NCBI GenBank assembly: GCA_044342325.1
Contig: JBIIPZ010000016.1
Location: forward strand, 1-64,000
Direction of reading: 5' to 3'
Source: Terrimicrobiaceae bacterium
GTDB lineage: Bacteria > Verrucomicrobiota > Verrucomicrobiia > Chthoniobacterales > Terrimicrobiaceae
DNA: 64,000 nt
The notes under the pieces are model-generated. The model was not told the origin of the DNA. It ran no database searches and saw only the letters and a program-made list of their open reading frames with translations. How positions within the stretch are numbered: position 1 is the stretch's first letter; each line of letters begins with the position of its first letter. The position numbers and the translations under genes are program-made. Of the stretch, positions 1 to 64,000 are shown piece after piece.

Positions 1-372
1 GAGCGGCAGAAGCGGGTGACGGTGGATGGAGTGGATCATTACCTGGACCTGCTCTTTTATCACCGCAACCTACGGCGACTGGTGGCGGTGGAGTTGAAGC
101 TGGCAGACTTCAAACCGGGGGACAAAGGCCAGATGGAACTCTACCTCGGCTGGCTGAACCGCTACGAGCGCAAGGAAGGCGAAGAAGCCCCCATCGGCCT
201 GATCCTCTGCGCTGGGAAACGTCAGGAAACCATCGAACTGCTAAATCTCGAACGCAGCGGCATCCAGGTTTCCAGCTACTGGACCGAAGCCCTGCCGAAA
301 GCAGAAATGGAACGTAAACTGCACGAAGCCGTCGCGCTGGCCCGTGCCCGACTGAAACTCGACGCTCTCTGA
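1..372 (+). CDS. YhcG/DUF1016 family PD-(D/E)XK nuclease, C-terminal part (5' end outside window)
   Basis: YLDLLFYHRNLRRLVAVELK and GQMELYL...PIGLILC motifs typical of the DUF1016 C-terminal domain; frame open from base 1. Confidence 0.9.
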   Translation, partial: ERQKRVTVDGVDHYLDLLFYHRNLRRLVAVELKLADFKPGDKGQMELYLGWLNRYERKEGEEAPIGLILCAGKRQETIELLNLERSGIQVSSYWTEALPKAEMERKLHEAVALARARLKLDAL

Positions 373-374
373 TC

Positions 375-3295
375 ATGGCGAAAAAGAAGAAAGCTCCCGA
401 GCTGACCTTTCAGCAGCACATCGCGGATTACCTGATCCGCGTGCATGGCTATGGCAAGTTGGAGCAGACCGACATCACGGATACGGAGCACTGCATCGCC
501 GAAGACCAGCTCTGGGCCTTTCTGAGTGCCACCCAGGCTGACACGCTGAAGAAGCTGACCGACGACTACGGCACGGACGCGGGGGAGGAGGTCTTCAAGG
601 CGCTGCGCAAGGCACTGGAGCACACGCCGCTGTGGTTGCTCTTCCGGCAGGGTTTACAGGTGCGTGGGCTTACGTTTCAGCTCTACTATGCCAAGCCCCG
701 CTCCGCTGAAAGCGCGGGCGCCAAGGGCTATGCCGAGAACCGCATCACCTTCCGCCCGCACTTTTATTTTGGTCTGGCGAACCACGAGATTGATTTCGTC
801 TTCTACCTCAACGGCCTGCCCATCGTGGCGCTGGAGCTGAAGCACGAGGCCAACCAGAATGTGCATGACGCGGTGTCGCAGTTCACCAAGCGCGACCACG
901 CACACAAGATTTTCCAGCATCCCTTCCTCTATCTCGCCGCCGACACCACCGACGCGATGGCCGCCACCGACCCGCGCAAGGAAGAGAACTTCCGCTGGCA
1001 CAACATGGGGCTGACCAACACGCCCACGAATCCCGACGAGTATCCGATCGAGTATCTCTACCGCGAGGTGCTGTCGCAGGAGCAGTTGCTGGAGGCGTTG
1101 TCATTCTTCCTCGTCCGCGTGCCTGAGCGCGAGGCCGAAGCGGACAAGCCCGCGCGACCAGCCTCCACCATCTTCCCGCGATACCACCAAAGCCGGCTGG
1201 TGCGGCGGGTGGCAGAGGACATCACGGCCCACTTCGCCAAGGCGGGAGACATCGGTAAAAAGTATCTGGCCGACCATTCCGCAGGCAGCGGCAAGACGCT
1301 CTCCATCTGCTGGCTGGCCAGCCGGCTGCACAGCCTCTTCAAGCCCGGCACGAATGAGAAGCTGGTGGACATCACCTTCATTCTCACCGACCGCAAATCG
1401 CTCGACACAAACATCCGCGAGGACATCGAGAAGTTCACCCACCTCAAGGATGTGGTGGGCATCGCAAAGAAGGCAGACGATCTGCCGCGTTTCCTCAAGG
1501 AGCGGAGATCTATCATCGTCACCACGCAGCAGAAGTTCGCCTGGGTGCTGGAGGAAATTCAGAAGAATCCAGAATTGAAAAACCTCCGGGTGGCATTCCT
1601 GATCGATGAAGCTCACCGCTCGCAGGAAGGCCACATGGGTGCGGCCATTCGCTTGCCGTTCCGCAAGGAGGGCGAGCCAGACGAGGAAGCCCCCGAGGAG
1701 GATCTCGAAGAGCAGATTGCCAAGGCTATCCGCGAGCATGACTTGAATCAGTTATTCGTCGCCTTCACTGCCACACCAGCACCCGCCACCGTGTCGATGT
1801 TTGGCAATCCCTTCGACAGCTACACCGAGGCCGAAGCCATCGCCGAGGGCTACATCGTGGACGTGGCGGCGAGCATCATCTCCTACAAGACGCTCTACAA
1901 TCTGGATTGCCCCATCGTCCCGAAGCCAGACGAAGAGAAGGTCTATCCGAAAGGCGTCGTGTCCAAGGCGCTCCAGAACGTGGCGTTTCAGGACGACGGG
2001 CTGATTCAATACAAGGCCGAGGTGATGCTGCGCATCTTTGAGAAGGACGTGAAGCCGCTGATCGGCGGACGCGCCAAGGCGATGATCGTCACCTCATCCC
2101 GCGTAGCCGGGCTGCGGTATTACAATATCATCAAGGAAAAGCTCAAGGAGCGCGGGGCCGACTACAAGGTGCTCTACGCCTTCTCGAATTTCGTCCACCC
2201 GGAGACGAACGCTGCCATCAGCGAATATGCCGTGAATGAGTTGCAGACGGGCGAGTTGATTGAGGACCGCTTCGAGGGCGACGACTACCGGATTATGGTG
2301 GTGGCAAACAAATTTCAGACCGGCTTCGACCAGCCGTTGCTCGCGGGCATGTTCCTCGACAAGCCGGTGCTGGATCGCAACGCCGTGCAGACGGTTTCCC
2401 GGCTGAATCGCTGCCACCACGGCAAGAAGGATGTCGTGGTCGTGGACTTCACCAACAACGCCAAACAAATCCTGAAAGCCTTCGCGAAGTATCGGAAGGG
2501 CACGCCATTCGAGCCGGAAGAACCGGACGAGGAGACCTGCCCGAAATTACATGCAGAAATTCTCGCCGCGGGCGTCTTCACCCAGAAGGATGCCGCCGAT
2601 ATGCTGGCGCTTCTCAAGAGTGGGACAGATGCACAGGTGCAATTCCAGGTGAACGGACTACGGACGCGCTTTCTCGCGAAGCTCACCGATTGGGAAGACC
2701 GCAAGGCGTTAGTCTATTTGCTGGCCCGCTTCGTGAAGAGCTACCATTTCCTCACCTGCTTTTTCACATACTCGCCGCAGATTCAGGAGTTCGCCACCTT
2801 TGCCGAATACGTGGGGCCGCAGCTCATCAAGGCCGGACCGTCTCCGACCTGATGAAGCAGATTCGCGCGACCATCGTCACCAAGGCGGCGGTGCAGTATC
2901 AAGGAGTGATGACCAGTGGCGGTCCGGTGAAGCTCCAGCCCGGCAAAGGAAAAGGCGGCGCAGGCCCGGTGCCGGTGAAGGTCTCGGTGCAGGACGTGAT
3001 TGAGCAGATTCGCGCCAAGTTCGACATCACCGACGAGGAGGCGCTCTACATCAAGCAGGTGACAGATCAGAAGATCGCCGACCCTGCCATCCGCACCACC
3101 GTCCACGCGCACCGCGACGACCGCATTTATCTCGAGGGACCGTATCGCGGCCAGGTCAACGGCGAGATTCAGACGACCTACGATGCACACGGCCGTTACG
3201 ACGAACTCGCCGACCCGAAATACACCGACACTGGCGGCATCTTCGACCTCATGGCCGTGACGGTCATCCAAACGCATCTGTCCGAAGCTGCATGA
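375..3295 (+). pseudogene. hsdR: Type I restriction enzyme R subunit split by a single-base frameshift near 2836 (ORFs 375..2852 and 2690..3295)
   Basis: Nuclease motif IDFVFYLNGLPIVALELK, Walker A HSAGSGKT, DEAH box, FTATP, KFQTGFDQP, QTVSRLNR. One added base at GCCGG^ACCGTC joins LIKAG to TVSDLMKQIR in the second frame, giving about 970 aa. Confidence 0.85.
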
Positions 3296-3299
3296 GGTC

Positions 3300-3962
3300 A
3301 TGAGCAAGACGATTCACGAAATCCCTGAAGCCGACCGACCGCGCGAGAAGCTCCTACGCAAAGGCGCGGCTGCGCTGAGCGACCAGGAACTGCTGGCTGT
3401 GCTGCTGGGCAAAGGCACCAGCAAAATAGATGTGATGACGCTGGCCCGGAATGTCACCACCGTCGCGGATAAGAAAGGCTTGGGCCTGACGGTCGAGGAC
3501 CTTGTGAGCCTTGAAGGGATGGGCACCACCAAGGCGATGCTTCTAGTCGCTGCCATTGAGTTCGCCCGCCGCCGCATCAAACCCGAAGGCGCGAAGATCA
3601 TGACACCGGCCGACCTGCTGCCACACGTCCGCCACTACGCCGACCGCAAGCAGGAGCATTTCCTCTGTGCCAGCATCAACGGCGCGAACGAGCTTCTGAA
3701 CATCCGTGTGGTGTCCATCGGCCTGATCGATCGCAGCCCGGTGCATCCCCGTGAAGTCTTCGCCGATCCACTATCAGACCGCGCCTCCGCGGTGATCGTC
3801 GCCCACAACCACCCCAGCGGCGGCCTCGAACCATCGCCCAGCGACATCGAAATCACCGCGCAACTAAAAGCCGCCGGAGCCATCGTTGGTATCGACCTAC
3901 TTGACCACATCATCTTCAACAGGACGTGCTATTTCAGCTTCTTGGAAGCAGGAACTTTGTAA
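3300..3962 (+). CDS. radC: RadC family JAB/MPN-domain protein
   Basis: DRPREKL N-terminus, VHPREVF, AHNHPSG...PSPSD, LLDHII. Confidence 0.95.
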   Translation: MSKTIHEIPEADRPREKLLRKGAAALSDQELLAVLLGKGTSKIDVMTLARNVTTVADKKGLGLTVEDLVSLEGMGTTKAMLLVAAIEFARRRIKPEGAKIMTPADLLPHVRHYADRKQEHFLCASINGANELLNIRVVSIGLIDRSPVHPREVFADPLSDRASAVIVAHNHPSGGLEPSPSDIEITAQLKAAGAIVGIDLLDHIIFNRTCYFSFLEAGTL

Positions 3963-4137
3963 CGACGCAAGCTGGCAAACCATTTTAAAAAACTGGTGTT
4001 CAGGCAGTATTTCCTCTCATTTTGCTTTGGATGGGAGTTCGCAGCTGAGCTCACGATTTGTATTGAGCGCCCGATTCTGAGTGAATTCTGGAGGTTTCCC
4101 TTGACGATGCGGTGGCGGAGGCATTCTTTATGGCGTT

Positions 4138-4341
4138 ATGAGTTCTGTTGCTGAAATCGAAGCTGCAATCGAAAAATTGCCAGTTCCCGAAGTTGACCAA
4201 CTGGCTCATTGGCTGGAGGGTTTTTTACAACGGCGCGTATCGACGCCTGCCTTGGGAAATTGGTTGTTGAATGCAAAGGGCGCGGCTGTTCCAGATGCTC
4301 AAACTCAGGCGATCATGAACCTGACCCGTGGTGAAGAATGA
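4138..4341 (+). CDS. Putative antitoxin of the downstream PIN toxin
   Basis: 67-aa ORF (MSSVAEIEAAIEKLP...IMNLTRGE) whose 3' end overlaps the toxin start (ATG at 4338-4340). Confidence 0.7.
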   Translation: MSSVAEIEAAIEKLPVPEVDQLAHWLEGFLQRRVSTPALGNWLLNAKGAAVPDAQTQAIMNLTRGEE

Positions 4342-4739
4342 CCCTACTCGATACCAATGTGCTGTTGGACGTAGCCACTGCTGATCCAGTCTGGCTTGAA
4401 TGGTCGGAAAATCAAATTCGATCCGTGGCACTTGATGGGCCGATATGCATTAACCCGATCATCTATGCGGAACTTGCTCCCGCATTTTCCTCAGCGAGGG
4501 AGTTGGATCGTTGGCTCGCTCCTGAAGTTTTCAAGCGCCTGCCCTTACCCTACTCCGCCGGTTGGCTGGCGGCGGCGGCGTTTCTAAAATACCGCCGCAG
4601 TGGTGGCGTGAAGACATCCCCTCTGCCTGACTTCTACATTGGCGCCCATGCAGAGGCTGAGGGGCTTGTCTTGGTTACGCGTGATCCGGTGCGGTATCGC
4701 ACTTATTTCCCCAAGGTCAGGCTGGTAGCCCCAGCATAG
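4338..4739 (+). CDS. vapC: VapC-family PIN-domain toxin
   Basis: LLDTNVLLD, IIYAEL, PLPDFYIGAHA, LVTRD. Confidence 0.92.
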   Translation: MTLLDTNVLLDVATADPVWLEWSENQIRSVALDGPICINPIIYAELAPAFSSARELDRWLAPEVFKRLPLPYSAGWLAAAAFLKYRRSGGVKTSPLPDFYIGAHAEAEGLVLVTRDPVRYRTYFPKVRLVAPA

Positions 4740-4808
4740 AAAACTGAGGTAGGGAACAGGGGCTCGAAAGGTTGAAAAAATGGATCCAGAAGAATCAACA
4801 ACAACCCG

Positions 4809-4976
4809 TTGCTGGGCAGGTATGAGGCAGAGGAACCGGAAGCCTACCGCTTCAGCGCGCATGAGACGAGGGACATTCTGGCGGCGAAGCGCGAGGCGCG
4901 GAAGGCTGGGAAAGTGAGCGGACCTTTTACCACAGCGGAGTCCTTGATCTCACACCTGCGCCAAGCGAAGCCGTGA
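4809..4976 (+). pseudogene. RelB/DinJ-like antitoxin C-terminal remnant (below the ORF-track cutoff)
   Basis: Hand translation ...ETRDILAAKREARKAGKVSGPFTTAESLISHLRQAKP*; its TGA overlaps a GTG start (GTGA, 4973-4976). Confidence 0.55.
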
Positions 4977-5120
4977 AACTGCGGACGACACAGCTTAGAT
5001 AAGACTTTTGCCCGGCTATCCGTGCGCGATCAGCGGCGTGTGGAGGCGGCCTTGACACTGTTCATGGACCAGCCGTTTCATCCGGCCCTGAAAAATCACG
5101 GCCTGACCGGGAAACTGCGA
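4973..5120 (+). pseudogene. RelE/YafQ-like toxin, frameshifted and 3'-truncated
   Basis: MKLRTT, then after a frame change HSLDKTFARLSVRDQRRVEAALTLFMDQPFHPALKNHGLTGKLR; resemblance ends after the H-x-L-x-G motif. Confidence 0.7.
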
Positions 5121-5172
5121 AATCCTCTACTAATCCGAGAAGTCAACCGGCTTGTGAGCATGCCAAAGTTGA

Positions 5173-5195
5173 GCCGACGGGGACGTCGGCGCGCC
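5173..5195. repeat. REP-like GC-rich hairpin
   Basis: GCCGACG-GGGA-CGTCGGC perfect 7-bp stem followed by GCGCC. Confidence 0.5.
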
Positions 5196-5242
5196 GGGAG
5201 AAAAGTTTCTCGATGCGAGATTCCGAGAGTTGGCGTGGGGTT

Positions 5243-5596
5243 TTAGAGATTCTCCGAGACCAATGCCGACTCGCGAGTGTTGTGGACTTCCATGGTTTCG
5301 AGGAATCCGGCCATTTCGAAGACTTCGCGCACGGCAGGTGTGAGGGATGCGAAGGCACAGGTGCCGCCTCGGGATTTCATCCGCTTCACCGTTGCGAGAA
5401 ATACCCGCAGGCCGGCACTGCTGGTGAAGGAGAGACCGGAACAATCCAGAACGATGCGGCGGGCGTCGGTCGATAGAACAGCATCGAGATTGCTTTCAAG
5501 GACACCGACTGTGAGGGCGTTGAGGTGGCCCTCTACGGTCAGAGCAGAAGTTGTCCCGGAATTCAAAACGGCGACTTTCAGTTCAGGCAGGCTCAT
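5243..5596 (-). CDS. STAS-domain anti-sigma factor antagonist
   Basis: IVLDCSGLSFTSSAGLRVFL with the phosphorylatable Ser; VREVFEMAGF. Confidence 0.92.
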   Translation of the reverse strand: MSLPELKVAVLNSGTTSALTVEGHLNALTVGVLESNLDAVLSTDARRIVLDCSGLSFTSSAGLRVFLATVKRMKSRGGTCAFASLTPAVREVFEMAGFLETMEVHNTRESALVSENL

Positions 5597-5722
5597 GAGT
5601 TGCCGAGTTTGATAAATCGTGAGCGGCAGGGTGGCGATGTCTTTTTAAAGGCTCAGACATCCTGATCCACCAAGAAAACGAATGAGCCCGTCCTGCTCGG
5701 ATCACCAAGCGCTGAACATTTG

Positions 5723-5818
5723 AACCACGAATTCCTCGAAGGAACACGAATAAAACTGACAAGGAGAATCTGCGGCGAAGCCCCTCCCCATTCGTGAAAA
5801 CTTGTGCTATTCGTGGTT
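5723..5818. repeat. Intergenic inverted repeat built of CACGAA units
   Basis: Left arm AACCACGAATTCCTCGAAGGAACACGAAT (5723-5751); right arm ATTCGTGAAAACTTGTGCTATTCGTGGTT (5790-5818); outer 10 bp and inner 7 bp are perfectly complementary. Confidence 0.7.
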
Positions 5819-6015
5819 AAAGAAATTCCATTGATCATGGATCGTTGTTGTCCTTTGAATGGCGATGGCTTTCTGGGCAAAACGGAGATCATCCGGTTTC
5901 CCCGCCATGCGGAAGCCAATGGGCATAGTTCAGGTTGTTTGAGACTGCTCGGGTGAATGCCCCACGGGGCGAGTTTGAATTTGAAATCAGGGCAACCCTG
6001 TTCATGATGTGGTCG

Positions 6016-6444
6016 ATGAAAACTCTACTACTCTGCCTTCTCCTCGCTGCAGCACCTTTGCATGCCTCAGACTTATGGAGCACTGATTATGCGGCTTCGA
6101 CAGCCCAAGCCGCCGCTGAAAAAAAGCCGATTCTTTTGGAATTCACTGGCTCGGACTGGTGCCCACCCTGCATGAAGCAGAACAAGGATGTCTTTGAGCA
6201 ACCTGCCTTCGCAGATTTCGCAAAAGACAAACTGGTGTTGGTGAAGCTGGACTTCCCCCGCAGCAAACCGCAGGCAGCGGAGATCAAGGAGCGGAATCAA
6301 CAACTCGCAGCGCAGTATGAAGTGCAAGGATTCCCAACCGTTATTCTCCTTGGCCCTGATGGCAAGGAACTCGCCCGCGAGGTCGGTTATAAAGGCGGAG
6401 GGGTGCCTGGATTCATCGAGTGGGTGAAAACAAATTTGAAATAA
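6016..6444 (+). CDS. Exported thioredoxin-family protein
   Basis: Signal peptide MKTLLLCLLLAAAPLHA; FTGSDWCPPC; cis-Pro loop GFPT. Confidence 0.9.
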   Translation: MKTLLLCLLLAAAPLHASDLWSTDYAASTAQAAAEKKPILLEFTGSDWCPPCMKQNKDVFEQPAFADFAKDKLVLVKLDFPRSKPQAAEIKERNQQLAAQYEVQGFPTVILLGPDGKELAREVGYKGGGVPGFIEWVKTNLK

Positions 6445-6468
6445 CCAACAGCTCAAAACTAATTTCCG

Positions 6469-7035
6469 ATGCAAGAAGTTCTCGATCTTTTCAAACAAAC
6501 CGGAGCCCTGCTCCACGGTCACTTTCTCCTGCGCAGCGGTCTTCACAGCCGCGAATTTTTCCAGTGTGCCCTCCTCCTGCAAGACGCGCCTATCGCAGCG
6601 CGCGTGTGCGGCATGCTTGCAGAAAAGCTCAGCGCGTATGATGCCGAAACTGTGGTATCACCCGCAGTCGGCGGGATCATTGTGGGACAGGAAGTCGCCC
6701 GCCATCTCGGCAAGAGACACATCTTTGTTGAGAAGGATGGAAATGGAGGACTCGTTCTGCGGCGAGGATTCGAAATCCGCCCCGGACAACGCTTCGTTGT
6801 AGCGGAGGATGTCGTGACGCGTGGAGGTAGGGTTCAGGAGACGATCCAGATCGTTCGCGACCATGGTGGAATCGTCGTAGCGGCAGGCTCGATCGTCGAT
6901 CGCAGCGGCGGCGAGCTTCCAGATTTTGGATGTCCCTTCGTTTCCTTGGTGCAAATGAATGTGGAGACCTTCGCGGCGGATAACATTCCTGCCGACCTTC
7001 AGGGAACATCTGCCATCAAGCCCGGCAGCAAGTAG
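6469..7035 (+). CDS. pyrE: Orotate phosphoribosyltransferase
   Basis: GHFLLRSGLHS; PRPP motif VAEDVVTRGG. Confidence 0.95.
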   Translation: MQEVLDLFKQTGALLHGHFLLRSGLHSREFFQCALLLQDAPIAARVCGMLAEKLSAYDAETVVSPAVGGIIVGQEVARHLGKRHIFVEKDGNGGLVLRRGFEIRPGQRFVVAEDVVTRGGRVQETIQIVRDHGGIVVAAGSIVDRSGGELPDFGCPFVSLVQMNVETFAADNIPADLQGTSAIKPGSK

Positions 7036-7108
7036 CCCATCGCGGCGATTGACATGGGAGCCGCCACGGGCAAAATGCGCGGCTCACATTTCAACCACAC
7101 ATACCACT

Positions 7109-7585
7109 ATGGCACTTGCAACCGGCTCCAAAGCTCCTGAATTCACACTCAAAACAATCGGCTCCGAAGGCCTCACGGACTTCAGCCTCTCGTCGAACTT
7201 CGGCAAGAAAAACACCGTCCTTCTTTTCTTCCCCCTCGCCTTCACCGGCGTCTGCACGCAGGAACTCTGCGATGTCACAGCGGGTCTTGCGAAGTATGAA
7301 TCCCTGAATGCCGCGGTCGTGGGCATCAGCGTAGACAGCCCCTTCGCGCAAGAAGCCTGGGCGAAAAAAGAGAACATCAACATCCCGCTCGTGAGCGATC
7401 TGAACAAGGAAACCGCGAAAACCTACGGCGTGCTTCTCCCCGATCTCATCGGCTTGGGCGCTGTCTCCGCACGCGCTGCGTTCGTCATCGACAAGGACGG
7501 AGTGATCCGTCACAGCGAGCAGACTCCGACTCCAAAAGAACTCCCCGACTTCAACAAAATCGCCGAGGTTCTCGCATCGCTGTAA
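7109..7585 (+). CDS. Peroxiredoxin (AhpC/TSA family, AhpE-like)
   Basis: FFPLAFTGVCTQELC, GISVDSPF, RAAFVIDKDG. Confidence 0.92.
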   Translation: MALATGSKAPEFTLKTIGSEGLTDFSLSSNFGKKNTVLLFFPLAFTGVCTQELCDVTAGLAKYESLNAAVVGISVDSPFAQEAWAKKENINIPLVSDLNKETAKTYGVLLPDLIGLGAVSARAAFVIDKDGVIRHSEQTPTPKELPDFNKIAEVLASL

Positions 7586-7684
7586 AAACCATTCGCGGAA
7601 AAACTCAAAAATCTCCTTGTCACGGGGGGCGAGTCGTGATGACCTTGCACCCCTTTTCCGCAAAACAAGCGGAGCACTTTTAAT

Positions 7685-8110
7685 ATGGCTAAAGAAATCG
7701 TAGGACAGATCAAATTGCAGATTCCCGCAGGTGCCGCAAATCCGGCTCCTCCCGTAGGCCCAGCCCTCGGTCAGCAGGGTGTAAACATCATGGCATTCTG
7801 CAAAGAATTCAACGCCGCCACGCAGAAGCAGTCTGGCGACATTCTCCCGGTGGTGATCACCGTCTATAAAGACAAAAGCTTCACCTTCATCACCAAGGCT
7901 CCACCAGCAGCGATCCTCCTCAAAAAGGCTGCAGGTCTTGCTTCGGGATCGAAAGAACCCAACAAAACCAAGGTTGGCAAAATCTCCAAAAAGCAGGTCA
8001 TGGACATCGTCAAAATCAAGATGAGGGACATGAACGCCCGCACCGAGGAAGCTGCATTCCGCACACTTTGTGGAACAGCCCGCCAGATGGGTCTCGAAGT
8101 CGCCGAGTAA
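7685..8110 (+). CDS. rplK: 50S ribosomal protein L11
   Basis: [36 protein letters not shown]. Confidence 0.98.
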
Positions 8111-8133
8111 AACCGTAAACATTTTTTCAATTC

Positions 8134-8177
8134 ACAACCCGCCACTTCAACAAAGGAAGTGGCGGGTTGTTTTTTTT
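8134..8177 (+). terminator. Rho-independent terminator after rplK
   Basis: ACAACCCGCCACTT / AAGTGGCGGGTTGT 14-bp stem followed by a T tract. Confidence 0.9.
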
Positions 8178-8234
8178 GGCTTGTCTTCCGGAAATTTCTT
8201 CTTCGCGCAGGTAAGAATTTTGTGGCCTGCGGGG

Positions 8235-8256
8235 TTTGTTACGCAATTGTAACAAA
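8235..8256 (+). promoter_or_regulatory. PHO-box-like operator upstream of pstS
   Basis: TGTTAC (8237) and TGTAAC (8248) are 11 bp apart; the site is also the palindrome TTTGTTAC-N6-GTAACAAA. Confidence 0.6.
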
Positions 8257-8302
8257 TCTAATTTTGGCGCATGCTGCCCATCTTAGTTCACTAACAGTCC
8301 AA

Positions 8303-9316
8303 ATGAAACTCACATCAAGCTTGGCACTTTGCCTATCCATCGCAACCTCACTCGCCTTTGTCACTCCGGCACGGGCACAACAAATCTCAGGCGCCGGCGC
8401 CACATTTCCGGCTCCGCTTTATCAGCGCTGGGGTGTTGAGTTCAACAAAGTGCAACCCGGCATTCAGGTGAACTACCAATCTGTGGGCAGCGGAGCCGGT
8501 GTCAAAAATTTCATCCAAGGCGTGGTGGACTTTGGCGCGAGCGATGCCGCGATGTCGGATGAGGAAATCGCCAAAGTCGCTGCGGGTGCCGTGATGATTC
8601 CGGCCACAGCGGGAGAGATCGTTTTTGCCTACAACCTCCCCGGAGTTTCGGGCATCAAGCTGACTCGCGAGGTCATGGCCGGCATCTATCTTGGAAAAGT
8701 CAAAAAGTGGAATGATGCCGCCATCGTCAAAGCCAACCCGGACTTGAAGCTGCCCGACATGCCGATCCAGGTGGCCTACCGTTCCGACGGCAGCGGCACG
8801 ACCTATGTTTTCACCCAGCACCTCTCCGAGATCAGCGATGAATTCGACGATGAAGTTGGCACAGATAAATCCGTGACCTTCCCTGTCGGCGTGGGTGGCA
8901 AAGGAAACGAAGGCGTGACAGCCCTGATCAAGCAGAGCCCGGGCACAGTGGGATATGTCGAGTATGGCTATGCGAAGGACAACAGCCTCTCCATGGCATC
9001 CCTGCAGAATAAATGCGGCAACTTCATCGCTCCCGACATCGCATCGGCCCGCAATACACTCAGCAATGTGCAGCTTCCTGAGAACCTCCGCGTCTGGCCA
9101 GTTGATCCGGAGGGTGCCAATGACTATCCGATCGTGAGCTTCACCTGGCTGCTGCTCTACAAAAAATATCCCGATGCCGCAAAGCTCAAGGCGCTCAAGG
9201 AATTCGTGACTTGGGGTCTGACAGACGGCCAGTCCTTCTCTGAAAGCCTCGGCTATGTCCCGCTTCCGGCGCCTGTTGTGGAGAAGGCAAAAGCCGCTCT
9301 CGCAACGGTCGAATAA
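8303..9316 (+). CDS. pstS: Phosphate ABC transporter substrate-binding protein
   Basis: Signal peptide, GAGATFPAPLY, GSGAG, DFGASD, RSDGSGTT. Confidence 0.97.
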   Translation: MKLTSSLALCLSIATSLAFVTPARAQQISGAGATFPAPLYQRWGVEFNKVQPGIQVNYQSVGSGAGVKNFIQGVVDFGASDAAMSDEEIAKVAAGAVMIPATAGEIVFAYNLPGVSGIKLTREVMAGIYLGKVKKWNDAAIVKANPDLKLPDMPIQVAYRSDGSGTTYVFTQHLSEISDEFDDEVGTDKSVTFPVGVGGKGNEGVTALIKQSPGTVGYVEYGYAKDNSLSMASLQNKCGNFIAPDIASARNTLSNVQLPENLRVWPVDPEGANDYPIVSFTWLLLYKKYPDAAKLKALKEFVTWGLTDGQSFSESLGYVPLPAPVVEKAKAALATVE

Positions 9317-9336
9317 CACCGAAAGGCCCGACCAAA

Positions 9337-10287
9337 GTGTCAGCACCTGAGAAAGACATCATTTCGCCGTCCGGCTACCGGCCGGCGCCGGATTTCTTCA
9401 AGATTATCTGTCAGACGGCCTCGATCCTGACGGTGCTGATGCTTGGTTGGATTATTTACGAAATCATCGAGTCAGCTTGGCCTGCGATTCAAAAATACGG
9501 ACTGGATTTTGTTACCACCTCGGCGTGGGTTCCCAACCGGGACCGATTTGGCGTGCTGCCGTTCATCGTTGGCACTTTGGCCAGTTCGTTTCTCGCCATA
9601 CTCCTGGCTTTTCCGCTCGGCGTGGCGATCGCGATCTTTTTGAGTGAGAATTTCCTGTCGCCTGCGATTCGGCAAACCATGCGTTTCGTGGTGGAAATGC
9701 TCGCCGCGATCCCGAGCGTTGTCTACGGCTTGTGGGGAATTTTCGTGATCATCCCGATCGTTAAGGCCTTTGGCGACTGGGCTGTTTCTTCTCTGGGCGG
9801 CTTCCCGCTTTTCTCTGGCCCAGCCTATGGCAACTCCCTGCTGACGGCCTCTGTCGTGCTGGCAATTATGATTTTGCCGACGATCACTGCCATCTCTCGA
9901 AACGCCTTGGCAAGCGTTCCCAAAACTCTTCGCGAAGGGGCCTATGCCCTTGGTGCAACGCGCTGGGAGGCCATTTTCAGCGTCATCCTACCGACCGCTG
10001 CTCCCGGCATTGTGGCGGCGACGATTCTGGGTCTGGGACGCGCCATGGGAGAGACGATGGCTGTGGCCATGCTGATCGGAAACAGTTCGAGGCTCTCCTG
10101 GTCGGTGCTCTCACCCTCCGGAACACTCGCAGGCTTGCTCGCGAACCAGTTTGGCGAAGCTCAGGGCCTTCAAGTCAACTCCCTCATGTATGCGGCCCTC
10201 ATACTCATCGCGATAACCCTTGTGGTAAACCTTCTCGGCGAAGCCGTGCTGCGCCACACGCAGAAGCAAACCGCCGGTATACGCTAA
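9337..10287 (+). CDS. pstC: Phosphate ABC transporter permease
   Basis: LAAIPSVVYGLWG, EAA-type loop REGAYALGATRWE, GRAMGETMAV. Confidence 0.96.
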   Translation: MSAPEKDIISPSGYRPAPDFFKIICQTASILTVLMLGWIIYEIIESAWPAIQKYGLDFVTTSAWVPNRDRFGVLPFIVGTLASSFLAILLAFPLGVAIAIFLSENFLSPAIRQTMRFVVEMLAAIPSVVYGLWGIFVIIPIVKAFGDWAVSSLGGFPLFSGPAYGNSLLTASVVLAIMILPTITAISRNALASVPKTLREGAYALGATRWEAIFSVILPTAAPGIVAATILGLGRAMGETMAVAMLIGNSSRLSWSVLSPSGTLAGLLANQFGEAQGLQVNSLMYAALILIAITLVVNLLGEAVLRHTQKQTAGIR

Positions 10288-10293
10288 CCTGCC

Positions 10294-11184
10294 ATGGATT
10301 CCATCGCCTCACATTCCTTGGATTTCTTCGACGGCGAATCTTCTGAAAACACGAAGATCGTTGCGCGCTCCCTGACAAACCGCATCCTCAGCGGCATCTG
10401 CATCACTCTTTCGCTCCTGACGATGGTGCCATTGATTTCGATCATTTTCCTCCTTCTCAAAAAAGGCCTCCCTTTGCTGGGAGCAGGAATTTTTACGGAA
10501 TTACCACCTGCCGCAGGCATGACAGGCGGAGGTTTCGGAAACGCCATCCTTGGCACGCTGGTGATGGTAGGGATCGGTCTGGCCGTCTCGGCCCCTGCGG
10601 GAATCCTCTCGGCGATCTACATCAATGAATACGCACCGACATCCCGCCTCTCGCAATCCGTGCGCTTGGTCGCCAAACTGCTCACAGGTATTCCATCGAT
10701 CATCTGCGGCGTGTTTGCTTTTGCCGTCGTTGTCATGATGACTGGGACCTTTTCAGCCTATGCCGGTGGCATGGCATTGGCCGTCCTCATGCTGCCAACG
10801 ATTCTTCTGACATCCGAGCAGGCACTCCTTGGCGTCCAGAGTGCCTACCGCGAAGCTTCCTACGGCCTTGGTGCCACGCGATTCCAAACGATAGCCCGCG
10901 TCGTTCTGCCTGATGCTTTTCCCGCGATCATGACAGGCGTCATGCTGGCCGTCGCCCGTGCCGCTGGGGAAACTGCGCCATTGATTTTCACAGCTCTCTT
11001 CAGCCAATTCTGGGCGAAGTCGCTTAATGAGCCGACCGCTTCCCTGTCCGTTCTCATTTACAACTTCTCCACGGTTCCCTTTCCGCACCAGATCGCCATG
11101 GCGTGGACGGCTTCACTGGTCCTCGTGGCTTTTGTAACGCTCGCCAACATCGCAGCCCAAACCATATTCTCCCGGAAAAACTGA
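10294..11184 (+). CDS. pstA: Phosphate ABC transporter permease
   Basis: [25 protein letters not shown]. Confidence 0.96.
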
Positions 11185-11207
11185 CCGACTCCACTCAAGG
11201 AAATCCG

Positions 11208-12023
11208 ATGCAAACCTCAAACGAAGCACCTGCAAAAAACACAGCGGAGGACAGGAATCCACTCGGCCGACCGGATTTTATTTCCGTGAAGGATTTCAAT
11301 TTTTTCTACGGAAAAAAACAGGCTCTCCATGACATCAACATGGACATCCCCGAGCGGCAGGTCACTGCGCTGATCGGCCCTTCGGGTTGCGGGAAATCGA
11401 CACTCCTGCGGAATTTCAATCGCATGAACGAACTCATCGACGGAGTCCAGCACACGGGAGATATCCGTATCCTCGGGAAGAGCATCTTTGACAAAGGCGT
11501 CGAGGTTATCTCCCTGCGCCGGAGCATTGGCATGGTTTTCCAGAAATCGAACCCCTTCCCGAAATCGATCTACGAGAATGTCGTCTTCGCCCTGCGCATT
11601 AGTGGAATTTCCAAGAAATCCGAACTCGACGAATGTGTGGAGCGCAGCCTGCGCGGAGCCGCGCTATGGAATGAAGTGAAAGACCGACTCCATGAAAGCG
11701 CATTGGGGCTCTCCGGCGGACAGATGCAGCGCCTCTGCATCGCCCGCGCCATCGCTAATCGGCCGAAAGTCTTGCTCATGGACGAGCCCTGCTCGGCATT
11801 AGATCCGATCGCCACGGTCAAGGTGGAGGAACTCATTCGCGAGCTGAAGCGTCAATTCACCATCGTCATCGTGACCCACAACATGCAGCAGGCCACACGC
11901 TGCTCGGACAACACGGCATTTTTCTATCTGGGAAAACTTGTCGAATACGCCGACACTCAGAAAATCTTCTCAAACCCCTCGGAGAAACAAACCGAAGACT
12001 ACATAACCGGTCGCTTCGGTTGA
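11208..12023 (+). CDS. pstB: Phosphate ABC transporter ATPase
   Basis: [28 protein letters not shown]-terminal YITGRFG. Confidence 0.97.
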
Positions 12024-12052
12024 TTTTCCGATAGCCGCATTTATTCTAAAAA

Positions 12053-12733
12053 ATGGAACCCGCACGACATATTCTCAGTAGCTTTGAAGACGCTTTGGAC
12101 AACCTGCGCAAGGATGTCCTGATGATGTCGAGTCTGGCTTCGCGAAGTCTGGAAAATGCCAGAAAAGGTCTCTTCGAACGCGATGAAGACTGGTGCAATA
12201 CTGTGATCGCAGATGACGAGGAAATCGATGCGCTGGAGATCCAAGTCGATACCGAGGGCATCGAAATCATGCTTCGCTTCCACCCTTTTGCCTCTGATCT
12301 GCGAAATGTGATTGCGGCGATGAAAACCAGCGTGAATCTGGAGCGAGCTTCCGACCAATCCGTGGGAATCGCCCGTCGGGCACGCAAGCTCATTGCGCTC
12401 CCTCAAATGCCTACCACCTCGCGCATCGAGCCCATTTTCAACCTGGCTTCGTCGGTTTTTAATGACGCAATCAAGTCCTATGCCGACAACGACATTGAAT
12501 TAGCCCGGACAATCAAGGGGCGCGACAAGGAATTGGACGAACTCAACCGAGATTTTGCCGACAACCTCACGGAATTAATGCCTCAAAATCCTGAGCACAT
12601 CAGAGGTTTTCTGGAATTGATTTTCATCTCACGCTGCCTAGAGCGCATTGGCGACCAGGCAAAAAACATCGCAGAAGATGTGATCTATGCGGTCTCGGTG
12701 AAAGACATCCGGCACAGCCACTCAGTGAGGTAG
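12053..12733 (+). CDS. phoU: Phosphate signalling protein PhoU
   Basis: ASDLR...LERASD and LERIGDQAKNIAE repeats; follows pstB. Confidence 0.96.
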   Translation: MEPARHILSSFEDALDNLRKDVLMMSSLASRSLENARKGLFERDEDWCNTVIADDEEIDALEIQVDTEGIEIMLRFHPFASDLRNVIAAMKTSVNLERASDQSVGIARRARKLIALPQMPTTSRIEPIFNLASSVFNDAIKSYADNDIELARTIKGRDKELDELNRDFADNLTELMPQNPEHIRGFLELIFISRCLERIGDQAKNIAEDVIYAVSVKDIRHSHSVR

Positions 12734-12760
12734 TTCGGTTGTGCAGCGACTCCGCCGCGC

Positions 12761-13873
12761 TCAATCCCTCAAGCAAAGGGCAGCGGCGAAATTGGCAATC
12801 TCCCTCGCTCCTGCTGGATGACTGAGCGGGCCGGTGGCTTGATAGCGTTGAGAGTAGTGGGCACCATTTTGGTCAAAAAGACCTCTCACTGCCTTTGCGA
12901 TGGATTCGGGAGTCATCGCAATTTCGCCCGCGCCGTTCTCTACGAGTAGTAGAGCATTTCCCTCCTCCTGACCGGGCACGACCTGCGTGATGATCATAGG
13001 AGTTCGCGCCGCCATGGCCTCCTGCACAGTCGCTCCGCCGGCCTTGCTGATGAGGACATGCGAGCGCCGCAATAAATTCGGAATTTCGGAAGTCCAGCCA
13101 TGGAGTTCGATCTCCTTGCCAGCCTCGATTGCAAGTTGCTGGAGTTTTTTCATCAGCAACTCATGGCGTCCACAGGTCACAGTCAGCGCGATGTTTTCAA
13201 CGGAGAGCAGCTCCCGGACAATATCCGGAGCGACATCCTGAGCCGAATTCACCATGTAAAGAACTTGCCAGCGTCCATCCGCAGGGGGATTCGCTCGCTC
13301 AGGCAAAATCTCCGAAAAAACTGTCGGCACCGGAAACCCAGTGACGCGGATTTTTTCGCGGGCTACCCCACCCTGCTCCAACGACTTCGCGGTGGGCTCA
13401 TTCGGAACGAGGAAATAGTCGCTCGTGCAGCGCCACCAGATCGAATTGATGGTGAGGGAATCCGTGATCACCGTGACATAGGAAAACGGCCGCCCCTTTC
13501 CCTTGCGAACCTGATCCAAGAAAGCTCCGTAACCGGGGAAGCAACTCACGACGACATCGGCATCATAGCGGGTGATGCGGTCTGCCAGGAGATTCACAGC
13601 CATCCAGAATAAGCCCACCCCGCGATTCACCCAAGGCGCACGGTCGAGAAAATTGTAAAACGCGCTCCAGACTCCGGGATGCTTGTTAATGATATGGCGG
13701 TAGCCCGACTGCAAAAGACGGTTCAGCAATCCATAGGACTCGTCAAAAATGTCATTCACCGCAACCGCCACTTCGGGATGAGACTCCCTCAATGCCTGCT
13801 CCAGATTGCGCGCTGCGGCATTGTGTCCCTCACCAAACCCTGCAGTCAGAATGAGAACAGAGCCGGAAACCAT
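12761..13873 (-). CDS. GT28 MGDG-synthase/UgtP-like diacylglycerol glycosyltransferase
   Basis: GFGEGHNAAA, VITD, TGFPV, ISKAGGATVQEA, PGQEEGNA. Confidence 0.85.
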   Translation of the reverse strand: MVSGSVLILTAGFGEGHNAAARNLEQALRESHPEVAVAVNDIFDESYGLLNRLLQSGYRHIINKHPGVWSAFYNFLDRAPWVNRGVGLFWMAVNLLADRITRYDADVVVSCFPGYGAFLDQVRKGKGRPFSYVTVITDSLTINSIWWRCTSDYFLVPNEPTAKSLEQGGVAREKIRVTGFPVPTVFSEILPERANPPADGRWQVLYMVNSAQDVAPDIVRELLSVENIALTVTCGRHELLMKKLQQLAIEAGKEIELHGWTSEIPNLLRRSHVLISKAGGATVQEAMAARTPMIITQVVPGQEEGNALLLVENGAGEIAMTPESIAKAVRGLFDQNGAHYSQRYQATGPLSHPAGAREIANFAAALCLRD

Positions 13874-13879
13874 AGTATG

Positions 13880-14905
13880 TCAGACGGGAAGACTTCCATT
13901 TCGCGGATCGGCTTTGCCAATGCGTCGGGTGATCTCGAGCGCGATATCCAAGGCATCGGCTGCCGCCAACCCTGTGACCTTGGGTTTCAGGCCTTCGCGG
14001 GCGCAGTTCAAAAACGATTCCAGCTCGATTTTGAGGGGTTCACCCTTCTCGATCGCCACCGGCTCGCGAACGATGCGTTTCCCACTGAAGTCGGTGACAA
14101 TTTTCGAGTCGGTTGCCAGACCGATTAATTTACCGAGCCCCGAGCTTGTTCTTTCGTCTTCGCGGGCCAACCGCAGCAAGTAGCCGCTCTGGTTTTTATA
14201 GTCCAGCGAGAGATAGGCGTTCTCTTGGAAGACGCGGATTTTTCGAACCCGCTCTTGGCTGATGCGGCTCGCCGTGACATTCGCAACGCACCCATTCTCG
14301 AAACGGAAGCGCACATTGGCGATATCCTCGCCCCGGCCAAGCACGGAAATACCCACGGCATCCAAACTCGCCAACGGTGAGCGCACGAGGTGCAAAATGA
14401 TTTCTATGTCGTGGATCATGAGGTCGAGGACCACTCCGATATCCGTGCTGCGATTCGGATAGGGCGAAAGGCGGGTCACCTCCAGAAAACGGGGGTTTTG
14501 CAACTGCGCCTCGAGCGCATGCAGGACGGGATTGAATCGCTCCACATGCCCGACCTGGAGCACGCATCCCTGCCGGGCGGCCGCCTCAGCCAGTTCGCGG
14601 GCGTGTGCGGGGGTGTCGGCGATGGGTTTTTCAATGAGCAAATGTTTGCCCCGACCGAGAAGCTCCATGCCTGTGGAGTGATGAGTCACTGTCGGCGTGC
14701 AAATCGTCGCGGCATCCACCAAACCAGCGAATTCTTCGAGTGATGAGACCGCCTGGCAATTGAAGTTTTTAGCTGCAGCGGCCGCAGTTTCCCGGTTGGT
14801 GTCATACACCGCCGTGAGTTGGCTACAGGGCAACTCGCTGTAGATGCGTGCATGGTTTATGCCCATGTGACCAACACCCACCACACCTGTTCGAATCGTT
14901 TTCAT
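13880..14905 (-). CDS. Gfo/Idh/MocA oxidoreductase (GnnA candidate)
   Basis: GVVGVGHMG, LIEKPIA, QVGHVERFNP, DLMIHD; start overlaps the lpxI stop (ATGA). Confidence 0.85.
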   Translation of the reverse strand: MKTIRTGVVGVGHMGINHARIYSELPCSQLTAVYDTNRETAAAAAKNFNCQAVSSLEEFAGLVDAATICTPTVTHHSTGMELLGRGKHLLIEKPIADTPAHARELAEAAARQGCVLQVGHVERFNPVLHALEAQLQNPRFLEVTRLSPYPNRSTDIGVVLDLMIHDIEIILHLVRSPLASLDAVGISVLGRGEDIANVRFRFENGCVANVTASRISQERVRKIRVFQENAYLSLDYKNQSGYLLRLAREDERTSSGLGKLIGLATDSKIVTDFSGKRIVREPVAIEKGEPLKIELESFLNCAREGLKPKVTGLAAADALDIALEITRRIGKADPRNGSLPV

Positions 14906-15720
14906 TGTCCGTGAAGGGAAATACCAAGACGCACAGCCTCCGCACAGACTTTCGATCGATCAAGCAGCAAAGTGGCGCCGGCCTCCACGCCGATGGCGTG
15001 AATTCCTGCCTCGGCTGCCACTTCGAGTGTGCGAGTGCCAATGACTGGCACATCGAATCGCGTATCCTGACCAGGCTTGGATACCTTCACCAAGGTAGCC
15101 GATCCACGCCCAAGCGCGCCGCCTCGGCGAATGGCTTCATTCGTTCCTTCGAAGGCCTCCACCGCCAAAACCGTTCCATTTTTGACAACCACCGTCTGGC
15201 CGATATCCAGGCGGCTCGTCTCCTTGGCGATGCGGAATCCAAAATCAAGATCAGCCAGATAGCGCGACTTGAGCTTGGGGCCGGCAATCAAGCCCGGCGT
15301 GGCCAGATGCTCATCGAGATAAGTTGTCGCAGAAACAAGACCGACGCCGACTTTCTCCAACTCTGCAGCCACTGCACCAAAGAGCGTCTCGGCATTGCGC
15401 TCCTTCAGCTTTGCCAAGAGGACAAGGGCCTTGAAATCTGGCCGAAGATTGAACAAGTGGCTCGGAGCAATCTGACCGGCCATGAGGGAACGACTGACAC
15501 CGGACTTTTTGGCGGCATCCAGCAACCTGCCCATCTGGCCAACCTTCATCCACTCCACAGCATCGACCATTCCAGCAAGCTCCTCCTTGGTCTCGCCTTC
15601 GAACGCTGCCATCACGATGCGGGAAACCCCCGCCTTTCTGGCCCCCTCGACCACCAACCGAGGATAGTCACCGCCTCCAGCGATGAGAAACAAAGGGGCT
15701 GCGTCTTGAGAGAAAATCAT
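14902..15720 (-). CDS. lpxI: UDP-2,3-diacylglucosamine diphosphatase LpxI
   Basis: LIAGGGDYP, LDIGQTVVV, AVEAFEGT, QDTRFDVPVIG. Confidence 0.93.
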   Translation of the reverse strand: MIFSQDAAPLFLIAGGGDYPRLVVEGARKAGVSRIVMAAFEGETKEELAGMVDAVEWMKVGQMGRLLDAAKKSGVSRSLMAGQIAPSHLFNLRPDFKALVLLAKLKERNAETLFGAVAAELEKVGVGLVSATTYLDEHLATPGLIAGPKLKSRYLADLDFGFRIAKETSRLDIGQTVVVKNGTVLAVEAFEGTNEAIRRGGALGRGSATLVKVSKPGQDTRFDVPVIGTRTLEVAAEAGIHAIGVEAGATLLLDRSKVCAEAVRLGISLHGQ

Positions 15721-15729
15721 GCGAGAAAA

Positions 15730-16461
15730 TCAATTGCCCACCTCATCGAATCGATTCACGCGGAAATTGCCACTCCGAGCAGGGGACTGCTGTTTTTTTA
15801 CACCGCTGCGAGAATTTCCGCCGCTGGATGGAAAAACGAAACCCGGCTGGTCGGTTTTATAGGTGTTCACGAAAATCTGGGCTGTCTGCCCGGCGCCGGG
15901 CAACTTGCGCCGTTGAGCAATAAACTGGCTGGGGCGATAGTAATTCGTGAAGTCTTTGGCGAATGCCGAGCGATTGATGCCGATGTAGAGGTTTTTTCGG
16001 ATTTCATAGTGGAGGTGGGCGGTATACATGCCGCGATTCGTCCCAATCGTTCCGACCTGCTGCCCTCGCCCGACCTGTTGGCCTTTGCGAACCATGATCT
16101 GGTTCAGGTGGGCATACATCGAGTCCACGGTCTTAAGTTGCCCACCCTCGACGAACGCGTGCCTCACGATGACAACATTCCCCCACCCCATACGGGCGTC
16201 CATCGCGAAGGTCACATAGCCATTTCCAATACAATAAACCGGAGCACCCAGATCGCTATTGCCGCCAGCCACGCCATTCCAGTCCTCGCCCGGATGGTAG
16301 GACAAGAACCCTCTGGACATGTAATACCCCTCGGCATCGGGTTTGCCGACCGGCATGTCGAAACCATCCGCCACCCTCACTGCGGCACGGTTGCCACCGG
16401 GGACAGCCACAAGGGCTCCCACGAAGAGCATGAGAAATATCCAAAACAGCCAGCGTCGCAT
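15730..16461 (-). CDS. M23 family metallopeptidase
   Basis: HPGEDWN (HxxxD), YAHL, HLHYEIR; hydrophobic N-terminus. Confidence 0.9.
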   Translation of the reverse strand: MRRWLFWIFLMLFVGALVAVPGGNRAAVRVADGFDMPVGKPDAEGYYMSRGFLSYHPGEDWNGVAGGNSDLGAPVYCIGNGYVTFAMDARMGWGNVVIVRHAFVEGGQLKTVDSMYAHLNQIMVRKGQQVGRGQQVGTIGTNRGMYTAHLHYEIRKNLYIGINRSAFAKDFTNYYRPSQFIAQRRKLPGAGQTAQIFVNTYKTDQPGFVFPSSGGNSRSGVKKQQSPARSGNFRVNRFDEVGN

Positions 16462-16577
16462 GAAGGGGGAATTTAAACCCGACCGAACGAGAACCGCAAG
16501 CCACACGACCCGCCGGAAGTTTTCAGAAAAATGATGTTAGGGTTGCAGGGAGACTGAAAATCGACAACATCGCGCCC

Positions 16578-17051
16578 ATGTCAAAAGCCTTTCCGCCGCG
16601 ACTTCGCACATCAGGCCACTCGACGGCCTCGTATGCGATCGTCGCCAGCAAATTCAATCAGGAATTTGTCCAATCCCTCGTGGACAATGCCCACACGGAA
16701 CTCAACGCACTTGAACCGGGAGCGAATATCGTCCTTGTCTGGACGCCTGGCTCCTTTGAGATCCCCCTTTTTGTCCAAGCCACGGCGGAACTGAACCGTT
16801 TTCAAGCCATCCTTGCCTTGGGAGTCATCTTGGAGGGTGAAACCGAGCATGCCCGCCTGATCGCCGAGGCGGTGACACGCTCACTCATGGACCTTTCGCT
16901 CAAACACAAGGTGCCGGTCATACATGAGGTGCTCCTCGTCAAAGACGAAGCACAAGCCCGCGCGCGATGCATGGGCACAGAACACAACCGTGGCATCGAA
17001 GCCGCACGGGCAGCCATCTCGGCCGCCCGCAAACTACCGGAGATTGTATAA
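16578..17051 (+). CDS. ribH: 6,7-dimethyl-8-ribityllumazine synthase
   Basis: AIVASKFN, PGSFEIP, GVILEGETEH. Confidence 0.95.
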   Translation: MSKAFPPRLRTSGHSTASYAIVASKFNQEFVQSLVDNAHTELNALEPGANIVLVWTPGSFEIPLFVQATAELNRFQAILALGVILEGETEHARLIAEAVTRSLMDLSLKHKVPVIHEVLLVKDEAQARARCMGTEHNRGIEAARAAISAARKLPEIV

Positions 17052-17053
17052 CC

Positions 17054-17467
17054 ATGGGAGTCCGACGCGATGCCCGCGAAGCAGCGGTGCAATATCTTTA
17101 CCAACGGGAAATGCAGGGAGATCAAAGCGATCAAGCCCTGGAAGAATTTTACGAAATGAGGGGACTCAGCCCGAGCGGCAAGAGGTTCTGCAACGAACTA
17201 CTCGAAGGCTGGATGCAACACCGCGAGGAGATCGACGAGGTGATCGCAAAAAACGCCCGCAATTTTGAGTTTAACCGCCTCTCGGCCGTCGATCGCAATG
17301 TGCTGCGCATCGCCTGCCACGAAATCCTCTTCCGCTCGGATATTCCGGCGCCGGTAGCCATCAATGAAGCCATCGAGATCGCCAAGAAATACAGCACCGA
17401 AGATTCGGGAAAGTTCGTGAATGGCGTTTTGGACAATATCCGGAAACAAAAATCCGCCGTCGCCTGA
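17054..17467 (+). CDS. nusB: Transcription antitermination factor NusB
   Basis: RRDAREAAVQYLYQ, VAINEAIEIAKKY, KFVNGVLD. Confidence 0.96.
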   Translation: MGVRRDAREAAVQYLYQREMQGDQSDQALEEFYEMRGLSPSGKRFCNELLEGWMQHREEIDEVIAKNARNFEFNRLSAVDRNVLRIACHEILFRSDIPAPVAINEAIEIAKKYSTEDSGKFVNGVLDNIRKQKSAVA

Positions 17468-17470
17468 CCT

Positions 17471-18319
17471 ATGGCCGCAGGATTTTTTAAAAGTTTCATC
17501 TCCCGCTTCACCGGTGGTCCGGTGGATTGGGACGAGCTGGAGGAAACACTGATTCGCGCTGATTTCGGCGTTTCCATGACCACCGTCATCCTCAAGGCCA
17601 TGAGAGCCCGGGGCGGCGAGGTGAATGGAGAAACCGCTCTCCAGGTGCTGCGCGAGGAAATCCTTAAAATCCTTCCTGCCGACAATGCACCGCTCACGCC
17701 ACTCCCCTCGGGGCCGCGCACAATCCTTGTGGCCGGCGTCAACGGCACTGGCAAGACGACCTCCTGCGCTAAGCTCGCAAACTGGCTAAAATCCCAAAAC
17801 CACTCATGCCTCCTCGTAGCGGCGGACACCTTCCGCGCGGCAGCCATCGAGCAACTCTGCGCCTGGGGTGCCAAACTCGGCATTGAGGTCATTCGCAGCC
17901 AGTATCAAGGCGACGCCGCAGCCCTCTGCCACGATGCGTGGAACAGCGCCCGACGCCGCAATATCGAATTCCTCCTCTGCGACACAGCTGGACGCCTCCA
18001 CACAAAGAGCAACCTCATGCAGGAACTCGCCAAAGTGGTTCGCATCCTCGGCAAGCAGGATGCCACTGCTCCCCATGAGAAGTGGATCGTCCTCGATGCC
18101 ACCACCGGTTCAAACGCCCTTGTGCAAGCCCGCGAATTTCACAAAGCCATCGGCCTCACTGGCGTAATCCTCACCAAACTCGACGGCAGCGGAAAAGGCG
18201 GGATCGCCATTGCCATCCAACACGAACTCGGAATCCCGACGCGATTCATCGGCACAGGGGAAAAAGAAACCGATTTTGCGCCTTTCGATCGCGACAAGTT
18301 CGTGGAGTCGCTGCTCTGA
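17471..18319 (+). CDS. ftsY: Signal recognition particle receptor FtsY (NG domain only)
   Basis: GVNGTGKTT, DTFRAAA, DTAGR, TKLDGSGKGG. Confidence 0.96.
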   Translation: MAAGFFKSFISRFTGGPVDWDELEETLIRADFGVSMTTVILKAMRARGGEVNGETALQVLREEILKILPADNAPLTPLPSGPRTILVAGVNGTGKTTSCAKLANWLKSQNHSCLLVAADTFRAAAIEQLCAWGAKLGIEVIRSQYQGDAAALCHDAWNSARRRNIEFLLCDTAGRLHTKSNLMQELAKVVRILGKQDATAPHEKWIVLDATTGSNALVQAREFHKAIGLTGVILTKLDGSGKGGIAIAIQHELGIPTRFIGTGEKETDFAPFDRDKFVESLL

Positions 18320-18320
18320 A

Positions 18321-19556
18321 TCAGGATTGCGCGGCCATCGCGTGTCCGGCGATCCAGCCAGTGGTCCATGCGGCTTGGAAATTGAAGCCTCCTGTGATGC
18401 CATCGATATCGAGCGCTTCACCGGCGAAGTGAAGACCTGGAACGATGCGGCTTCCCATGGTTTTGAAGTCCACTTCCGGCAAGGGAATGCCGCCACAGGT
18501 GACAAATTCCTCCTTGTTCGTGCTTTTTCCCCGCACCGGTAGCTCGGTGGATGTCAAAAGAGACGCGAGTTTTAGGGCTTCGGTGCGGGACAGGCGAGCC
18601 CATTTCGTATCCCGCGCAATGCCGGATTGAAGGACCAAAGACTCCCAAAGCCTCGCTGGCAGTGGGTTCCAGCGAGTGCGAAGGATCGTCTGACCGCCCG
18701 ATGTTTCGCGGCAGGCTTGGAGAGCCTCGATGAGGGAATCGCGATTGGTCTCAGGCAGCCAATTGATCCGGAGAGGGAATTCATAGTGGAGGTCGTAAAG
18801 TTCCCTCGCACCCCAAGCGGAGAGCCTGAGAACGGCAGGCCCGCTCAGGCCAGTGTGCGTGACCAGCAGCGGGCCGCATTCTTTTAAGTGCGTCCCCGGC
18901 ACAGAGACCTGCGCCGAAGCAACGGAGATTCCCGGCAATTCACTCAGCCAAGGCGTATCGATATGAAAGGTGAAAAGCGACGGCACCGGCGACATGAGGG
19001 AATGCCCCAGCAAAACGGCAGGATGCCCCTCGGGTCGGCATCCCCCACCCGCCCAGAGCAGGCGGTCGCAATCGATGCGCTCGCCATTTGATAGATCGAG
19101 CAGGAATCCCCCGCCCTCGCGCCTTTCGATCATGGTCAGGCCTGTGTTGTTGAGGATACGAACGCCTGACTTCTCGGCGGCGGTGGTGAGGCAGTCGATG
19201 ATCGTTTGCGAGGAATCCGTGGTGGGAAACATGCGTCCATCGGCCTCGGTTTTGAGTCGAACGCCGCGGCTCTCGAACCATGCCACGGTATCCGCCGGGC
19301 CGAATCGACTGAATGGACCGATAAGCGCCCGCCCTCCCCGCGGGTAGCGGCGGGAAAGCTCGCGGGCCTCGAAGCACGAGTGGGTGACATTGCAGCGACC
19401 GCCGCCGGAAATCCGAACTTTTGAAAGTGTGCGAGGGCCTTTTTCCAAAATCACCACGCGGGCATGTGGGGCTGACTCGGCAGCGGCAATCGCCCCAAAA
19501 AAACCCGCAGCGCCTCCGCCGACCACGACAATCTTGAAATGGGAATCACTGAGCAC
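18321..19556 (-). CDS. HI0933/YhiN family flavoprotein
   Basis: GGGAAG, KVRISGGGRCNVT, EFVTCGG, DGITGGFNFQAAW. Confidence 0.93.
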   Translation of the reverse strand: MLSDSHFKIVVVGGGAAGFFGAIAAAESAPHARVVILEKGPRTLSKVRISGGGRCNVTHSCFEARELSRRYPRGGRALIGPFSRFGPADTVAWFESRGVRLKTEADGRMFPTTDSSQTIIDCLTTAAEKSGVRILNNTGLTMIERREGGGFLLDLSNGERIDCDRLLWAGGGCRPEGHPAVLLGHSLMSPVPSLFTFHIDTPWLSELPGISVASAQVSVPGTHLKECGPLLVTHTGLSGPAVLRLSAWGARELYDLHYEFPLRINWLPETNRDSLIEALQACRETSGGQTILRTRWNPLPARLWESLVLQSGIARDTKWARLSRTEALKLASLLTSTELPVRGKSTNKEEFVTCGGIPLPEVDFKTMGSRIVPGLHFAGEALDIDGITGGFNFQAAWTTGWIAGHAMAAQS

Positions 19557-19654
19557 ACGGCATTAACCCCAAAGAAACGGCCAAACGCAAAGAAGAACGC
19601 TCGGGGACAGCGCCCGGCTTGCGCACGCATGGAGTCTGGATTTACTGATAACAA

Positions 19655-20227
19655 ATGAACCCTTTTCTCCTGATCGCGATGCTGGCACTCGGCTGCGTGG
19701 TATGCTTTGGTGAACCGATGAACGAAGAAATCGCAGTCGTCGGAGGAGGATGTTTCTGGTGCGTGGAAGCGGTCTATCAAGGCAAGCCGGGTATCAAGTC
19801 GGTGGTAAGCGGCTACGCTGCGGGAAAAAATCCAAACCCGACTTACGAGGAGGTCTGCACCGGCCAGTCAGGCCACGCGGAAGTGGTGAAGATCTCTTAC
19901 GATCCCTCGGTGATTTCCTACGAGAAGATTATCGAACTCTTCTGGGATGCCCATGACCCAACAACGCTGAATCGGCAGGGTGCCGACCGGGGCACACAAT
20001 ATCGCTCGATCATCATCGCACAGAACCCAGCCCAGCGCTCATCAGCGGAGAAGTCCAAGGCCGATGCCCAAGCCCGGTTCCGCGATCCCATCGTCACCGA
20101 AATCATCGATGCGACGGAATTTTTCCCAGCTGAGAGCTACCATCAGGACTTCACAGCGAGAAACCCCAACCACCCGTATGTTCAGGCGGTGATTGCGCCC
20201 AAGCTTAAAAAGCTGAAAAACAAGTAG
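19655..20227 (+). CDS. msrA: Peptide-methionine (S)-S-oxide reductase with probable signal peptide
   Basis: GGCFWC, HDPTTLNRQGAD, AESYHQ. Confidence 0.96.
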   Translation: MNPFLLIAMLALGCVVCFGEPMNEEIAVVGGGCFWCVEAVYQGKPGIKSVVSGYAAGKNPNPTYEEVCTGQSGHAEVVKISYDPSVISYEKIIELFWDAHDPTTLNRQGADRGTQYRSIIIAQNPAQRSSAEKSKADAQARFRDPIVTEIIDATEFFPAESYHQDFTARNPNHPYVQAVIAPKLKKLKNK

Positions 20228-20322
20228 CGTTCTCGGATTGCGTCTTGACGGATGACGGATTGTCGAGAAAGTGCAGCCCTTTCAAATGTTGGGTGTTTCA
20301 TAGCCCTAGCGACAAATAATTG

Positions 20323-20425
20323 ACCACAGAGGACACAGGCAGCACAGAGAATGAGGTTTTTATTATAATTTTCAGAAGCGAATTGTCAGGGGCAACACTC
20401 CCGCTGCTTCCTGTCCTGTCTATGG
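20323..20425. repeat. Degenerate intergenic inverted repeat built of 9-bp CACAG units
   Basis: ACCACAGAG-GACACAGGC-AGCACAGAG (20323-20349) with an imperfect complement CTCCCGCTGCTTCCTGTCCTGTCTATGG (20398-20425). Confidence 0.5.
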
Positions 20426-20438
20426 AGATGATCTCAAA

Positions 20439-20684
20439 TTGAATATGGTCGTATATGTGAAATCAGGTTGTTTTTGGTGCTCCGATGCCATTTCGTGGCT
20501 TCAATCGAGAGGCATAGCACACACGGCGGTGGATGTTTTTGCAGATCGCTCAGCCTTTGATCGCATGAAGCAAATCTCAGGACAGACCAAGGCTCCCACG
20601 CTGGAGATGCCAGATGGCGAGGTGCTGGCGGATTTCGATGTGGCCCAATTGGAGCGGTTTTTGAAAGCAAGGGAGTCTCGATGA
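20439..20684 (+). CDS. Glutaredoxin family protein
   Basis: VYVKSGCFWC, ISGQTKAPT. Confidence 0.88.
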   Translation: MNMVVYVKSGCFWCSDAISWLQSRGIAHTAVDVFADRSAFDRMKQISGQTKAPTLEMPDGEVLADFDVAQLERFLKARESR

Positions 20685-21493
20685 TTTCGGAGCTTTGTGT
20701 TGTCGCTGCGGTGGGCGTTCTTTCGATTGCCCTGCGCAGCTTTCACAGTCAGGCCCTTTTTCGAATCGGCACATTCGGATTTATCGCGACATCCTTCCTC
20801 GCCGGATGGTTGCTCGGTGGCAGCATGGTTCTCGGAGCGGTTTTCGCATCCACATGGTTCCTGCTGCCGTGGTTGGAGATTCTCACGCGTGCGCGGCGAC
20901 TGCGTCTACCTTTGCACCGCCAGCTTGAAAAATGCCCTCCTCCGCCATCCAGCAAGTTTCCTGACTTCTCGAGTCTCTCGGATGAGATGGAGGGCTTGGG
21001 TTTTGAATACGCGGACGATGTGGACTGGTGTCACGACGAGACGCGACATTTCTACAGGCTTTTTTACAATGCCGAGAAGCGCACCTCGGCATCAATCTGC
21101 CTTCTCGAGCAGGATGGGTTTTCATTTTTCTATGTCACATTCACCTCACGCGCGGTGGATGGAAGAGTATTCATGACTTGGAACTATCCGTTTTCCTACG
21201 GCATGCATCTCCTTCCACAAACGATTCTGAACCGCGTGGATGAGGGACTGAGCGCGGAAGAGTTAGCCTTGTCGCACGCGGATTTTCTGGAAAATCAAAG
21301 CGTCTTGGAACTCACTCCTCTGGACGCAGAATTTCTCCGGATAGAGATCGAGAGGGATTTGCGAACACAACTGGAGCACAATATTGCCCGGGGAATTCTT
21401 GTGCGCGACAAGGATGAGATGATCCGCTACTCGGTGCGCGGAATGTTTTTCCTCTGGGGCCAGTTCTTGCGGGAATTCGTCAAATTTTCCTGA
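20681..21493 (+). CDS. Hypothetical membrane protein
   Basis: Hydrophobic N-terminal segments followed by a soluble domain; ATGA overlap with glutaredoxin. Confidence 0.75.
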   Translation: MISELCVVAAVGVLSIALRSFHSQALFRIGTFGFIATSFLAGWLLGGSMVLGAVFASTWFLLPWLEILTRARRLRLPLHRQLEKCPPPPSSKFPDFSSLSDEMEGLGFEYADDVDWCHDETRHFYRLFYNAEKRTSASICLLEQDGFSFFYVTFTSRAVDGRVFMTWNYPFSYGMHLLPQTILNRVDEGLSAEELALSHADFLENQSVLELTPLDAEFLRIEIERDLRTQLEHNIARGILVRDKDEMIRYSVRGMFFLWGQFLREFVKFS

Positions 21494-21502
21494 GCGACGA
21501 AA

Positions 21503-23914
21503 TCACTCGGGCGACTCGTTCCAGAACTTCTGGAAGGCTTCAGTCCAATCGCGAGTTTCAACGCGTGTGCGGCCAGATGCTCCCATATTCTTTCTCAGGT
21601 CGGCATCGATGGCGAGTTTGCGGATGGCTTCAGCCAGTTCGGAGGCATCCTGGCCCTTGGTGACAAAACCATCCACGCCGTTGGAGACTAGATCCCTCGG
21701 GCCGCCGATGTCCGAAACAATGACCGGAATGCCGCTGGCTTGCGCCTCGAGAATAACATTTCCAAAGGTATCGGTGGTGCTTGGGAAAACGAAAAAGTCC
21801 GCCGAAGCATACGCTCGGGCCAAATCCTCACCATCGAGGTAGCCTGTGAAAATGGCATCGCCAAGATGGCGCTTCATCTCCGACATATAGGGGCCATCAC
21901 CAACAATAATCGGCCTCACGGGCGTTTGAGACTCGGCAAGGCGTCGCGTGGCTGTCACCAAAAGATCGAGGTTTTTTTCCTTCGAAACCCTGCCGACAAA
22001 AAGCATGGCCAACTCGCCCTCGCGCAGGCCGCGAGCCTCCCAAAAACGCCGGTCGCGCTTGGAGGGATGGAAGAGGTGGGTATCAAGGCCTCGTGGCAAG
22101 ATGCGAAGGCGCTCGCGGGGAATCCCTCGCTCAATCCAGCATTTGCGGTAGTCCTCGGAATTCACATAAAGCACATCGAGTTGGTTGTAGAACCAGTGCA
22201 TGTAATTCCAAGTCAGCGTCTCCATGAAAGAGTCGTCCGTAAGGATGCGGACATACTGCGGGAAGTCAGTGTGGTAGATGCCGACCGCGCGCAGGCCGAG
22301 CATTTTGGCGGCTGCCAAGGCGCAGAGACCGGTGGGACCCGGCGTGCTGATGATCAGCTCCGAAAAACCTCCCCGCTCGAGATGATCAAAAATCTGGAGC
22401 ACTGGCGGAAAGCTGAGGCGTTGCAACTCATACTCGGGAAGTTCGAATTCACCAATGGGCTCGAAATTTTTCAGAGGAACCCCGTGGTCAGCGATCTCCG
22501 AGCGGCAGGTCATGATTGTGACATCGTGGCCAGCTGCCACGCCGGCCGCCGTCATTTTGCGAATCGTGGTCGCAACGCCGTTCACGTCCTCAAGCGTATC
22601 TGTGAACCATGCCCGCTTCTTGTTTTTCAAAAGCTCGGGCACCTTGCCCGCGATGGGAAGTGCTGTCTGCCTCAACCAGTCGCGCTTCGGAAGGCGGAAG
22701 GCGTGAATGTAGGGGCTGAGCAAGGCCACGACTGGAGCAAGAGGGATGATGGTCTGGATGCTTTCGAGGAATTTGCCTTTGGAGATCTGTTGAATGAACT
22801 CGGTGACGAGCCGGTAGCCGATTTTGTTGGCGATGAGATTCGCCATAAGAAAGGCGCGCCGTTCCGCCTCGGCGATTCCGGCTGTATCCCGTGCCATGGC
22901 GGCCTTGAGTTCGGGTTGATTGAGCGCCTCCGAGAGTTGCTTCCAGAGCGACATGTTGCCGGACTTGGCGATTTCAAAAATTTTACCCGTCAGAATGCCC
23001 TGCGTGAGAAATCCAAACTTATCCAAAAGGGAGAACTCCGTCGGGTCGCGTCCCTCCATGAAACGCGAGGTGATTTTTTCAAGAAGAACGGATGTCGGAT
23101 CGCCCGGTTTCAAAGGAAGGCGCGCCTTGGCATATTCGATGGCCGTGCTGTAGGTGCCGTGGGCCATCGCGAGAGGCGTGCCAGGCTGTCCAACGCCCTC
23201 GCAGCAACCTGTGCGGATGTTTTCCAAAAAGGCGAAGGCATCGGCAGCAGCGGGCGTTTCGGTAAATGCAACTGCCGGACTCGTGCCTCCTTGGTCATCG
23301 GATCCGCCGGTGAAAACTTTTTTCCATGGCTCAGGATGCGTCGGAGAAATGCCTGTCCGGGCGTTGAACACCTCGATCTGACGCGGAGTCAGTGAGCTCA
23401 GGACCTCACGCGCGGTTTGGCTCAACAACCCGCAGTAGCGGCCATTAACAGACTCAAAATGCCGGAAGAGGAGGATGAGCTTTTGCAGATGCAGCTCGGT
23501 GAGTTTGCCATTCACGCTGTGAAACGGGTGGGCCACCGAATGCGCGATGTTTTCCGAGAATAGATACTTTTGCAGGTCGTAGATACTCTCCCTCGCCTGC
23601 TGAATGTCATGGTGCTGAGACTCCGTGATGCCCCAGACCAAAAGGTGCACGCGGCAATCATCCTCGGGAAAAACGGTGGAGACCTCCTCGCCGATGATCA
23701 CATCCGGCAGGTGGGCAATTTCGAGGCAACCATTGATGCTGTTTTGATCCGTGAGCGTTACGAAGCGCATGCCCGCAGCCCGAAGTTTGCTGTGGAGTTC
23801 AAAGGGATCGGAAGCGCTGGCAGGAAAATCCAGACGCCGCAAAACCCAGTCCGCAGCCCGGTCACTGTGTCGGGAGTGGATGTGCAGATCGGCGCGTGTT
23901 GTGGAACGACTCAT
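21503..23914 (-). CDS. PHP-domain / GT4 glycosyltransferase fusion
   Basis: N-terminal DLHIHS, TLTD, GEE, VAHP, GGSD; C-terminal DVNGVA, YHTDFP, GRVSKEKN, DTFGNVILEAQASG. Confidence 0.9.
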   Translation of the reverse strand: MSRSTTRADLHIHSRHSDRAADWVLRRLDFPASASDPFELHSKLRAAGMRFVTLTDQNSINGCLEIAHLPDVIIGEEVSTVFPEDDCRVHLLVWGITESQHHDIQQARESIYDLQKYLFSENIAHSVAHPFHSVNGKLTELHLQKLILLFRHFESVNGRYCGLLSQTAREVLSSLTPRQIEVFNARTGISPTHPEPWKKVFTGGSDDQGGTSPAVAFTETPAAADAFAFLENIRTGCCEGVGQPGTPLAMAHGTYSTAIEYAKARLPLKPGDPTSVLLEKITSRFMEGRDPTEFSLLDKFGFLTQGILTGKIFEIAKSGNMSLWKQLSEALNQPELKAAMARDTAGIAEAERRAFLMANLIANKIGYRLVTEFIQQISKGKFLESIQTIIPLAPVVALLSPYIHAFRLPKRDWLRQTALPIAGKVPELLKNKKRAWFTDTLEDVNGVATTIRKMTAAGVAAGHDVTIMTCRSEIADHGVPLKNFEPIGEFELPEYELQRLSFPPVLQIFDHLERGGFSELIISTPGPTGLCALAAAKMLGLRAVGIYHTDFPQYVRILTDDSFMETLTWNYMHWFYNQLDVLYVNSEDYRKCWIERGIPRERLRILPRGLDTHLFHPSKRDRRFWEARGLREGELAMLFVGRVSKEKNLDLLVTATRRLAESQTPVRPIIVGDGPYMSEMKRHLGDAIFTGYLDGEDLARAYASADFFVFPSTTDTFGNVILEAQASGIPVIVSDIGGPRDLVSNGVDGFVTKGQDASELAEAIRKLAIDADLRKNMGASGRTRVETRDWTEAFQKFWNESPE

Positions 23915-24660
23915 TCTTGTCCTCGCATGCTGGCGAGCCATTGCTGATATGTCATTGCACGCCTTCCCGCAAGAGCGGCGGAGGTGAGTTTTAAAATCTG
24001 ATCCCGGATCGCGGCATGATCCCAGTCAGGCGGATGAATGCCTACGCGTAGAAGCGGAGCGTCCCGGAGGGTCAGCGCAAGAAGACGATTCCATGCCAGA
24101 CTGCACACACGACGCCATGCCGCCCGCACGCTCCAGACAAGGCTGCGCGCACTGTGGACATCGCCACTCTTGAAATCGCTCACTGTCGCAATTCGTGTGG
24201 TGTATTCAAAACCGAGATTACGAACCGCGCATTCTGCGTCATCTCCTAATAGCCACGCCGGAGCGATGAATCCGGTAGCGGCAACTCCGCACGCAGTAAA
24301 TTCCGACATGCCCGACTTCAATCTCTCGCGGGCCTCCGTTTCACTCAAATCGAAGAACTCCCCCTCACCCGCAGTGTAGGATTGGGTGACCATTTTTTTA
24401 AAAACACCATCCGCCGCCTGCTGTTCCCTTAGGTGGTAGTAGCCGTGCAGAACAGGCTCATGCCCGGCTGCAACCCTCTCCCGCAACCACTCGGCGAATG
24501 TGGCATTCATCGAGATCCGCCCTCTCCTATGGTGGTCAGGAATGACGAGCAGGGATGTCGAGGCACAGCCGATTTTTTTTAAATCGTCGAGGATCTGCTG
24601 CGTCTTCTGGAGAGTGAGCGGACTCACATCGTGAATGGATACCACCAGACCGCGATTCAT
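23911..24660 (-). CDS. DUF2334 / polysaccharide deacetylase-like protein
   Basis: VSIHDVSP, LHGYYH, GEGEF, GFIAPAW, RVGIHPPD; stop overlaps the glycosyltransferase start. Confidence 0.85.
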   Translation of the reverse strand: MNRGLVVSIHDVSPLTLQKTQQILDDLKKIGCASTSLLVIPDHHRRGRISMNATFAEWLRERVAAGHEPVLHGYYHLREQQAADGVFKKMVTQSYTAGEGEFFDLSETEARERLKSGMSEFTACGVAATGFIAPAWLLGDDAECAVRNLGFEYTTRIATVSDFKSGDVHSARSLVWSVRAAWRRVCSLAWNRLLALTLRDAPLLRVGIHPPDWDHAAIRDQILKLTSAALAGRRAMTYQQWLASMRGQE

Positions 24661-24710
24661 AAGTGTTTTTTGCATTTGCCAAGACGGCATCTTGCGCGAA
24701 GCTTACGGCA

Positions 24711-26759
24711 ATGTCAGACGAAAACCAGAAGCCATCAAACGACAACCGCCAACGTCAAGGCGGAGGTCAGGACCCTCAACTCAACTGGCGCGGCCTCGTG
24801 CTATTCGCCATCGCCTTTGCTCTCATAGGCGGTGCGTTTTTATTCCGAGGAAACAATCTCGCTCAAATCCAGCAAATCCAGTATCCGAGATTCATTCAAT
24901 TGGTGAAGCAAGGGAAGCTCGTCGTCAGTCCCGAGTCGCCCCTTCAGCTCGTCGTGGAGGAGGGCCGCAACACGCAATATTTCGAGGGCAAATTCAAACT
25001 TCCGTCACCAACAACCGGCGAGGAAGTTCCCGTTTCCTTCAACACGCCGATTTTCACACAATTCAACGGATCCGAAATCGAGCAGGCTCTCAGCGAAGCT
25101 GGGATCACTCCAGCGATCACTCCAAAGTCTGATCTCCTCGCATCGGCCATCGTTAGCTTCCTGCCGATCGTCTTTTTCCTCGTCATCCTCTATTTCTTCT
25201 TCCGCTCGCAGATCAAAATGGCGGGCAAGGGCGCGTTGAACTTTGGCAAGTCCAAGGCTCGAATGCTTTCGAAGGATAAAAACCGCATCACCTTCAAAGA
25301 TGTCGCCGGCGTCGAGGAGGCAAAAGACGAGGTTCAAGAACTGGTGGAGTTTTTGAAGGATCCCAAGAAGTTCCAAAAACTCGGCGGCCGCATTCCCAAG
25401 GGCATCCTCATGGTAGGCTCCCCGGGAACCGGCAAAACCCTCCTTGCCCGCGCCATCGCTGGCGAAGCGGATGTGCCCTTCTTCTCGATCAGCGGTTCGG
25501 ACTTTGTGGAAATGTTTGTCGGCGTCGGCGCCTCTCGCGTTCGCGATATGTTCGAGCAGGGCAAAAAATCCGCACCCTGCCTTATGTTCATTGACGAAAT
25601 CGACGCGGTGGGTCGCCATCGCGGACACGGCATGGGCGGTGGACACGACGAGCGCGAGCAAACGCTCAACCAGCTCCTCGTGGAAATGGACGGCTTCGAT
25701 ACCCAGGAAGGCGTCATCATTATTGCAGCAACAAATCGCCCGGATGTCCTCGACCCCGCGCTCCTGCGTCCAGGCCGCTTCGACCGCCAAGTCACCGTAG
25801 CGCTGCCTGATGTGAAAGGCCGCGAAGAAATCCTTAAAGTGCATGCCAAGAAAGTGAAAATCGCCGAAGGCGTAACCCTCGCCGTGCTGGCCCGTGGCAC
25901 GCCCGGATACTCCGGTGCGGAACTGGCAAATGTTCTTAACGAGGCCGCGCTTCTCGCCGCGAGAAAGGGCCTCAAGGCCGTGACCATGCGCGAACTCGAA
26001 GAAGCGCGTGACAAGGTGCGCTGGGGCAAGGAACGCCGCAGCATGGCCATGAGCGAACGGGAAAAAATCTCCACCGCATGGCACGAGGCTGGTCACGCCA
26101 TCCTGAATGTCCTCCTTGAGCACACCAGCCCGCTTCACAAGGTGACCATCATTCCGCGTGGTCCTTATCTCGGTGCCACTATGTATCTGCCCGAGGGGGA
26201 CAAATATTCGACCCAGCAAAAAGAGGCACTCGACCTCCTTGCGGTTACCATGGGGGGACGCATTGCCGAAGAGATGTTCACCAAAGACATCTCAAACGGT
26301 GCCTCAGGCGATATCCGTCAAGCCACCAGCCTCGCCCGCAAGATGGTTTGCGAATGGGGCATGAGCTCACTCGGAATGATTAGCTTTGCCGATGGCGGCG
26401 AGCATGTCTTTTTGGCCCGCGACATTTCCCGCCCTCGCGAATACAGCGAACACACCGCGCAGCAAATCGACACCGAGGTGAAGCGCATCATCGATGAAGC
26501 CTATGAACGGGCCCGCGTGCTTCTCGAAGAACGCCGCCAGGCCGTGGAGACCCTCGCCAAAGCCCTGCTCGAATACGAAACCCTCGATGCCTCGCATGTG
26601 AAGGAAATCCTCGACCACGGAAACATCCAGAACCCGCCAATCGTGGAGGTCGCTCCTCCACCCTTGCCGCCACCGCCCTCCGACTCCGCACACGAGCCGC
26701 AGGCGCCCATTAAGCCGGAGTTTCCATCCGGAGGTCTACCAGCCGCAGCACCTGCGTAG
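24711..26759 (+). CDS. ftsH: ATP-dependent zinc metalloprotease FtsH
   Basis: Two TM segments, [28 protein letters not shown]. Confidence 0.98.
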
Positions 26760-26801
26760 TCACGACGAGCTTCCAAGCGCTCCTTTGTATCGAAGTTCAG
26801 A

Positions 26802-27140
26802 ATGAATCCAACCGATGCCGGTTTTTCAAAAATGGGCATCGAAACTGCGCAGCGGCATATTTTCCTCTGCGTGGGACCGGATTGCTGCGCTGAAAGCCAG
26901 GGGCTTGAGACATGGGAGCTTTTGAAGCAGCGCATCAAAAAGCTTGGAATTCCGGTCTTGCGAACAAAGGCTGCATGTTTCCGAATCTGCTGCAAGGGCC
27001 CATGGATGCTCATCTATCCAGAGGGCATCTGGTATGGCGAAGTGACTCCAGCACGATGCGAACGCATCATCGAGGAGCACTTGATTGGAAATGCGCCAAT
27101 CCAGGAATGGGTCGTCCGCGAGCACCCGCTTGCTGAGTGA
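26802..27140 (+). CDS. Thioredoxin-like [2Fe-2S] ferredoxin
   Basis: HIFLC...CC, ACFRICCKGP, YPEGIWY. Confidence 0.9.
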   Translation: MNPTDAGFSKMGIETAQRHIFLCVGPDCCAESQGLETWELLKQRIKKLGIPVLRTKAACFRICCKGPWMLIYPEGIWYGEVTPARCERIIEEHLIGNAPIQEWVVREHPLAE

Positions 27141-27231
27141 ATCTTCCCCCAGCAACGGATTGTCAGGGCAATGGACTCCTGTCATTTCTCTGCAATGTCC
27201 TTTTTAAAATTTGAACTGAAGACCCGCTGAT

Positions 27232-28842
27232 ATGCTTACCATCCGAAATCTCAAAAAATCCCACGGCGGCCGACTGCTTTTCGAAGAAGCCGACATGCAA
27301 GTCAACTATGGCGAGCGCATCGCCTTGGTCGGCCCCAACGGCGCCGGCAAATCCACGCTTTTTTCGCTCATTTTGAAAAAGGACGAACCGGATGACGGAA
27401 CGGTTCAACGCGATGAATGGACGACCCTCGGCTACCTGCCTCAGGAGGCTGAGGCTGTGCATTCCGAGACGGCTCTCGACATCGCCTGCGGGCGCGCGGG
27501 CGAACTTCAAGCACTCGAAAAACAACTCGCCGCGCTCGAAGCCGCAGGAAATGTCGAAGGGGCAGAATACCTCGAGGCCCACGCCAAACACGAGGCGCTC
27601 AGCAGTTCGCATGTCGAGGCGAAGGCAAAGAAAATGCTCACCGGCCTCGGCTATCGCGAGTCCGACTGGAGTCGTCCCGCACGAGAACTGAGTGGTGGAT
27701 GGGTGATGCGTGCCCACCTCGCGCGACTTCTGGTTATGGAGCCCGACCTTCTGCTCCTCGACGAACCAACCAACCACCTTGACCTCCTATCCCTTCTCTG
27801 GCTGCAGCAGTATTTGAAAACCTGCTCCAGTGCACTTTTGCTAATCTCCCACGATTTGGAGTTCATGGATGCCCTCATCGACGGCGTTTACGAAATCGCG
27901 AATCCCAAGCTCATCCACTACAAGGGAAACTATTCCGCCGCCATGGAGCAGCGAGAGCGCAACTACGAAATCCAAGCCGCGGCTTACAAAAACCAGCAAA
28001 AAGAAATCACCGCACTACAGGAATTCGCCGACCGCTTCCGGTCCGTCTCCTCGAAAGCCGCCCAAGCCCAGAGCAAGCTGAAGCAGATCGAGAGGATGGA
28101 AAAAGTCGAGCGCCCCGAACCTCCGAAGAAACCCTTCCGTTTCCGAATCCCCCAGCCCGAGCGCGGTGGACAACGCGCTGCCATGCTCGAGGGAGTCCAG
28201 ATGGCCTACGGCGATCATGTTGTTTACCGCAACCTCGATCTCCTTATCGAGCGCGGTGAGCGGGTCGCCCTCGTTGGACCAAACGGAGCCGGCAAGTCCA
28301 CGCTCGTTAAAATCCTCGCCGGCGTGGTGGAGTTTCAAAAAGGCAAATGCGCGTTCGGCAGCAATTCCAAGATCGGCTACTTCAGCCAGCATCGCGCTGC
28401 CACGCTCAATCCGAACCACTCCCTGCTCGACGAGATCCTTTCTTCAAACGGAACCCTGCGCGAAGACGAGGCCCGCAGCATTCTTGGCTCGTTCCTCTTC
28501 AAGCGTGACGACATCCATAAAAAAACAGCTGTCCTCAGCGGCGGAGAAAAGACCCGCCTCAACCTCGTGAAGTTTCTGGTGAATCCCCCGAACCTTCTCC
28601 TCATGGACGAACCAACGACTCACCTCGATATCCTGACCGTGGAGTCCCTTGTGCTCGCACTCGAAGCCTACGAAGGCACGCTGGTCTTCATCTCGCATGA
28701 TGTCCACTTCATCCGCAAACTTGCCAACCGCGTCCTCCACATCAATGCGGGACAGGTCAACTCCTACCCTGGCGGCTACGATTACTTCCTCGAAAAATCC
28801 GGCCTCCTCGGCTCCGAGCGCTTCGCCCTCACTGCGGAATAG
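27232..28842 (+). CDS. ABC-F family ATPase
   Basis: Two ABC domains (GPNGAGKST twice; LSGGW, LSGGE; DEPT) and no TM segments. Confidence 0.95.
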   Translation: MLTIRNLKKSHGGRLLFEEADMQVNYGERIALVGPNGAGKSTLFSLILKKDEPDDGTVQRDEWTTLGYLPQEAEAVHSETALDIACGRAGELQALEKQLAALEAAGNVEGAEYLEAHAKHEALSSSHVEAKAKKMLTGLGYRESDWSRPARELSGGWVMRAHLARLLVMEPDLLLLDEPTNHLDLLSLLWLQQYLKTCSSALLLISHDLEFMDALIDGVYEIANPKLIHYKGNYSAAMEQRERNYEIQAAAYKNQQKEITALQEFADRFRSVSSKAAQAQSKLKQIERMEKVERPEPPKKPFRFRIPQPERGGQRAAMLEGVQMAYGDHVVYRNLDLLIERGERVALVGPNGAGKSTLVKILAGVVEFQKGKCAFGSNSKIGYFSQHRAATLNPNHSLLDEILSSNGTLREDEARSILGSFLFKRDDIHKKTAVLSGGEKTRLNLVKFLVNPPNLLLMDEPTTHLDILTVESLVLALEAYEGTLVFISHDVHFIRKLANRVLHINAGQVNSYPGGYDYFLEKSGLLGSERFALTAE

Positions 28843-28879
28843 AAACGCGTTTGACAGCTTCACATTCGCACCGAGCGTC

Positions 28880-29809
28880 ATGAGAATGAAAATTTTCGCA
28901 CTCCTGCTTGCTCTCTGTGTTTCCGCACAGGCGACATCAATTCCCGAGTTTCAGCAACGCTTGCCAATGGAGGTCGTTTTTAAAGGCGGAGAAAAATTCC
29001 AGCGCTTGGTTAAGCAAGCTCAACGCGAAAACTGGGCAGCCTTGCCGATCGGCGAACGCACAGCAAGAGTCGGAAAGGCCCTGCTTGGGACGCCGTATGT
29101 GAACTACACACTAGAGATTCATGACCGCATCGAATCGCCATCCGTGAATTTTCAAGGTTTGGATTGCTGGACATTTTATGAAGTCTCCCTCGCCTTTGCG
29201 CGCATGCTGCGCCTGAAGACAAGCGATTACACGCCAGAAGACCTCCTCGCCCTTGTGGAACTCGAGCGATACCGCAACGGCCGCTGCGACGGCGGGTATC
29301 TCAGCCGGATGCACTTCTTGGAGGAGGTCTTTGCCGATAACGAAACTCGAGGACTCTCGGTGAACCCCACACGCGATCTCGGCGGCGAGCCGATTCAACG
29401 CCAAATCCGGGAAATGACATCTTCCTGGAAAAGCTACCGCTACCTCCGGAGCAACACCGCCCTTTTGCCCGAGATGGGACGCATCCAGGAAAAGGTATCC
29501 GCCCTGCCCGTCCACCACATCCCCAAGGATCAAGTGGCCTCAATCGAGAAATATATCCACACCGGCGACATTATCGCGATTACCTGCCGGGACAGCTCCG
29601 CCTACACATCCCATGTGGGTATCGCCGTGCGCAAAGCCGACGGAACCCACTTCATGCACGCCACATCGCGACGCGACAAAGGCCGCAAAGTCGTTCTGGA
29701 CGGCCGAATTTCCGACTATCTCAAACGCTCCGACGAGCACTTCGGAATCGTTATCTACCGCCCGTTGGACCTCCCCGCTGTCTCGCGGAATGTGGCCACG
29801 GCGCAGTAA
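28880..29809 (+). CDS. DUF1460 family exported amidase-like (NlpC/P60-type) protein
   Basis: Signal peptide, LLGTPY, GLDCWTFYE, SHVGIA, FMHATS. Confidence 0.85.
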   Translation: MRMKIFALLLALCVSAQATSIPEFQQRLPMEVVFKGGEKFQRLVKQAQRENWAALPIGERTARVGKALLGTPYVNYTLEIHDRIESPSVNFQGLDCWTFYEVSLAFARMLRLKTSDYTPEDLLALVELERYRNGRCDGGYLSRMHFLEEVFADNETRGLSVNPTRDLGGEPIQRQIREMTSSWKSYRYLRSNTALLPEMGRIQEKVSALPVHHIPKDQVASIEKYIHTGDIIAITCRDSSAYTSHVGIAVRKADGTHFMHATSRRDKGRKVVLDGRISDYLKRSDEHFGIVIYRPLDLPAVSRNVATAQ

Positions 29810-29870
29810 GTTTCCAGTCAGCGGCATTTTTCTTTTTGATGCCCACCGGCGCAACTAAACTGGCCTCTAC

Positions 29871-30857
29871 GTGAATCTCTACCATCAGCTCCTTCGTCCT
29901 TTTTTTTTCATGTTGCCAGCCGAGGCCGCGCATAATTTAGCTATCCTTGGCCTGCGCCTGACTCCGCCTTCCCTCTTGCGATCTGCATTCGGCGTCACGC
30001 CACAAAAACCTACCAAGCTTTTTGGCCTGACATTTCCGAATCCTGTAGGCCTTGCGGCGGGCATGGATAAAAATGCGACCGCTCTGCGCGCCTGGGAGGC
30101 TCTCGGGTTTGGATTTATCGAAGCGGGAACAATCACAGCCATGGCACAGCCTGGAAATCCTAAACCGCGTTGTTTTCGGTATCCCTCGCAACAAGCACTG
30201 ATCAACCGGATGGGCTTCAATAATGCGGGTGCCAGTGTGGTGGCGAATCGCCTCGCCCGCCAGAAGGCGAGTGGCAGGTGGCCGAGCGTGCCGGTAGGCA
30301 TCAATATCGGCAAATCGAAGCTCACACCCAACGAACAAGCAGCCTCGGACTACGCCACGAGCTACAAACTCCTTCTCCCCTTCGGTGATTATTTCGTGGT
30401 GAATGTAAGCTCTCCAAACACACCGAATCTCCGCGCATTGCAGGATCGTGATGCGCTCGCAGAGATCATTCAAACTCTCAAACGCATCAATAACATTAAG
30501 CCTCTGCTTGTAAAAATCGCACCGGATTTGACAGATGACGCCCTACGCGACATCGCTGCATTGGCCGACTCAGAGCATCTCGCCGGTCTCATCGCCACGA
30601 ATACCACACTGGACCACAGTTCAGTTCCGAAGGATTCGGATCAGCAAGGCGGGCTGAGTGGTCATCCGCTCCGCCAGCGTTCCACAGATGTCCTGCGCAT
30701 TCTGCGCTCAGCGACCAAACTCCCGATCATCGCTTCAGGAGGGATCATGGACGCGGCCGCCGCACACGAGAAACTCGAAGCAGGTGCGAGCTTGGTTCAA
30801 CTCTACACGGGATTCGTTTACAATGGCCCGCAGTTGATACGCGACATTGTGGCCTGA
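29871..30857 (+). CDS. pyrD: Quinone-dependent dihydroorotate dehydrogenase
   Basis: NPVGLAAGMDKN, INRMGFNN, VNVSSPNTP, KIAPD, GGLSG. Confidence 0.97.
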   Translation: MNLYHQLLRPFFFMLPAEAAHNLAILGLRLTPPSLLRSAFGVTPQKPTKLFGLTFPNPVGLAAGMDKNATALRAWEALGFGFIEAGTITAMAQPGNPKPRCFRYPSQQALINRMGFNNAGASVVANRLARQKASGRWPSVPVGINIGKSKLTPNEQAASDYATSYKLLLPFGDYFVVNVSSPNTPNLRALQDRDALAEIIQTLKRINNIKPLLVKIAPDLTDDALRDIAALADSEHLAGLIATNTTLDHSSVPKDSDQQGGLSGHPLRQRSTDVLRILRSATKLPIIASGGIMDAAAAHEKLEAGASLVQLYTGFVYNGPQLIRDIVA

Positions 30858-30863
30858 TCGCGT

Positions 30864-31286
30864 TCAGGCAATTTCAATCTGGAACTTGAATGGACTGCGG
30901 GCAGTTCCGAGGATGATGTTGTTCTTACCAAGGACAAGAAGCTCGCTTAAGGAGGCGTTCTTTACACCGATCGGAGTTCCATTGACGATTGTTCCCAACG
31001 AACTACCCGTGTCCCTCACATAAAAGCACTCTCCCTCTCGCTCAATGAGGCAGTGTTTGCGGGAGACCTGAAAGGGTTCGCCGTCGGGAATACTCAAATC
31101 GTTTTTAATCGTCGAGGGATCAAAACCTCGATCGCCGAAACCATCGCGCCCGATTTTGAAAGGAAATTTTACAATCTCTATGGAAAGAAAATTCTCGGAA
31201 AATTTGGATGCGCAGAGAGGTGTGAGCGGAGAAATAATGACTGTGAATGTCACAACATCTCTTGGCTTCGACAAATACGTATTCAT
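30864..31286 (-). CDS. Stand-alone FHA-domain protein
   Basis: FKIGR, VSRKHC, DTGSSLGTIVNG. Confidence 0.88.
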   Translation of the reverse strand: MNTYLSKPRDVVTFTVIISPLTPLCASKFSENFLSIEIVKFPFKIGRDGFGDRGFDPSTIKNDLSIPDGEPFQVSRKHCLIEREGECFYVRDTGSSLGTIVNGTPIGVKNASLSELLVLGKNNIILGTARSPFKFQIEIA

Positions 31287-31480
31287 TCTTTGTCTAAAAA
31301 ATATTTAAAATAGTTTAATTTATTGCCTATAAAGTAATAATTTTACTAAAAGTTACATCTGCTTTCAAAGCAGTCGGGAGTGACTTTGTAAGAGCAAAAC
31401 CCAAATAAGGCGGCAGAAAGATTGCAGAACTTGCCGAAAAGTCACTCTCTTTCCTTGGAAAAAAGCGAGCGAACTTTCAG

Positions 31481-32896
31481 TCAGCAACTACCGCCAGAAG
31501 CCCGACAAATCTCGCCGCGCTGGATGCGCCCGAGGGCGTCGTAGGCAGCGTATTTATACATCTCGGAGAGGGTCGGATAATTAAAACAGGTATTGATGAA
31601 AAAATCCGCTGTTTGACTCAACAGGAGGGCGGCGAGGCCGGTGTGAACAAGGTCCGTCGCCTGCTCACCGATGCAGTGAACACCAACGAGGGTCATATCC
31701 TCTGCACGGAAGAGGAGTTTTAAAAATCCTTCATGGTCGCCGATAATGAAGCCACGCGTATTGCGCGCGTAGGTGGTTTTTCCGATGACATAGTCGCAGC
31801 CTTTTTCGCGAAGCGACTCCTCAGTCTCCCCCGCAGACGAGCACTCGGGGATCGTATAAATGCCAAGGGGCAGAATGCGGGCGAGACCGGTTTTGTATTT
31901 GAGGTCGAAGGCATGGCACATGGCGATGCGCGCCTGCTCCATGGATGTGGAAGCGAGTGCGGGAAAGCCGATCACATCCCCAGCGGCGTAGATGTTCGAG
32001 ACATCCGTCTGATAATGTTCATTGACCTTCAAAAGACCTCGCTTGTCGGGTGAGATGCCGATTTTATCAAGGCCGAGGGACGCGGTATTTCCTTGGCGAC
32101 CGGATGCCGAGAGAATGGCGTCGAACGATGCAGATCCAGGTTTTTTGAAGTCAACCTCAAGCTTTGCTGCGGAGCGGATCGACTGCACGGAATCGCCAAG
32201 CAAAAGCTGGATACCCATCGCGACCATAGCGCGCTGGAGTGCCTCGGAGACTTCCGGATCAAGAAAGCCCAGCAAACGATCCCGGCCGTCAATAAGTGTC
32301 ACCCGCACTCCCAGGGCGGCGAAAATACAGGCGTATTCGCTGCCGATCACTCCGCCGCCAATCACGAGGAGGCTGTCAGGAAGTTCCCCGATATTGAGAA
32401 TCGTATCAGAGTCGAAAAGGCGGGTATCCTGCCAAGGATAGTCTGCCGGGCGGTGCGGATGCGTCCCCGTCGCGAGGAGGATCGTTGTTGCGGTGAGAGT
32501 ATTGGATGTGCCATCCGAACCTTGAACATGCACCGTGTTGGCATCCAGCAAAGACCCGGCCCCCTTATATGAGCTGACGCCATGACGCTCCATGTTGGAG
32601 TCGATGCGGGCACGCTCCTCAGCGCGCACATTGTGAAAATGGGCGAGGAAACCTGCGGCGTTGATGCGTTGATCGGGGTCGAAGCCGAGCCCATAGAGTT
32701 CGCGTTTACGGAATCCCGAAAGGTAGAGCGCCGTCTCGCGGAGCGTCTTGGAGGGAAGAGTCCCTGTATTCGCCGCAGCACCACCGGGAAATGGTTCCCG
32801 CTCGATGAGTGCGACTTTCTTTCCAAAATAAGCCGCCTGCGCAGCCCCCTTCTCGCCGGCTGGGCCGGAGCCAATGACAATGAGGTCGTAGTGCAT
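31481..32896 (-). CDS. sthA: Soluble pyridine nucleotide transhydrogenase
   Basis: GSGPAGE, NTGTLPSKTLRE (no redox Cys pair), DVIGFPALAS, FNYPTLSEMYK. Confidence 0.92.
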   Translation of the reverse strand: MHYDLIVIGSGPAGEKGAAQAAYFGKKVALIEREPFPGGAAANTGTLPSKTLRETALYLSGFRKRELYGLGFDPDQRINAAGFLAHFHNVRAEERARIDSNMERHGVSSYKGAGSLLDANTVHVQGSDGTSNTLTATTILLATGTHPHRPADYPWQDTRLFDSDTILNIGELPDSLLVIGGGVIGSEYACIFAALGVRVTLIDGRDRLLGFLDPEVSEALQRAMVAMGIQLLLGDSVQSIRSAAKLEVDFKKPGSASFDAILSASGRQGNTASLGLDKIGISPDKRGLLKVNEHYQTDVSNIYAAGDVIGFPALASTSMEQARIAMCHAFDLKYKTGLARILPLGIYTIPECSSAGETEESLREKGCDYVIGKTTYARNTRGFIIGDHEGFLKLLFRAEDMTLVGVHCIGEQATDLVHTGLAALLLSQTADFFINTCFNYPTLSEMYKYAAYDALGRIQRGEICRASGGSC

Positions 32897-33021
32897 TTCC
32901 CAAGTGATGCAAACGCACATCTTCTTGTTGACAAGTTTTTTTTAAAAACATGGAAAAAAATTTCGATCCGTGTTGCCGAAAAGGCCGCTGGAAGATATCT
33001 CTCTCCGCCTGTTTAAAAAAA

Positions 33022-33786
33022 ATGCGCAAAAAAATTATCGCCGCCAACTGGAAGATGAACATGACCGTGGCTGAGACCGTCAGCTACCTCGAAAATTTCC
33101 GCAGTCATGTGGATGAGGTCAATGGTGTGGAAATTGTCATCGCCCCGCCATTCACCGCCATCGCGAAACTTTCCGATCTACTCGGTGGCTCGCAAAAAAT
33201 CCGCCTCGGCGCACAGAACATGTATTTCGAGATGTCGGGCGCCTACACAGGGGAGGTCAGTCCCGCCATGCTGCGCGAGCTTTTCGTGCGTTATGTCATT
33301 CTGGGCCACAGCGAACGCCGCCAGATTTTCGGCGAGACAGATGCCCTCGTTAACAAAAAGGTTCTCACCGCTCTGGCCAGCGGCCTTCGGCCGATCCTCT
33401 GTGTCGGAGAAACTCTGGAGGAGCGCGATGCCGGTCGTGAAAAAGAGATTTTGGAAACACAACTTCGCGGCAGCCTCGCAGGTGTCACCGCAGCCCAAAT
33501 GAACGATGTCGTGATCGCCTACGAACCCGTTTGGGCCATCGGAACCGGCAGGAATGCCACTCCCGAGCAGGCGCAGGATGCCCACGCCCATGTGCGCGCC
33601 GTGCTTGCGGAACTCACAGATGCCGCCACCGCCTCGAAGGTGCGAATTCAATACGGCGGTAGCGTCAAGCCCGCCAATGCCGCGACACTCCTGAGCCAGC
33701 CCGACATTGACGGCGCTCTCGTTGGCGGCGCAAGCCTTGAAGCCCTCGCCTTCTCGGAAATCGTCAAAGCAGCCATTGAAAAATAA
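33022..33786 (+). CDS. tpiA: Triosephosphate isomerase
   Basis: ANWKMN, GHSERR, AYEPVWAIGTG, YGGSV, LVGGASL. Confidence 0.98.
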   Translation: MRKKIIAANWKMNMTVAETVSYLENFRSHVDEVNGVEIVIAPPFTAIAKLSDLLGGSQKIRLGAQNMYFEMSGAYTGEVSPAMLRELFVRYVILGHSERRQIFGETDALVNKKVLTALASGLRPILCVGETLEERDAGREKEILETQLRGSLAGVTAAQMNDVVIAYEPVWAIGTGRNATPEQAQDAHAHVRAVLAELTDAATASKVRIQYGGSVKPANAATLLSQPDIDGALVGGASLEALAFSEIVKAAIEK

Positions 33787-33795
33787 TTTTCCGTT

Positions 33796-33848
33796 CTTTG
33801 AGCTGAGCGCCCGCTGTTCAAATGGGCGGGCGCAACGCTCTGAAAGAA
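33796..33848. repeat. Long intergenic hairpin between tpiA and DAHP synthase
   Basis: TTCTTT/AAAGAA, GAGC/GCTC and GCGCCCGC/GCGGGCGC nested stems. Confidence 0.55.
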
Positions 33849-33900
33849 TTGGGATTTGCATGAACTCCCGCTTTGAGGGATGTTTTTGCCCCTTTTGAAA

Positions 33901-34962
33901 ATGACAGATTCGGAAATCCGACAAACTGCGGGCACTGTCCCGGTGGACAATCTGCGTGTGGCAGGGGTGACGCGCCTCATCTCACCCGCACAAATCAAAT
34001 CTCAATATCCTGCGAGCACCAGCCAGCTTCAATTGGTATCCAGCGCCCGTGCGGCATCCCGTGCGATCTTGAGCGGCGAGGATGAGCGCATGCTTGTCAT
34101 TGTCGGCCCCTGCTCGATCCATGATCCCGTCTCTGCCTTGGAATACGCCCAGCGCCTGGCTGATCTGAACCGGGAGGTTTCCGAACGCTTCCTCATCGTG
34201 ATGCGTGTTTATTTTGAGAAACCACGCACCACCGTTGGCTGGAAGGGCCTCATCAACGACCCTCACTTGGACGAGTCCTTCGACATCAGCTCCGGCCTCA
34301 TCCTCGCTCGCAAGCTCCTGCTCGACATCTTGGATTTGGGACTCCCCACGGCGACCGAGTTTCTCGACCCCATCGTGCCGCAATACATAGCTGACCTCAT
34401 CAGTTGGGCAGCGATCGGTGCGCGGACGACGGAATCCCAGACCCACCGCGAAATGGCCAGCGGACTCTCGATGCCCGTGGGTTTTAAAAATGCAACAGAC
34501 GGCAGTGTGCAAACTGCCATCGACGCCATGGGGTCCTCGCGCACCGCGCATAGTTTTCTCGGCATTGATCAAGATGGTGCGACAAGCATCATCAAGACCG
34601 CTGGCAATCCCGACAGCCATGTCGTTCTCCGTGGCGGCAGAAATGGCCCGAATTTCAGCGCGAATGATGTCCAAGCAGCCCGCGATGCCCTTCGCAAGGC
34701 AGGTCTAAACGCCGCACTCATGGTCGATTGCAGTCATGCAAACTCTGGCAAGGATCCCAAACGCCAACCCGATGTGTGGCGGAGTCTGCTGGACCAACGC
34801 GCCGCAGGCAGCAGTGGGATCATCGGAGCCATGCTCGAGAGCCATCTTCATTTCGGTGCCCAACCTCTCGGTGCAGATCCGGCGGCTTTGCAATACGGCG
34901 TTTCCATCACGGACGCCTGCATGGATTGGCAAACCACAGCCGCACTTCTGCGCAACGCCTGA
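33901..34962 (+). CDS. DAHP synthase, class I alpha (AroF/G/H type)
   Basis: GPCSIHD, RVYFEKPRT, IGARTTESQ, DCSHANS, SITDAC. Confidence 0.97.
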   Translation: MTDSEIRQTAGTVPVDNLRVAGVTRLISPAQIKSQYPASTSQLQLVSSARAASRAILSGEDERMLVIVGPCSIHDPVSALEYAQRLADLNREVSERFLIVMRVYFEKPRTTVGWKGLINDPHLDESFDISSGLILARKLLLDILDLGLPTATEFLDPIVPQYIADLISWAAIGARTTESQTHREMASGLSMPVGFKNATDGSVQTAIDAMGSSRTAHSFLGIDQDGATSIIKTAGNPDSHVVLRGGRNGPNFSANDVQAARDALRKAGLNAALMVDCSHANSGKDPKRQPDVWRSLLDQRAAGSSGIIGAMLESHLHFGAQPLGADPAALQYGVSITDACMDWQTTAALLRNA

Positions 34963-34994
34963 ATACGGCAGGGTCGAACCGCTTCGCCCTTAAA

Positions 34995-35588
34995 ATGAAA
35001 GCCTCGGAAGCCCCGTTCGCTGCGATCGATTTCGAGAGCGCGGGAACGGCTCCGGGCCTCACGGATGAGCCAGTTCAGGTGGCCATTGTCCAATGGCAGA
35101 GCGAATCACCCGTCGTCGCTCTGAATTCCCATCTCCGCCCCTCCCGTCCGGTCACTTGGGCAGCGCAACAAGTTCATGGCATATCGGATCATCAACTCAC
35201 TCACGCACCGCGCCTCATCGATCTCTGGCCCCAAGTCCGCTCCAGCCTCGAGGGACGCTGGGTCGTTGCGCACGGCGCTGCCACCGAGAAACGCTTTCTT
35301 CGCGTCTTCCCCTTTCATGGCTTCGGCCCATGGGTGGATACTCTAAACCTCACACGCGCCGTCTACCCCTCGCTGCCTTCGCATGCCCTCGGCGATGCGG
35401 TATTGGCACTCGGTCTACTCGAAAAAATCATATTCCCCGGATTTCGCTGGCACGACGCCGCGTCGGATGCCATCGCATCGCTCGTTCTACTGGATCATTT
35501 GATCGAGGCTGCGGGCCTGGCAATGGAGCCTGCGGAAATCCTCACTCGACCAAATCTCGCTGCATATTTCGCGTCCCGCAGGAAATAA
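34995..35588 (+). CDS. DEDDh 3'-5' exonuclease
   Basis: AIDFES, VHGI, VAHG, HDAASDA. Confidence 0.88.
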   Translation: MKASEAPFAAIDFESAGTAPGLTDEPVQVAIVQWQSESPVVALNSHLRPSRPVTWAAQQVHGISDHQLTHAPRLIDLWPQVRSSLEGRWVVAHGAATEKRFLRVFPFHGFGPWVDTLNLTRAVYPSLPSHALGDAVLALGLLEKIIFPGFRWHDAASDAIASLVLLDHLIEAAGLAMEPAEILTRPNLAAYFASRRK

Positions 35589-36120
35589 TCTCAGAAGGCG
35601 TCATCAAAAAATCCATGCGCGCATCGTGAGGCTCCGAAGGTATGCGTTCGAACAGCACCTCCTCAAAACAAACCCCCACGCGCAGGCCATCAAATTCCGA
35701 CAACAGCCGGTCATAATATCCCCCACCCCGTCCCAATCGAACGCCGCTGCGGTCGAATGCCAAGCCTGGCACGAGGATGACATCCGCCTTCGCCTCGGCA
35801 ATCGGGGCGTTCGGCGTGGGTTCCAGAATTCCAAAGCTGCCCTCGACAAGTTCGGCGGGATTTTTCACAGCGTGTAGGCTGACGCTGGAACCTGCCACTC
35901 GCGGCAGGATGATTCTCTTTCCCTCGGGCCAAGGCGTGAGGAGATCGGGCTCCGATGGCAGGGCGCTGAAGACGCAAACCGTCCGCGCCGCGAGCCAGGT
36001 ATGCCAGCGATTCAAATGGCTGAGAATTTTTTGCCCCTCCGCCCGCCGGCGATCCGAATCCAGACCAAGCAGAAACCGTCGCGCTTCCGCACGCAGGCTT
36101 TGCTTTTGTTCAGGGATCAT
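35542..36120 (-). CDS. 5-formyltetrahydrofolate cyclo-ligase
   Basis: FGILEP, VPGLAFD...RLGRGGGYYDR, EPHD. Confidence 0.95.
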   Translation of the reverse strand: MIPEQKQSLRAEARRFLLGLDSDRRRAEGQKILSHLNRWHTWLAARTVCVFSALPSEPDLLTPWPEGKRIILPRVAGSSVSLHAVKNPAELVEGSFGILEPTPNAPIAEAKADVILVPGLAFDRSGVRLGRGGGYYDRLLSEFDGLRVGVCFEEVLFERIPSEPHDARMDFLMTPSEIISCGTRNMQRDLVE

Positions 36121-36125
36121 GGAGG

Positions 36126-37064
36126 ATGGTATTAAGCATGGTGCGAAAGTTCATCGAGAGAAAAATCTCCGCAAGACGCAAGCCCGAGAACCATGTGGAC
36201 ATGAAACTCGGCAGCGGATGGCACAAGAGGAATTTCCTCGCGGAAGTCGTCATCCCCTCACTTTTTGCGAAGCGTGAAGGCCATCGCGTGAAGCCTGTCT
36301 TTCCCGAGCTCCAGCATGGGCAAATCTGCATCACTTGGATCGGACATGCCTCTTTCCTCATTCAAACTCCCGAGCACAGCGTGCTCATCGATCCCAACTG
36401 GGCAAAATGGCTGAAAGTCATCAAGCGCATCAAGCACCCCGGCCTGGAAATCCACGACCTGCCTGCCATCGACCTTGTGCTGGTCACGCATGCTCATTTT
36501 GACCATCTGGACCGCAAGACGCTTCGAGCCGTGGCCAGCGACCAGGCCATCCTGGTTCCTGAGAATGTCGCGGGCCTCGTTCACGGTCTTGGCTTCAATC
36601 ATGTGCAGGAGTTGCAGCACTGGCAGTCCTTTGAACTCGGATCTCTGAAGGTCACGCTCACCCCGGCACGCCATTGGGGCGCCCGCGTTCTCCACGACAC
36701 GCACCGCGGGTTCGGTGGATTTCACATCGAGTATGCGGGACGCTCGGTTTTCCATTGTGGCGACAGCGCCTACTTCGATGGCTTCAGCGAGATTGGCGAG
36801 CGTCTGCCGGTGGAAATCGCCCTCCTGCCGATAGGGGCCTACGACGCCCCCACGAAACGAGATGTCCACATGAACCCTGAGCAGGCCATCGACGCGTTTA
36901 TCCAGCTCAAAGCAAAAACTCTTGTTCCGATGCATTTCGGAACCTTCCGTCTGAGCTACGAACCGCTCCACGAGCCGCCCGAGAGGCTCATCCGCCACGC
37001 TGCCGAGCGCCACATCCTCGACAGCGTGTGCCTTCTCGAAGAAGGAAATCCCAGAGTTTTTTAG
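36126..37064 (+). CDS. MBL-fold metallo-hydrolase (RomA/NAPE-PLD-like); start uncertain
   Basis: TWIGHAS, THAHFDHLD, CGDSAY, LPIGAY, PMHFGTF. Confidence 0.9.
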   Translation: MVLSMVRKFIERKISARRKPENHVDMKLGSGWHKRNFLAEVVIPSLFAKREGHRVKPVFPELQHGQICITWIGHASFLIQTPEHSVLIDPNWAKWLKVIKRIKHPGLEIHDLPAIDLVLVTHAHFDHLDRKTLRAVASDQAILVPENVAGLVHGLGFNHVQELQHWQSFELGSLKVTLTPARHWGARVLHDTHRGFGGFHIEYAGRSVFHCGDSAYFDGFSEIGERLPVEIALLPIGAYDAPTKRDVHMNPEQAIDAFIQLKAKTLVPMHFGTFRLSYEPLHEPPERLIRHAAERHILDSVCLLEEGNPRVF

Positions 37065-37108
37065 TTTTTTTCGCACCCCTGCAGAACAGCTACTCGTAGC
37101 AGTTTACA

Positions 37109-37711
37109 GTGAACAGCGACGATATAGACGATTTGCCAGACCAAACGGATGTTATGATCCTCCCGTGGGTTTCCCTTTTTCCAGGCACTCTCCTACCGCT
37201 GTATATCTTTGAGGAACGCTACAGGCACATGACCCAAGCGGCTCTCACAGGAAATCGGATGTTCGCCATAGCGCATACCTATGATGACACAACCATTGCG
37301 CCAATCGGCGGGCTCGGAGTCATTCGCGCCTGCGTAATGAACGCCGATGGAACCTCCAATCTCGTTCTACAGAGCCTCTCGCGCGTCGAGTTTTCGCGAT
37401 TCAAAAGCTCTCCACGGCCCCGTGCGGACATCAGCATTCTTCGCGATGACCAAGAAATCGGCGATGTCAGGGGCATTCGGAGTCAAATTTCAAGCAACTG
37501 CGAGAATCTCCTCGCTGAGGGATTCGAAACGCCTGAAGGCTTTGCGGATTACCTGCGTTCTTCGATTTCCGACTCGGCCTTTACCGACCTCGTTGCCTCG
37601 ACACTCATTTCGGATGCATCCCACCGCCGCACGCTCTTTGAAACCATCGAACTCAAGACCCGCATGTCGCTCCTCCTCGAAATGCTCTCCCCCACCGCAG
37701 AGTCGGCCTAA
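37109..37711 (+). CDS. Lon N-terminal substrate-binding domain protein
   Basis: LFPGTLLPLYIFEERYRHM, DGTSNLVL. Confidence 0.88.
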   Translation: MNSDDIDDLPDQTDVMILPWVSLFPGTLLPLYIFEERYRHMTQAALTGNRMFAIAHTYDDTTIAPIGGLGVIRACVMNADGTSNLVLQSLSRVEFSRFKSSPRPRADISILRDDQEIGDVRGIRSQISSNCENLLAEGFETPEGFADYLRSSISDSAFTDLVASTLISDASHRRTLFETIELKTRMSLLLEMLSPTAESA

Positions 37712-37739
37712 CACCCACCTGTGGGGTAAATTTCCAGCC

Positions 37740-38999
37740 CTATCTTGCGGAGGGAACAGAGGCTTTGAAGACTACAGCAGATTCGCTCTGGCTGGTGATC
37801 TCGTAACTGCAGTCCTGCGAAGCAAAGAAGGACTCACCCTTATTGATCTGAAGCTTGTCACCATCAGCTGTCGCCGTGACTTCGCCTTCCATCACAATAA
37901 GGATGTCTGGGCCAGTGCGTGTGCCCGAGTGATATCCCCTCTCCTGGCTACACTGAAGGCGGCTGAGTTCAAATTCGGCCGCAGGTGTCGCAAAGACGGT
38001 CTCGCCTTTTCCTGCATCCCTGCCGTGAATGATATCGACCTTACCCTCATCGAATCTCAAGACGCGCATCAACTCGGCAGGATCCACATTTTTGGGTGTG
38101 AGACCGCCACGCAGCACATTGTCGGAATTAGCCATCAACTCGACATTCACGCCTTCGAGGTAGGCATGGAGTGTTCCTGCCGATTGATAAGTCGCCTCAC
38201 CCGGCTGCAATCGAACAAGATTAAGCAGATAGATCGAAAAAATGCCCCGGTCACGGTGCCCATCTGACAGAGGAAACTCCCGCGCGGCGCGTGCGGCCCA
38301 GAAGTCGGGCAAATCCTTATTTTTCGCCGCCTCCTTATCGAGTCTTGAGATTAGCGGATTCAACAGACTATCCACCTCGGCCTGCGGGATTGTCATAGCC
38401 CGCGCATAAAGTTCCCGCAGTAAGGCGGATCGTGCCGCCGCATCATTTCCCGCTAGCGCCAATCTCTCGGAAAAATCAGGCATCAAGGGCTGCAGTTCCT
38501 GAACACTCCGCAGGCTCTCGGCAATTTCCTCGAGCGGGCGGAACCCATGCAGCATCCAGAAATCCGTGAGTGCCACATGCACCTCAGGCTTGTGATTTCG
38601 GTCCTTATAATTTCTCGAGGACGCCTTAATGGGAATGCATGCAGCTTCCTCTGCGTCAAACCCAGCACGAGCTTGCGCAATCGTCGGGTGGGCTTGGATG
38701 GAGAGCATTTTTCGGGCATCCAGCACCTTGAATAAATACGGGAGCAAATTCTCAAAACGGTCAGCAACACTTGCGCCGAGGATTTGATCTGGTGCGGCAG
38801 CGATCAACTCTGGCAATGGAACTGGACCATCAGGTGATTCCACGACGGAAGGGCCTCCGTCATGTGCGCCAAGCCAGAGTTCCGCACACGGTGAGGACGA
38901 GGGATGTGCCTGCCTAAGCAGAGCCGGGATGAAATCGAAGCCGCCCCAGTCGTAGTGCTGCACGACGCCTTTGAGTTTGAAAAGTCCTTTGGTCTTCAT
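37740..38999 (-). CDS. manA: Mannose-6-phosphate isomerase, class I
   Basis: YDWG, AELWLGAH, LSIQAHP, NHKPE, LHAYLEG, NSDNVLRGGLTPK. Confidence 0.96.
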   Translation of the reverse strand: MKTKGLFKLKGVVQHYDWGGFDFIPALLRQAHPSSSPCAELWLGAHDGGPSVVESPDGPVPLPELIAAAPDQILGASVADRFENLLPYLFKVLDARKMLSIQAHPTIAQARAGFDAEEAACIPIKASSRNYKDRNHKPEVHVALTDFWMLHGFRPLEEIAESLRSVQELQPLMPDFSERLALAGNDAAARSALLRELYARAMTIPQAEVDSLLNPLISRLDKEAAKNKDLPDFWAARAAREFPLSDGHRDRGIFSIYLLNLVRLQPGEATYQSAGTLHAYLEGVNVELMANSDNVLRGGLTPKNVDPAELMRVLRFDEGKVDIIHGRDAGKGETVFATPAAEFELSRLQCSQERGYHSGTRTGPDILIVMEGEVTATADGDKLQINKGESFFASQDCSYEITSQSESAVVFKASVPSAR

Positions 39000-39014
39000 A
39001 TCGAGAGGTGATTG

Positions 39015-41702
39015 CTAGTGTAAATCGGCTTCGCTTTGAAGCGTCAAACCGGGAGGAGGTGCTTCGCCGAGAAGACCTGTCTGATCGGAAGTGGCGAGCG
39101 GCACGACTTCATGAAGCACACGGCGGCGCACTTCATTGATATCCCAACGCCGCAAGAGTGAATCGATCTGGTTGCGGGTGGATTTTGAAACATCCACCGG
39201 GCGCAGGCCAGTGAGACGCGCGGCGCGGAGCCAAGCAGCGGCGGCTTCAGGGCGCAAAGACTCACCCAGATCGATTTCCCCCAAAACACCCCATGCCTCC
39301 TCGACGATCTCCGGAGGTAGGATTTGTTCTGTTCCGGCGTGAAAGAGAACCCGCGAGAGGAGGCGCCCGAGGGCTTTCCAAAACGCAGGATTTTTGGGTT
39401 GGGCATCGATCGCTTCTGTGAGGCGACGATAGATGCTTATTCGGGTTTCAGAGCCGATCGATTCGAGCGCACCAGCCAGCAGGGCGACCTCAGCGGAGGG
39501 CGCGCAGCCTTCACGCCATTCTGCTGCAGCGGCATTCCAGATGGCCTCTGATTGGGCTGCATCGAGACCGGCGGCGATGCGACGCGCACAGATCCAACGC
39601 TGGATTTTTACTGCTCCACTGGCGTAACGCGGCGGTGCGGCAAGAATCTCAGCCAAGGCAGTCGCACGCTCTGAATCCCCGTTCATGCCGCAACCGGGAC
39701 GCAGAAACCAACCCGCAAGATGCAGCCAAGTTTCCTCGTGATCTGCCGAGTTGAACCGCTGAGGGGCAGCCTCAAGCCAGATATCAAAAAGCCGACGCAC
39801 GATTCCGCCAGTCCATGCCGACTTCTGATTACCAAGAGCCTTCTCGCCGACGGTAAAAATCGTATTGACCGTGAGCTTCTGACGCGTATTGCGCGAGGGA
39901 TCAAGAAGTGCAGCGAGCTGTTCCCCAGCGCGAGTGACGGCATCCGATGTATCGGCGGAGCGTTTTTGAGGTGCCACGGCACGGCCACGCAGAGAGAACT
40001 CAAGGGGCCAAGGTGCATCCCAGCGGAGCCCGGGCTCTGCGCAGAGAAGCTCGACACGAAGAAGTCCGGTGGAACGAAGGCATGTGCGAATCTCAACGCG
40101 CACGCTGGGATCACTGGGAGCACGCGCCCCCTGCGGCGGAGCCAAAATAGTCTCCACGGCTGGCAATTCGGAAAAACCCTCGGTATCAGTGCTCACCACA
40201 TTTCCAGGCATGTCGTCAGGACGGCGGGCATTGCGTAGAAGTTCGAAAGAGGCAGGCTTGCCAACCAGCGCGCGAAGATCGGGATGGCCTGCAGTGAAAT
40301 CCTTTTCGGCCTGCGCACCCTGCGGCAGCAGACAGAGTGCAGAGTTTTGACCGACACCCATATAATAGGAATGTGACGCCCCCGCCTCGATGCGTGAAGC
40401 ATCGCCAGTGGCGCGGAGATGAAGAAACCTTGCCGCTCCTCGAGCCACGGCCAGATCGGGGTCCGTATTTTCAAGAACCTTGGGAACATGCCCCGGTTGC
40501 CAGCGCGAGAGATTCTCAAGAATGCGACGACGAACTGCAGGAGCCTTGGTGAGTCCACCATTGAAGAGGATGAAATCAACCGCATCCCGGCCACGCAGGA
40601 AGTCGCTGAGGTGGCGGGTCACAGCAGGATCTTTGGCATAGGGGAGCCCCATTTCCCTCAACCCTAGAGGGGCTCGCAGCGGATGCTCCCCTGCGGTCAC
40701 CAAGGGGAAGAAACCTTCCAGCAAGAGTGTGGAGATTTCGCTTGATGAGACTTCGCAACGAAGTATTCCCGAGAGAAGCGAGGTGCCGGGCTTCGAGACG
40801 GCAACAGGCCAAACCTTGCCTTCTTCAAACTCCGCACCGAGGGCGTCCTCTTTGATTTCGCGGCAACGGGCGAGGAGTTGGGCAAAAGTCGATGCCGGCA
40901 ACTGCGCTCCGGGCGTCAGTTTTTCTTCGAGAAAATGGGCGAGAGAGAGATCAAGATTGTCGCCACCCAGTAAAACATGGTCGCTCACCGCGATGCGCTG
41001 GAGCTTCGGAAGGGGCGAGTCTGGTCTCGGTTCGACAGCAAAGAGGCTCAGATCCGTCGTTCCGCCGCCGATGTCCACCACCAGCACATGGGATTTTTGA
41101 TTTCCCGCTGCGAGGGCTTCGCGCGCTGCGTCCTCATTTTCCAGCCAAGCGTAGAAGGCAGCTTGAGGCTCTTCGAGGAGGATGCAGGAACCAGGGAAGC
41201 CTGCTTCCCGGGCGGCTTCGAGAGTGAGTTGTTGCGCGGCGGGGTCGAAGGAAGCAGGCACAGTAATGGCGATATCCTGCGAAGCGAGCGGAGCATCTGG
41301 GTGTGCCTCGTTCCAAGCCGAGGCGAGAGTCTTGAGAAGGTTCGACAGGGCATCAACCGGACTGATCAGGTCAGAGGACGAAAGATCGCTCGAGCCGAGC
41401 GGAAGAAATTTGGCACGACGGTCCGCAGCATGATGGACAAGCCAGGATTTGGCGGAATGAACAACGCGCCCAGGAACTTCAGCTGCACGGGCGCGGGCGA
41501 AGCGTCCGGCGACCCACTGCTTGCTCTGGTCCGGAGGAAGATAAAGAAACGAGGGAAGGGTTGGTTGAGAGATTGCGGAGTGCGCAGTCTCAGGCTGGGA
41601 AATCGCTAGAACCTCGCTGTGCCCGGATGTCGAAGCGGACAGCACAGACGCAAGGGCGGAATTTGTCGTTCCGAGGTCGATGCCAATACGAAAAGAAGAC
41701 AT
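39015..41702 (-). CDS. Hsp70-family protein with long C-terminal extension (DUF3731-like)
   Basis: GIDLGTTNS, TVPASFD, EEPQAAF, DIGGGTTD, LLGGDNLD; C-terminal WLHLAGWFLRPG and ALGRL. Confidence 0.88.
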   Translation of the reverse strand: MSSFRIGIDLGTTNSALASVLSASTSGHSEVLAISQPETAHSAISQPTLPSFLYLPPDQSKQWVAGRFARARAAEVPGRVVHSAKSWLVHHAADRRAKFLPLGSSDLSSSDLISPVDALSNLLKTLASAWNEAHPDAPLASQDIAITVPASFDPAAQQLTLEAAREAGFPGSCILLEEPQAAFYAWLENEDAAREALAAGNQKSHVLVVDIGGGTTDLSLFAVEPRPDSPLPKLQRIAVSDHVLLGGDNLDLSLAHFLEEKLTPGAQLPASTFAQLLARCREIKEDALGAEFEEGKVWPVAVSKPGTSLLSGILRCEVSSSEISTLLLEGFFPLVTAGEHPLRAPLGLREMGLPYAKDPAVTRHLSDFLRGRDAVDFILFNGGLTKAPAVRRRILENLSRWQPGHVPKVLENTDPDLAVARGAARFLHLRATGDASRIEAGASHSYYMGVGQNSALCLLPQGAQAEKDFTAGHPDLRALVGKPASFELLRNARRPDDMPGNVVSTDTEGFSELPAVETILAPPQGARAPSDPSVRVEIRTCLRSTGLLRVELLCAEPGLRWDAPWPLEFSLRGRAVAPQKRSADTSDAVTRAGEQLAALLDPSRNTRQKLTVNTIFTVGEKALGNQKSAWTGGIVRRLFDIWLEAAPQRFNSADHEETWLHLAGWFLRPGCGMNGDSERATALAEILAAPPRYASGAVKIQRWICARRIAAGLDAAQSEAIWNAAAAEWREGCAPSAEVALLAGALESIGSETRISIYRRLTEAIDAQPKNPAFWKALGRLLSRVLFHAGTEQILPPEIVEEAWGVLGEIDLGESLRPEAAAAWLRAARLTGLRPVDVSKSTRNQIDSLLRRWDINEVRRRVLHEVVPLATSDQTGLLGEAPPPGLTLQSEADLH

Positions 41703-41755
41703 GTCTTGTAGCGCCAAAGGGAATTATTCCCACGAATGGGAAGATTCCTCAAAGA

Positions 41756-42232
41756 TCAGGGCTTTTGAAAAAGCGGCAGGAATTTTGCATACCCCTGCTT
41801 TTCGAGTTCGTCTTTGGGTATGAAACGCAAAGCGGCCGAGTTGATGCAGTAACGCATCCCTGTTGGAGCAGGCCCATCGGGGAAAACATGGCCCAAGTGC
41901 GATTTACCCTCCACTGAGCGCACCTCGACGCGCTCCATGCCATGGGTGACATCGACCTTCTCCTCAATCGTCTCAGCTTTGAGCGGACGAATGAAGCTCG
42001 GCCACCCTGTTCCTGAATCGAACTTGTCCAGCGAACTGAACAACGGCTCGCCGGAAATAATGCAGACATAGATCCCCTCGCGCTTGTTGTCCCAATACTC
42101 GTTGCGGAACGGAGGTTCCGTTCCGCACTGCATGGTGACATGTTCCTGAAGTGGCGTGAGATTAGGCTTGGTGTCTTCGGCTTTCACAAGAGGTAGAGTG
42201 GCTAAAAGAGTTGCGACTATTTGAGTTTTCAC
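41756..42232 (-). CDS. msrB: Peptide-methionine (R)-S-oxide reductase with probable signal peptide (GTG start inferred)
   Basis: [36 protein letters not shown]. Confidence 0.95.
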
Positions 42233-42401
42233 AAGCAACCCTAAACCAAATTTTCGCTTTGCACAGGAAGTATGAAATTTGGCGCTTTTGTTGGCAAGAG
42301 GCTCGGCGAGGAACTTGGAAAGCATGCCATTGCTGAGGGTCGTGATTATTTTACAAAAAAGTCTTTGTCCTTTGGGTTGCCGCGCAGTGTAGGGTGGCAC
42401 T

Positions 42402-43811
42402 ATGTCAAATATGGACGCCGAACGAGGGACCCAAGGCAAGGCGCTGAGGGTGAATTTGGACAACGGATTTTATGGCACTTTCGCTGAAATCGGAGCCGGC
42501 CAGGAAGTCGCCCGACACTTTTTCTCAGCAGGTGGAGCAGCTGGAACGGTGGCGAAAACCATGTCGGCATATGACATGACTTTTAGCGATGCCATCTACG
42601 GTCCCTCGCGCCGGTATGTCAGCCGCGAGCGTTTGGAGACTATGCTTGGGCACGAGCAAAAACTCCTGATCGAGCGGTTGGGTGCAACAGCCGGCGACAA
42701 TCGGAGATTCTTTGTTTTTGCAGACACCGTCGCAGCCCGCAGCTTCCGCAGGCACGACGAATCTCATGGCTGGATGGGCCTCCGTTTCCAACACGCCCCC
42801 CGTGCAAAATTCAGCGACATCATTCTCCATGTCCGCATGCTGGATGCCGAGAATCTACTCCAACAGGAAGCCCTTGGCATTGCTGGCGTGAATCTCATCT
42901 ACGGCGCGGCGTTCAACCACCAGAACCCCCGTGCGCTTATCGGCTCGCTCCTTGATGACCTCAAGCCGGGCCGTATCGAAGTCGATATGATCCGCTTCTC
43001 AGGCCCCGCGTTCGCAGGTGTGGACAACCGCATCATGAGCCTCGAACTCGTTGTGCAAAAACTCACCCGCGCGACATTATTTCGCCCAGATGGTGAGGTT
43101 GTGCAGGCCTCGGATGCTTTTTATAAAAAACCCATCCTCGTGGAGCGTGGCAGCTTTCGCCCTGTCACCTATGTAACGAACGACATGCTCGACGGTGCCA
43201 AGCGACTTTTCGAACAGGAAAGCGGCGTCGCTGGCGCCGAACCGGCCATTCTCATGGAGATCACCATGAAAAATCTCCTCTCTCACGGCCCGCTCGATCT
43301 CCAGGATTTTCTCGATCGTGTGGACCTCCTCGCAGCTCTCGGCCGCACCGTGCTCATCTCCGACTACGGTGAATATTACAAACTGGTGAACTTCCTTACC
43401 CGTTACACGGAAGGCCCCATAGGCCTCCCCATGGGCATCCCGGGACTGAATGAGATTTTCAATTCCGAACACTACAACGATCTTGAAGGCGGCATCCTGG
43501 AAGCCCTCGGTCGCCTCTTTAAACGTAATGTCCGGCTCTATGTGTATCCCTTCATCTCACCGAGTGGCGAACTCGTGACCTGTGGAAACTTCCGCACGCC
43601 TCCCGGCATGGAGAACCTTTACGAACATCTCCGGGTCAACCACCTCATCCGCCCCATAGAAGATTACCGCTCCGACTATCTCCAAATCCACTCTCCGAAG
43701 GTTCTGGAAATGATCGCCGCCGGAGACTCGACCTGGGAATCCATGGTCCCCGAGGCTGCGAGGGATGTCATAAAAAAACGCGGCCTCTTCGGTGCGCCGA
43801 AACTTGCTTAA
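42402..43811 (+). CDS. Conserved cytoplasmic protein with a nucleotidyltransferase-like C-terminal domain
   Basis: [28 protein letters not shown], terminal WESMVP..V. Confidence 0.7.
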
Positions 43812-43843
43812 GGCACACGACAACGCCATCGTCATCGGCTGAC

Positions 43844-45088
43844 ATGTTTTTCCGCCGCCTCGTTCTCAATAGCTTCGCCAAACTCAAACTCGGCCGCCTC
43901 GAAGTCATCCTTCCGGATGGCGCCCGTGGCGTCTACGGCGGACTCGGCGCGGGTATCCAAGCGCGCATCGAGGTGAGTGATGAGAATTTCTTCAAGAGGT
44001 GCGTCCTCAATGGTCCGATTGGTTTCTCTGAAGCCTACATGGCTGGAGAATGGACGACCGACGACCTCACAAAGGTCATCGCCTGGTTCATCCTGAACGC
44101 TGACAACACACAGGCCATGCAAACGCGCCAATCGCGTGGAACGGGCTTTTTCAATTTGCTCAATGCTGCCAACCGCGCTTTCCACCTGCGTCGGCCGAAC
44201 AGCCGCACAATGAGCCGGAAAAACATCAGCGAGCACTACGATCTCAGCAACGAATTCTTCCAACTCTGGCTCGATGCCTCCATGACCTATTCCAGCGCGT
44301 ATTTCGAAGCAGCTGACGAGCCGCTCGAAACCGCTCAGAGCCGGAAATACGATAAACTCTGCAAACGCCTGCGCCTCGTTCCCTCCGACAGCGTCTTGGA
44401 AATCGGAAGCGGCTGGGGCGGCTTCAGCATGCACGCCGCCAAAAACTACGGCTGCAAAATCACCACCGTCACCATCTCCCGCCAGCAATACGACGAAGCC
44501 TCGCGCCGCATTCAAGAAGCGGGTCTCGGCGATAGAATCCAGCTCCTGCTTTGCGACTACCGCGACCTCCGTGGCCGCTTTGATAAAATCGCCTCTATCG
44601 AAATGCTTGAAGCCGTCGGCGATCGCTATGTGGACGGCTACTTCGCCAAAATTGACGAACTCCTTCATCCGCAGGGACTCCTCGGCCTTCAAGCAATCCT
44701 CTGTCCCGACAACCAATATCCCATCCTCCGCGATGGCGTGGATTTCATCCAAAAGCACATCTTCCCCGGCTCCCTGCTGATGTGCAATGCCCGCATCACC
44801 CGCGCCATGACATCCTGCGGTGACTTGAACCTCTTCGAATATGAAGACATGGCCCCCCACTACGCCCTCACCCTCCAACGCTGGGCCGAAACTTTCGAGA
44901 CCAAGCTCCCAGAAGTTCGCGCGCTGGGCTTCGACGAAACTTTCATCCGCAAATGGCGCTACTACCTGCGCTACTGCGAAGCCGCTTTCGGCACACGCCA
45001 CATCACGGTCGCCCAAATGGTCTACTCCCGTCCGGACAACCTCTCCATCCCCTCGCCGATCTACCAACTCAGCGATCAGGGCATCTAA
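43844..45088 (+). CDS. cfa: Cyclopropane-fatty-acyl-phospholipid synthase family methyltransferase
   Basis: HYDLSNEFF, MTYSSA, LEIGSGWG, SIEMLEAVG, IFPG. Confidence 0.92.
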   Translation: MFFRRLVLNSFAKLKLGRLEVILPDGARGVYGGLGAGIQARIEVSDENFFKRCVLNGPIGFSEAYMAGEWTTDDLTKVIAWFILNADNTQAMQTRQSRGTGFFNLLNAANRAFHLRRPNSRTMSRKNISEHYDLSNEFFQLWLDASMTYSSAYFEAADEPLETAQSRKYDKLCKRLRLVPSDSVLEIGSGWGGFSMHAAKNYGCKITTVTISRQQYDEASRRIQEAGLGDRIQLLLCDYRDLRGRFDKIASIEMLEAVGDRYVDGYFAKIDELLHPQGLLGLQAILCPDNQYPILRDGVDFIQKHIFPGSLLMCNARITRAMTSCGDLNLFEYEDMAPHYALTLQRWAETFETKLPEVRALGFDETFIRKWRYYLRYCEAAFGTRHITVAQMVYSRPDNLSIPSPIYQLSDQGI

Positions 45089-45125
45089 AATTCGGCAGCT
45101 AACCAGATCGGTCGGCCGCCGAATT
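45089..45125. terminator. Hairpin between convergent cfa and glycosidase genes
   Basis: AATTCGGC...GCCGAATT stem with imperfect inner pairing. Confidence 0.5.
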
Positions 45126-45145
45126 ATGGCTCAGATATCAAGGCT

Positions 45146-47191
45146 TCAGCTTTGAAGTTCGATCATTTGGTGACAGGAGAACTCCGGAATGCGGATGGTG
45201 ACGGCATCACCATTCTGCTGCAATTCGACGGCCGCGCCGCTTGGTGCCAGCATGGCTTTTTTGATGCCTGGCAAGCGCAGCGTGACTTCGGCGTTGTGGA
45301 GAGGCGGAAGTTCCTCAATGACCTCGACGCTGCGGCCGCCTGATGCATTACCGCCGGAGAGTTGAATGACTCCACCTCGGCTGATTGTCGGCGCGTAGAG
45401 CAAATGCAGGATGAAACGATCCTTCTGCGAAGTAAGGGAAATGCGAGCTGTCGAAGGCAAGTTTGTCTGGAGCGAGATCTCGTCCTTGAGAAATTGACGC
45501 AATGCGCGGACGATGAACTTACGGTAAGCGACCGCTCCGTAGGCGCGATAGTGCAGGAAGACCGGATGCGCAAAATAAAGGATGTTTCCGTGGCGCACAC
45601 CGCAGTCGAAACCGGATGGCTCGAGTTTGTTTGGCGTGTGCTGGTGGCTGCAGAAATGCTCCCAAGTGCGGTTGAAATAAGGATCGAAGATTTGACCAAG
45701 CGACTGACCATCCGTGACGCGGATCCGGTGCGAGCGGCTATACATGATCTGCGGCATGTTGACGAATGGGGCGCGCAGCTCCGGCAGAGGCAGAACATAA
45801 TCGTGGCCGCGGTTTGGTTCGTCCTGCGGCGGATAGCTTGGGCTGAGGCCTTGATACTCAGCTCCGAGGTCAAACGCAAAAGCCTCACGACCTTTCCAGA
45901 GACCGCTTTCGCCAGAGAGAACTAGCTTGCCGCCTTTTGCCAGATAGGCGTCCAACTTGGCTTTCAGTTCGTCATCGATGCGAATGTCGTCGGGCAGAAT
46001 GATGGCCTTGTAGGGCGAGAAATCCATCGTGCGGTCAATGAGACCGAATAGGAAATGACTCTCGAGAAGGACTCGTCCAGCACCATCATCAGGCCAATTG
46101 TTGCGCTCGTTGTGGTTTTCCGATTCGCTGGAGAGGACGGCGATGTCAAAGACCTGCCTCGCGTCGCGGCACCAGGGTTCCTTGTCGCGCACCTCGCGGT
46201 AGGCGGCACCGATGACTTCGTAGGTTGAGGGATCCAATTCACCTGCAGGGTGCAACTGGTCTCCGACGCTGCATTTTGCCCCATAGGCGAGCATGGCAGC
46301 GCATTCGTAGCGGAGAGCATTCGGATGCTTGTAGCCGCCGAACTCGCCCCAGGTGGTGTGAAACTTACCTGTCATACCGAGGAAATCGAATGGCAGGTTG
46401 CATGTGTATTTCGCCGAGGTCGGGAAATGGTCATAACCCCAACCACCTGTCGGCAAGGACTCCAACTCGAGATGGCTGAAGTAGGGTAAAATGTCATGGC
46501 GTCCGCGAGGAATGTGGCCGCCATTGTGGAAGATCGGCATGTCCGAGCGGAGCGACTTCGCGGCCTCAGTGGTCAGCCGATAGTATTTCTCAAGGGCGAG
46601 ACGCGAGGACTCCTGGCGATCCTCCTCTTTGAGCGGGTCGAGCCCGTTGGCCTTCATGAATTCCAAGCTCCAACGGGTGCATGATTGATACTGGCTTATG
46701 ATATCGAGGAAAATGCCATCACAATCAGGAAAAAGACGCACCGCCTCGCGGATCTGCTCGCAGAGATAGTCGAGATACGGGCTGTGAAAATCCATCATAT
46801 GAAAGCCCGCCTGCAGCGTGCGCTGCGCCCAACCAGTGTAGCAACCATCCTTATTCACCTCGCGCCATTCGGGGTGTTCATAGGAGGCGAGGTTGTCCAC
46901 GCCAGCAGAGAGATAGACCGGCGCGTTGATGCCAGCTTCCTTCGTGGCGTCGTATTGTTTGCGGAGAAGATCGAAGCTCAGATGCGGATGGATTTTTCCA
47001 ACCGTCGTCGGGTGGTAGCTCCAACCATGGTGACACTTTGAAAAGAGAGTGATCGAATCCACCGCCGCCGCCTGCAGCGTGTCCTGCCATTGCTTTTTGT
47101 CGAACCTCTCACCGATGCCGGGAATGTGCGGCGAGGTGTGGAAATCGAGGTGGATCTGGCGAAAGCGAAGAGGATGGGTTGTGGAGCTCAT
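45146..47191 (-). CDS. GH151-like glycoside hydrolase (putative alpha-L-fucosidase) with beta-galactosidase trimerisation domain
   Basis: FRQIHLDFHTS, FSKCHHG, DGIFLD, ELESLPTGGWGY, GKFHTTWGEFGG, GDQLHP. Confidence 0.8.
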   Translation of the reverse strand: MSSTTHPLRFRQIHLDFHTSPHIPGIGERFDKKQWQDTLQAAAVDSITLFSKCHHGWSYHPTTVGKIHPHLSFDLLRKQYDATKEAGINAPVYLSAGVDNLASYEHPEWREVNKDGCYTGWAQRTLQAGFHMMDFHSPYLDYLCEQIREAVRLFPDCDGIFLDIISQYQSCTRWSLEFMKANGLDPLKEEDRQESSRLALEKYYRLTTEAAKSLRSDMPIFHNGGHIPRGRHDILPYFSHLELESLPTGGWGYDHFPTSAKYTCNLPFDFLGMTGKFHTTWGEFGGYKHPNALRYECAAMLAYGAKCSVGDQLHPAGELDPSTYEVIGAAYREVRDKEPWCRDARQVFDIAVLSSESENHNERNNWPDDGAGRVLLESHFLFGLIDRTMDFSPYKAIILPDDIRIDDELKAKLDAYLAKGGKLVLSGESGLWKGREAFAFDLGAEYQGLSPSYPPQDEPNRGHDYVLPLPELRAPFVNMPQIMYSRSHRIRVTDGQSLGQIFDPYFNRTWEHFCSHQHTPNKLEPSGFDCGVRHGNILYFAHPVFLHYRAYGAVAYRKFIVRALRQFLKDEISLQTNLPSTARISLTSQKDRFILHLLYAPTISRGGVIQLSGGNASGGRSVEVIEELPPLHNAEVTLRLPGIKKAMLAPSGAAVELQQNGDAVTIRIPEFSCHQMIELQS

Positions 47192-47253
47192 GAGACTGCG
47201 AAACTCCCAAAATCCCCTTGCCGCTTCAATGTGCGAAAGATTCTATTTTGTGT

Positions 47254-48039
47254 ATGTTTTACACAAGCGCTAACCCGGAAGGCATTCGTGGCACATCTTC
47301 CGAGTTGACGCTTCGCATCCTCACCTCGGTCTTAGTCAAACTCACGAAATGGGCCAATTCAGACCTGCGCGCCCCCTATTGGAGGCTTTACTGGAACAAC
47401 ACCTCGGGTGCTTCGATCATCACAGGTAAAAAAACAATTCCCCTTGAGCCGTCCCATTTCGTGCTCATTCCGCCGGAGACATCATTCACGACAAGCATGG
47501 CGAACGAGACGAATCATTTTTATGTTCATTTTCTCACATCCTTGATTTGGTCTAACATCGGCGCTGAGGTTCTCCCAGCCTCGCCTTCCGACCTCGAAAC
47601 CATGAATTCCATCCTTCATGGAGAAAACTCCGCATCCTCTGCGTGCTTGGTGGCTTCACTCGTCACAAGCGCACTCGCCCGCCTCGATCCTAAAAAATGG
47701 ACCAGCCACGCGGATCAGGATACCCGAGTGCAGACTGCGATCCAAAAGATCGAAACGCACACTCCCGGCGTGCCCAGCGTTGCCTTCCTGGCGCGGGAGG
47801 TTGGCATGAATATCAACGCCTTCATTCGACTCTTCCGAGAACGCACGGGCCTCACACCGGCCATGTATGCCCGGGAGCGCCGTATCGAGGTGGCATGTGT
47901 CCTGCTCCACCACAGCGCAAAAAGCATTGAAGAAATTGCTTCAACCTGCGGCTTCTGCGACCGCTACCACTTCACGCACGCTTTTATTCGCTCGCGCAAA
48001 ACCTCCCCTGCGGCTTTCCGAAAACAGATCCAGCGCTGA
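47254..48039 (+). CDS. AraC family transcriptional regulator (start uncertain)
   Basis: C-terminal SIEEIASTCGFCDRYHFTHAF...SPAAFRK; divergent from the glycosidase. Confidence 0.92.
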   Translation: MFYTSANPEGIRGTSSELTLRILTSVLVKLTKWANSDLRAPYWRLYWNNTSGASIITGKKTIPLEPSHFVLIPPETSFTTSMANETNHFYVHFLTSLIWSNIGAEVLPASPSDLETMNSILHGENSASSACLVASLVTSALARLDPKKWTSHADQDTRVQTAIQKIETHTPGVPSVAFLAREVGMNINAFIRLFRERTGLTPAMYARERRIEVACVLLHHSAKSIEEIASTCGFCDRYHFTHAFIRSRKTSPAAFRKQIQR

Positions 48040-48081
48040 TCGAGGAGGCAACGCTGGTCGACTCGAGATTGGAGTCCAGAA

Positions 48082-49134
48082 TCAGTTCGCGAGTGTCGCT
48101 CTGATGACTGTGCCATCCTGCAACTCGCCTTGGTTGCTGGTCACGATTTCCTCATCTGGCGACAAATCTTGGGTTGTTCCATTCACCGACCAGCGCACAG
48201 CAGCGGTGGTGCCGTTGTCTATCTGGATGACAATGGACTTCCTGCGGACTACGCCGTTTTCATTTTTGAAAAGGAATGGCATGCCCCCGTCTCTAACGAT
48301 GGCACTGCTGGGCACAAGGAGAGCGGGCTGTGGCTGGCTCATGGTGAGTTTCATTTTGCCATACATGCCGGGCAGGAGACCTGCGGCCTGACCGGCGGGC
48401 AGTCCCTCTGGAAAATACGGCAGTGTGCGGCTTTTGAGATCGCTTCGACCGTTCGACTCGGCCTGAACCTGAAATTTCGCATACTCGTCCGCGGTTCCGT
48501 TGAAGACGTCCAACTCAACGCTCAGAGTGCGGTCTCCCGACTTGAGGCTTGGGGCGATGCGCGTCAGGCGACTTCGAAAAATTTTCCCGGGCAGGGCATC
48601 CATACTTACATCAGCGATGGTGCTGTTCTTGGACAAATAAGCCACATAGGCCTCAGGAACAGCCATGGAGATCGTCACGATGTCTGTTCGATCCACTGTG
48701 AGCAGCGAATCCACGCCTGGAACGATAGCAGCACTCGGCACAAAAAGACCTGGATCGGCAGACCGCTCTGAAACGACTCCATCAAAGGGTGCATTGATCG
48801 TTGCGAGAATTCCTGACGCATCGCCGGTGTCCAACTGGACCAACACCTCGCCAGCAGTGACCTTGTCGCCGATGGCTTTCTCGACGGATTTGATGGTTCC
48901 AGCCACCCTAGGCAAAAGGCCCACTTGATAGTAGGCGGAGACCTCGGCGGGCTGCTCCACACTCACGGTTTGATTCGAAGCGGCTTGAGGTTTTCCTGTC
49001 AAAACACGGATTGCCACTTTGGAGGTGGAATTGTCGGTGGCAGTCACATTGCCGAGGACATTTTCCATGGAGAAAAGTCCGAGTGTCATCAATGCGGGGA
49101 GTAGGCGGGTATTAGCTATGGTTGTTGATTTCAT
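48082..49134 (-). CDS. RND efflux periplasmic adaptor (MFP) lacking the alpha-helical hairpin
   Basis: Lipoyl half 1 PRVAGTIKSVEKAIGDKVTAGEVLVQLD joined by about 8 aa to half 2 TINAPFDGVV; LLPGMYG; LLVPSSAI. Confidence 0.88.
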   Translation of the reverse strand: MKSTTIANTRLLPALMTLGLFSMENVLGNVTATDNSTSKVAIRVLTGKPQAASNQTVSVEQPAEVSAYYQVGLLPRVAGTIKSVEKAIGDKVTAGEVLVQLDTGDASGILATINAPFDGVVSERSADPGLFVPSAAIVPGVDSLLTVDRTDIVTISMAVPEAYVAYLSKNSTIADVSMDALPGKIFRSRLTRIAPSLKSGDRTLSVELDVFNGTADEYAKFQVQAESNGRSDLKSRTLPYFPEGLPAGQAAGLLPGMYGKMKLTMSQPQPALLVPSSAIVRDGGMPFLFKNENGVVRRKSIVIQIDNGTTAAVRWSVNGTTQDLSPDEEIVTSNQGELQDGTVIRATLAN

Positions 49135-49158
49135 AAATTGCGGGCGTTTTTTCACATC

Positions 49159-52100
49159 TCAGGCCTTGTCCAAATCCGGAGGCTCTGCAGGCGTGTGGCG
49201 AACGAGGAGAGCGTAGAGGACTGGCACAAGAAAGAGTGTGAGGAATGTGGAACTTATAAGTCCTCCGACAATGGCACGCGCCAACGGCGTGGCAGCTTCC
49301 GCGCCCCGACTCAGACCCATGGCCATAGGCGTCATTGCGAGCAGGGTGGCCAGGAATGTCATAAGGATGGGGCGGAAGCGCGTGGCGGCGGCCTCTCTCA
49401 TGGCCTCCCCGGCTCCAAGCCCGGATTCCCTGCGGCGGCGGTTCGCGAAATCCACAAGGAGCACGCCGTTATTCACCGCGATGCCGATGAGAAATGTTGC
49501 CCCGATGAGAGACTGCACATTGAGCGTTGTGCGCGTCAGGAAGAGCATCCAAAGCACTCCGATAAAGCCCAACGGAACGCTGAACATGATGACTCCTGGA
49601 GCAATCCAAGAGCGGAAAAGCGTAACCTGGAGCAGATAGACCTGCACCACGGCCAGCAGGATGCCAAAGCCCAACTGACGGAATGAATCGTTCATGCGCC
49701 CATACTCGCCCTTGAGATTGATTTGCAGCCCTTCGGGCAATTGGACTCCAGCGATGGCTTTTTGAACTTCCCCTGCGATGGAGGCGAGGTCGCGGCCCTC
49801 GGTGTTTACAAAGACATTGGCGACTCGTTTCAGACCGACATGGTTGATTTCGACCTCGCCATTGGTGCGCCGTGGTGTGACGAGAGTGCCCAGATTGATC
49901 GAGGTCTGTCGTCCCTTTGCTGATACAGGCATTGTTAAAATATCCTCCAATCGGCGATCCACATCCTCTGGGAATTGGACGCCGACGAAATATTGGTTTC
50001 CAGACTGTGAATCGATCCAGAAGTTCCTGTCCACCGAAACGCTGGAATTCAGGGCCACCACCACCTGAAGCACCACATCCTCCATCGCCAGTCCCTGCTG
50101 GGCGGCCTTGACGCGATCCACATCCAGCACGAGATACGGTGCATCGTCGCGTTGTTGGATGCGCACATCAGCTGTTCCTGGAATCGGGGCGACGAGGGCG
50201 CGAATCTGGCGCGCAGCGGCGAGGAGTTGCTGAGTTGTGCCGCCTTGAATCTCGATATCAATCGGCGAGGAACTGCCTTGATTCAGTGCGGTGGAAACCA
50301 TGCCGCCTGTGTCGAACTCAATCCTCAAATCCGCAAAAGCCGGTTCCTCCTGAAACGCCTTTCGGAGAAGAATAGCATATTCCTGGGCACTCTTGGTGCG
50401 CGAGGGAGTCAACTGCACGCGGATGATGGCATCCTGCTGGCCAGAGTTGGTTGTGTAGGCTGCCGACCAATCGGGATTCAGGCCCATCTCGGAGACGATC
50501 ATTTCCCTCTCGGATGCAGGGATGTTTTTTCGCAAAAATTCCTCCACCGTTTTGACCCGTTCCTCTGCGGCATTCAAGCGGAGGTTTGAGGGCGCGCGCA
50601 GGCGGAGGGTGATCTGACCGGCATCGACCTGCGGAAAAAACTCGCGTCCGATTTGAGGCAGGAGCAGGAGCGACCCGGCGAAGAGGAGTGCCATGGCGAC
50701 GATAAGTTTTGCCTTGTTTCCCAAACACCAATCCAGCGCCCGCAGGTAGTGCGCACCAAGACGGTCGATGCGAGACTGAAACCAGGCCGAAAATCTCGAA
50801 AAAATGGAAGCGCGACCTCCCTTGGAACGGTGTCCCTCAGGCAAAAATTTCGCACACATCATTGGCACAAAAGTCCGGGAGAGGAGAAATGAGGTCAGCA
50901 TGGCAAAGCCGAGTGCCAAGGTGAGAGGGCGAAAGAGAAAGCCACTGATGCCTGCCATAAAAGCCAACGGCGCGAGCACGAGCACCGTTGTGCAGGTGGC
51001 GACAAGCACGGGAATGAGGACCTCGCCGCACCCGTCGATGGCGGCCCGGAGGCGCGATTTGCCCATGGCATGGTTTCGATGATTGTTCTCCAACTCCACG
51101 ATCGCGTCGTCCACCAATGGCCCTATGGCCAAAGCAAGTCCGCTGAGGGTCATCAGATTCAGCGTGTTTCCTGTTGCAAAGAGTCCCAAGACCGCACCGC
51201 ACAAGGAAAGAGGAATGGATAAAGTGGCGATGACTGTCATACGCCAATCGCCAAGGAAAAGGAGAATCATGAGACAAACCAGCGCTATGCCGATGACTCC
51301 CTCAAGGGTGAGCGCACCGAGAGCCTTTCGCACCGCCACGGTCTGATCCATCACCAGGCGGAGCACTGTGCCCTTCGGCAGGCTTTGCTCCATGGAGGGA
51401 ATCAGTTTTTTGATATCTTCCACGACTCCCAGGCTGCTGGCCCCGCGCTGACGATAAATCGGAACAAACACTTCGTTTGCGTCATCGATACGAACGCGGG
51501 ATGTTTGGATCGTGGCGGCATCTTCCGCATTGCCGATGTCGCGGAGAAAAATCGTTTGAGCCAGGCCAAAAGTAATAGGCAGGGAGTTGAGTTCCTCCAC
51601 GCGGTTCACCATCGCGTTATTATCCAAAAGCATCTGATTCGGCCCGAAGTAGGCTGTCCCGGGCGAAACCATGAGGTTCCCCTTTTTGAGAGCGCCTACG
51701 ACATCCATCGGCACGAGATTTCTCGCCTCCATGCGTTTGGGATCGAGATAGATCATAACCGTGCGGTCGCGTCCGCCAACTACCACGGGAGCGATGCAGC
51801 CATTCACCGCGCCGAGCATGTTTCGGACTTCGATACGGGCGATGTCCTTTTGCCGCGCATCATCGAGGAACGGGTTGGTAACGGTTAAAATCCCGACAGG
51901 CAGCGTTCCTGTGGCATCGAATGGCAAGGCCACGGGCGGCAGAGTGTTGGGTGGCAGATTCGGCAGAGCACCCAGCGCGAGGGAGTTGACCAGTGTGAGT
52001 GCCTCGTTGGGATCGATATCGTCGCGGAAATAAACCTTCACCACGCTCACGCCCGGCACCGAGCGGGACTCCACCGAGCGGGCACCGGGAGCCTGGCTCA

Positions 52101-52311
52101 CCCAGCGTTCCATGCGATTGGTGATCGTCTTCTCGATAGCCGAAGCCGACATGCCGGGGTAGTAGGTCAGCACCTGAACCGCCGGAGCCTTGAACACAGG
52201 CAGGATATCCACCGGAATTTTTACTGCTGCAAGCACGCCCAGAATCAGGATTCCCAGCACTAAGGCCAGAACCATGTAGGGATTGCGCAGGGATGCCTTA
52301 ATGAGCCACAT
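49159..52311 (-). CDS. RND efflux permease (AcrB/CzcA superfamily)
   Basis: 1050 aa; IPVDILP, LAIGPLVDDAIVELEN, GIAVNNGVLLV, RFRPILMT, PLARAIVGGL. Confidence 0.95.
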   Translation of the reverse strand: MWLIKASLRNPYMVLALVLGILILGVLAAVKIPVDILPVFKAPAVQVLTYYPGMSASAIEKTITNRMERWVSQAPGARSVESRSVPGVSVVKVYFRDDIDPNEALTLVNSLALGALPNLPPNTLPPVALPFDATGTLPVGILTVTNPFLDDARQKDIARIEVRNMLGAVNGCIAPVVVGGRDRTVMIYLDPKRMEARNLVPMDVVGALKKGNLMVSPGTAYFGPNQMLLDNNAMVNRVEELNSLPITFGLAQTIFLRDIGNAEDAATIQTSRVRIDDANEVFVPIYRQRGASSLGVVEDIKKLIPSMEQSLPKGTVLRLVMDQTVAVRKALGALTLEGVIGIALVCLMILLFLGDWRMTVIATLSIPLSLCGAVLGLFATGNTLNLMTLSGLALAIGPLVDDAIVELENNHRNHAMGKSRLRAAIDGCGEVLIPVLVATCTTVLVLAPLAFMAGISGFLFRPLTLALGFAMLTSFLLSRTFVPMMCAKFLPEGHRSKGGRASIFSRFSAWFQSRIDRLGAHYLRALDWCLGNKAKLIVAMALLFAGSLLLLPQIGREFFPQVDAGQITLRLRAPSNLRLNAAEERVKTVEEFLRKNIPASEREMIVSEMGLNPDWSAAYTTNSGQQDAIIRVQLTPSRTKSAQEYAILLRKAFQEEPAFADLRIEFDTGGMVSTALNQGSSSPIDIEIQGGTTQQLLAAARQIRALVAPIPGTADVRIQQRDDAPYLVLDVDRVKAAQQGLAMEDVVLQVVVALNSSVSVDRNFWIDSQSGNQYFVGVQFPEDVDRRLEDILTMPVSAKGRQTSINLGTLVTPRRTNGEVEINHVGLKRVANVFVNTEGRDLASIAGEVQKAIAGVQLPEGLQINLKGEYGRMNDSFRQLGFGILLAVVQVYLLQVTLFRSWIAPGVIMFSVPLGFIGVLWMLFLTRTTLNVQSLIGATFLIGIAVNNGVLLVDFANRRRRESGLGAGEAMREAAATRFRPILMTFLATLLAMTPMAMGLSRGAEAATPLARAIVGGLISSTFLTLFLVPVLYALLVRHTPAEPPDLDKA

Positions 52312-52447
52312 GAGAGATCGGGTTTCTAAACAAAATAAAACTCAAGAGCTACAATCAAAACCAGCGCTGTTTTTCAATATTCCGAACTCGACGCAAAAAG
52401 CCCCATCTCTATAAAGAATCCTCTCCGCTTTTGCGGCAGCCTGTTTC

Positions 52448-53197
52448 ATGAAATCCAAGATGCACCTTCACAAATCAACCAACGGATTCATCCGTTCGCA
52501 TCTGGTTGGCCTCCTCGCAGGCATTGGACTCGCCTCCATCGCGATTTTCGGGAGGAACACCGTGGAGTCGGCCATGTCGTTCCTGAAGGAAATGCGCCAG
52601 GACGGCTATGCGACGACCGCCTCGGCAAGGGTGAGCGTTTCTGAAATCACCTTCGATACTTCCACCATGCCATTGCCGCCGAAATTCTGGCAGGAATCAG
52701 AGCCCTCTATCGGCGCTCCCCAGCTTTTTGAAGAGTCAACCACTCAACCGCCGCTGATCGTAACCTCTCTCCAGCAAAAATCGCTGCGAAATCCAGAAGT
52801 TGCAGTGGAGGAGCATCCGCTGCAAATAAACAAAACATCAGAACTCGAACCACACCCCTCGCCGACAGCTACACCGGTTCCCAAACCGGCATTCGACGCT
52901 AGCGCCCTCAAGAAGGCGCTTCACGAGAATCTTTCCTCCGTCTTCACCGGCGACCTCCCTTACATCCTTCTCAAATCAGGCGACCGCCTTTACGCGGGCT
53001 CCAAGCTCACCGAGGGCGTCACGCTCGAGGCCATCAGCCCCACAGCCATTCTCTGCACCACACCTGTGGGCATTTTAAAAATCGACTCGCAGCCGGATTC
53101 GGATTCGCTTGAGACCGCCACCGAAAATGAGAAATCCCCTCTCCCGCTGGATGTCCCAAAGAGTCCGGATGGTGCATCCGCTTCTCAGCCTCTGTAG
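52448..53197 (+). CDS. Membrane-anchored protein with an SctD/YscD-like C-terminal domain
   Basis: TM segment LVGLLAGIGLASIAIFG, Pro/Glu/Thr-rich linker, then LSSVFTGDLPYILLKSGDRLYAGSKLTEGVTLEAISPTAI. Confidence 0.6.
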   Translation: MKSKMHLHKSTNGFIRSHLVGLLAGIGLASIAIFGRNTVESAMSFLKEMRQDGYATTASARVSVSEITFDTSTMPLPPKFWQESEPSIGAPQLFEESTTQPPLIVTSLQQKSLRNPEVAVEEHPLQINKTSELEPHPSPTATPVPKPAFDASALKKALHENLSSVFTGDLPYILLKSGDRLYAGSKLTEGVTLEAISPTAILCTTPVGILKIDSQPDSDSLETATENEKSPLPLDVPKSPDGASASQPL

Positions 53198-53233
53198 CCG
53201 GGAATAATTCCTGCACAGCCTGTTCAAAAAACC

Positions 53234-55390
53234 TTGAGGAAATTCCTGAACAAACTCATCCCTCGGTCTTTTGCAGCCTGGTCACTCACCGCCATTGCCG
53301 CAGGCATTCTCTGCGGAGCCGTCTTTGGTCCTCGCTGCGCGGTGCTGAATCCACTGGGAGAAATTTTTGTTCGGGCCTACGCCCTCGTTTTGCTGCCCTA
53401 CCTGATTTTTGAGATCATCGGCATCTTCGGGGGCTTGAGGCGCGAGTCGCTTGTCGCGCTTGTGAGACATGGCGGCCTGACGCTCATAGGCATGCTTCTG
53501 CTTGGCGGTGCGGCGGTCGCGCTGCTTCCTCTCATGCTGCCACAATTGCTTTCCTCGCCGCTGTTCGACCCGGACATCCTCGAGGCGAGGCCCTCGGAAT
53601 CTCTCATCGAAGTCTTTCTGCCCTCGAATATCTTTGCCGCGATGGCCAAGGGAAATGTGCCTCCTGTGATGTTTTTCAGCATCGTGATCGGCATTATTTT
53701 GCAGAAAATGAAAAACAGGGAGGAGATCCTCAAGCTCGTCGAACCCCTGCGCAGCCTCTTTACGGAGATTTTCACTTTCGTCGCCAAAAAAGTCGCACCC
53801 TTCGGCATCTTTGCCTTCACAGCCAATGCGTTCGGTAACGCGCAGGGCAGCGATTTTGAGAGGTTGCTCGGTCTTTTAGCCATGCTCGTCGTGGGCTTCA
53901 TCGTTCTAGGTTTCATTATTCTGCCAGGCATCGTCTCAACCCTGACCCCCTATCGGCTGCCTCAAATGTGGAGCGTGCTACGCGATCCTTTGATCCTGGT
54001 CATCAGCACAGGAAATATCCTCATGGCCATGCCGCTCGTTATCGAGGGCCTGCGGCGGGTTTTGGTAGACGAGGCAAAAGACGAAGACCGTGAGGGAAGC
54101 GACTTTGCGGTCGTGGAAGCCCTTGTGCCTATCTGCTTCACCATGCTTGGGATCGGGCGGAATCTTCTCATGGTCATTTTTCCCTTTCTGGCGTGGTTTC
54201 ATGACACCCCTCTCTCCACCGGCGAGATCATGAGACACATCCCTTCCATTTTCGCTTCGGCCATGGGTGGTGCCCAGGCGGCTTTGCTTATGGAGCTGCC
54301 GCGGCTCGGACTCCCGGTCAATTTGCTTTCCATCTACCTAATCAATTCGCAATGGATTCTCCGGATATGCGAACCGCTCTCGCTCATTGGCACAATGACA
54401 GTGGCTTTCGTCTTGTTCGCGACCATGAATCGCAGGCTCGTGTTTCGGCCAGGCCGGGCCGTCCTTGTCTGCGTTGCTGCGGTATCCATCTCCATGCTCC
54501 TTGGCACTGCATGCCATCGCATTCTTGCCTCACAGCTCAAAGGCTTCGCTCACTCGCGGGAAATCGTCCTGTCCCGCCAGTCGCTACTAGACCTTCCAAA
54601 GCCAATCATTCTATCGAAGGAAAATCTGCCCGCACCCGCTCCAGTCAGTCTGGATGCCATAAAACAACGCGGCGTGCTCCGCGTGGGAGTGAAGTCCGAC
54701 TCCGTGCCTTGGGTTTACCGAAACCAAGCGGGCGATCTCGTCGGCTATGATGTAGATCTGCTCGCATCCCTGGCGGACGCCCTAAAAGTCCGGTTGGATT
54801 TGCTCGAAGGCAGCCCCTCGGAGCTCAAGCAGTGGCTCCTCCAAGGCCGAATCGACTGCGCCGCTGGTGGATTGCATGGCACTGGTCTGGCCACAATCGG
54901 AGACTTCTTTTATCTGCGCTATGAAAAAGCAACCCTCGCTGCTTTGGTTTCTGACAAGGGTTTGCGAAAACTGCAGGACGCAATCGGATCCCAAGACTCA
55001 AAGACCCTCCGCTTTGCAAGCCAAGGCCGACAGGAAATCTCCTCTGCTCTTCATCGAAGCGTGGAAACAATCCTATCCGAGGGAAAAAACCACAAGCACG
55101 CTGTTTTCCTTCCGATCCAAAGCAAAGGGGAGTTCCTCTCTGGCATGGATGACAAGTTCGACGCTCTTCTCACCAGTGCCGAGGCCGGATCCGCCTACGC
55201 AGTCATCCATCCCGAGACAACCATGCTTCCCATTTTCGGCACCGCCCTGTCCTCTGATATCGTCCTTGTTTTCCCAAAAACCGACGACCCCCTCTTGGAT
55301 TATGTGAGCGACTGGATTGTCGAAAATCAAAACCTTGACCTCCTCGAGCGTCTTAGGAATCACTGGATTTTATTCAAGCCAACAAAGTGA
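53234..55390 (+). CDS. Dicarboxylate/amino acid:cation symporter (DAACS) fused to a family-3 solute-binding domain
   Basis: N-terminal multi-TM region (AGILCGAVFG, FLPSNIFAAM, APFGIFA); C-terminal IKQRGVLRVG, GDLVGYDVDL. Confidence 0.88.
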   Translation: MRKFLNKLIPRSFAAWSLTAIAAGILCGAVFGPRCAVLNPLGEIFVRAYALVLLPYLIFEIIGIFGGLRRESLVALVRHGGLTLIGMLLLGGAAVALLPLMLPQLLSSPLFDPDILEARPSESLIEVFLPSNIFAAMAKGNVPPVMFFSIVIGIILQKMKNREEILKLVEPLRSLFTEIFTFVAKKVAPFGIFAFTANAFGNAQGSDFERLLGLLAMLVVGFIVLGFIILPGIVSTLTPYRLPQMWSVLRDPLILVISTGNILMAMPLVIEGLRRVLVDEAKDEDREGSDFAVVEALVPICFTMLGIGRNLLMVIFPFLAWFHDTPLSTGEIMRHIPSIFASAMGGAQAALLMELPRLGLPVNLLSIYLINSQWILRICEPLSLIGTMTVAFVLFATMNRRLVFRPGRAVLVCVAAVSISMLLGTACHRILASQLKGFAHSREIVLSRQSLLDLPKPIILSKENLPAPAPVSLDAIKQRGVLRVGVKSDSVPWVYRNQAGDLVGYDVDLLASLADALKVRLDLLEGSPSELKQWLLQGRIDCAAGGLHGTGLATIGDFFYLRYEKATLAALVSDKGLRKLQDAIGSQDSKTLRFASQGRQEISSALHRSVETILSEGKNHKHAVFLPIQSKGEFLSGMDDKFDALLTSAEAGSAYAVIHPETTMLPIFGTALSSDIVLVFPKTDDPLLDYVSDWIVENQNLDLLERLRNHWILFKPTK

Positions 55391-55455
55391 GAACGCCGAG
55401 CCCATTTTGCCTTGCAAACAGAGCAGAAGAGCAGAGCCTCCCCTCCCACTCCAAC

Positions 55456-55959
55456 ATGATGATCAAACCATTCGCAACCCTCACCGTTTTCCCACTTCTC
55501 CTCGCCACCTTGCAGGCGCAAACGCCAAAAGAAAACCAAGCCGCCAGCACAGTCACGAAAGCCACCAACGCCGCCGAAGCCGTCTTGAAAAAGCTCCCCT
55601 CCATCCCGGGCGCGGCCGATGCCAAGGTCATCAACATCCACATCGGCGACAACTACACCTTTGGATTCGACGAGGGAGTCGATGCCGAGGAGTGGGGCAT
55701 GACCGACAACCAAAATGAAAGCGGCCAAGCCGCAGCAGCAACCGGACAACCCGCCGCCGCCGCCACACCGAATGAAAAACCACCAGCCTATCGCAAGCTC
55801 GACTTCCGCAAGGGCGATGTGGTGCTCATCGCCACCGAGCAACCGGTGGACTCTCCCAAGCAGGTTGAATCCCCAACCGCCACAATAACTGCCCCTGAGA
55901 CTGGAGCTGCCCCGACTTCCACTCCCACCGCGCAACCAGTCCCCATTGCCACACCCTGA
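55456..55959 (+). CDS. Exported hypothetical protein with Pro/Thr-rich tail
   Basis: Signal-like MMIKPFATLTVFPLLLATLQA; tightly spaced with the next gene. Confidence 0.65.
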   Translation: MMIKPFATLTVFPLLLATLQAQTPKENQAASTVTKATNAAEAVLKKLPSIPGAADAKVINIHIGDNYTFGFDEGVDAEEWGMTDNQNESGQAAAATGQPAAAATPNEKPPAYRKLDFRKGDVVLIATEQPVDSPKQVESPTATITAPETGAAPTSTPTAQPVPIATP

Positions 55960-55975
55960 AGCTCATTAAAATCCG

Positions 55976-56434
55976 ATGAAACATTTGATTCGTTGCATTC
56001 TTGCAAGCACTCTACTCCTCTCATTTCAAGCCTGCGCGTCGCAGAGCAAAGTAAAAATCAAGGGCTATTCTGCGACGCCGATCGCCAAGCACGGCCAAGG
56101 CGATGCCAGCACAGCGGAATTCACGCGTGTTAAAACGATAAGCCTCGGTGAGTGGCTTAAAGTTCAGAAATTTGCCGCACAAAACGGCTATGATCTCCGC
56201 GAGCCTGAAGCACTCCGTATTTCTGGCAACGAAACCATATACCAAGTTACTTGGTGGGATGCCGTTAAATGGTGCAACGCCAAAAGCTCCATGCAGGGCC
56301 TGACGCCTGTCTATTATTATCGCGGCTCCGTCTTCAAGAAAGGATCCGGAAAACCAGAGATAGACCATCGTTCAAATGGCTATAAATGGATAACTTATCC
56401 AAATATGACGATTGCTAAAATCAACCTCTACTGA
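55976..56434 (+). CDS. Exported (possibly lipo-) protein with a truncated FGE-sulfatase/SUMF1-like domain
   Basis: Signal peptide ending FQAC; QVTWWDAVKWCNAKS, GLTPVYY, SNGY, but no RLPTEAEWE. Confidence 0.7.
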   Translation: MKHLIRCILASTLLLSFQACASQSKVKIKGYSATPIAKHGQGDASTAEFTRVKTISLGEWLKVQKFAAQNGYDLREPEALRISGNETIYQVTWWDAVKWCNAKSSMQGLTPVYYYRGSVFKKGSGKPEIDHRSNGYKWITYPNMTIAKINLY

Positions 56435-56476
56435 TCAAAGCGCGCCCGGCATGGGTGTTTATCCCATTCCTTTCAT

Positions 56477-59400
56477 CTAAGCAAAAACGGCAGTTTTGAT
56501 TGTATTCTGAAAAGTTAGCTTTTCGGAACCATTGATGATTGCAACCAGTTCATCGGATTTATCAAAAGCTCCATTTTTATTGGAGTCAAAGTAAAGCCCA
56601 TTTCCTGATACGCCTTTTACACCCGAGGATTTTAAGAAATAATTCTTAGCTTTTCCAGACAACTGAAGATTGTCCTCGCCAACGCTGAAATCCGTAATAA
56701 GCGCATAATCCTCGAGGCCGGCTTTTTTGCGATTTCCATCACTATAAAGTGATCCACCGGAACCGAGCACAAATCGATCTGCTCCACTTCCACCTGTCAG
56801 GATATCGATCTCGCCTTTTCCACGACCGCTTGCCGTGGAGCAACCAGTGAGTGTGTCTGTGCCCTCGCCTCCTGAAATGAAGTCGGAGCCGAGATCGCCC
56901 ACGAGAGCATTGGCGCCGGAATTGCCATAGATGGCATTGGCGCCGGAATTGCCATTCGCATTAATGTTTGCACTACCCATCAGCCTGAGTTCACGAAGAC
57001 CCTCAGGCATGCGATCGACGGTGCGGGATGTTTGCAGCACTGCGGGAACTGCACCAGGCGATCCTTCCACAACAATCTCTTCGATTCCAAAAGGAAGAGA
57101 GGAAAGAGCCACTGTGCTGTAAATGGTGTCGAAGCCGCCATCTCCATCCTCAAGAATCAAGACATCGGCGCTGGAAATGCGATAACTATCATTGCCAGCA
57201 CCTCCTCGAAGCGTGTCAGTCGATGATTCCGATACAAGCAGGTCATTTCCCAATCCGCCATCCAGGAGATTTGATCCAGATGATCCATAGAGGGAATCGT
57301 TGCCGAGATCGCCATAAAGCGTATCATTTCCTACGCCTCCGATGATTGAATCAGCCCCTGCGGCACCCTGGAGCTGGTCATCACCAAGCTCTCCAATGAT
57401 CGCATTGGAGAACGAATCACCGATCAGGATGTCATTGTAATCCGAACCCGCTAGGTTCTCGATGCCAATGAGCGTGTCACCGTCAGCATGTCCTCCAGAG
57501 AGGGAACCGGTAGTCAAGTTCACATATACCCCAGCGAAAGAGTGGTCATAGGTGACTAAGTCAGATCCGGATCCGCCTTCGATGAGGTCTGCGCCACGAC
57601 CGCCTTCCAGCGAATCATCGCCTTCCGCACCATACAAGAAGTCATTCCCACGATAGCCGAAGATGTAGTTTGCTGTCTTGCTACCAGTCAGGGTATCTCC
57701 TAACTCCGAACCGACGAGATTGTCGATACTGATCAGTGTATCCCCTGTGGCGTCACCACCGGCAGCTGTTCGTGTCGATAAATTGACCGCAACCGCCTCG
57801 GTGGATTCCATGTAGATGGCAAAATCACGACCGCCCTGACCATTTATTGTATCCGCACCTGCCCCACCCTCGAAGATATCGTCGCCCGCTCCGCCGTAGA
57901 GTGAGTCATTGCCGCCGAGTCCTTTGAAGACGAGACCTTGAGACCCTGCAACGATGGTGTCATCGTGCTGGGTTCCTTCAAATTGCTCGATATCAGTGAA
58001 GACATCGCCAGCTGCGGCGCTACCACTGTGGGTTCCAGTTGCAAAGTTCAGAAAAACACCTGACTCCGCCAATCGATAGGAAACAAGATCCAAACCGTCA
58101 TTTCCATCAACCCTGCTTATGCCTGCGCCGCTGATCTCAATAGTGTCATCTCCATCTTGTAGATTCCAAATCCATTCACCTGTTGCCGAGCTGGATACAA
58201 TATTAACACTTTTTTCAGGAGAATTGAAAGTTCCACTCTCCTCCACTGGAATGTAAACTTCCCTCTCATCAACTTGAGTCTTCACAACACCTGCAGGGGC
58301 CGTGGAACCCGCAAGGGCCATCGCTTGCGGGCCGGCAAGTTTATCAAGAATGGTGGAAAATTGGCCATTTTCATATTTGAGAAGATCCTCTGCCAAAAAT
58401 ACATATCTTCTCCTCATGGAGGCCCACCCCCAGTCGATACGCCCTTCAACAAAGCCTTCGAACGAAAGTCTACCGCTTGGATTCAAAAGCGCGAATGGAT
58501 CAAAAGTATCTCCAAAAACAAGAGCCAGCGATTCTCCGATACGCAATTTCCCGTCACTATTGGGATCGTTCAAACCGAAGGTCGCATTTCCATAAAGACC
58601 ACCGCCAGCAAAGATGGATGCAGATCCCACATTCAAGCCCGCGGAAAGCTCCGCACCGACTGTAACCCCCGCCTTGGTGAGATTCGAGTCGAGGTAGAGT
58701 CCGTCGATGGCCTTTACGGTGCTCCAGCCGATATCCTCACCATTGTAGTAGCCCTCGAGCGTTGACAAGAGACCATAAGTATCATATCCCCCTGCCAATT
58801 GGGCGAATGCATTAACAGACCCCGCCAATCTGCCTGCAATCGGCCCGTAGATCGGAAAATTTACTCCAAAATCGGCCGACAAATCCATTTTGGGAGTTTC
58901 GAAGGTGAAAACATCGCTGGGCTGGCCAAGAAGCAGATTGCCAACAAAAGTGAGAGGGTCATTGATGACCGGAAAGGAAAATTTGCCCGAGGAGAAATCT
59001 GCGGAGGCCTTGGCAAAGTCTTCGAATTTATCGGATTCCTTCCACCCTTGTTTTTTAAGGGCATCTTTAAAATCTTTTTCCGTTTTAACAACAGATACTT
59101 TTGTGGGATCAAAACTTTCTTCCCAGGCCTTCTGTGCATCTTGCAAAGATATTGAACCAAGTGTGACGATGCCGGATGAGGAAAAGGTCATCGCGTCTAC
59201 AAATTTATTGAACTGAGCAAGCCACTCAATAAATTGTCGTGTCGATTGATTTAGGGCACCCGTCGATTCGGCCAGTTGCAAAAGTGTGTAGGGCGCACCA
59301 AGGTTTTTTAAATCGGTGATTTCCACTGTGAGCGCATCCGTGAAACTCTTCGAAAAGGAGACGATGCCCTTGAGTTTCTGAAAATTTTCATAAATGAGGC

Positions 59401-60391
59401 TGTTTGCTCCAAACAAGTCATTTATATCAATGCTTATATCATCGAATACGATAGTTGGCAGCTCACCTCCAGCCAATGACCAGTCCAACTTGAAATCCGT
59501 CGTAATAGCTGGAAGATACTTGATTGGCGTATACTTAAGTCCCAAATCCAAATCGGCTACAATATCAAATCGGTCTTGGTAATCTAAATCCAAGGAATCC
59601 AATTCATCCAATCGCAACAGTTTGTCCGCATCCTTGTCTTGAAATGCACCCACATAAGAAATTTCAAAATCATTTCCCGTTGTGGTGTTGTCTTTGGCCT
59701 CAAAATTGAGGATCGGCATTTCAACTTTACCGCTTGTGCCGTTGAGATTTGCAATCAGTCCGATGGATGCCTCCATCTTATTTTTATTTTGTGCATCCTT
59801 GCCGGTATCAAAGTAAAAACCAGCTTCATCCACGCCAATACTGGCTTTCAGCCCCGCCTCGGCACCCACAGAGAAATTGCCATCCGATTGGAATTGTAAG
59901 AGCTCCGGCATTCCGAATTCCTTATCAATCGGAGCATCGAACTCCCCGGATACTGCAATATCGAAATCCAAACCCCAATTACTACCAGCGCTGGTTGTTC
60001 CGTTTTTAATACTAAGATTCAAGCCGAGATACATGTCGGAACCGAATACTTTAACAGGCTCGTCCGTTCTGTTTTTATAGACAAATGCATCGCGAGTCCC
60101 GGTATTCCCATCGTTGGTAATTCCCAGTTCGTTCAACAGAGCAGTGCCAAATTCCTGTGCGGTAAAAGTGCCATCGGAGATTTTAGCGGCTTGTTTTTCG
60201 AAAACCTTTAGCGAGGCATCCCGAATCGGTGCCAGAATATCAATCTTATCCGTGATTTCATTAATCGATTCGCCTATTCCCGGAATTGGCTTGGCAAGAA
60301 GTTTTTTTGTGACTTCGAGACCTGCACTGTTAAAGAAATTTGACCAGGCATTTTTGAAGTAGTCAGTAATCAATTGATTGGCGTCAGGCAT
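56477..60391 (-). CDS. Large RTX (hemolysin-type Ca-binding repeat) protein, 1304 aa
   Basis: Many GGxGxDxL nonapeptides in the C-terminal half; three repeated units (V.vNL.t...GDtl..IEnl.G); no Sec signal. Confidence 0.92.
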   Translation of the reverse strand: MPDANQLITDYFKNAWSNFFNSAGLEVTKKLLAKPIPGIGESINEITDKIDILAPIRDASLKVFEKQAAKISDGTFTAQEFGTALLNELGITNDGNTGTRDAFVYKNRTDEPVKVFGSDMYLGLNLSIKNGTTSAGSNWGLDFDIAVSGEFDAPIDKEFGMPELLQFQSDGNFSVGAEAGLKASIGVDEAGFYFDTGKDAQNKNKMEASIGLIANLNGTSGKVEMPILNFEAKDNTTTGNDFEISYVGAFQDKDADKLLRLDELDSLDLDYQDRFDIVADLDLGLKYTPIKYLPAITTDFKLDWSLAGGELPTIVFDDISIDINDLFGANSLIYENFQKLKGIVSFSKSFTDALTVEITDLKNLGAPYTLLQLAESTGALNQSTRQFIEWLAQFNKFVDAMTFSSSGIVTLGSISLQDAQKAWEESFDPTKVSVVKTEKDFKDALKKQGWKESDKFEDFAKASADFSSGKFSFPVINDPLTFVGNLLLGQPSDVFTFETPKMDLSADFGVNFPIYGPIAGRLAGSVNAFAQLAGGYDTYGLLSTLEGYYNGEDIGWSTVKAIDGLYLDSNLTKAGVTVGAELSAGLNVGSASIFAGGGLYGNATFGLNDPNSDGKLRIGESLALVFGDTFDPFALLNPSGRLSFEGFVEGRIDWGWASMRRRYVFLAEDLLKYENGQFSTILDKLAGPQAMALAGSTAPAGVVKTQVDEREVYIPVEESGTFNSPEKSVNIVSSSATGEWIWNLQDGDDTIEISGAGISRVDGNDGLDLVSYRLAESGVFLNFATGTHSGSAAAGDVFTDIEQFEGTQHDDTIVAGSQGLVFKGLGGNDSLYGGAGDDIFEGGAGADTINGQGGRDFAIYMESTEAVAVNLSTRTAAGGDATGDTLISIDNLVGSELGDTLTGSKTANYIFGYRGNDFLYGAEGDDSLEGGRGADLIEGGSGSDLVTYDHSFAGVYVNLTTGSLSGGHADGDTLIGIENLAGSDYNDILIGDSFSNAIIGELGDDQLQGAAGADSIIGGVGNDTLYGDLGNDSLYGSSGSNLLDGGLGNDLLVSESSTDTLRGGAGNDSYRISSADVLILEDGDGGFDTIYSTVALSSLPFGIEEIVVEGSPGAVPAVLQTSRTVDRMPEGLRELRLMGSANINANGNSGANAIYGNSGANALVGDLGSDFISGGEGTDTLTGCSTASGRGKGEIDILTGGSGADRFVLGSGGSLYSDGNRKKAGLEDYALITDFSVGEDNLQLSGKAKNYFLKSSGVKGVSGNGLYFDSNKNGAFDKSDELVAIINGSEKLTFQNTIKTAVFA

Positions 60392-60399
60392 TGTTAGGT

Positions 60400-61164
60400 T
60401 TATTGATGCGCCGACTGCAAAGAAGCAGGCGGGGCGGATGATGTGTGGTTTTGGGAAAATTTGAGTTGGCAGGCTTCCGCGATATTTTTAGAAATCGAAA
60501 ATGCCGTAAAAAATATGCCGTAAATGAGTTCTGGCGTTGCTTCGACTGCATCGGGGGATGGAAACTTCAGCTCCGTGCGTTCAATTTGATAGTCCAACTT
60601 CACGGCTCCGGCCTCTGGTTTGGAAAAACGCGGCATATCAAGGTGGACAGTGAGCGGTTCAGCAGAGAATGCGGGACCGCTTACGGAGGATCTTGATGAG
60701 AAAAGCAGGTTCAGTGCCAGAAGAGTCCTGATTTGCTGAGCGCAGTGAAAGTGCGGCGAAAGAAGTTTTTCCAACTGTTCGATCAACTCCTTGATATTGG
60801 GAGGAATGTCCTGAACCCGCTCAAGAATCTCTTTTTTCTTTTGCTCCTCGCTTTGAGCCGAAGACAAAACATGGGCCATTTCCATGAACTGTCGGATTTG
60901 CTCCAAAAAAAGCGCTTGGTGCGCGGACAAATCGCGCAAGGCAGAAGCCAAAATCCAATCTTTTGCTGCCGGCGTGGTCTCCGAAAACGAGGTCGGTCGT
61001 TGAGTGGCGCGAGGTGCTGGCGGCAACGCCGAGAGGTATTGTTTCCACTCCATCTCGCCCAAGCTAAGAAGACCTGCATGTGCAGCAAACACTCCGTCCC
61101 GTAATGCAACGACGCGCTTCACATGCGCATCAACAATCGATTGAAGTTTGATTGGGTCACCCAT
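60400..61164 (-). CDS. Hypothetical protein, 254 aa
   Basis: ATG ORF filling the gap between neighbours; stop lies 8 bp before the RTX start. Confidence 0.75.
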   Translation of the reverse strand: MGDPIKLQSIVDAHVKRVVALRDGVFAAHAGLLSLGEMEWKQYLSALPPAPRATQRPTSFSETTPAAKDWILASALRDLSAHQALFLEQIRQFMEMAHVLSSAQSEEQKKKEILERVQDIPPNIKELIEQLEKLLSPHFHCAQQIRTLLALNLLFSSRSSVSGPAFSAEPLTVHLDMPRFSKPEAGAVKLDYQIERTELKFPSPDAVEATPELIYGIFFTAFSISKNIAEACQLKFSQNHTSSAPPASLQSAHQ

Positions 61165-61242
61165 ATTTAAATCTGCGAAAGAAAGACCATTCTTTAGATT
61201 CTTTGTTCAATACCGGCAAAACATTTTTGAAAATACAACGCT

Positions 61243-61569
61243 CTAAGTAGCGGTCGTTATGAAACCGACATCGGCGATCAAATGAAAACCCGCCGTGAGA
61301 AGAGATTTTCTTTGCGAGGGGTAACAAAGAATTTCTACGGCGAATTTTTTTTCAACAACAGGACTTAAGACCAACCGCGCACGCTCCAACCAAGTGATCG
61401 CGGGCAGAAATTCTGGAGCAAGCCGAAATCGAAAACGGGATACCCCCTCCCCCACGCAGAGCATGACCTGATCGGAGAGCACTTCGGCCTCGCGTGCCGA
61501 AAGCGTGGGTGAAATCACAAATTCTTTCACGCCGGGTGACGCATAGGGATTCACTATAATATTTGACAT
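61243..61569 (-). CDS. Hypothetical protein, possibly a degenerate STAS fold
   Basis: 108 aa; alternating beta/alpha pattern ending RKSLLTAGFHLI. Confidence 0.6.
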   Translation of the reverse strand: MSNIIVNPYASPGVKEFVISPTLSAREAEVLSDQVMLCVGEGVSRFRFRLAPEFLPAITWLERARLVLSPVVEKKFAVEILCYPSQRKSLLTAGFHLIADVGFITTAT

Positions 61570-61624
61570 AGGAATGTTAGTGGAGTTTCGAAAAATTTGA
61601 GTCGGGTCCAGAAAAAATCAAAAG

Positions 61625-62152
61625 TCAACTCCTTTGCCAAATTTTTTGCTCTGAATACCTCGAAGGACGGCGGGTGAGTCCGAAAAGCCAGGCCATATCC
61701 ATATCCCGGTATTCGTGGAGGTCGCCAACAAGGCGCGTATAGAAGTCGCGCAACTTGGGGAGTGGCAACTCACGTTCGTTCACCTGCCCGGCCTTTGAAA
61801 CGCAGCCTCCGATGACCTCGATGAGTTCGCTACGGTGAACCGCATATCGAAGGAAGGCCCCTAGGGAGAGCAAGGGACCAGCGAGCGACTCATTCGATCC
61901 ACTGCGCTGGATATTACAAATAAGAAGCGCCGAGGGATCCGGTTGCCGAAGATGGAGCTCCAGATTCCGCCAAACAAGTCGCACACCCAGAAATGCCGAT
62001 TTGGAGCGGTGCGGCGAGAGCGGAATGGCAGAAATTTTGTAACCATCACCAACGAGTTGACGGGCAAATGGGGATTCCAAGGGATCGGCCAAAATGGCAA
62101 ATTCCTGGAATCGCGCATAAAGCGCGGTCGCCTCGGCTGCAGAGTCCTCCAT
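61625..62152 (-). CDS. LcrR/PcrR-like type III secretion accessory protein
   Basis: FLGVRL...L.LR...LLICNIQR...LAGPL and KLRDFYTRLVG resemble my recollection of Yersinia LcrR; starts 5 bp after the sctU stop. Confidence 0.6.
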   Translation of the reverse strand: MEDSAAEATALYARFQEFAILADPLESPFARQLVGDGYKISAIPLSPHRSKSAFLGVRLVWRNLELHLRQPDPSALLICNIQRSGSNESLAGPLLSLGAFLRYAVHRSELIEVIGGCVSKAGQVNERELPLPKLRDFYTRLVGDLHEYRDMDMAWLFGLTRRPSRYSEQKIWQRS

Positions 62153-62157
62153 CGAGG

Positions 62158-63213
62158 TTACTGGCGTTTGGGTAAGGTTTGAACCCATTTGAGAATCTCC
62201 GCGATGGGAGCCAGCATTTCGTTCGGTATGAAGTCGTCGAGCTTCACATTGTCATAAAGGTGCCGGGCGATACGGGCATTTTGCACAACTGGGACTTGAT
62301 TGTCCTTGGCCACATCGATCATGCGGAAAGCAAGACTGTCGACGCCCTTCACTGTTACTTTCGGCAGCTTGGTGATGCCTGGCTCATAGTAGAGCCCCAC
62401 AGCGTAGTGGGTCGGATTGGTGACGAGCACAGTGGCGCTTTTTGTTTTGCCGACGGTGTCCTCGTTGATCATTTCGCGGTGCAGGCTCTTTCGCTGGCCC
62501 TTGATTTCCGGACTGCCCTCCTGCTGCTTATATTCCCGCTTCACCTCGTCCTTGGTCATCTTCATTTCCCGTGTGAATAAAAATTTCTGTAAAAAATAAT
62601 CCGCTGCGGCCACGACGACATAGACTCCCATGAAGGGGAGAATGAACCACAGGAACATTTTCTCGAACACATTAGGCACGGCTTGGATATCCGTGAGCGG
62701 CAGCTGCATCAACGGGTCGATAGAATCTTTGATAATGAAATAAAGAAGCAGGCTGAGAACGGAAACTTTGAGAAGCGATTTCACAAACTCCATGAGATTT
62801 TTGAGGGAAAAAATCTTCTTCACGCCCTCAATAGGGTTGAGCTTGTTCAGGTCCGGCTTCATGGCTTCAAAGGCAAACATGAAGCCCACTTGAAGGTAGC
62901 TTCCGGCGAGCACGCCCACGATGCACGCGAGAGCAAGAGGGAGGACCACGCTCAATAGCGTCTGCAGCGATTTGGCGGCCATCATGCTGAACGCTGTCGC
63001 AGGATCGTCGTTGGCGACTGCAAGACCTGCCGTGAAAAGCTCCTGAAAACTTTTCACAGTGGTATGGAAAAGGCCCGCCGTGGCAGCCAGAACAAACACA
63101 GTGACAATCGTGGTGGTGACATCCGTGCTCTTCGCGACCTGTCCCTTCTCACGCGCATCGCGCAGTTTTTTGTCTGTTGGCTGCTCGGTTTTTTCGCCGC
63201 TGGATTCGCTCAT
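62158..63213 (-). CDS. sctU: Type III secretion export apparatus switch protein SctU (YscU/HrcU family)
   Basis: GEKTEQPTDKKLRDAREKGQVAKS, KMTKDEVKREYKQQEGSPEIK, autocleavage site NPTH. Confidence 0.93.
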   Translation of the reverse strand: MSESSGEKTEQPTDKKLRDAREKGQVAKSTDVTTTIVTVFVLAATAGLFHTTVKSFQELFTAGLAVANDDPATAFSMMAAKSLQTLLSVVLPLALACIVGVLAGSYLQVGFMFAFEAMKPDLNKLNPIEGVKKIFSLKNLMEFVKSLLKVSVLSLLLYFIIKDSIDPLMQLPLTDIQAVPNVFEKMFLWFILPFMGVYVVVAAADYFLQKFLFTREMKMTKDEVKREYKQQEGSPEIKGQRKSLHREMINEDTVGKTKSATVLVTNPTHYAVGLYYEPGITKLPKVTVKGVDSLAFRMIDVAKDNQVPVVQNARIARHLYDNVKLDDFIPNEMLAPIAEILKWVQTLPKRQ

Positions 63214-63992
63214 TTCAAGACAGTCGAGAGAAACTGCAAAAGGGAGTCTTCGGAAAACATGCCCTTGTCCATACCCCACACGATGGTCGTCGTGTAAAAA
63301 ATGAGCAGGAAGAAAGTAAGGGCGCTCTTCACCGGCATGGAAAAGAAGAAAATATTCAGTTGGGGCACGAAGCGGTTCATCAGACCAAGCCCCAAATCTA
63401 CGAGAGTGAAAACGATCAAAAACGGCGCGGCATACAGAACCGTCATGGCAAAATAGGATACCATGATGCCCGAGATCGCCGCCTTAGCCCCGGGGCCAAA
63501 AGAAGGAAGCATTTCATTGATCGGATAAATCTGGAAGGAAGTCAGCACAGCTGAAAGAAACGCAAAAAATCCACCTGTGACGAAAAAAATGGCCGCACTG
63601 AAGCGGATGAGAAGGTTGGCCGTGGGCGATGTCACCGCGCCAAACATCGGGTTGAAAACACTCGCCGCCGTAGCGCCTCGCTGAAGGTCGATGAGTTCGC
63701 CTGCGCTCGAGATGGCCCAAAAAAGAAGGGAGGCAGGAAGGGCAAGGAGCAAGCCCAGCACGATCTCTTTCGTGCAAAGGGCCAGCATAACGAGGGGCGA
63801 CTGGGAAATTTCGAGCACCTGAGGCATGAGCAAGGGCAGCGCAATGCCGGTTGTAACAATCACAAATCCCCTTCGCGCCAGTCCCGTTGGGCCGCCAAAA
63901 AAAGGCGTTATCAGCAGAGCCACCCCAATCCTCGCCGTGGCGAGGAACATGGAGATCATCCCCACCCCAAAAGCCTCGAAACTCGGGATCAT
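63210..63992 (-). CDS. sctT: Type III secretion export apparatus protein SctT (YscT/HrcT family)
   Basis: KEIVLGLLL, AGELIDLQRG, GLMNRFVPQLNIFFFSMPVKS; ATGA overlap with sctU. Confidence 0.93.
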   Translation of the reverse strand: MIPSFEAFGVGMISMFLATARIGVALLITPFFGGPTGLARRGFVIVTTGIALPLLMPQVLEISQSPLVMLALCTKEIVLGLLLALPASLLFWAISSAGELIDLQRGATAASVFNPMFGAVTSPTANLLIRFSAAIFFVTGGFFAFLSAVLTSFQIYPINEMLPSFGPGAKAAISGIMVSYFAMTVLYAAPFLIVFTLVDLGLGLMNRFVPQLNIFFFSMPVKSALTFFLLIFYTTTIVWGMDKGMFSEDSLLQFLSTVLK

Positions 63993-64000
63993 TGCGATAG

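What the first reader, a model, noticed from the sequence alone, without database searches (positions are those of the whole stretch)
48082..64000. Composite secretion locus: injectisome genes, RTX protein, SctD-like fragment, sensor-like transporter and unusual RND pump
Seen: after the AraC gene the housekeeping content stops, and about 16 kb holds only envelope, secretion-related or uncharacterised genes in three units. These are RND-MFP (minus); SctD-like, DAACS-SBP and two exported proteins (plus); and sctT-sctU-lcrR-like-ORF-ORF-RTX (minus). T3SS-like parts occur in both converging units. Inference: one host-interaction island, for contact with algae, protists or cyanobacterial colonies, in which amino-acid sensing, adhesion and injection are linked. 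I do not know this gene combination from described T3SS families; it is the best candidate here for an undescribed system.
Basis: partly seen in the sequence, partly recalled or inferred. Interest (0 to 1): 0.78.

Follow-up and report, generated by a model that had tools for sequence, protein, structure and literature searches.

The report
Injectisome island with co-travelling accessory genes
This is one end of a complete protein-injection (type III secretion) gene island in an uncultured Verrucomicrobium-related bacterium; an efflux pump missing its outer-channel hook, an amino-acid-transporter-like gene and a predicted pore-anchoring protein come and go with it across the genus and likely serve life on a host cell, while the large repeat protein is likely a later passenger.

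Summary
The genes are there as described. The window holds the sctS(end)-sctT-sctU-LcrR-like end of a complete Ysc-like non-flagellar T3SS. The rest lies on contigs C75, C74 and C36, beside a separate flagellar cluster. The left edge (about 48,040) is a real island edge: a T3SS-free congener joins araC directly to chaA.

In the genus, 9 of 41 genomes carry the T3SS, scattered over the rpoB tree (7 changes). The DAACS-SBP fusion and the adaptor occur in exactly those 9, the RND in those plus one, and the SctD-C-terminal-like gene in 7 of them. A flanking control gene does not follow.

The adaptor lacks the alpha-hairpin and has no outer-channel gene. The 'SctD fragment' is an intact TM + GspB/GspC-HR-fold protein.

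Against a composite system: ten T3SS loci from other genera lack these genes, the same pump occurs without nearby T3SS genes in planctomycetes, and the RTX cassette sits here in only 2 of 9.

Verdict: a known machine with an undescribed genus-specific accessory set; the functional link is inferred.

The parts
48040..48081 (.). Left edge of the island (between araC stop and MFP stop)
   Evidence: G030 (98% complete, no sctU) has araC and chaA stops about 40 bp apart; in G000 MFP follows araC and sctW follows chaA on C36
48082..49155 (-). Periplasmic adaptor (MFP) without alpha-hairpin
   Evidence: TIGR01730 over cut-off; about 130-residue hairpin of long homologues absent; model pLDDT 85.8 with 7-residue loop; top fold hits BesA
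49159..52311 (-). AcrB/CusA-superfamily RND transporter, no outer-membrane-factor gene beside it
   Evidence: PF00873 713 bits; TM4 DD and TM11 R/T positions kept, TM10 N in place of K, as in 57-97% identical relatives (residue roles recalled)
52448..53197 (+). Stand-alone SctD-C-terminus paralogue: one TM helix, Pro-rich linker, HR/PilP-fold domain; predicted secretin anchor
   Evidence: PF23893 over cut-off; 33% to own SctD C-terminus; TM 17-35; four best folds GspB, GspC, PulC, PilP, Z 5.7-6.5
53234..55390 (+). DAACS/SDF-fold membrane protein fused to a family-3 amino-acid-type binding domain, with degenerate core motifs
   Evidence: PF00375 + PF00497 over cut-off; PDB hits; motif columns
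55387..55959 (+). Exported small protein of unknown family (likely start 55459), conserved core with acidic motif; island accessory
   Evidence: Orthologues beside T3SS or accessory genes in G009, G012, G015, G020, G025, G031; no Atlas hit
55976..56434 (+). 152-aa ORF, short member of a paralogous lipoprotein-like family; part of the low-GC insertion
   Evidence: Weak TIGR02171 hit; six further hits in genome; GC 0.47; at this place only in G000, G031
56477..60391 (-). RTX-repeat surface protein, 1304 aa, N-terminal 730 aa without known match; later passenger
   Evidence: PF00353 7 stretches; RTX-toxin model 107 of 1000 bits; only repeats match PDB; GC 0.48
60400..61164 (-). 254-aa Verrucomicrobiota-type hypothetical protein that precedes RTX-like genes, also away from T3SS
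   Evidence: Same pairing in G013 and G002; Atlas clusters unnamed
61243..61569 (-). 108-aa conserved last gene of the T3SS operon; family unknown
   Evidence: Follows the LcrR-like gene in G012, G013, G015, G025, G031 and metagenome loci; no Pfam or PDB match
61625..62188 (-). Distant LcrR-like T3SS regulator/chaperone
   Evidence: 5 of 9 homologues hit TIGR02572 at E 2e-4 to 1e-7, all under cut-off; weak SseE hit itself
62158..63213 (-). sctU
   Evidence: TIGR01404 410 bits, cut-off 358
63210..63992 (-). sctT
   Evidence: TIGR01401 180 bits, cut-off 163
63989..64000 (-). 3' end of sctS (continues to the contig end; its start is at the end of C75)
   Evidence: Translations; identified by position and sequence, not HMM-scored

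Best explanation
The stretch is the right arm of a genus-level island that encodes a complete Ysc-like injectisome plus a small accessory set (hairpin-less RND-adaptor pair, DAACS-SBP fusion, stand-alone SctD-C-terminus paralogue, 190-aa exported protein) that is present and absent together with it and likely supports life in contact with a eukaryotic host. Shown: gene content, island edge, co-occurrence, missing hairpin, HR-type fold. Inferred steps follow. (1) The injectisome delivers effectors into an unidentified aquatic eukaryote; it has needle, translocon and gatekeeper genes. (2) The 249-aa protein likely works like GspB, a membrane-anchored HR domain that holds the SctC secretin N0 domain. 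(3) The DAACS-SBP fusion likely captures amino-acid-like solutes at the contact site; its core motifs are degenerate, so uptake versus sensing is open. (4) The RND with its hairpin-less adaptor likely expels small molecules only as far as the periplasm. The 152-aa ORF, RTX gene and 254-aa ORF are a later low-GC insertion; the RTX protein would leave by the type I system on C9, not by the injectisome.
For: Complete T3SS on C14, C75, C74, C36 with SctC, D, J, N, R, T, U, V over non-flagellar cut-offs, and a separate flagellar cluster on C37. G025 carries sctD to sctU as one contiguous cluster. Empty site in G030, and purM/chaA joined to cfa in G023, G035, G062. T3SS in 9 of 41 genus genomes (8 by sctU; G034 by sctC-N DNA), needing 7 changes on the rpoB tree. 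SDF-SBP 9 of 9 and 0 of 32; MFP 9 of 9 and 0 of 32 (G012 as a contig-edge piece); RND 9 of 9 and 1 of 32; SctD paralogue 7 of 9 and 0 of 32. Independent pairs 7/7, 7/7, 6/7, 5/7, none opposite. The control hydrolase just outside the edge is in 4 of 9 and 10 of 32. The accessories stay next to sct genes in different orders. In G012 and G025 the RND is kept although separated from its adaptor and from the T3SS. G020's T3SS (SctU 95-96%), SDF-SBP (91%) and RND (86%) match G012/G025 despite a distant rpoB. Fold of the paralogue. T1SS adaptor over cut-off on C9.
Against: None of ten T3SS loci from other genera of the order shows these accessories in the fetched DNA, so they are not needed for this injectisome lineage. 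The RND-adaptor pair occurs in 29 non-verrucomicrobial loci and in G114 with no sct gene in the DNA held; only 15 of those loci are 12 kb or longer. Distant SDF-SBP fusions (25-28%) occur in 13 other genomes, 11 of them without an sctU match. The SctD paralogue was not found in G009 or G013. Physical linkage alone produces co-loss. G034 was re-scored as T3SS-positive after a targeted search; scored negative, the pair counts fall to 6/7, 5/7 and 4/7. Fold Z-scores are under 8 and Foldseek E is 0.09. All genomes are incomplete assemblies. The join C36-C74-C75-C14 is inferred, not assembled.
Confidence: 0.6

Rival explanations
1. Hitch-hiking cargo: the accessory genes landed in the island once in the genus ancestor, are inherited and deleted with it only because they are close, and have no role in host contact.
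For: Absent from other genera's T3SS loci. The RND-MFP is a free-moving freshwater module about 65-75% identical across phyla. SDF-SBP alleles are exchanged: G034 is 71% to G009 but 45% to G000. Unrelated cargo also sits in the island arms on C74 and C36.
Against: The genes persist intact at 44-73% identity across lineages after repeated rearrangement. A detached RND is kept in G012 and G025. MFP, SDF-SBP and the paralogue were found in 0 of 32 T3SS-negative genomes. The paralogue derives from SctD itself.
Confidence: 0.28
2. One composite machine: the hairpin-less RND-adaptor uses the T3SS secretin as its outer exit, bridged by the GspB-like paralogue, in place of TolC.
For: RND-MFP-paralogue-ORF190 form one co-directional run in G020, and MFP-paralogue-ORF190 in G012, G025 and two metagenome loci. 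No hairpin and no OMF gene. Secretin-binding fold.
Against: The same pump lives without nearby T3SS genes or the paralogue in planctomycete and other loci. In G000 the pump is divergent from the paralogue. In G009 and G013 the pump is present and the paralogue was not found. In an assembled injectisome the needle fills the secretin (established knowledge).
Confidence: 0.08
3. Chance juxtaposition of unrelated envelope genes next to a T3SS.
For: True for the 152-aa ORF, RTX gene and 254-aa ORF.
Against: The co-occurrence and repeated adjacency of the other five genes.
Confidence: 0.04

Closest known systems
Ysc-family T3SS (Yersinia Ysc, Aeromonas Asc)
   Same: Best plasmid matches of SctV, 53%. 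Has YscX, YscY, SycN, TyeA, YscO, YscK, YscE-like, SycD and LcrR-like genes, with sctW-sycN-X-Y-V and sctN-O-P-Q-R-S-T-U order.
   Different: SctW and TyeA fused. Two needle-like genes. No LcrV/LcrG hit among the 33 proteins scanned. LcrR-like gene after sctU. Split over two loci, with DUF2827 genes and the accessory set.
Verrucomicrobium spinosum T3SS and T3SS noted in root-associated Verrucomicrobia
   Same: A non-flagellar T3SS in the same phylum (PMC3459982 passage; PMC3542564 passage; PMC7251102 passage; PMC3681970 abstract start).
   Different: Not compared by sequence, because the primary paper was not held. I found no description of this genus's system or its accessories.
BesA/BesABC of Borrelia burgdorferi
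   Same: Adaptor with no alpha-hairpin; top eight Foldseek rows (PMC3807786 passages).
   Different: besC (OMF) is co-transcribed there. Here no OMF gene lies beside the pair, and the hairpin was lost from a long planctomycete-type adaptor; 17-18% identity.
GspB/OutB and GspC HR domain (T2SS), PilP (T4P)
   Same: TM anchor plus HR-fold domain; best structural matches. GspB binds secretin N0 (PMC9239104 abstract).
   Different: Sequence derives from the SctD C-terminus and it travels with a T3SS. The genome's T2SS-like locus on C12 is separate.
Cation:dicarboxylase symporter family fusions (SDF + SBP_bac_3)
   Same: Same two-domain architecture, e.g. Pseudoalteromonas, 26%.
   Different: A distinct orthologue group (44% or more) confined to T3SS-positive congeners. 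I found no functional study.

Membership tests
Non-flagellar T3SS (injectisome) | Core SctR, T, U, V, N, J scoring as non-flagellar | tested here: met
   All over NCBIfam non-flagellar cut-offs; flagellar paralogues lie separately on C37
Non-flagellar T3SS (injectisome) | Secretin SctC and full-length SctD | tested here: met
   TIGR02516 336 of 238; TIGR02500 110 of 86
Non-flagellar T3SS (injectisome) | SctS, SctQ, SctL, needle, gatekeeper, translocon and chaperone | tested here: met
   SctS split across the C75/C14 gap. SctQ, SctL, SctF and SctB hit their models but under cut-off. HrpJ, TyeA and SseC over Pfam cut-off
Non-flagellar T3SS (injectisome) | Effector delivery into eukaryotic cells | not testable with these tools
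   Needs culture and a host
Ysc family | YscX/YscY/SycN/TyeA/YscO gene set and order | tested here: met
Ysc family | LcrV-type tip and LcrG | tested here: inconclusive
   The ORF before sycD has no Pfam hit; part of the region is lost in an assembly gap
Ysc family | Branches within the Ysc clade in a core-gene tree | not tested
   The tree held only systems of this order; best plasmid hits are Ysc/Asc at 53%
Tripartite RND efflux pump | RND transporter plus adaptor | tested here: met
Tripartite RND efflux pump | Adaptor alpha-hairpin that recruits the OMF | tested here: not met
Tripartite RND efflux pump | Cognate OMF gene in the operon | tested here: not met
   None beside the pair in the window. 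In one search, OMF hits directly downstream occur only in L301 and L302 (long adaptors); five other hits belong to neighbouring RND clusters. Use of an OMF in trans was not excluded
SctD | Cytoplasmic FHA domain and periplasmic BON-like domains (for the 249-aa ORF) | tested here: not met
   Only Y4YQ_C matches; the C74 gene has all domains
GspB/GspC/PilP secretin-binding proteins | TM anchor plus HR-fold domain | tested here: met
   TM 17-35; Z 6.5, rmsd 2.1, 62 aligned to 4wfw; Z 6.3 to 3oss_C; Z under 8, small domain
GspB/GspC/PilP secretin-binding proteins | Binds secretin N0 | not testable with these tools
   Needs a binding assay
DAACS/SLC1 symporter | SDF domain | tested here: met
   PF00375 107 bits; GltTk/GltPh hits
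DAACS/SLC1 symporter | TM7 NMDGT motif and TM8 substrate residues (motif recalled) | tested here: not met
   No such motif in the window protein, its orthologues or the distant fusions shown
RTX pore-forming toxin | Whole-protein match to the RTX toxin model, adjacent acyltransferase and T1SS genes | tested here: not met
   NF033943 107 of 1000; N-terminus has no PDB match; T1SS adaptor lies on C9
LcrR | TIGR02572 over cut-off | tested here: inconclusive
   Homologues 21-32 bits of 139.5; no hit for the window protein

The most novel reading that the evidence does not exclude
A TolC-free efflux route built into an injectisome island: the RND pump has shed its adaptor hairpin and OMF gene, and in this genus is coupled through a SctD-derived, GspB-like bridge to the T3SS secretin, while an SBP-fused transporter scaffold with a degenerate core acts as the host-contact nutrient sensor.
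Probability: 0.08. Interest if true: 0.85.

Novelty: new variant of a known kind. Interest (0 to 1): 0.47.

Why it matters
Freshwater Verrucomicrobia are usually described as free-living polysaccharide degraders; the main text of one genome survey (PMC5615132) has no hit for 'secretion' or 'type III'. About a fifth of the species in this genus carry a complete injectisome island that is repeatedly lost or exchanged, which points to a facultative eukaryote-contact lifestyle. Its accessory set gives testable candidates: a second, stand-alone secretin anchor for a T3SS, and a two-component RND pump whose adaptor cannot dock TolC in the usual way. Hairpin-less adaptors were known to me only from spirochete BesABC, which keeps its OMF.

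Tried and rejected
Complex prediction of the paralogue's HR domain (143-218) with SctC N0-N1 (33-195): no verdict, scores 0.13 and 0.19 against a mark of 0.32; not evidence either way.

RNA run search for 48100-58000: none was listed, so no reads were laid.

Atlas: no usable hit for ORF190; only unnamed clusters for ORF254, with a HEPN-like lead at 0.84 that I did not follow.

ORF108: I suspected a STAS/anti-anti-sigma fold from recall; no Pfam or PDB support.

Ideas rejected:
- sctTU are flagellar: they score over non-flagellar cut-offs and a separate flagellar set exists.
- The 249-aa ORF is a broken sctD: it is intact in 7 genomes, has 57 homologous clusters, and a full sctD is on C74.
- Co-occurrence is only shared ancestry: the T3SS needs 7 changes, with 205 of 500 shuffles as low.
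- G006 has a T3SS: its hit is flagellar FliI.

Rows dropped before counting: G009's paralogue hit (30%, a SctD-length frame), G022's RND (33%), and L301's loop value (an alignment artefact; it is a long adaptor).

No exact contig-end overlap joins C36, C74, C75 and C14. No 16S primer match in the genome.

Literature: searches found no description of this system; Sait et al. 2011 was not held. Earlier-findings look-ups by sequence and words gave nothing relevant.
Full report
Observation. The window is G000:C14:1-64000, from a 2.93-Mb, 78-contig assembly that is 86% complete. sctT and sctU score over the non-flagellar NCBIfam cut-offs, and sctS runs off the contig end. GC is 0.56 for 48,041-55,960, the same as the housekeeping part, 0.48 for 55,961-61,600 and 0.53 for the sct genes. 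Close relatives carry titles such as Verrucomicrobia or Spartobacteria bacterium; the order Chthoniobacterales is my inference.

The rest of the machine. C75 encodes SycD (C-terminal part), two translocators, two DUF2827 proteins, a small ORF and sctC-J-K-L-N-O-P-Q-R, and ends in the first codons of sctS. C74 encodes a full SctD, a YscE-like protein, two needle-like proteins, a YscG-like protein, the rod and the start of SycD. C36 encodes sctW(TyeA fused)-sycN-sctX-sctY-sctV and an SBP. A separate flagellar cluster is on C37. No contig-end overlap joins these pieces, but G025 carries sctD to sctU in the same order on one contig. The best plasmid matches of SctV are Aeromonas Asc and Yersinia Ysc at 53%. 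I did not place it in a tree with named families.

Island edge. G030 is 98% complete and has no sctU match. Its araC and chaA stop codons face each other about 40 bp apart. In G000, araC abuts the adaptor gene and chaA abuts sctW on C36. G062, G023 and G035 likewise join the purM/chaA side to the cfa side with no sct or accessory gene (G004, 64% complete, is uninformative). That the four contigs form one run is inferred.

Co-occurrence in the genus. sctU is over cut-off in 8 of 41 genomes. G034 has sctC-J-K-L-N at 82% nucleotide identity, giving 9. Only five genomes were re-tested this way, chosen because they were doubtful. On an rpoB tree of 38 of the 41 genomes the T3SS needs 7 changes and is not clustered. 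Counts in T3SS-positive and T3SS-negative genomes are: SDF-SBP 9 of 9 and 0 of 32; adaptor 9 of 9 (G012 as a contig-edge piece) and 0 of 32; RND 9 of 9 and 1 of 32 (G006, 71% complete); SctD paralogue 7 of 9 and 0 of 32; RTX N-terminus 3 of 9 and 1 of 32. Independent pairs going the same way are 7, 7, 6, 5 and about 3 of 7 (sign test p 0.016, 0.016, 0.031, 0.063, 0.25). With G034 scored negative they are 6, 6, 5, 4 and about 3. The glycoside hydrolase just outside the edge is the control: 4 of 9 and 10 of 32, p 0.5. ORF190 was seen in seven T3SS genomes but was not searched in the negatives.

Arrangements. The accessories change order but stay beside sct genes. G009 has RND-MFP-sctW. G020 has SDF-sctW and RND-MFP-paralogue-ORF190. 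G012 and G025 have SDF-porin-sctW and MFP-paralogue-ORF190 facing the sctU end, with the RND on another contig. G015 and metagenome locus L232 have the window's layout without the three low-GC ORFs. In G013 no adjacency was shown. G020's SctU (95-96%), SDF-SBP (91%) and RND (86%) resemble G012/G025 although its rpoB is distant, which suggests the block moved as a unit. SDF-SBP alleles are also exchanged separately.

Limits of the linkage. Across 401 genomes of the order, sctU matched in 29. Ten T3SS loci from other genera (G044, G048, G088, G091, G102, G105, G149, G313, G376, G399; some short) show none of the accessories. Adaptor orthologues outside the genus were found only in G114, which gave no T3SS match. 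Distant SDF-SBP fusions occur in 13 other genomes. The paralogue family is narrow: 57 clusters, all 42% or more identical. So this is a genus-specific cargo set, not a general feature of this injectisome lineage.

The pump. The adaptor has a 7-8-residue loop where long planctomycete-type homologues have about 130 residues of hairpin. The model confirms this (pLDDT 85.8) and BesA tops the fold search. Of 37 genome loci, 32 are short, 3 long and 2 undetermined. The 29 short non-verrucomicrobial loci, mostly titled Planctomycetota or Methylococcaceae, have RNDs 64-76% identical where the contig holds them, and no sct match in the DNA held; 15 of them are 12 kb or longer. An OMF gene directly follows the adaptor only in two long-adaptor loci. 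BesA keeps a co-transcribed OMF (PMC3807786, passages). A review names BesA as the aberrant hairpin-less case (PMC8277102, passages from the first 300,000 characters). I infer release into the periplasm; use of an OMF in trans was not excluded.

The SctD paralogue. It has one TM helix, a Pro-rich linker and a C-terminal domain 33% identical to the C-terminus of the genome's own SctD. The four structural matches at Z 5 or more are GspB, GspC-HR, PulC-HR and PilP (Foldseek agrees at weak E). GspB's HR domain binds secretin N0 and anchors it (PMC9239104, abstract and outline), and the SctD C-terminal region contacts the secretin N-terminus (PMC3459982, passage). A second secretin anchor is therefore the likeliest role; it is predicted only.

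The transporter fusion and small ORFs. SDF and SBP_bac_3 are both over cut-off, but the canonical TM7/TM8 motifs (recalled) are missing in all orthologues and distant fusions shown. Uptake versus sensing stays open. ORF187 is LcrR-like through homologues only. ORF108 and ORF190 have no family.

The RTX cassette. ORF152, RTX and ORF254 are low in GC and lie at this place only in G000 and G031. ORF254 precedes RTX-like giants in G013 and in T3SS-negative G002. Only the repeats match solved structures and the toxin model is far under cut-off. A T1SS adaptor lies on C9 near another RTX gene. It reads as a surface protein, inserted later.

Prior knowledge. Non-flagellar T3SSs in Verrucomicrobia are known: PMC3459982 (passage), PMC3542564 (passages), PMC7251102 (passage; its Supplementary Note 2 may describe such clusters and I did not read it) and PMC3681970 (abstract start in a listing). 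Sait et al. 2011 was not held. Searches found no account of this genus's island or accessories; the library lacks most subscription journals.

Verdict. This is a known kind of machine in a little-studied lineage, with a real, undescribed, genus-limited accessory set whose functional tie to injection is likely but not shown. New variant of a known kind; interest 0.47.

Noticed in passing
L269-L298 and window 48082-52311: A two-gene RND + hairpin-less adaptor module with no OMF gene is shared at about 65-75% RND identity among records titled Planctomycetota, Methylococcaceae and Verrucomicrobia; long-hairpin relatives keep an OMF. It deserves study on its own.
   Followed up: partly
G000:C36:45250-50767 (L010); G025:C6 about 251,100-257,500: Very long (over 1800 and 2126 aa) ORFs near the T3SS arms; the G000 one has no Pfam hit and low GC. 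Candidate effectors.
   Followed up: no
G000:C75:2252-5460 (L031) and C9:70013-72606: A DUF2827 gene pair is inserted between the translocon and sctC; a paralogous pair lies in the T1SS/RTX locus on C9. It is absent from G025's cluster.
   Followed up: partly
G000:C74:7746-8291 (L008): Two tandem needle-like (SctF) genes, also in G025.
   Followed up: no
G000:C36:41235-42323 (L010); L113, L115, L126: A PotD-like SBP follows sctV in G000, G012, G020, G025 and G031, and a porin-like gene (OprB-type by my reading) precedes sctW in G012 and G025: further uptake-type accessories.
   Followed up: partly
G025:C6 (L053) and G031:C133 (L057): sctC, sctN and sctT in G025, and sctT and the LcrR-like gene in G031, align in two pieces: frameshifts or assembly errors.
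   Followed up: no
order-wide search: sctU matched in 5 of 5 genomes of family f9 (including two 0.9-Mb genomes) and 12 of 13 of genus g13. A second, distinct T3SS type occurs in g29/g48.
   Followed up: partly
window 53234-55390: SDF-SBP is far more divergent and discordant than its neighbours (69% to G031 where RND is 97%; G034 45%), suggesting allele exchange or diversifying selection.
   Followed up: partly
G000:C74:1562-2632 (L008): A pentameric ligand-gated ion channel homologue (Neur_chan_LBD) lies upstream of sctD.
   Followed up: no
window 39015-41717: A 900-aa Hsp70-like + DUF3731 gene; a canonical-looking dnaK gene lies on C36.
   Followed up: no
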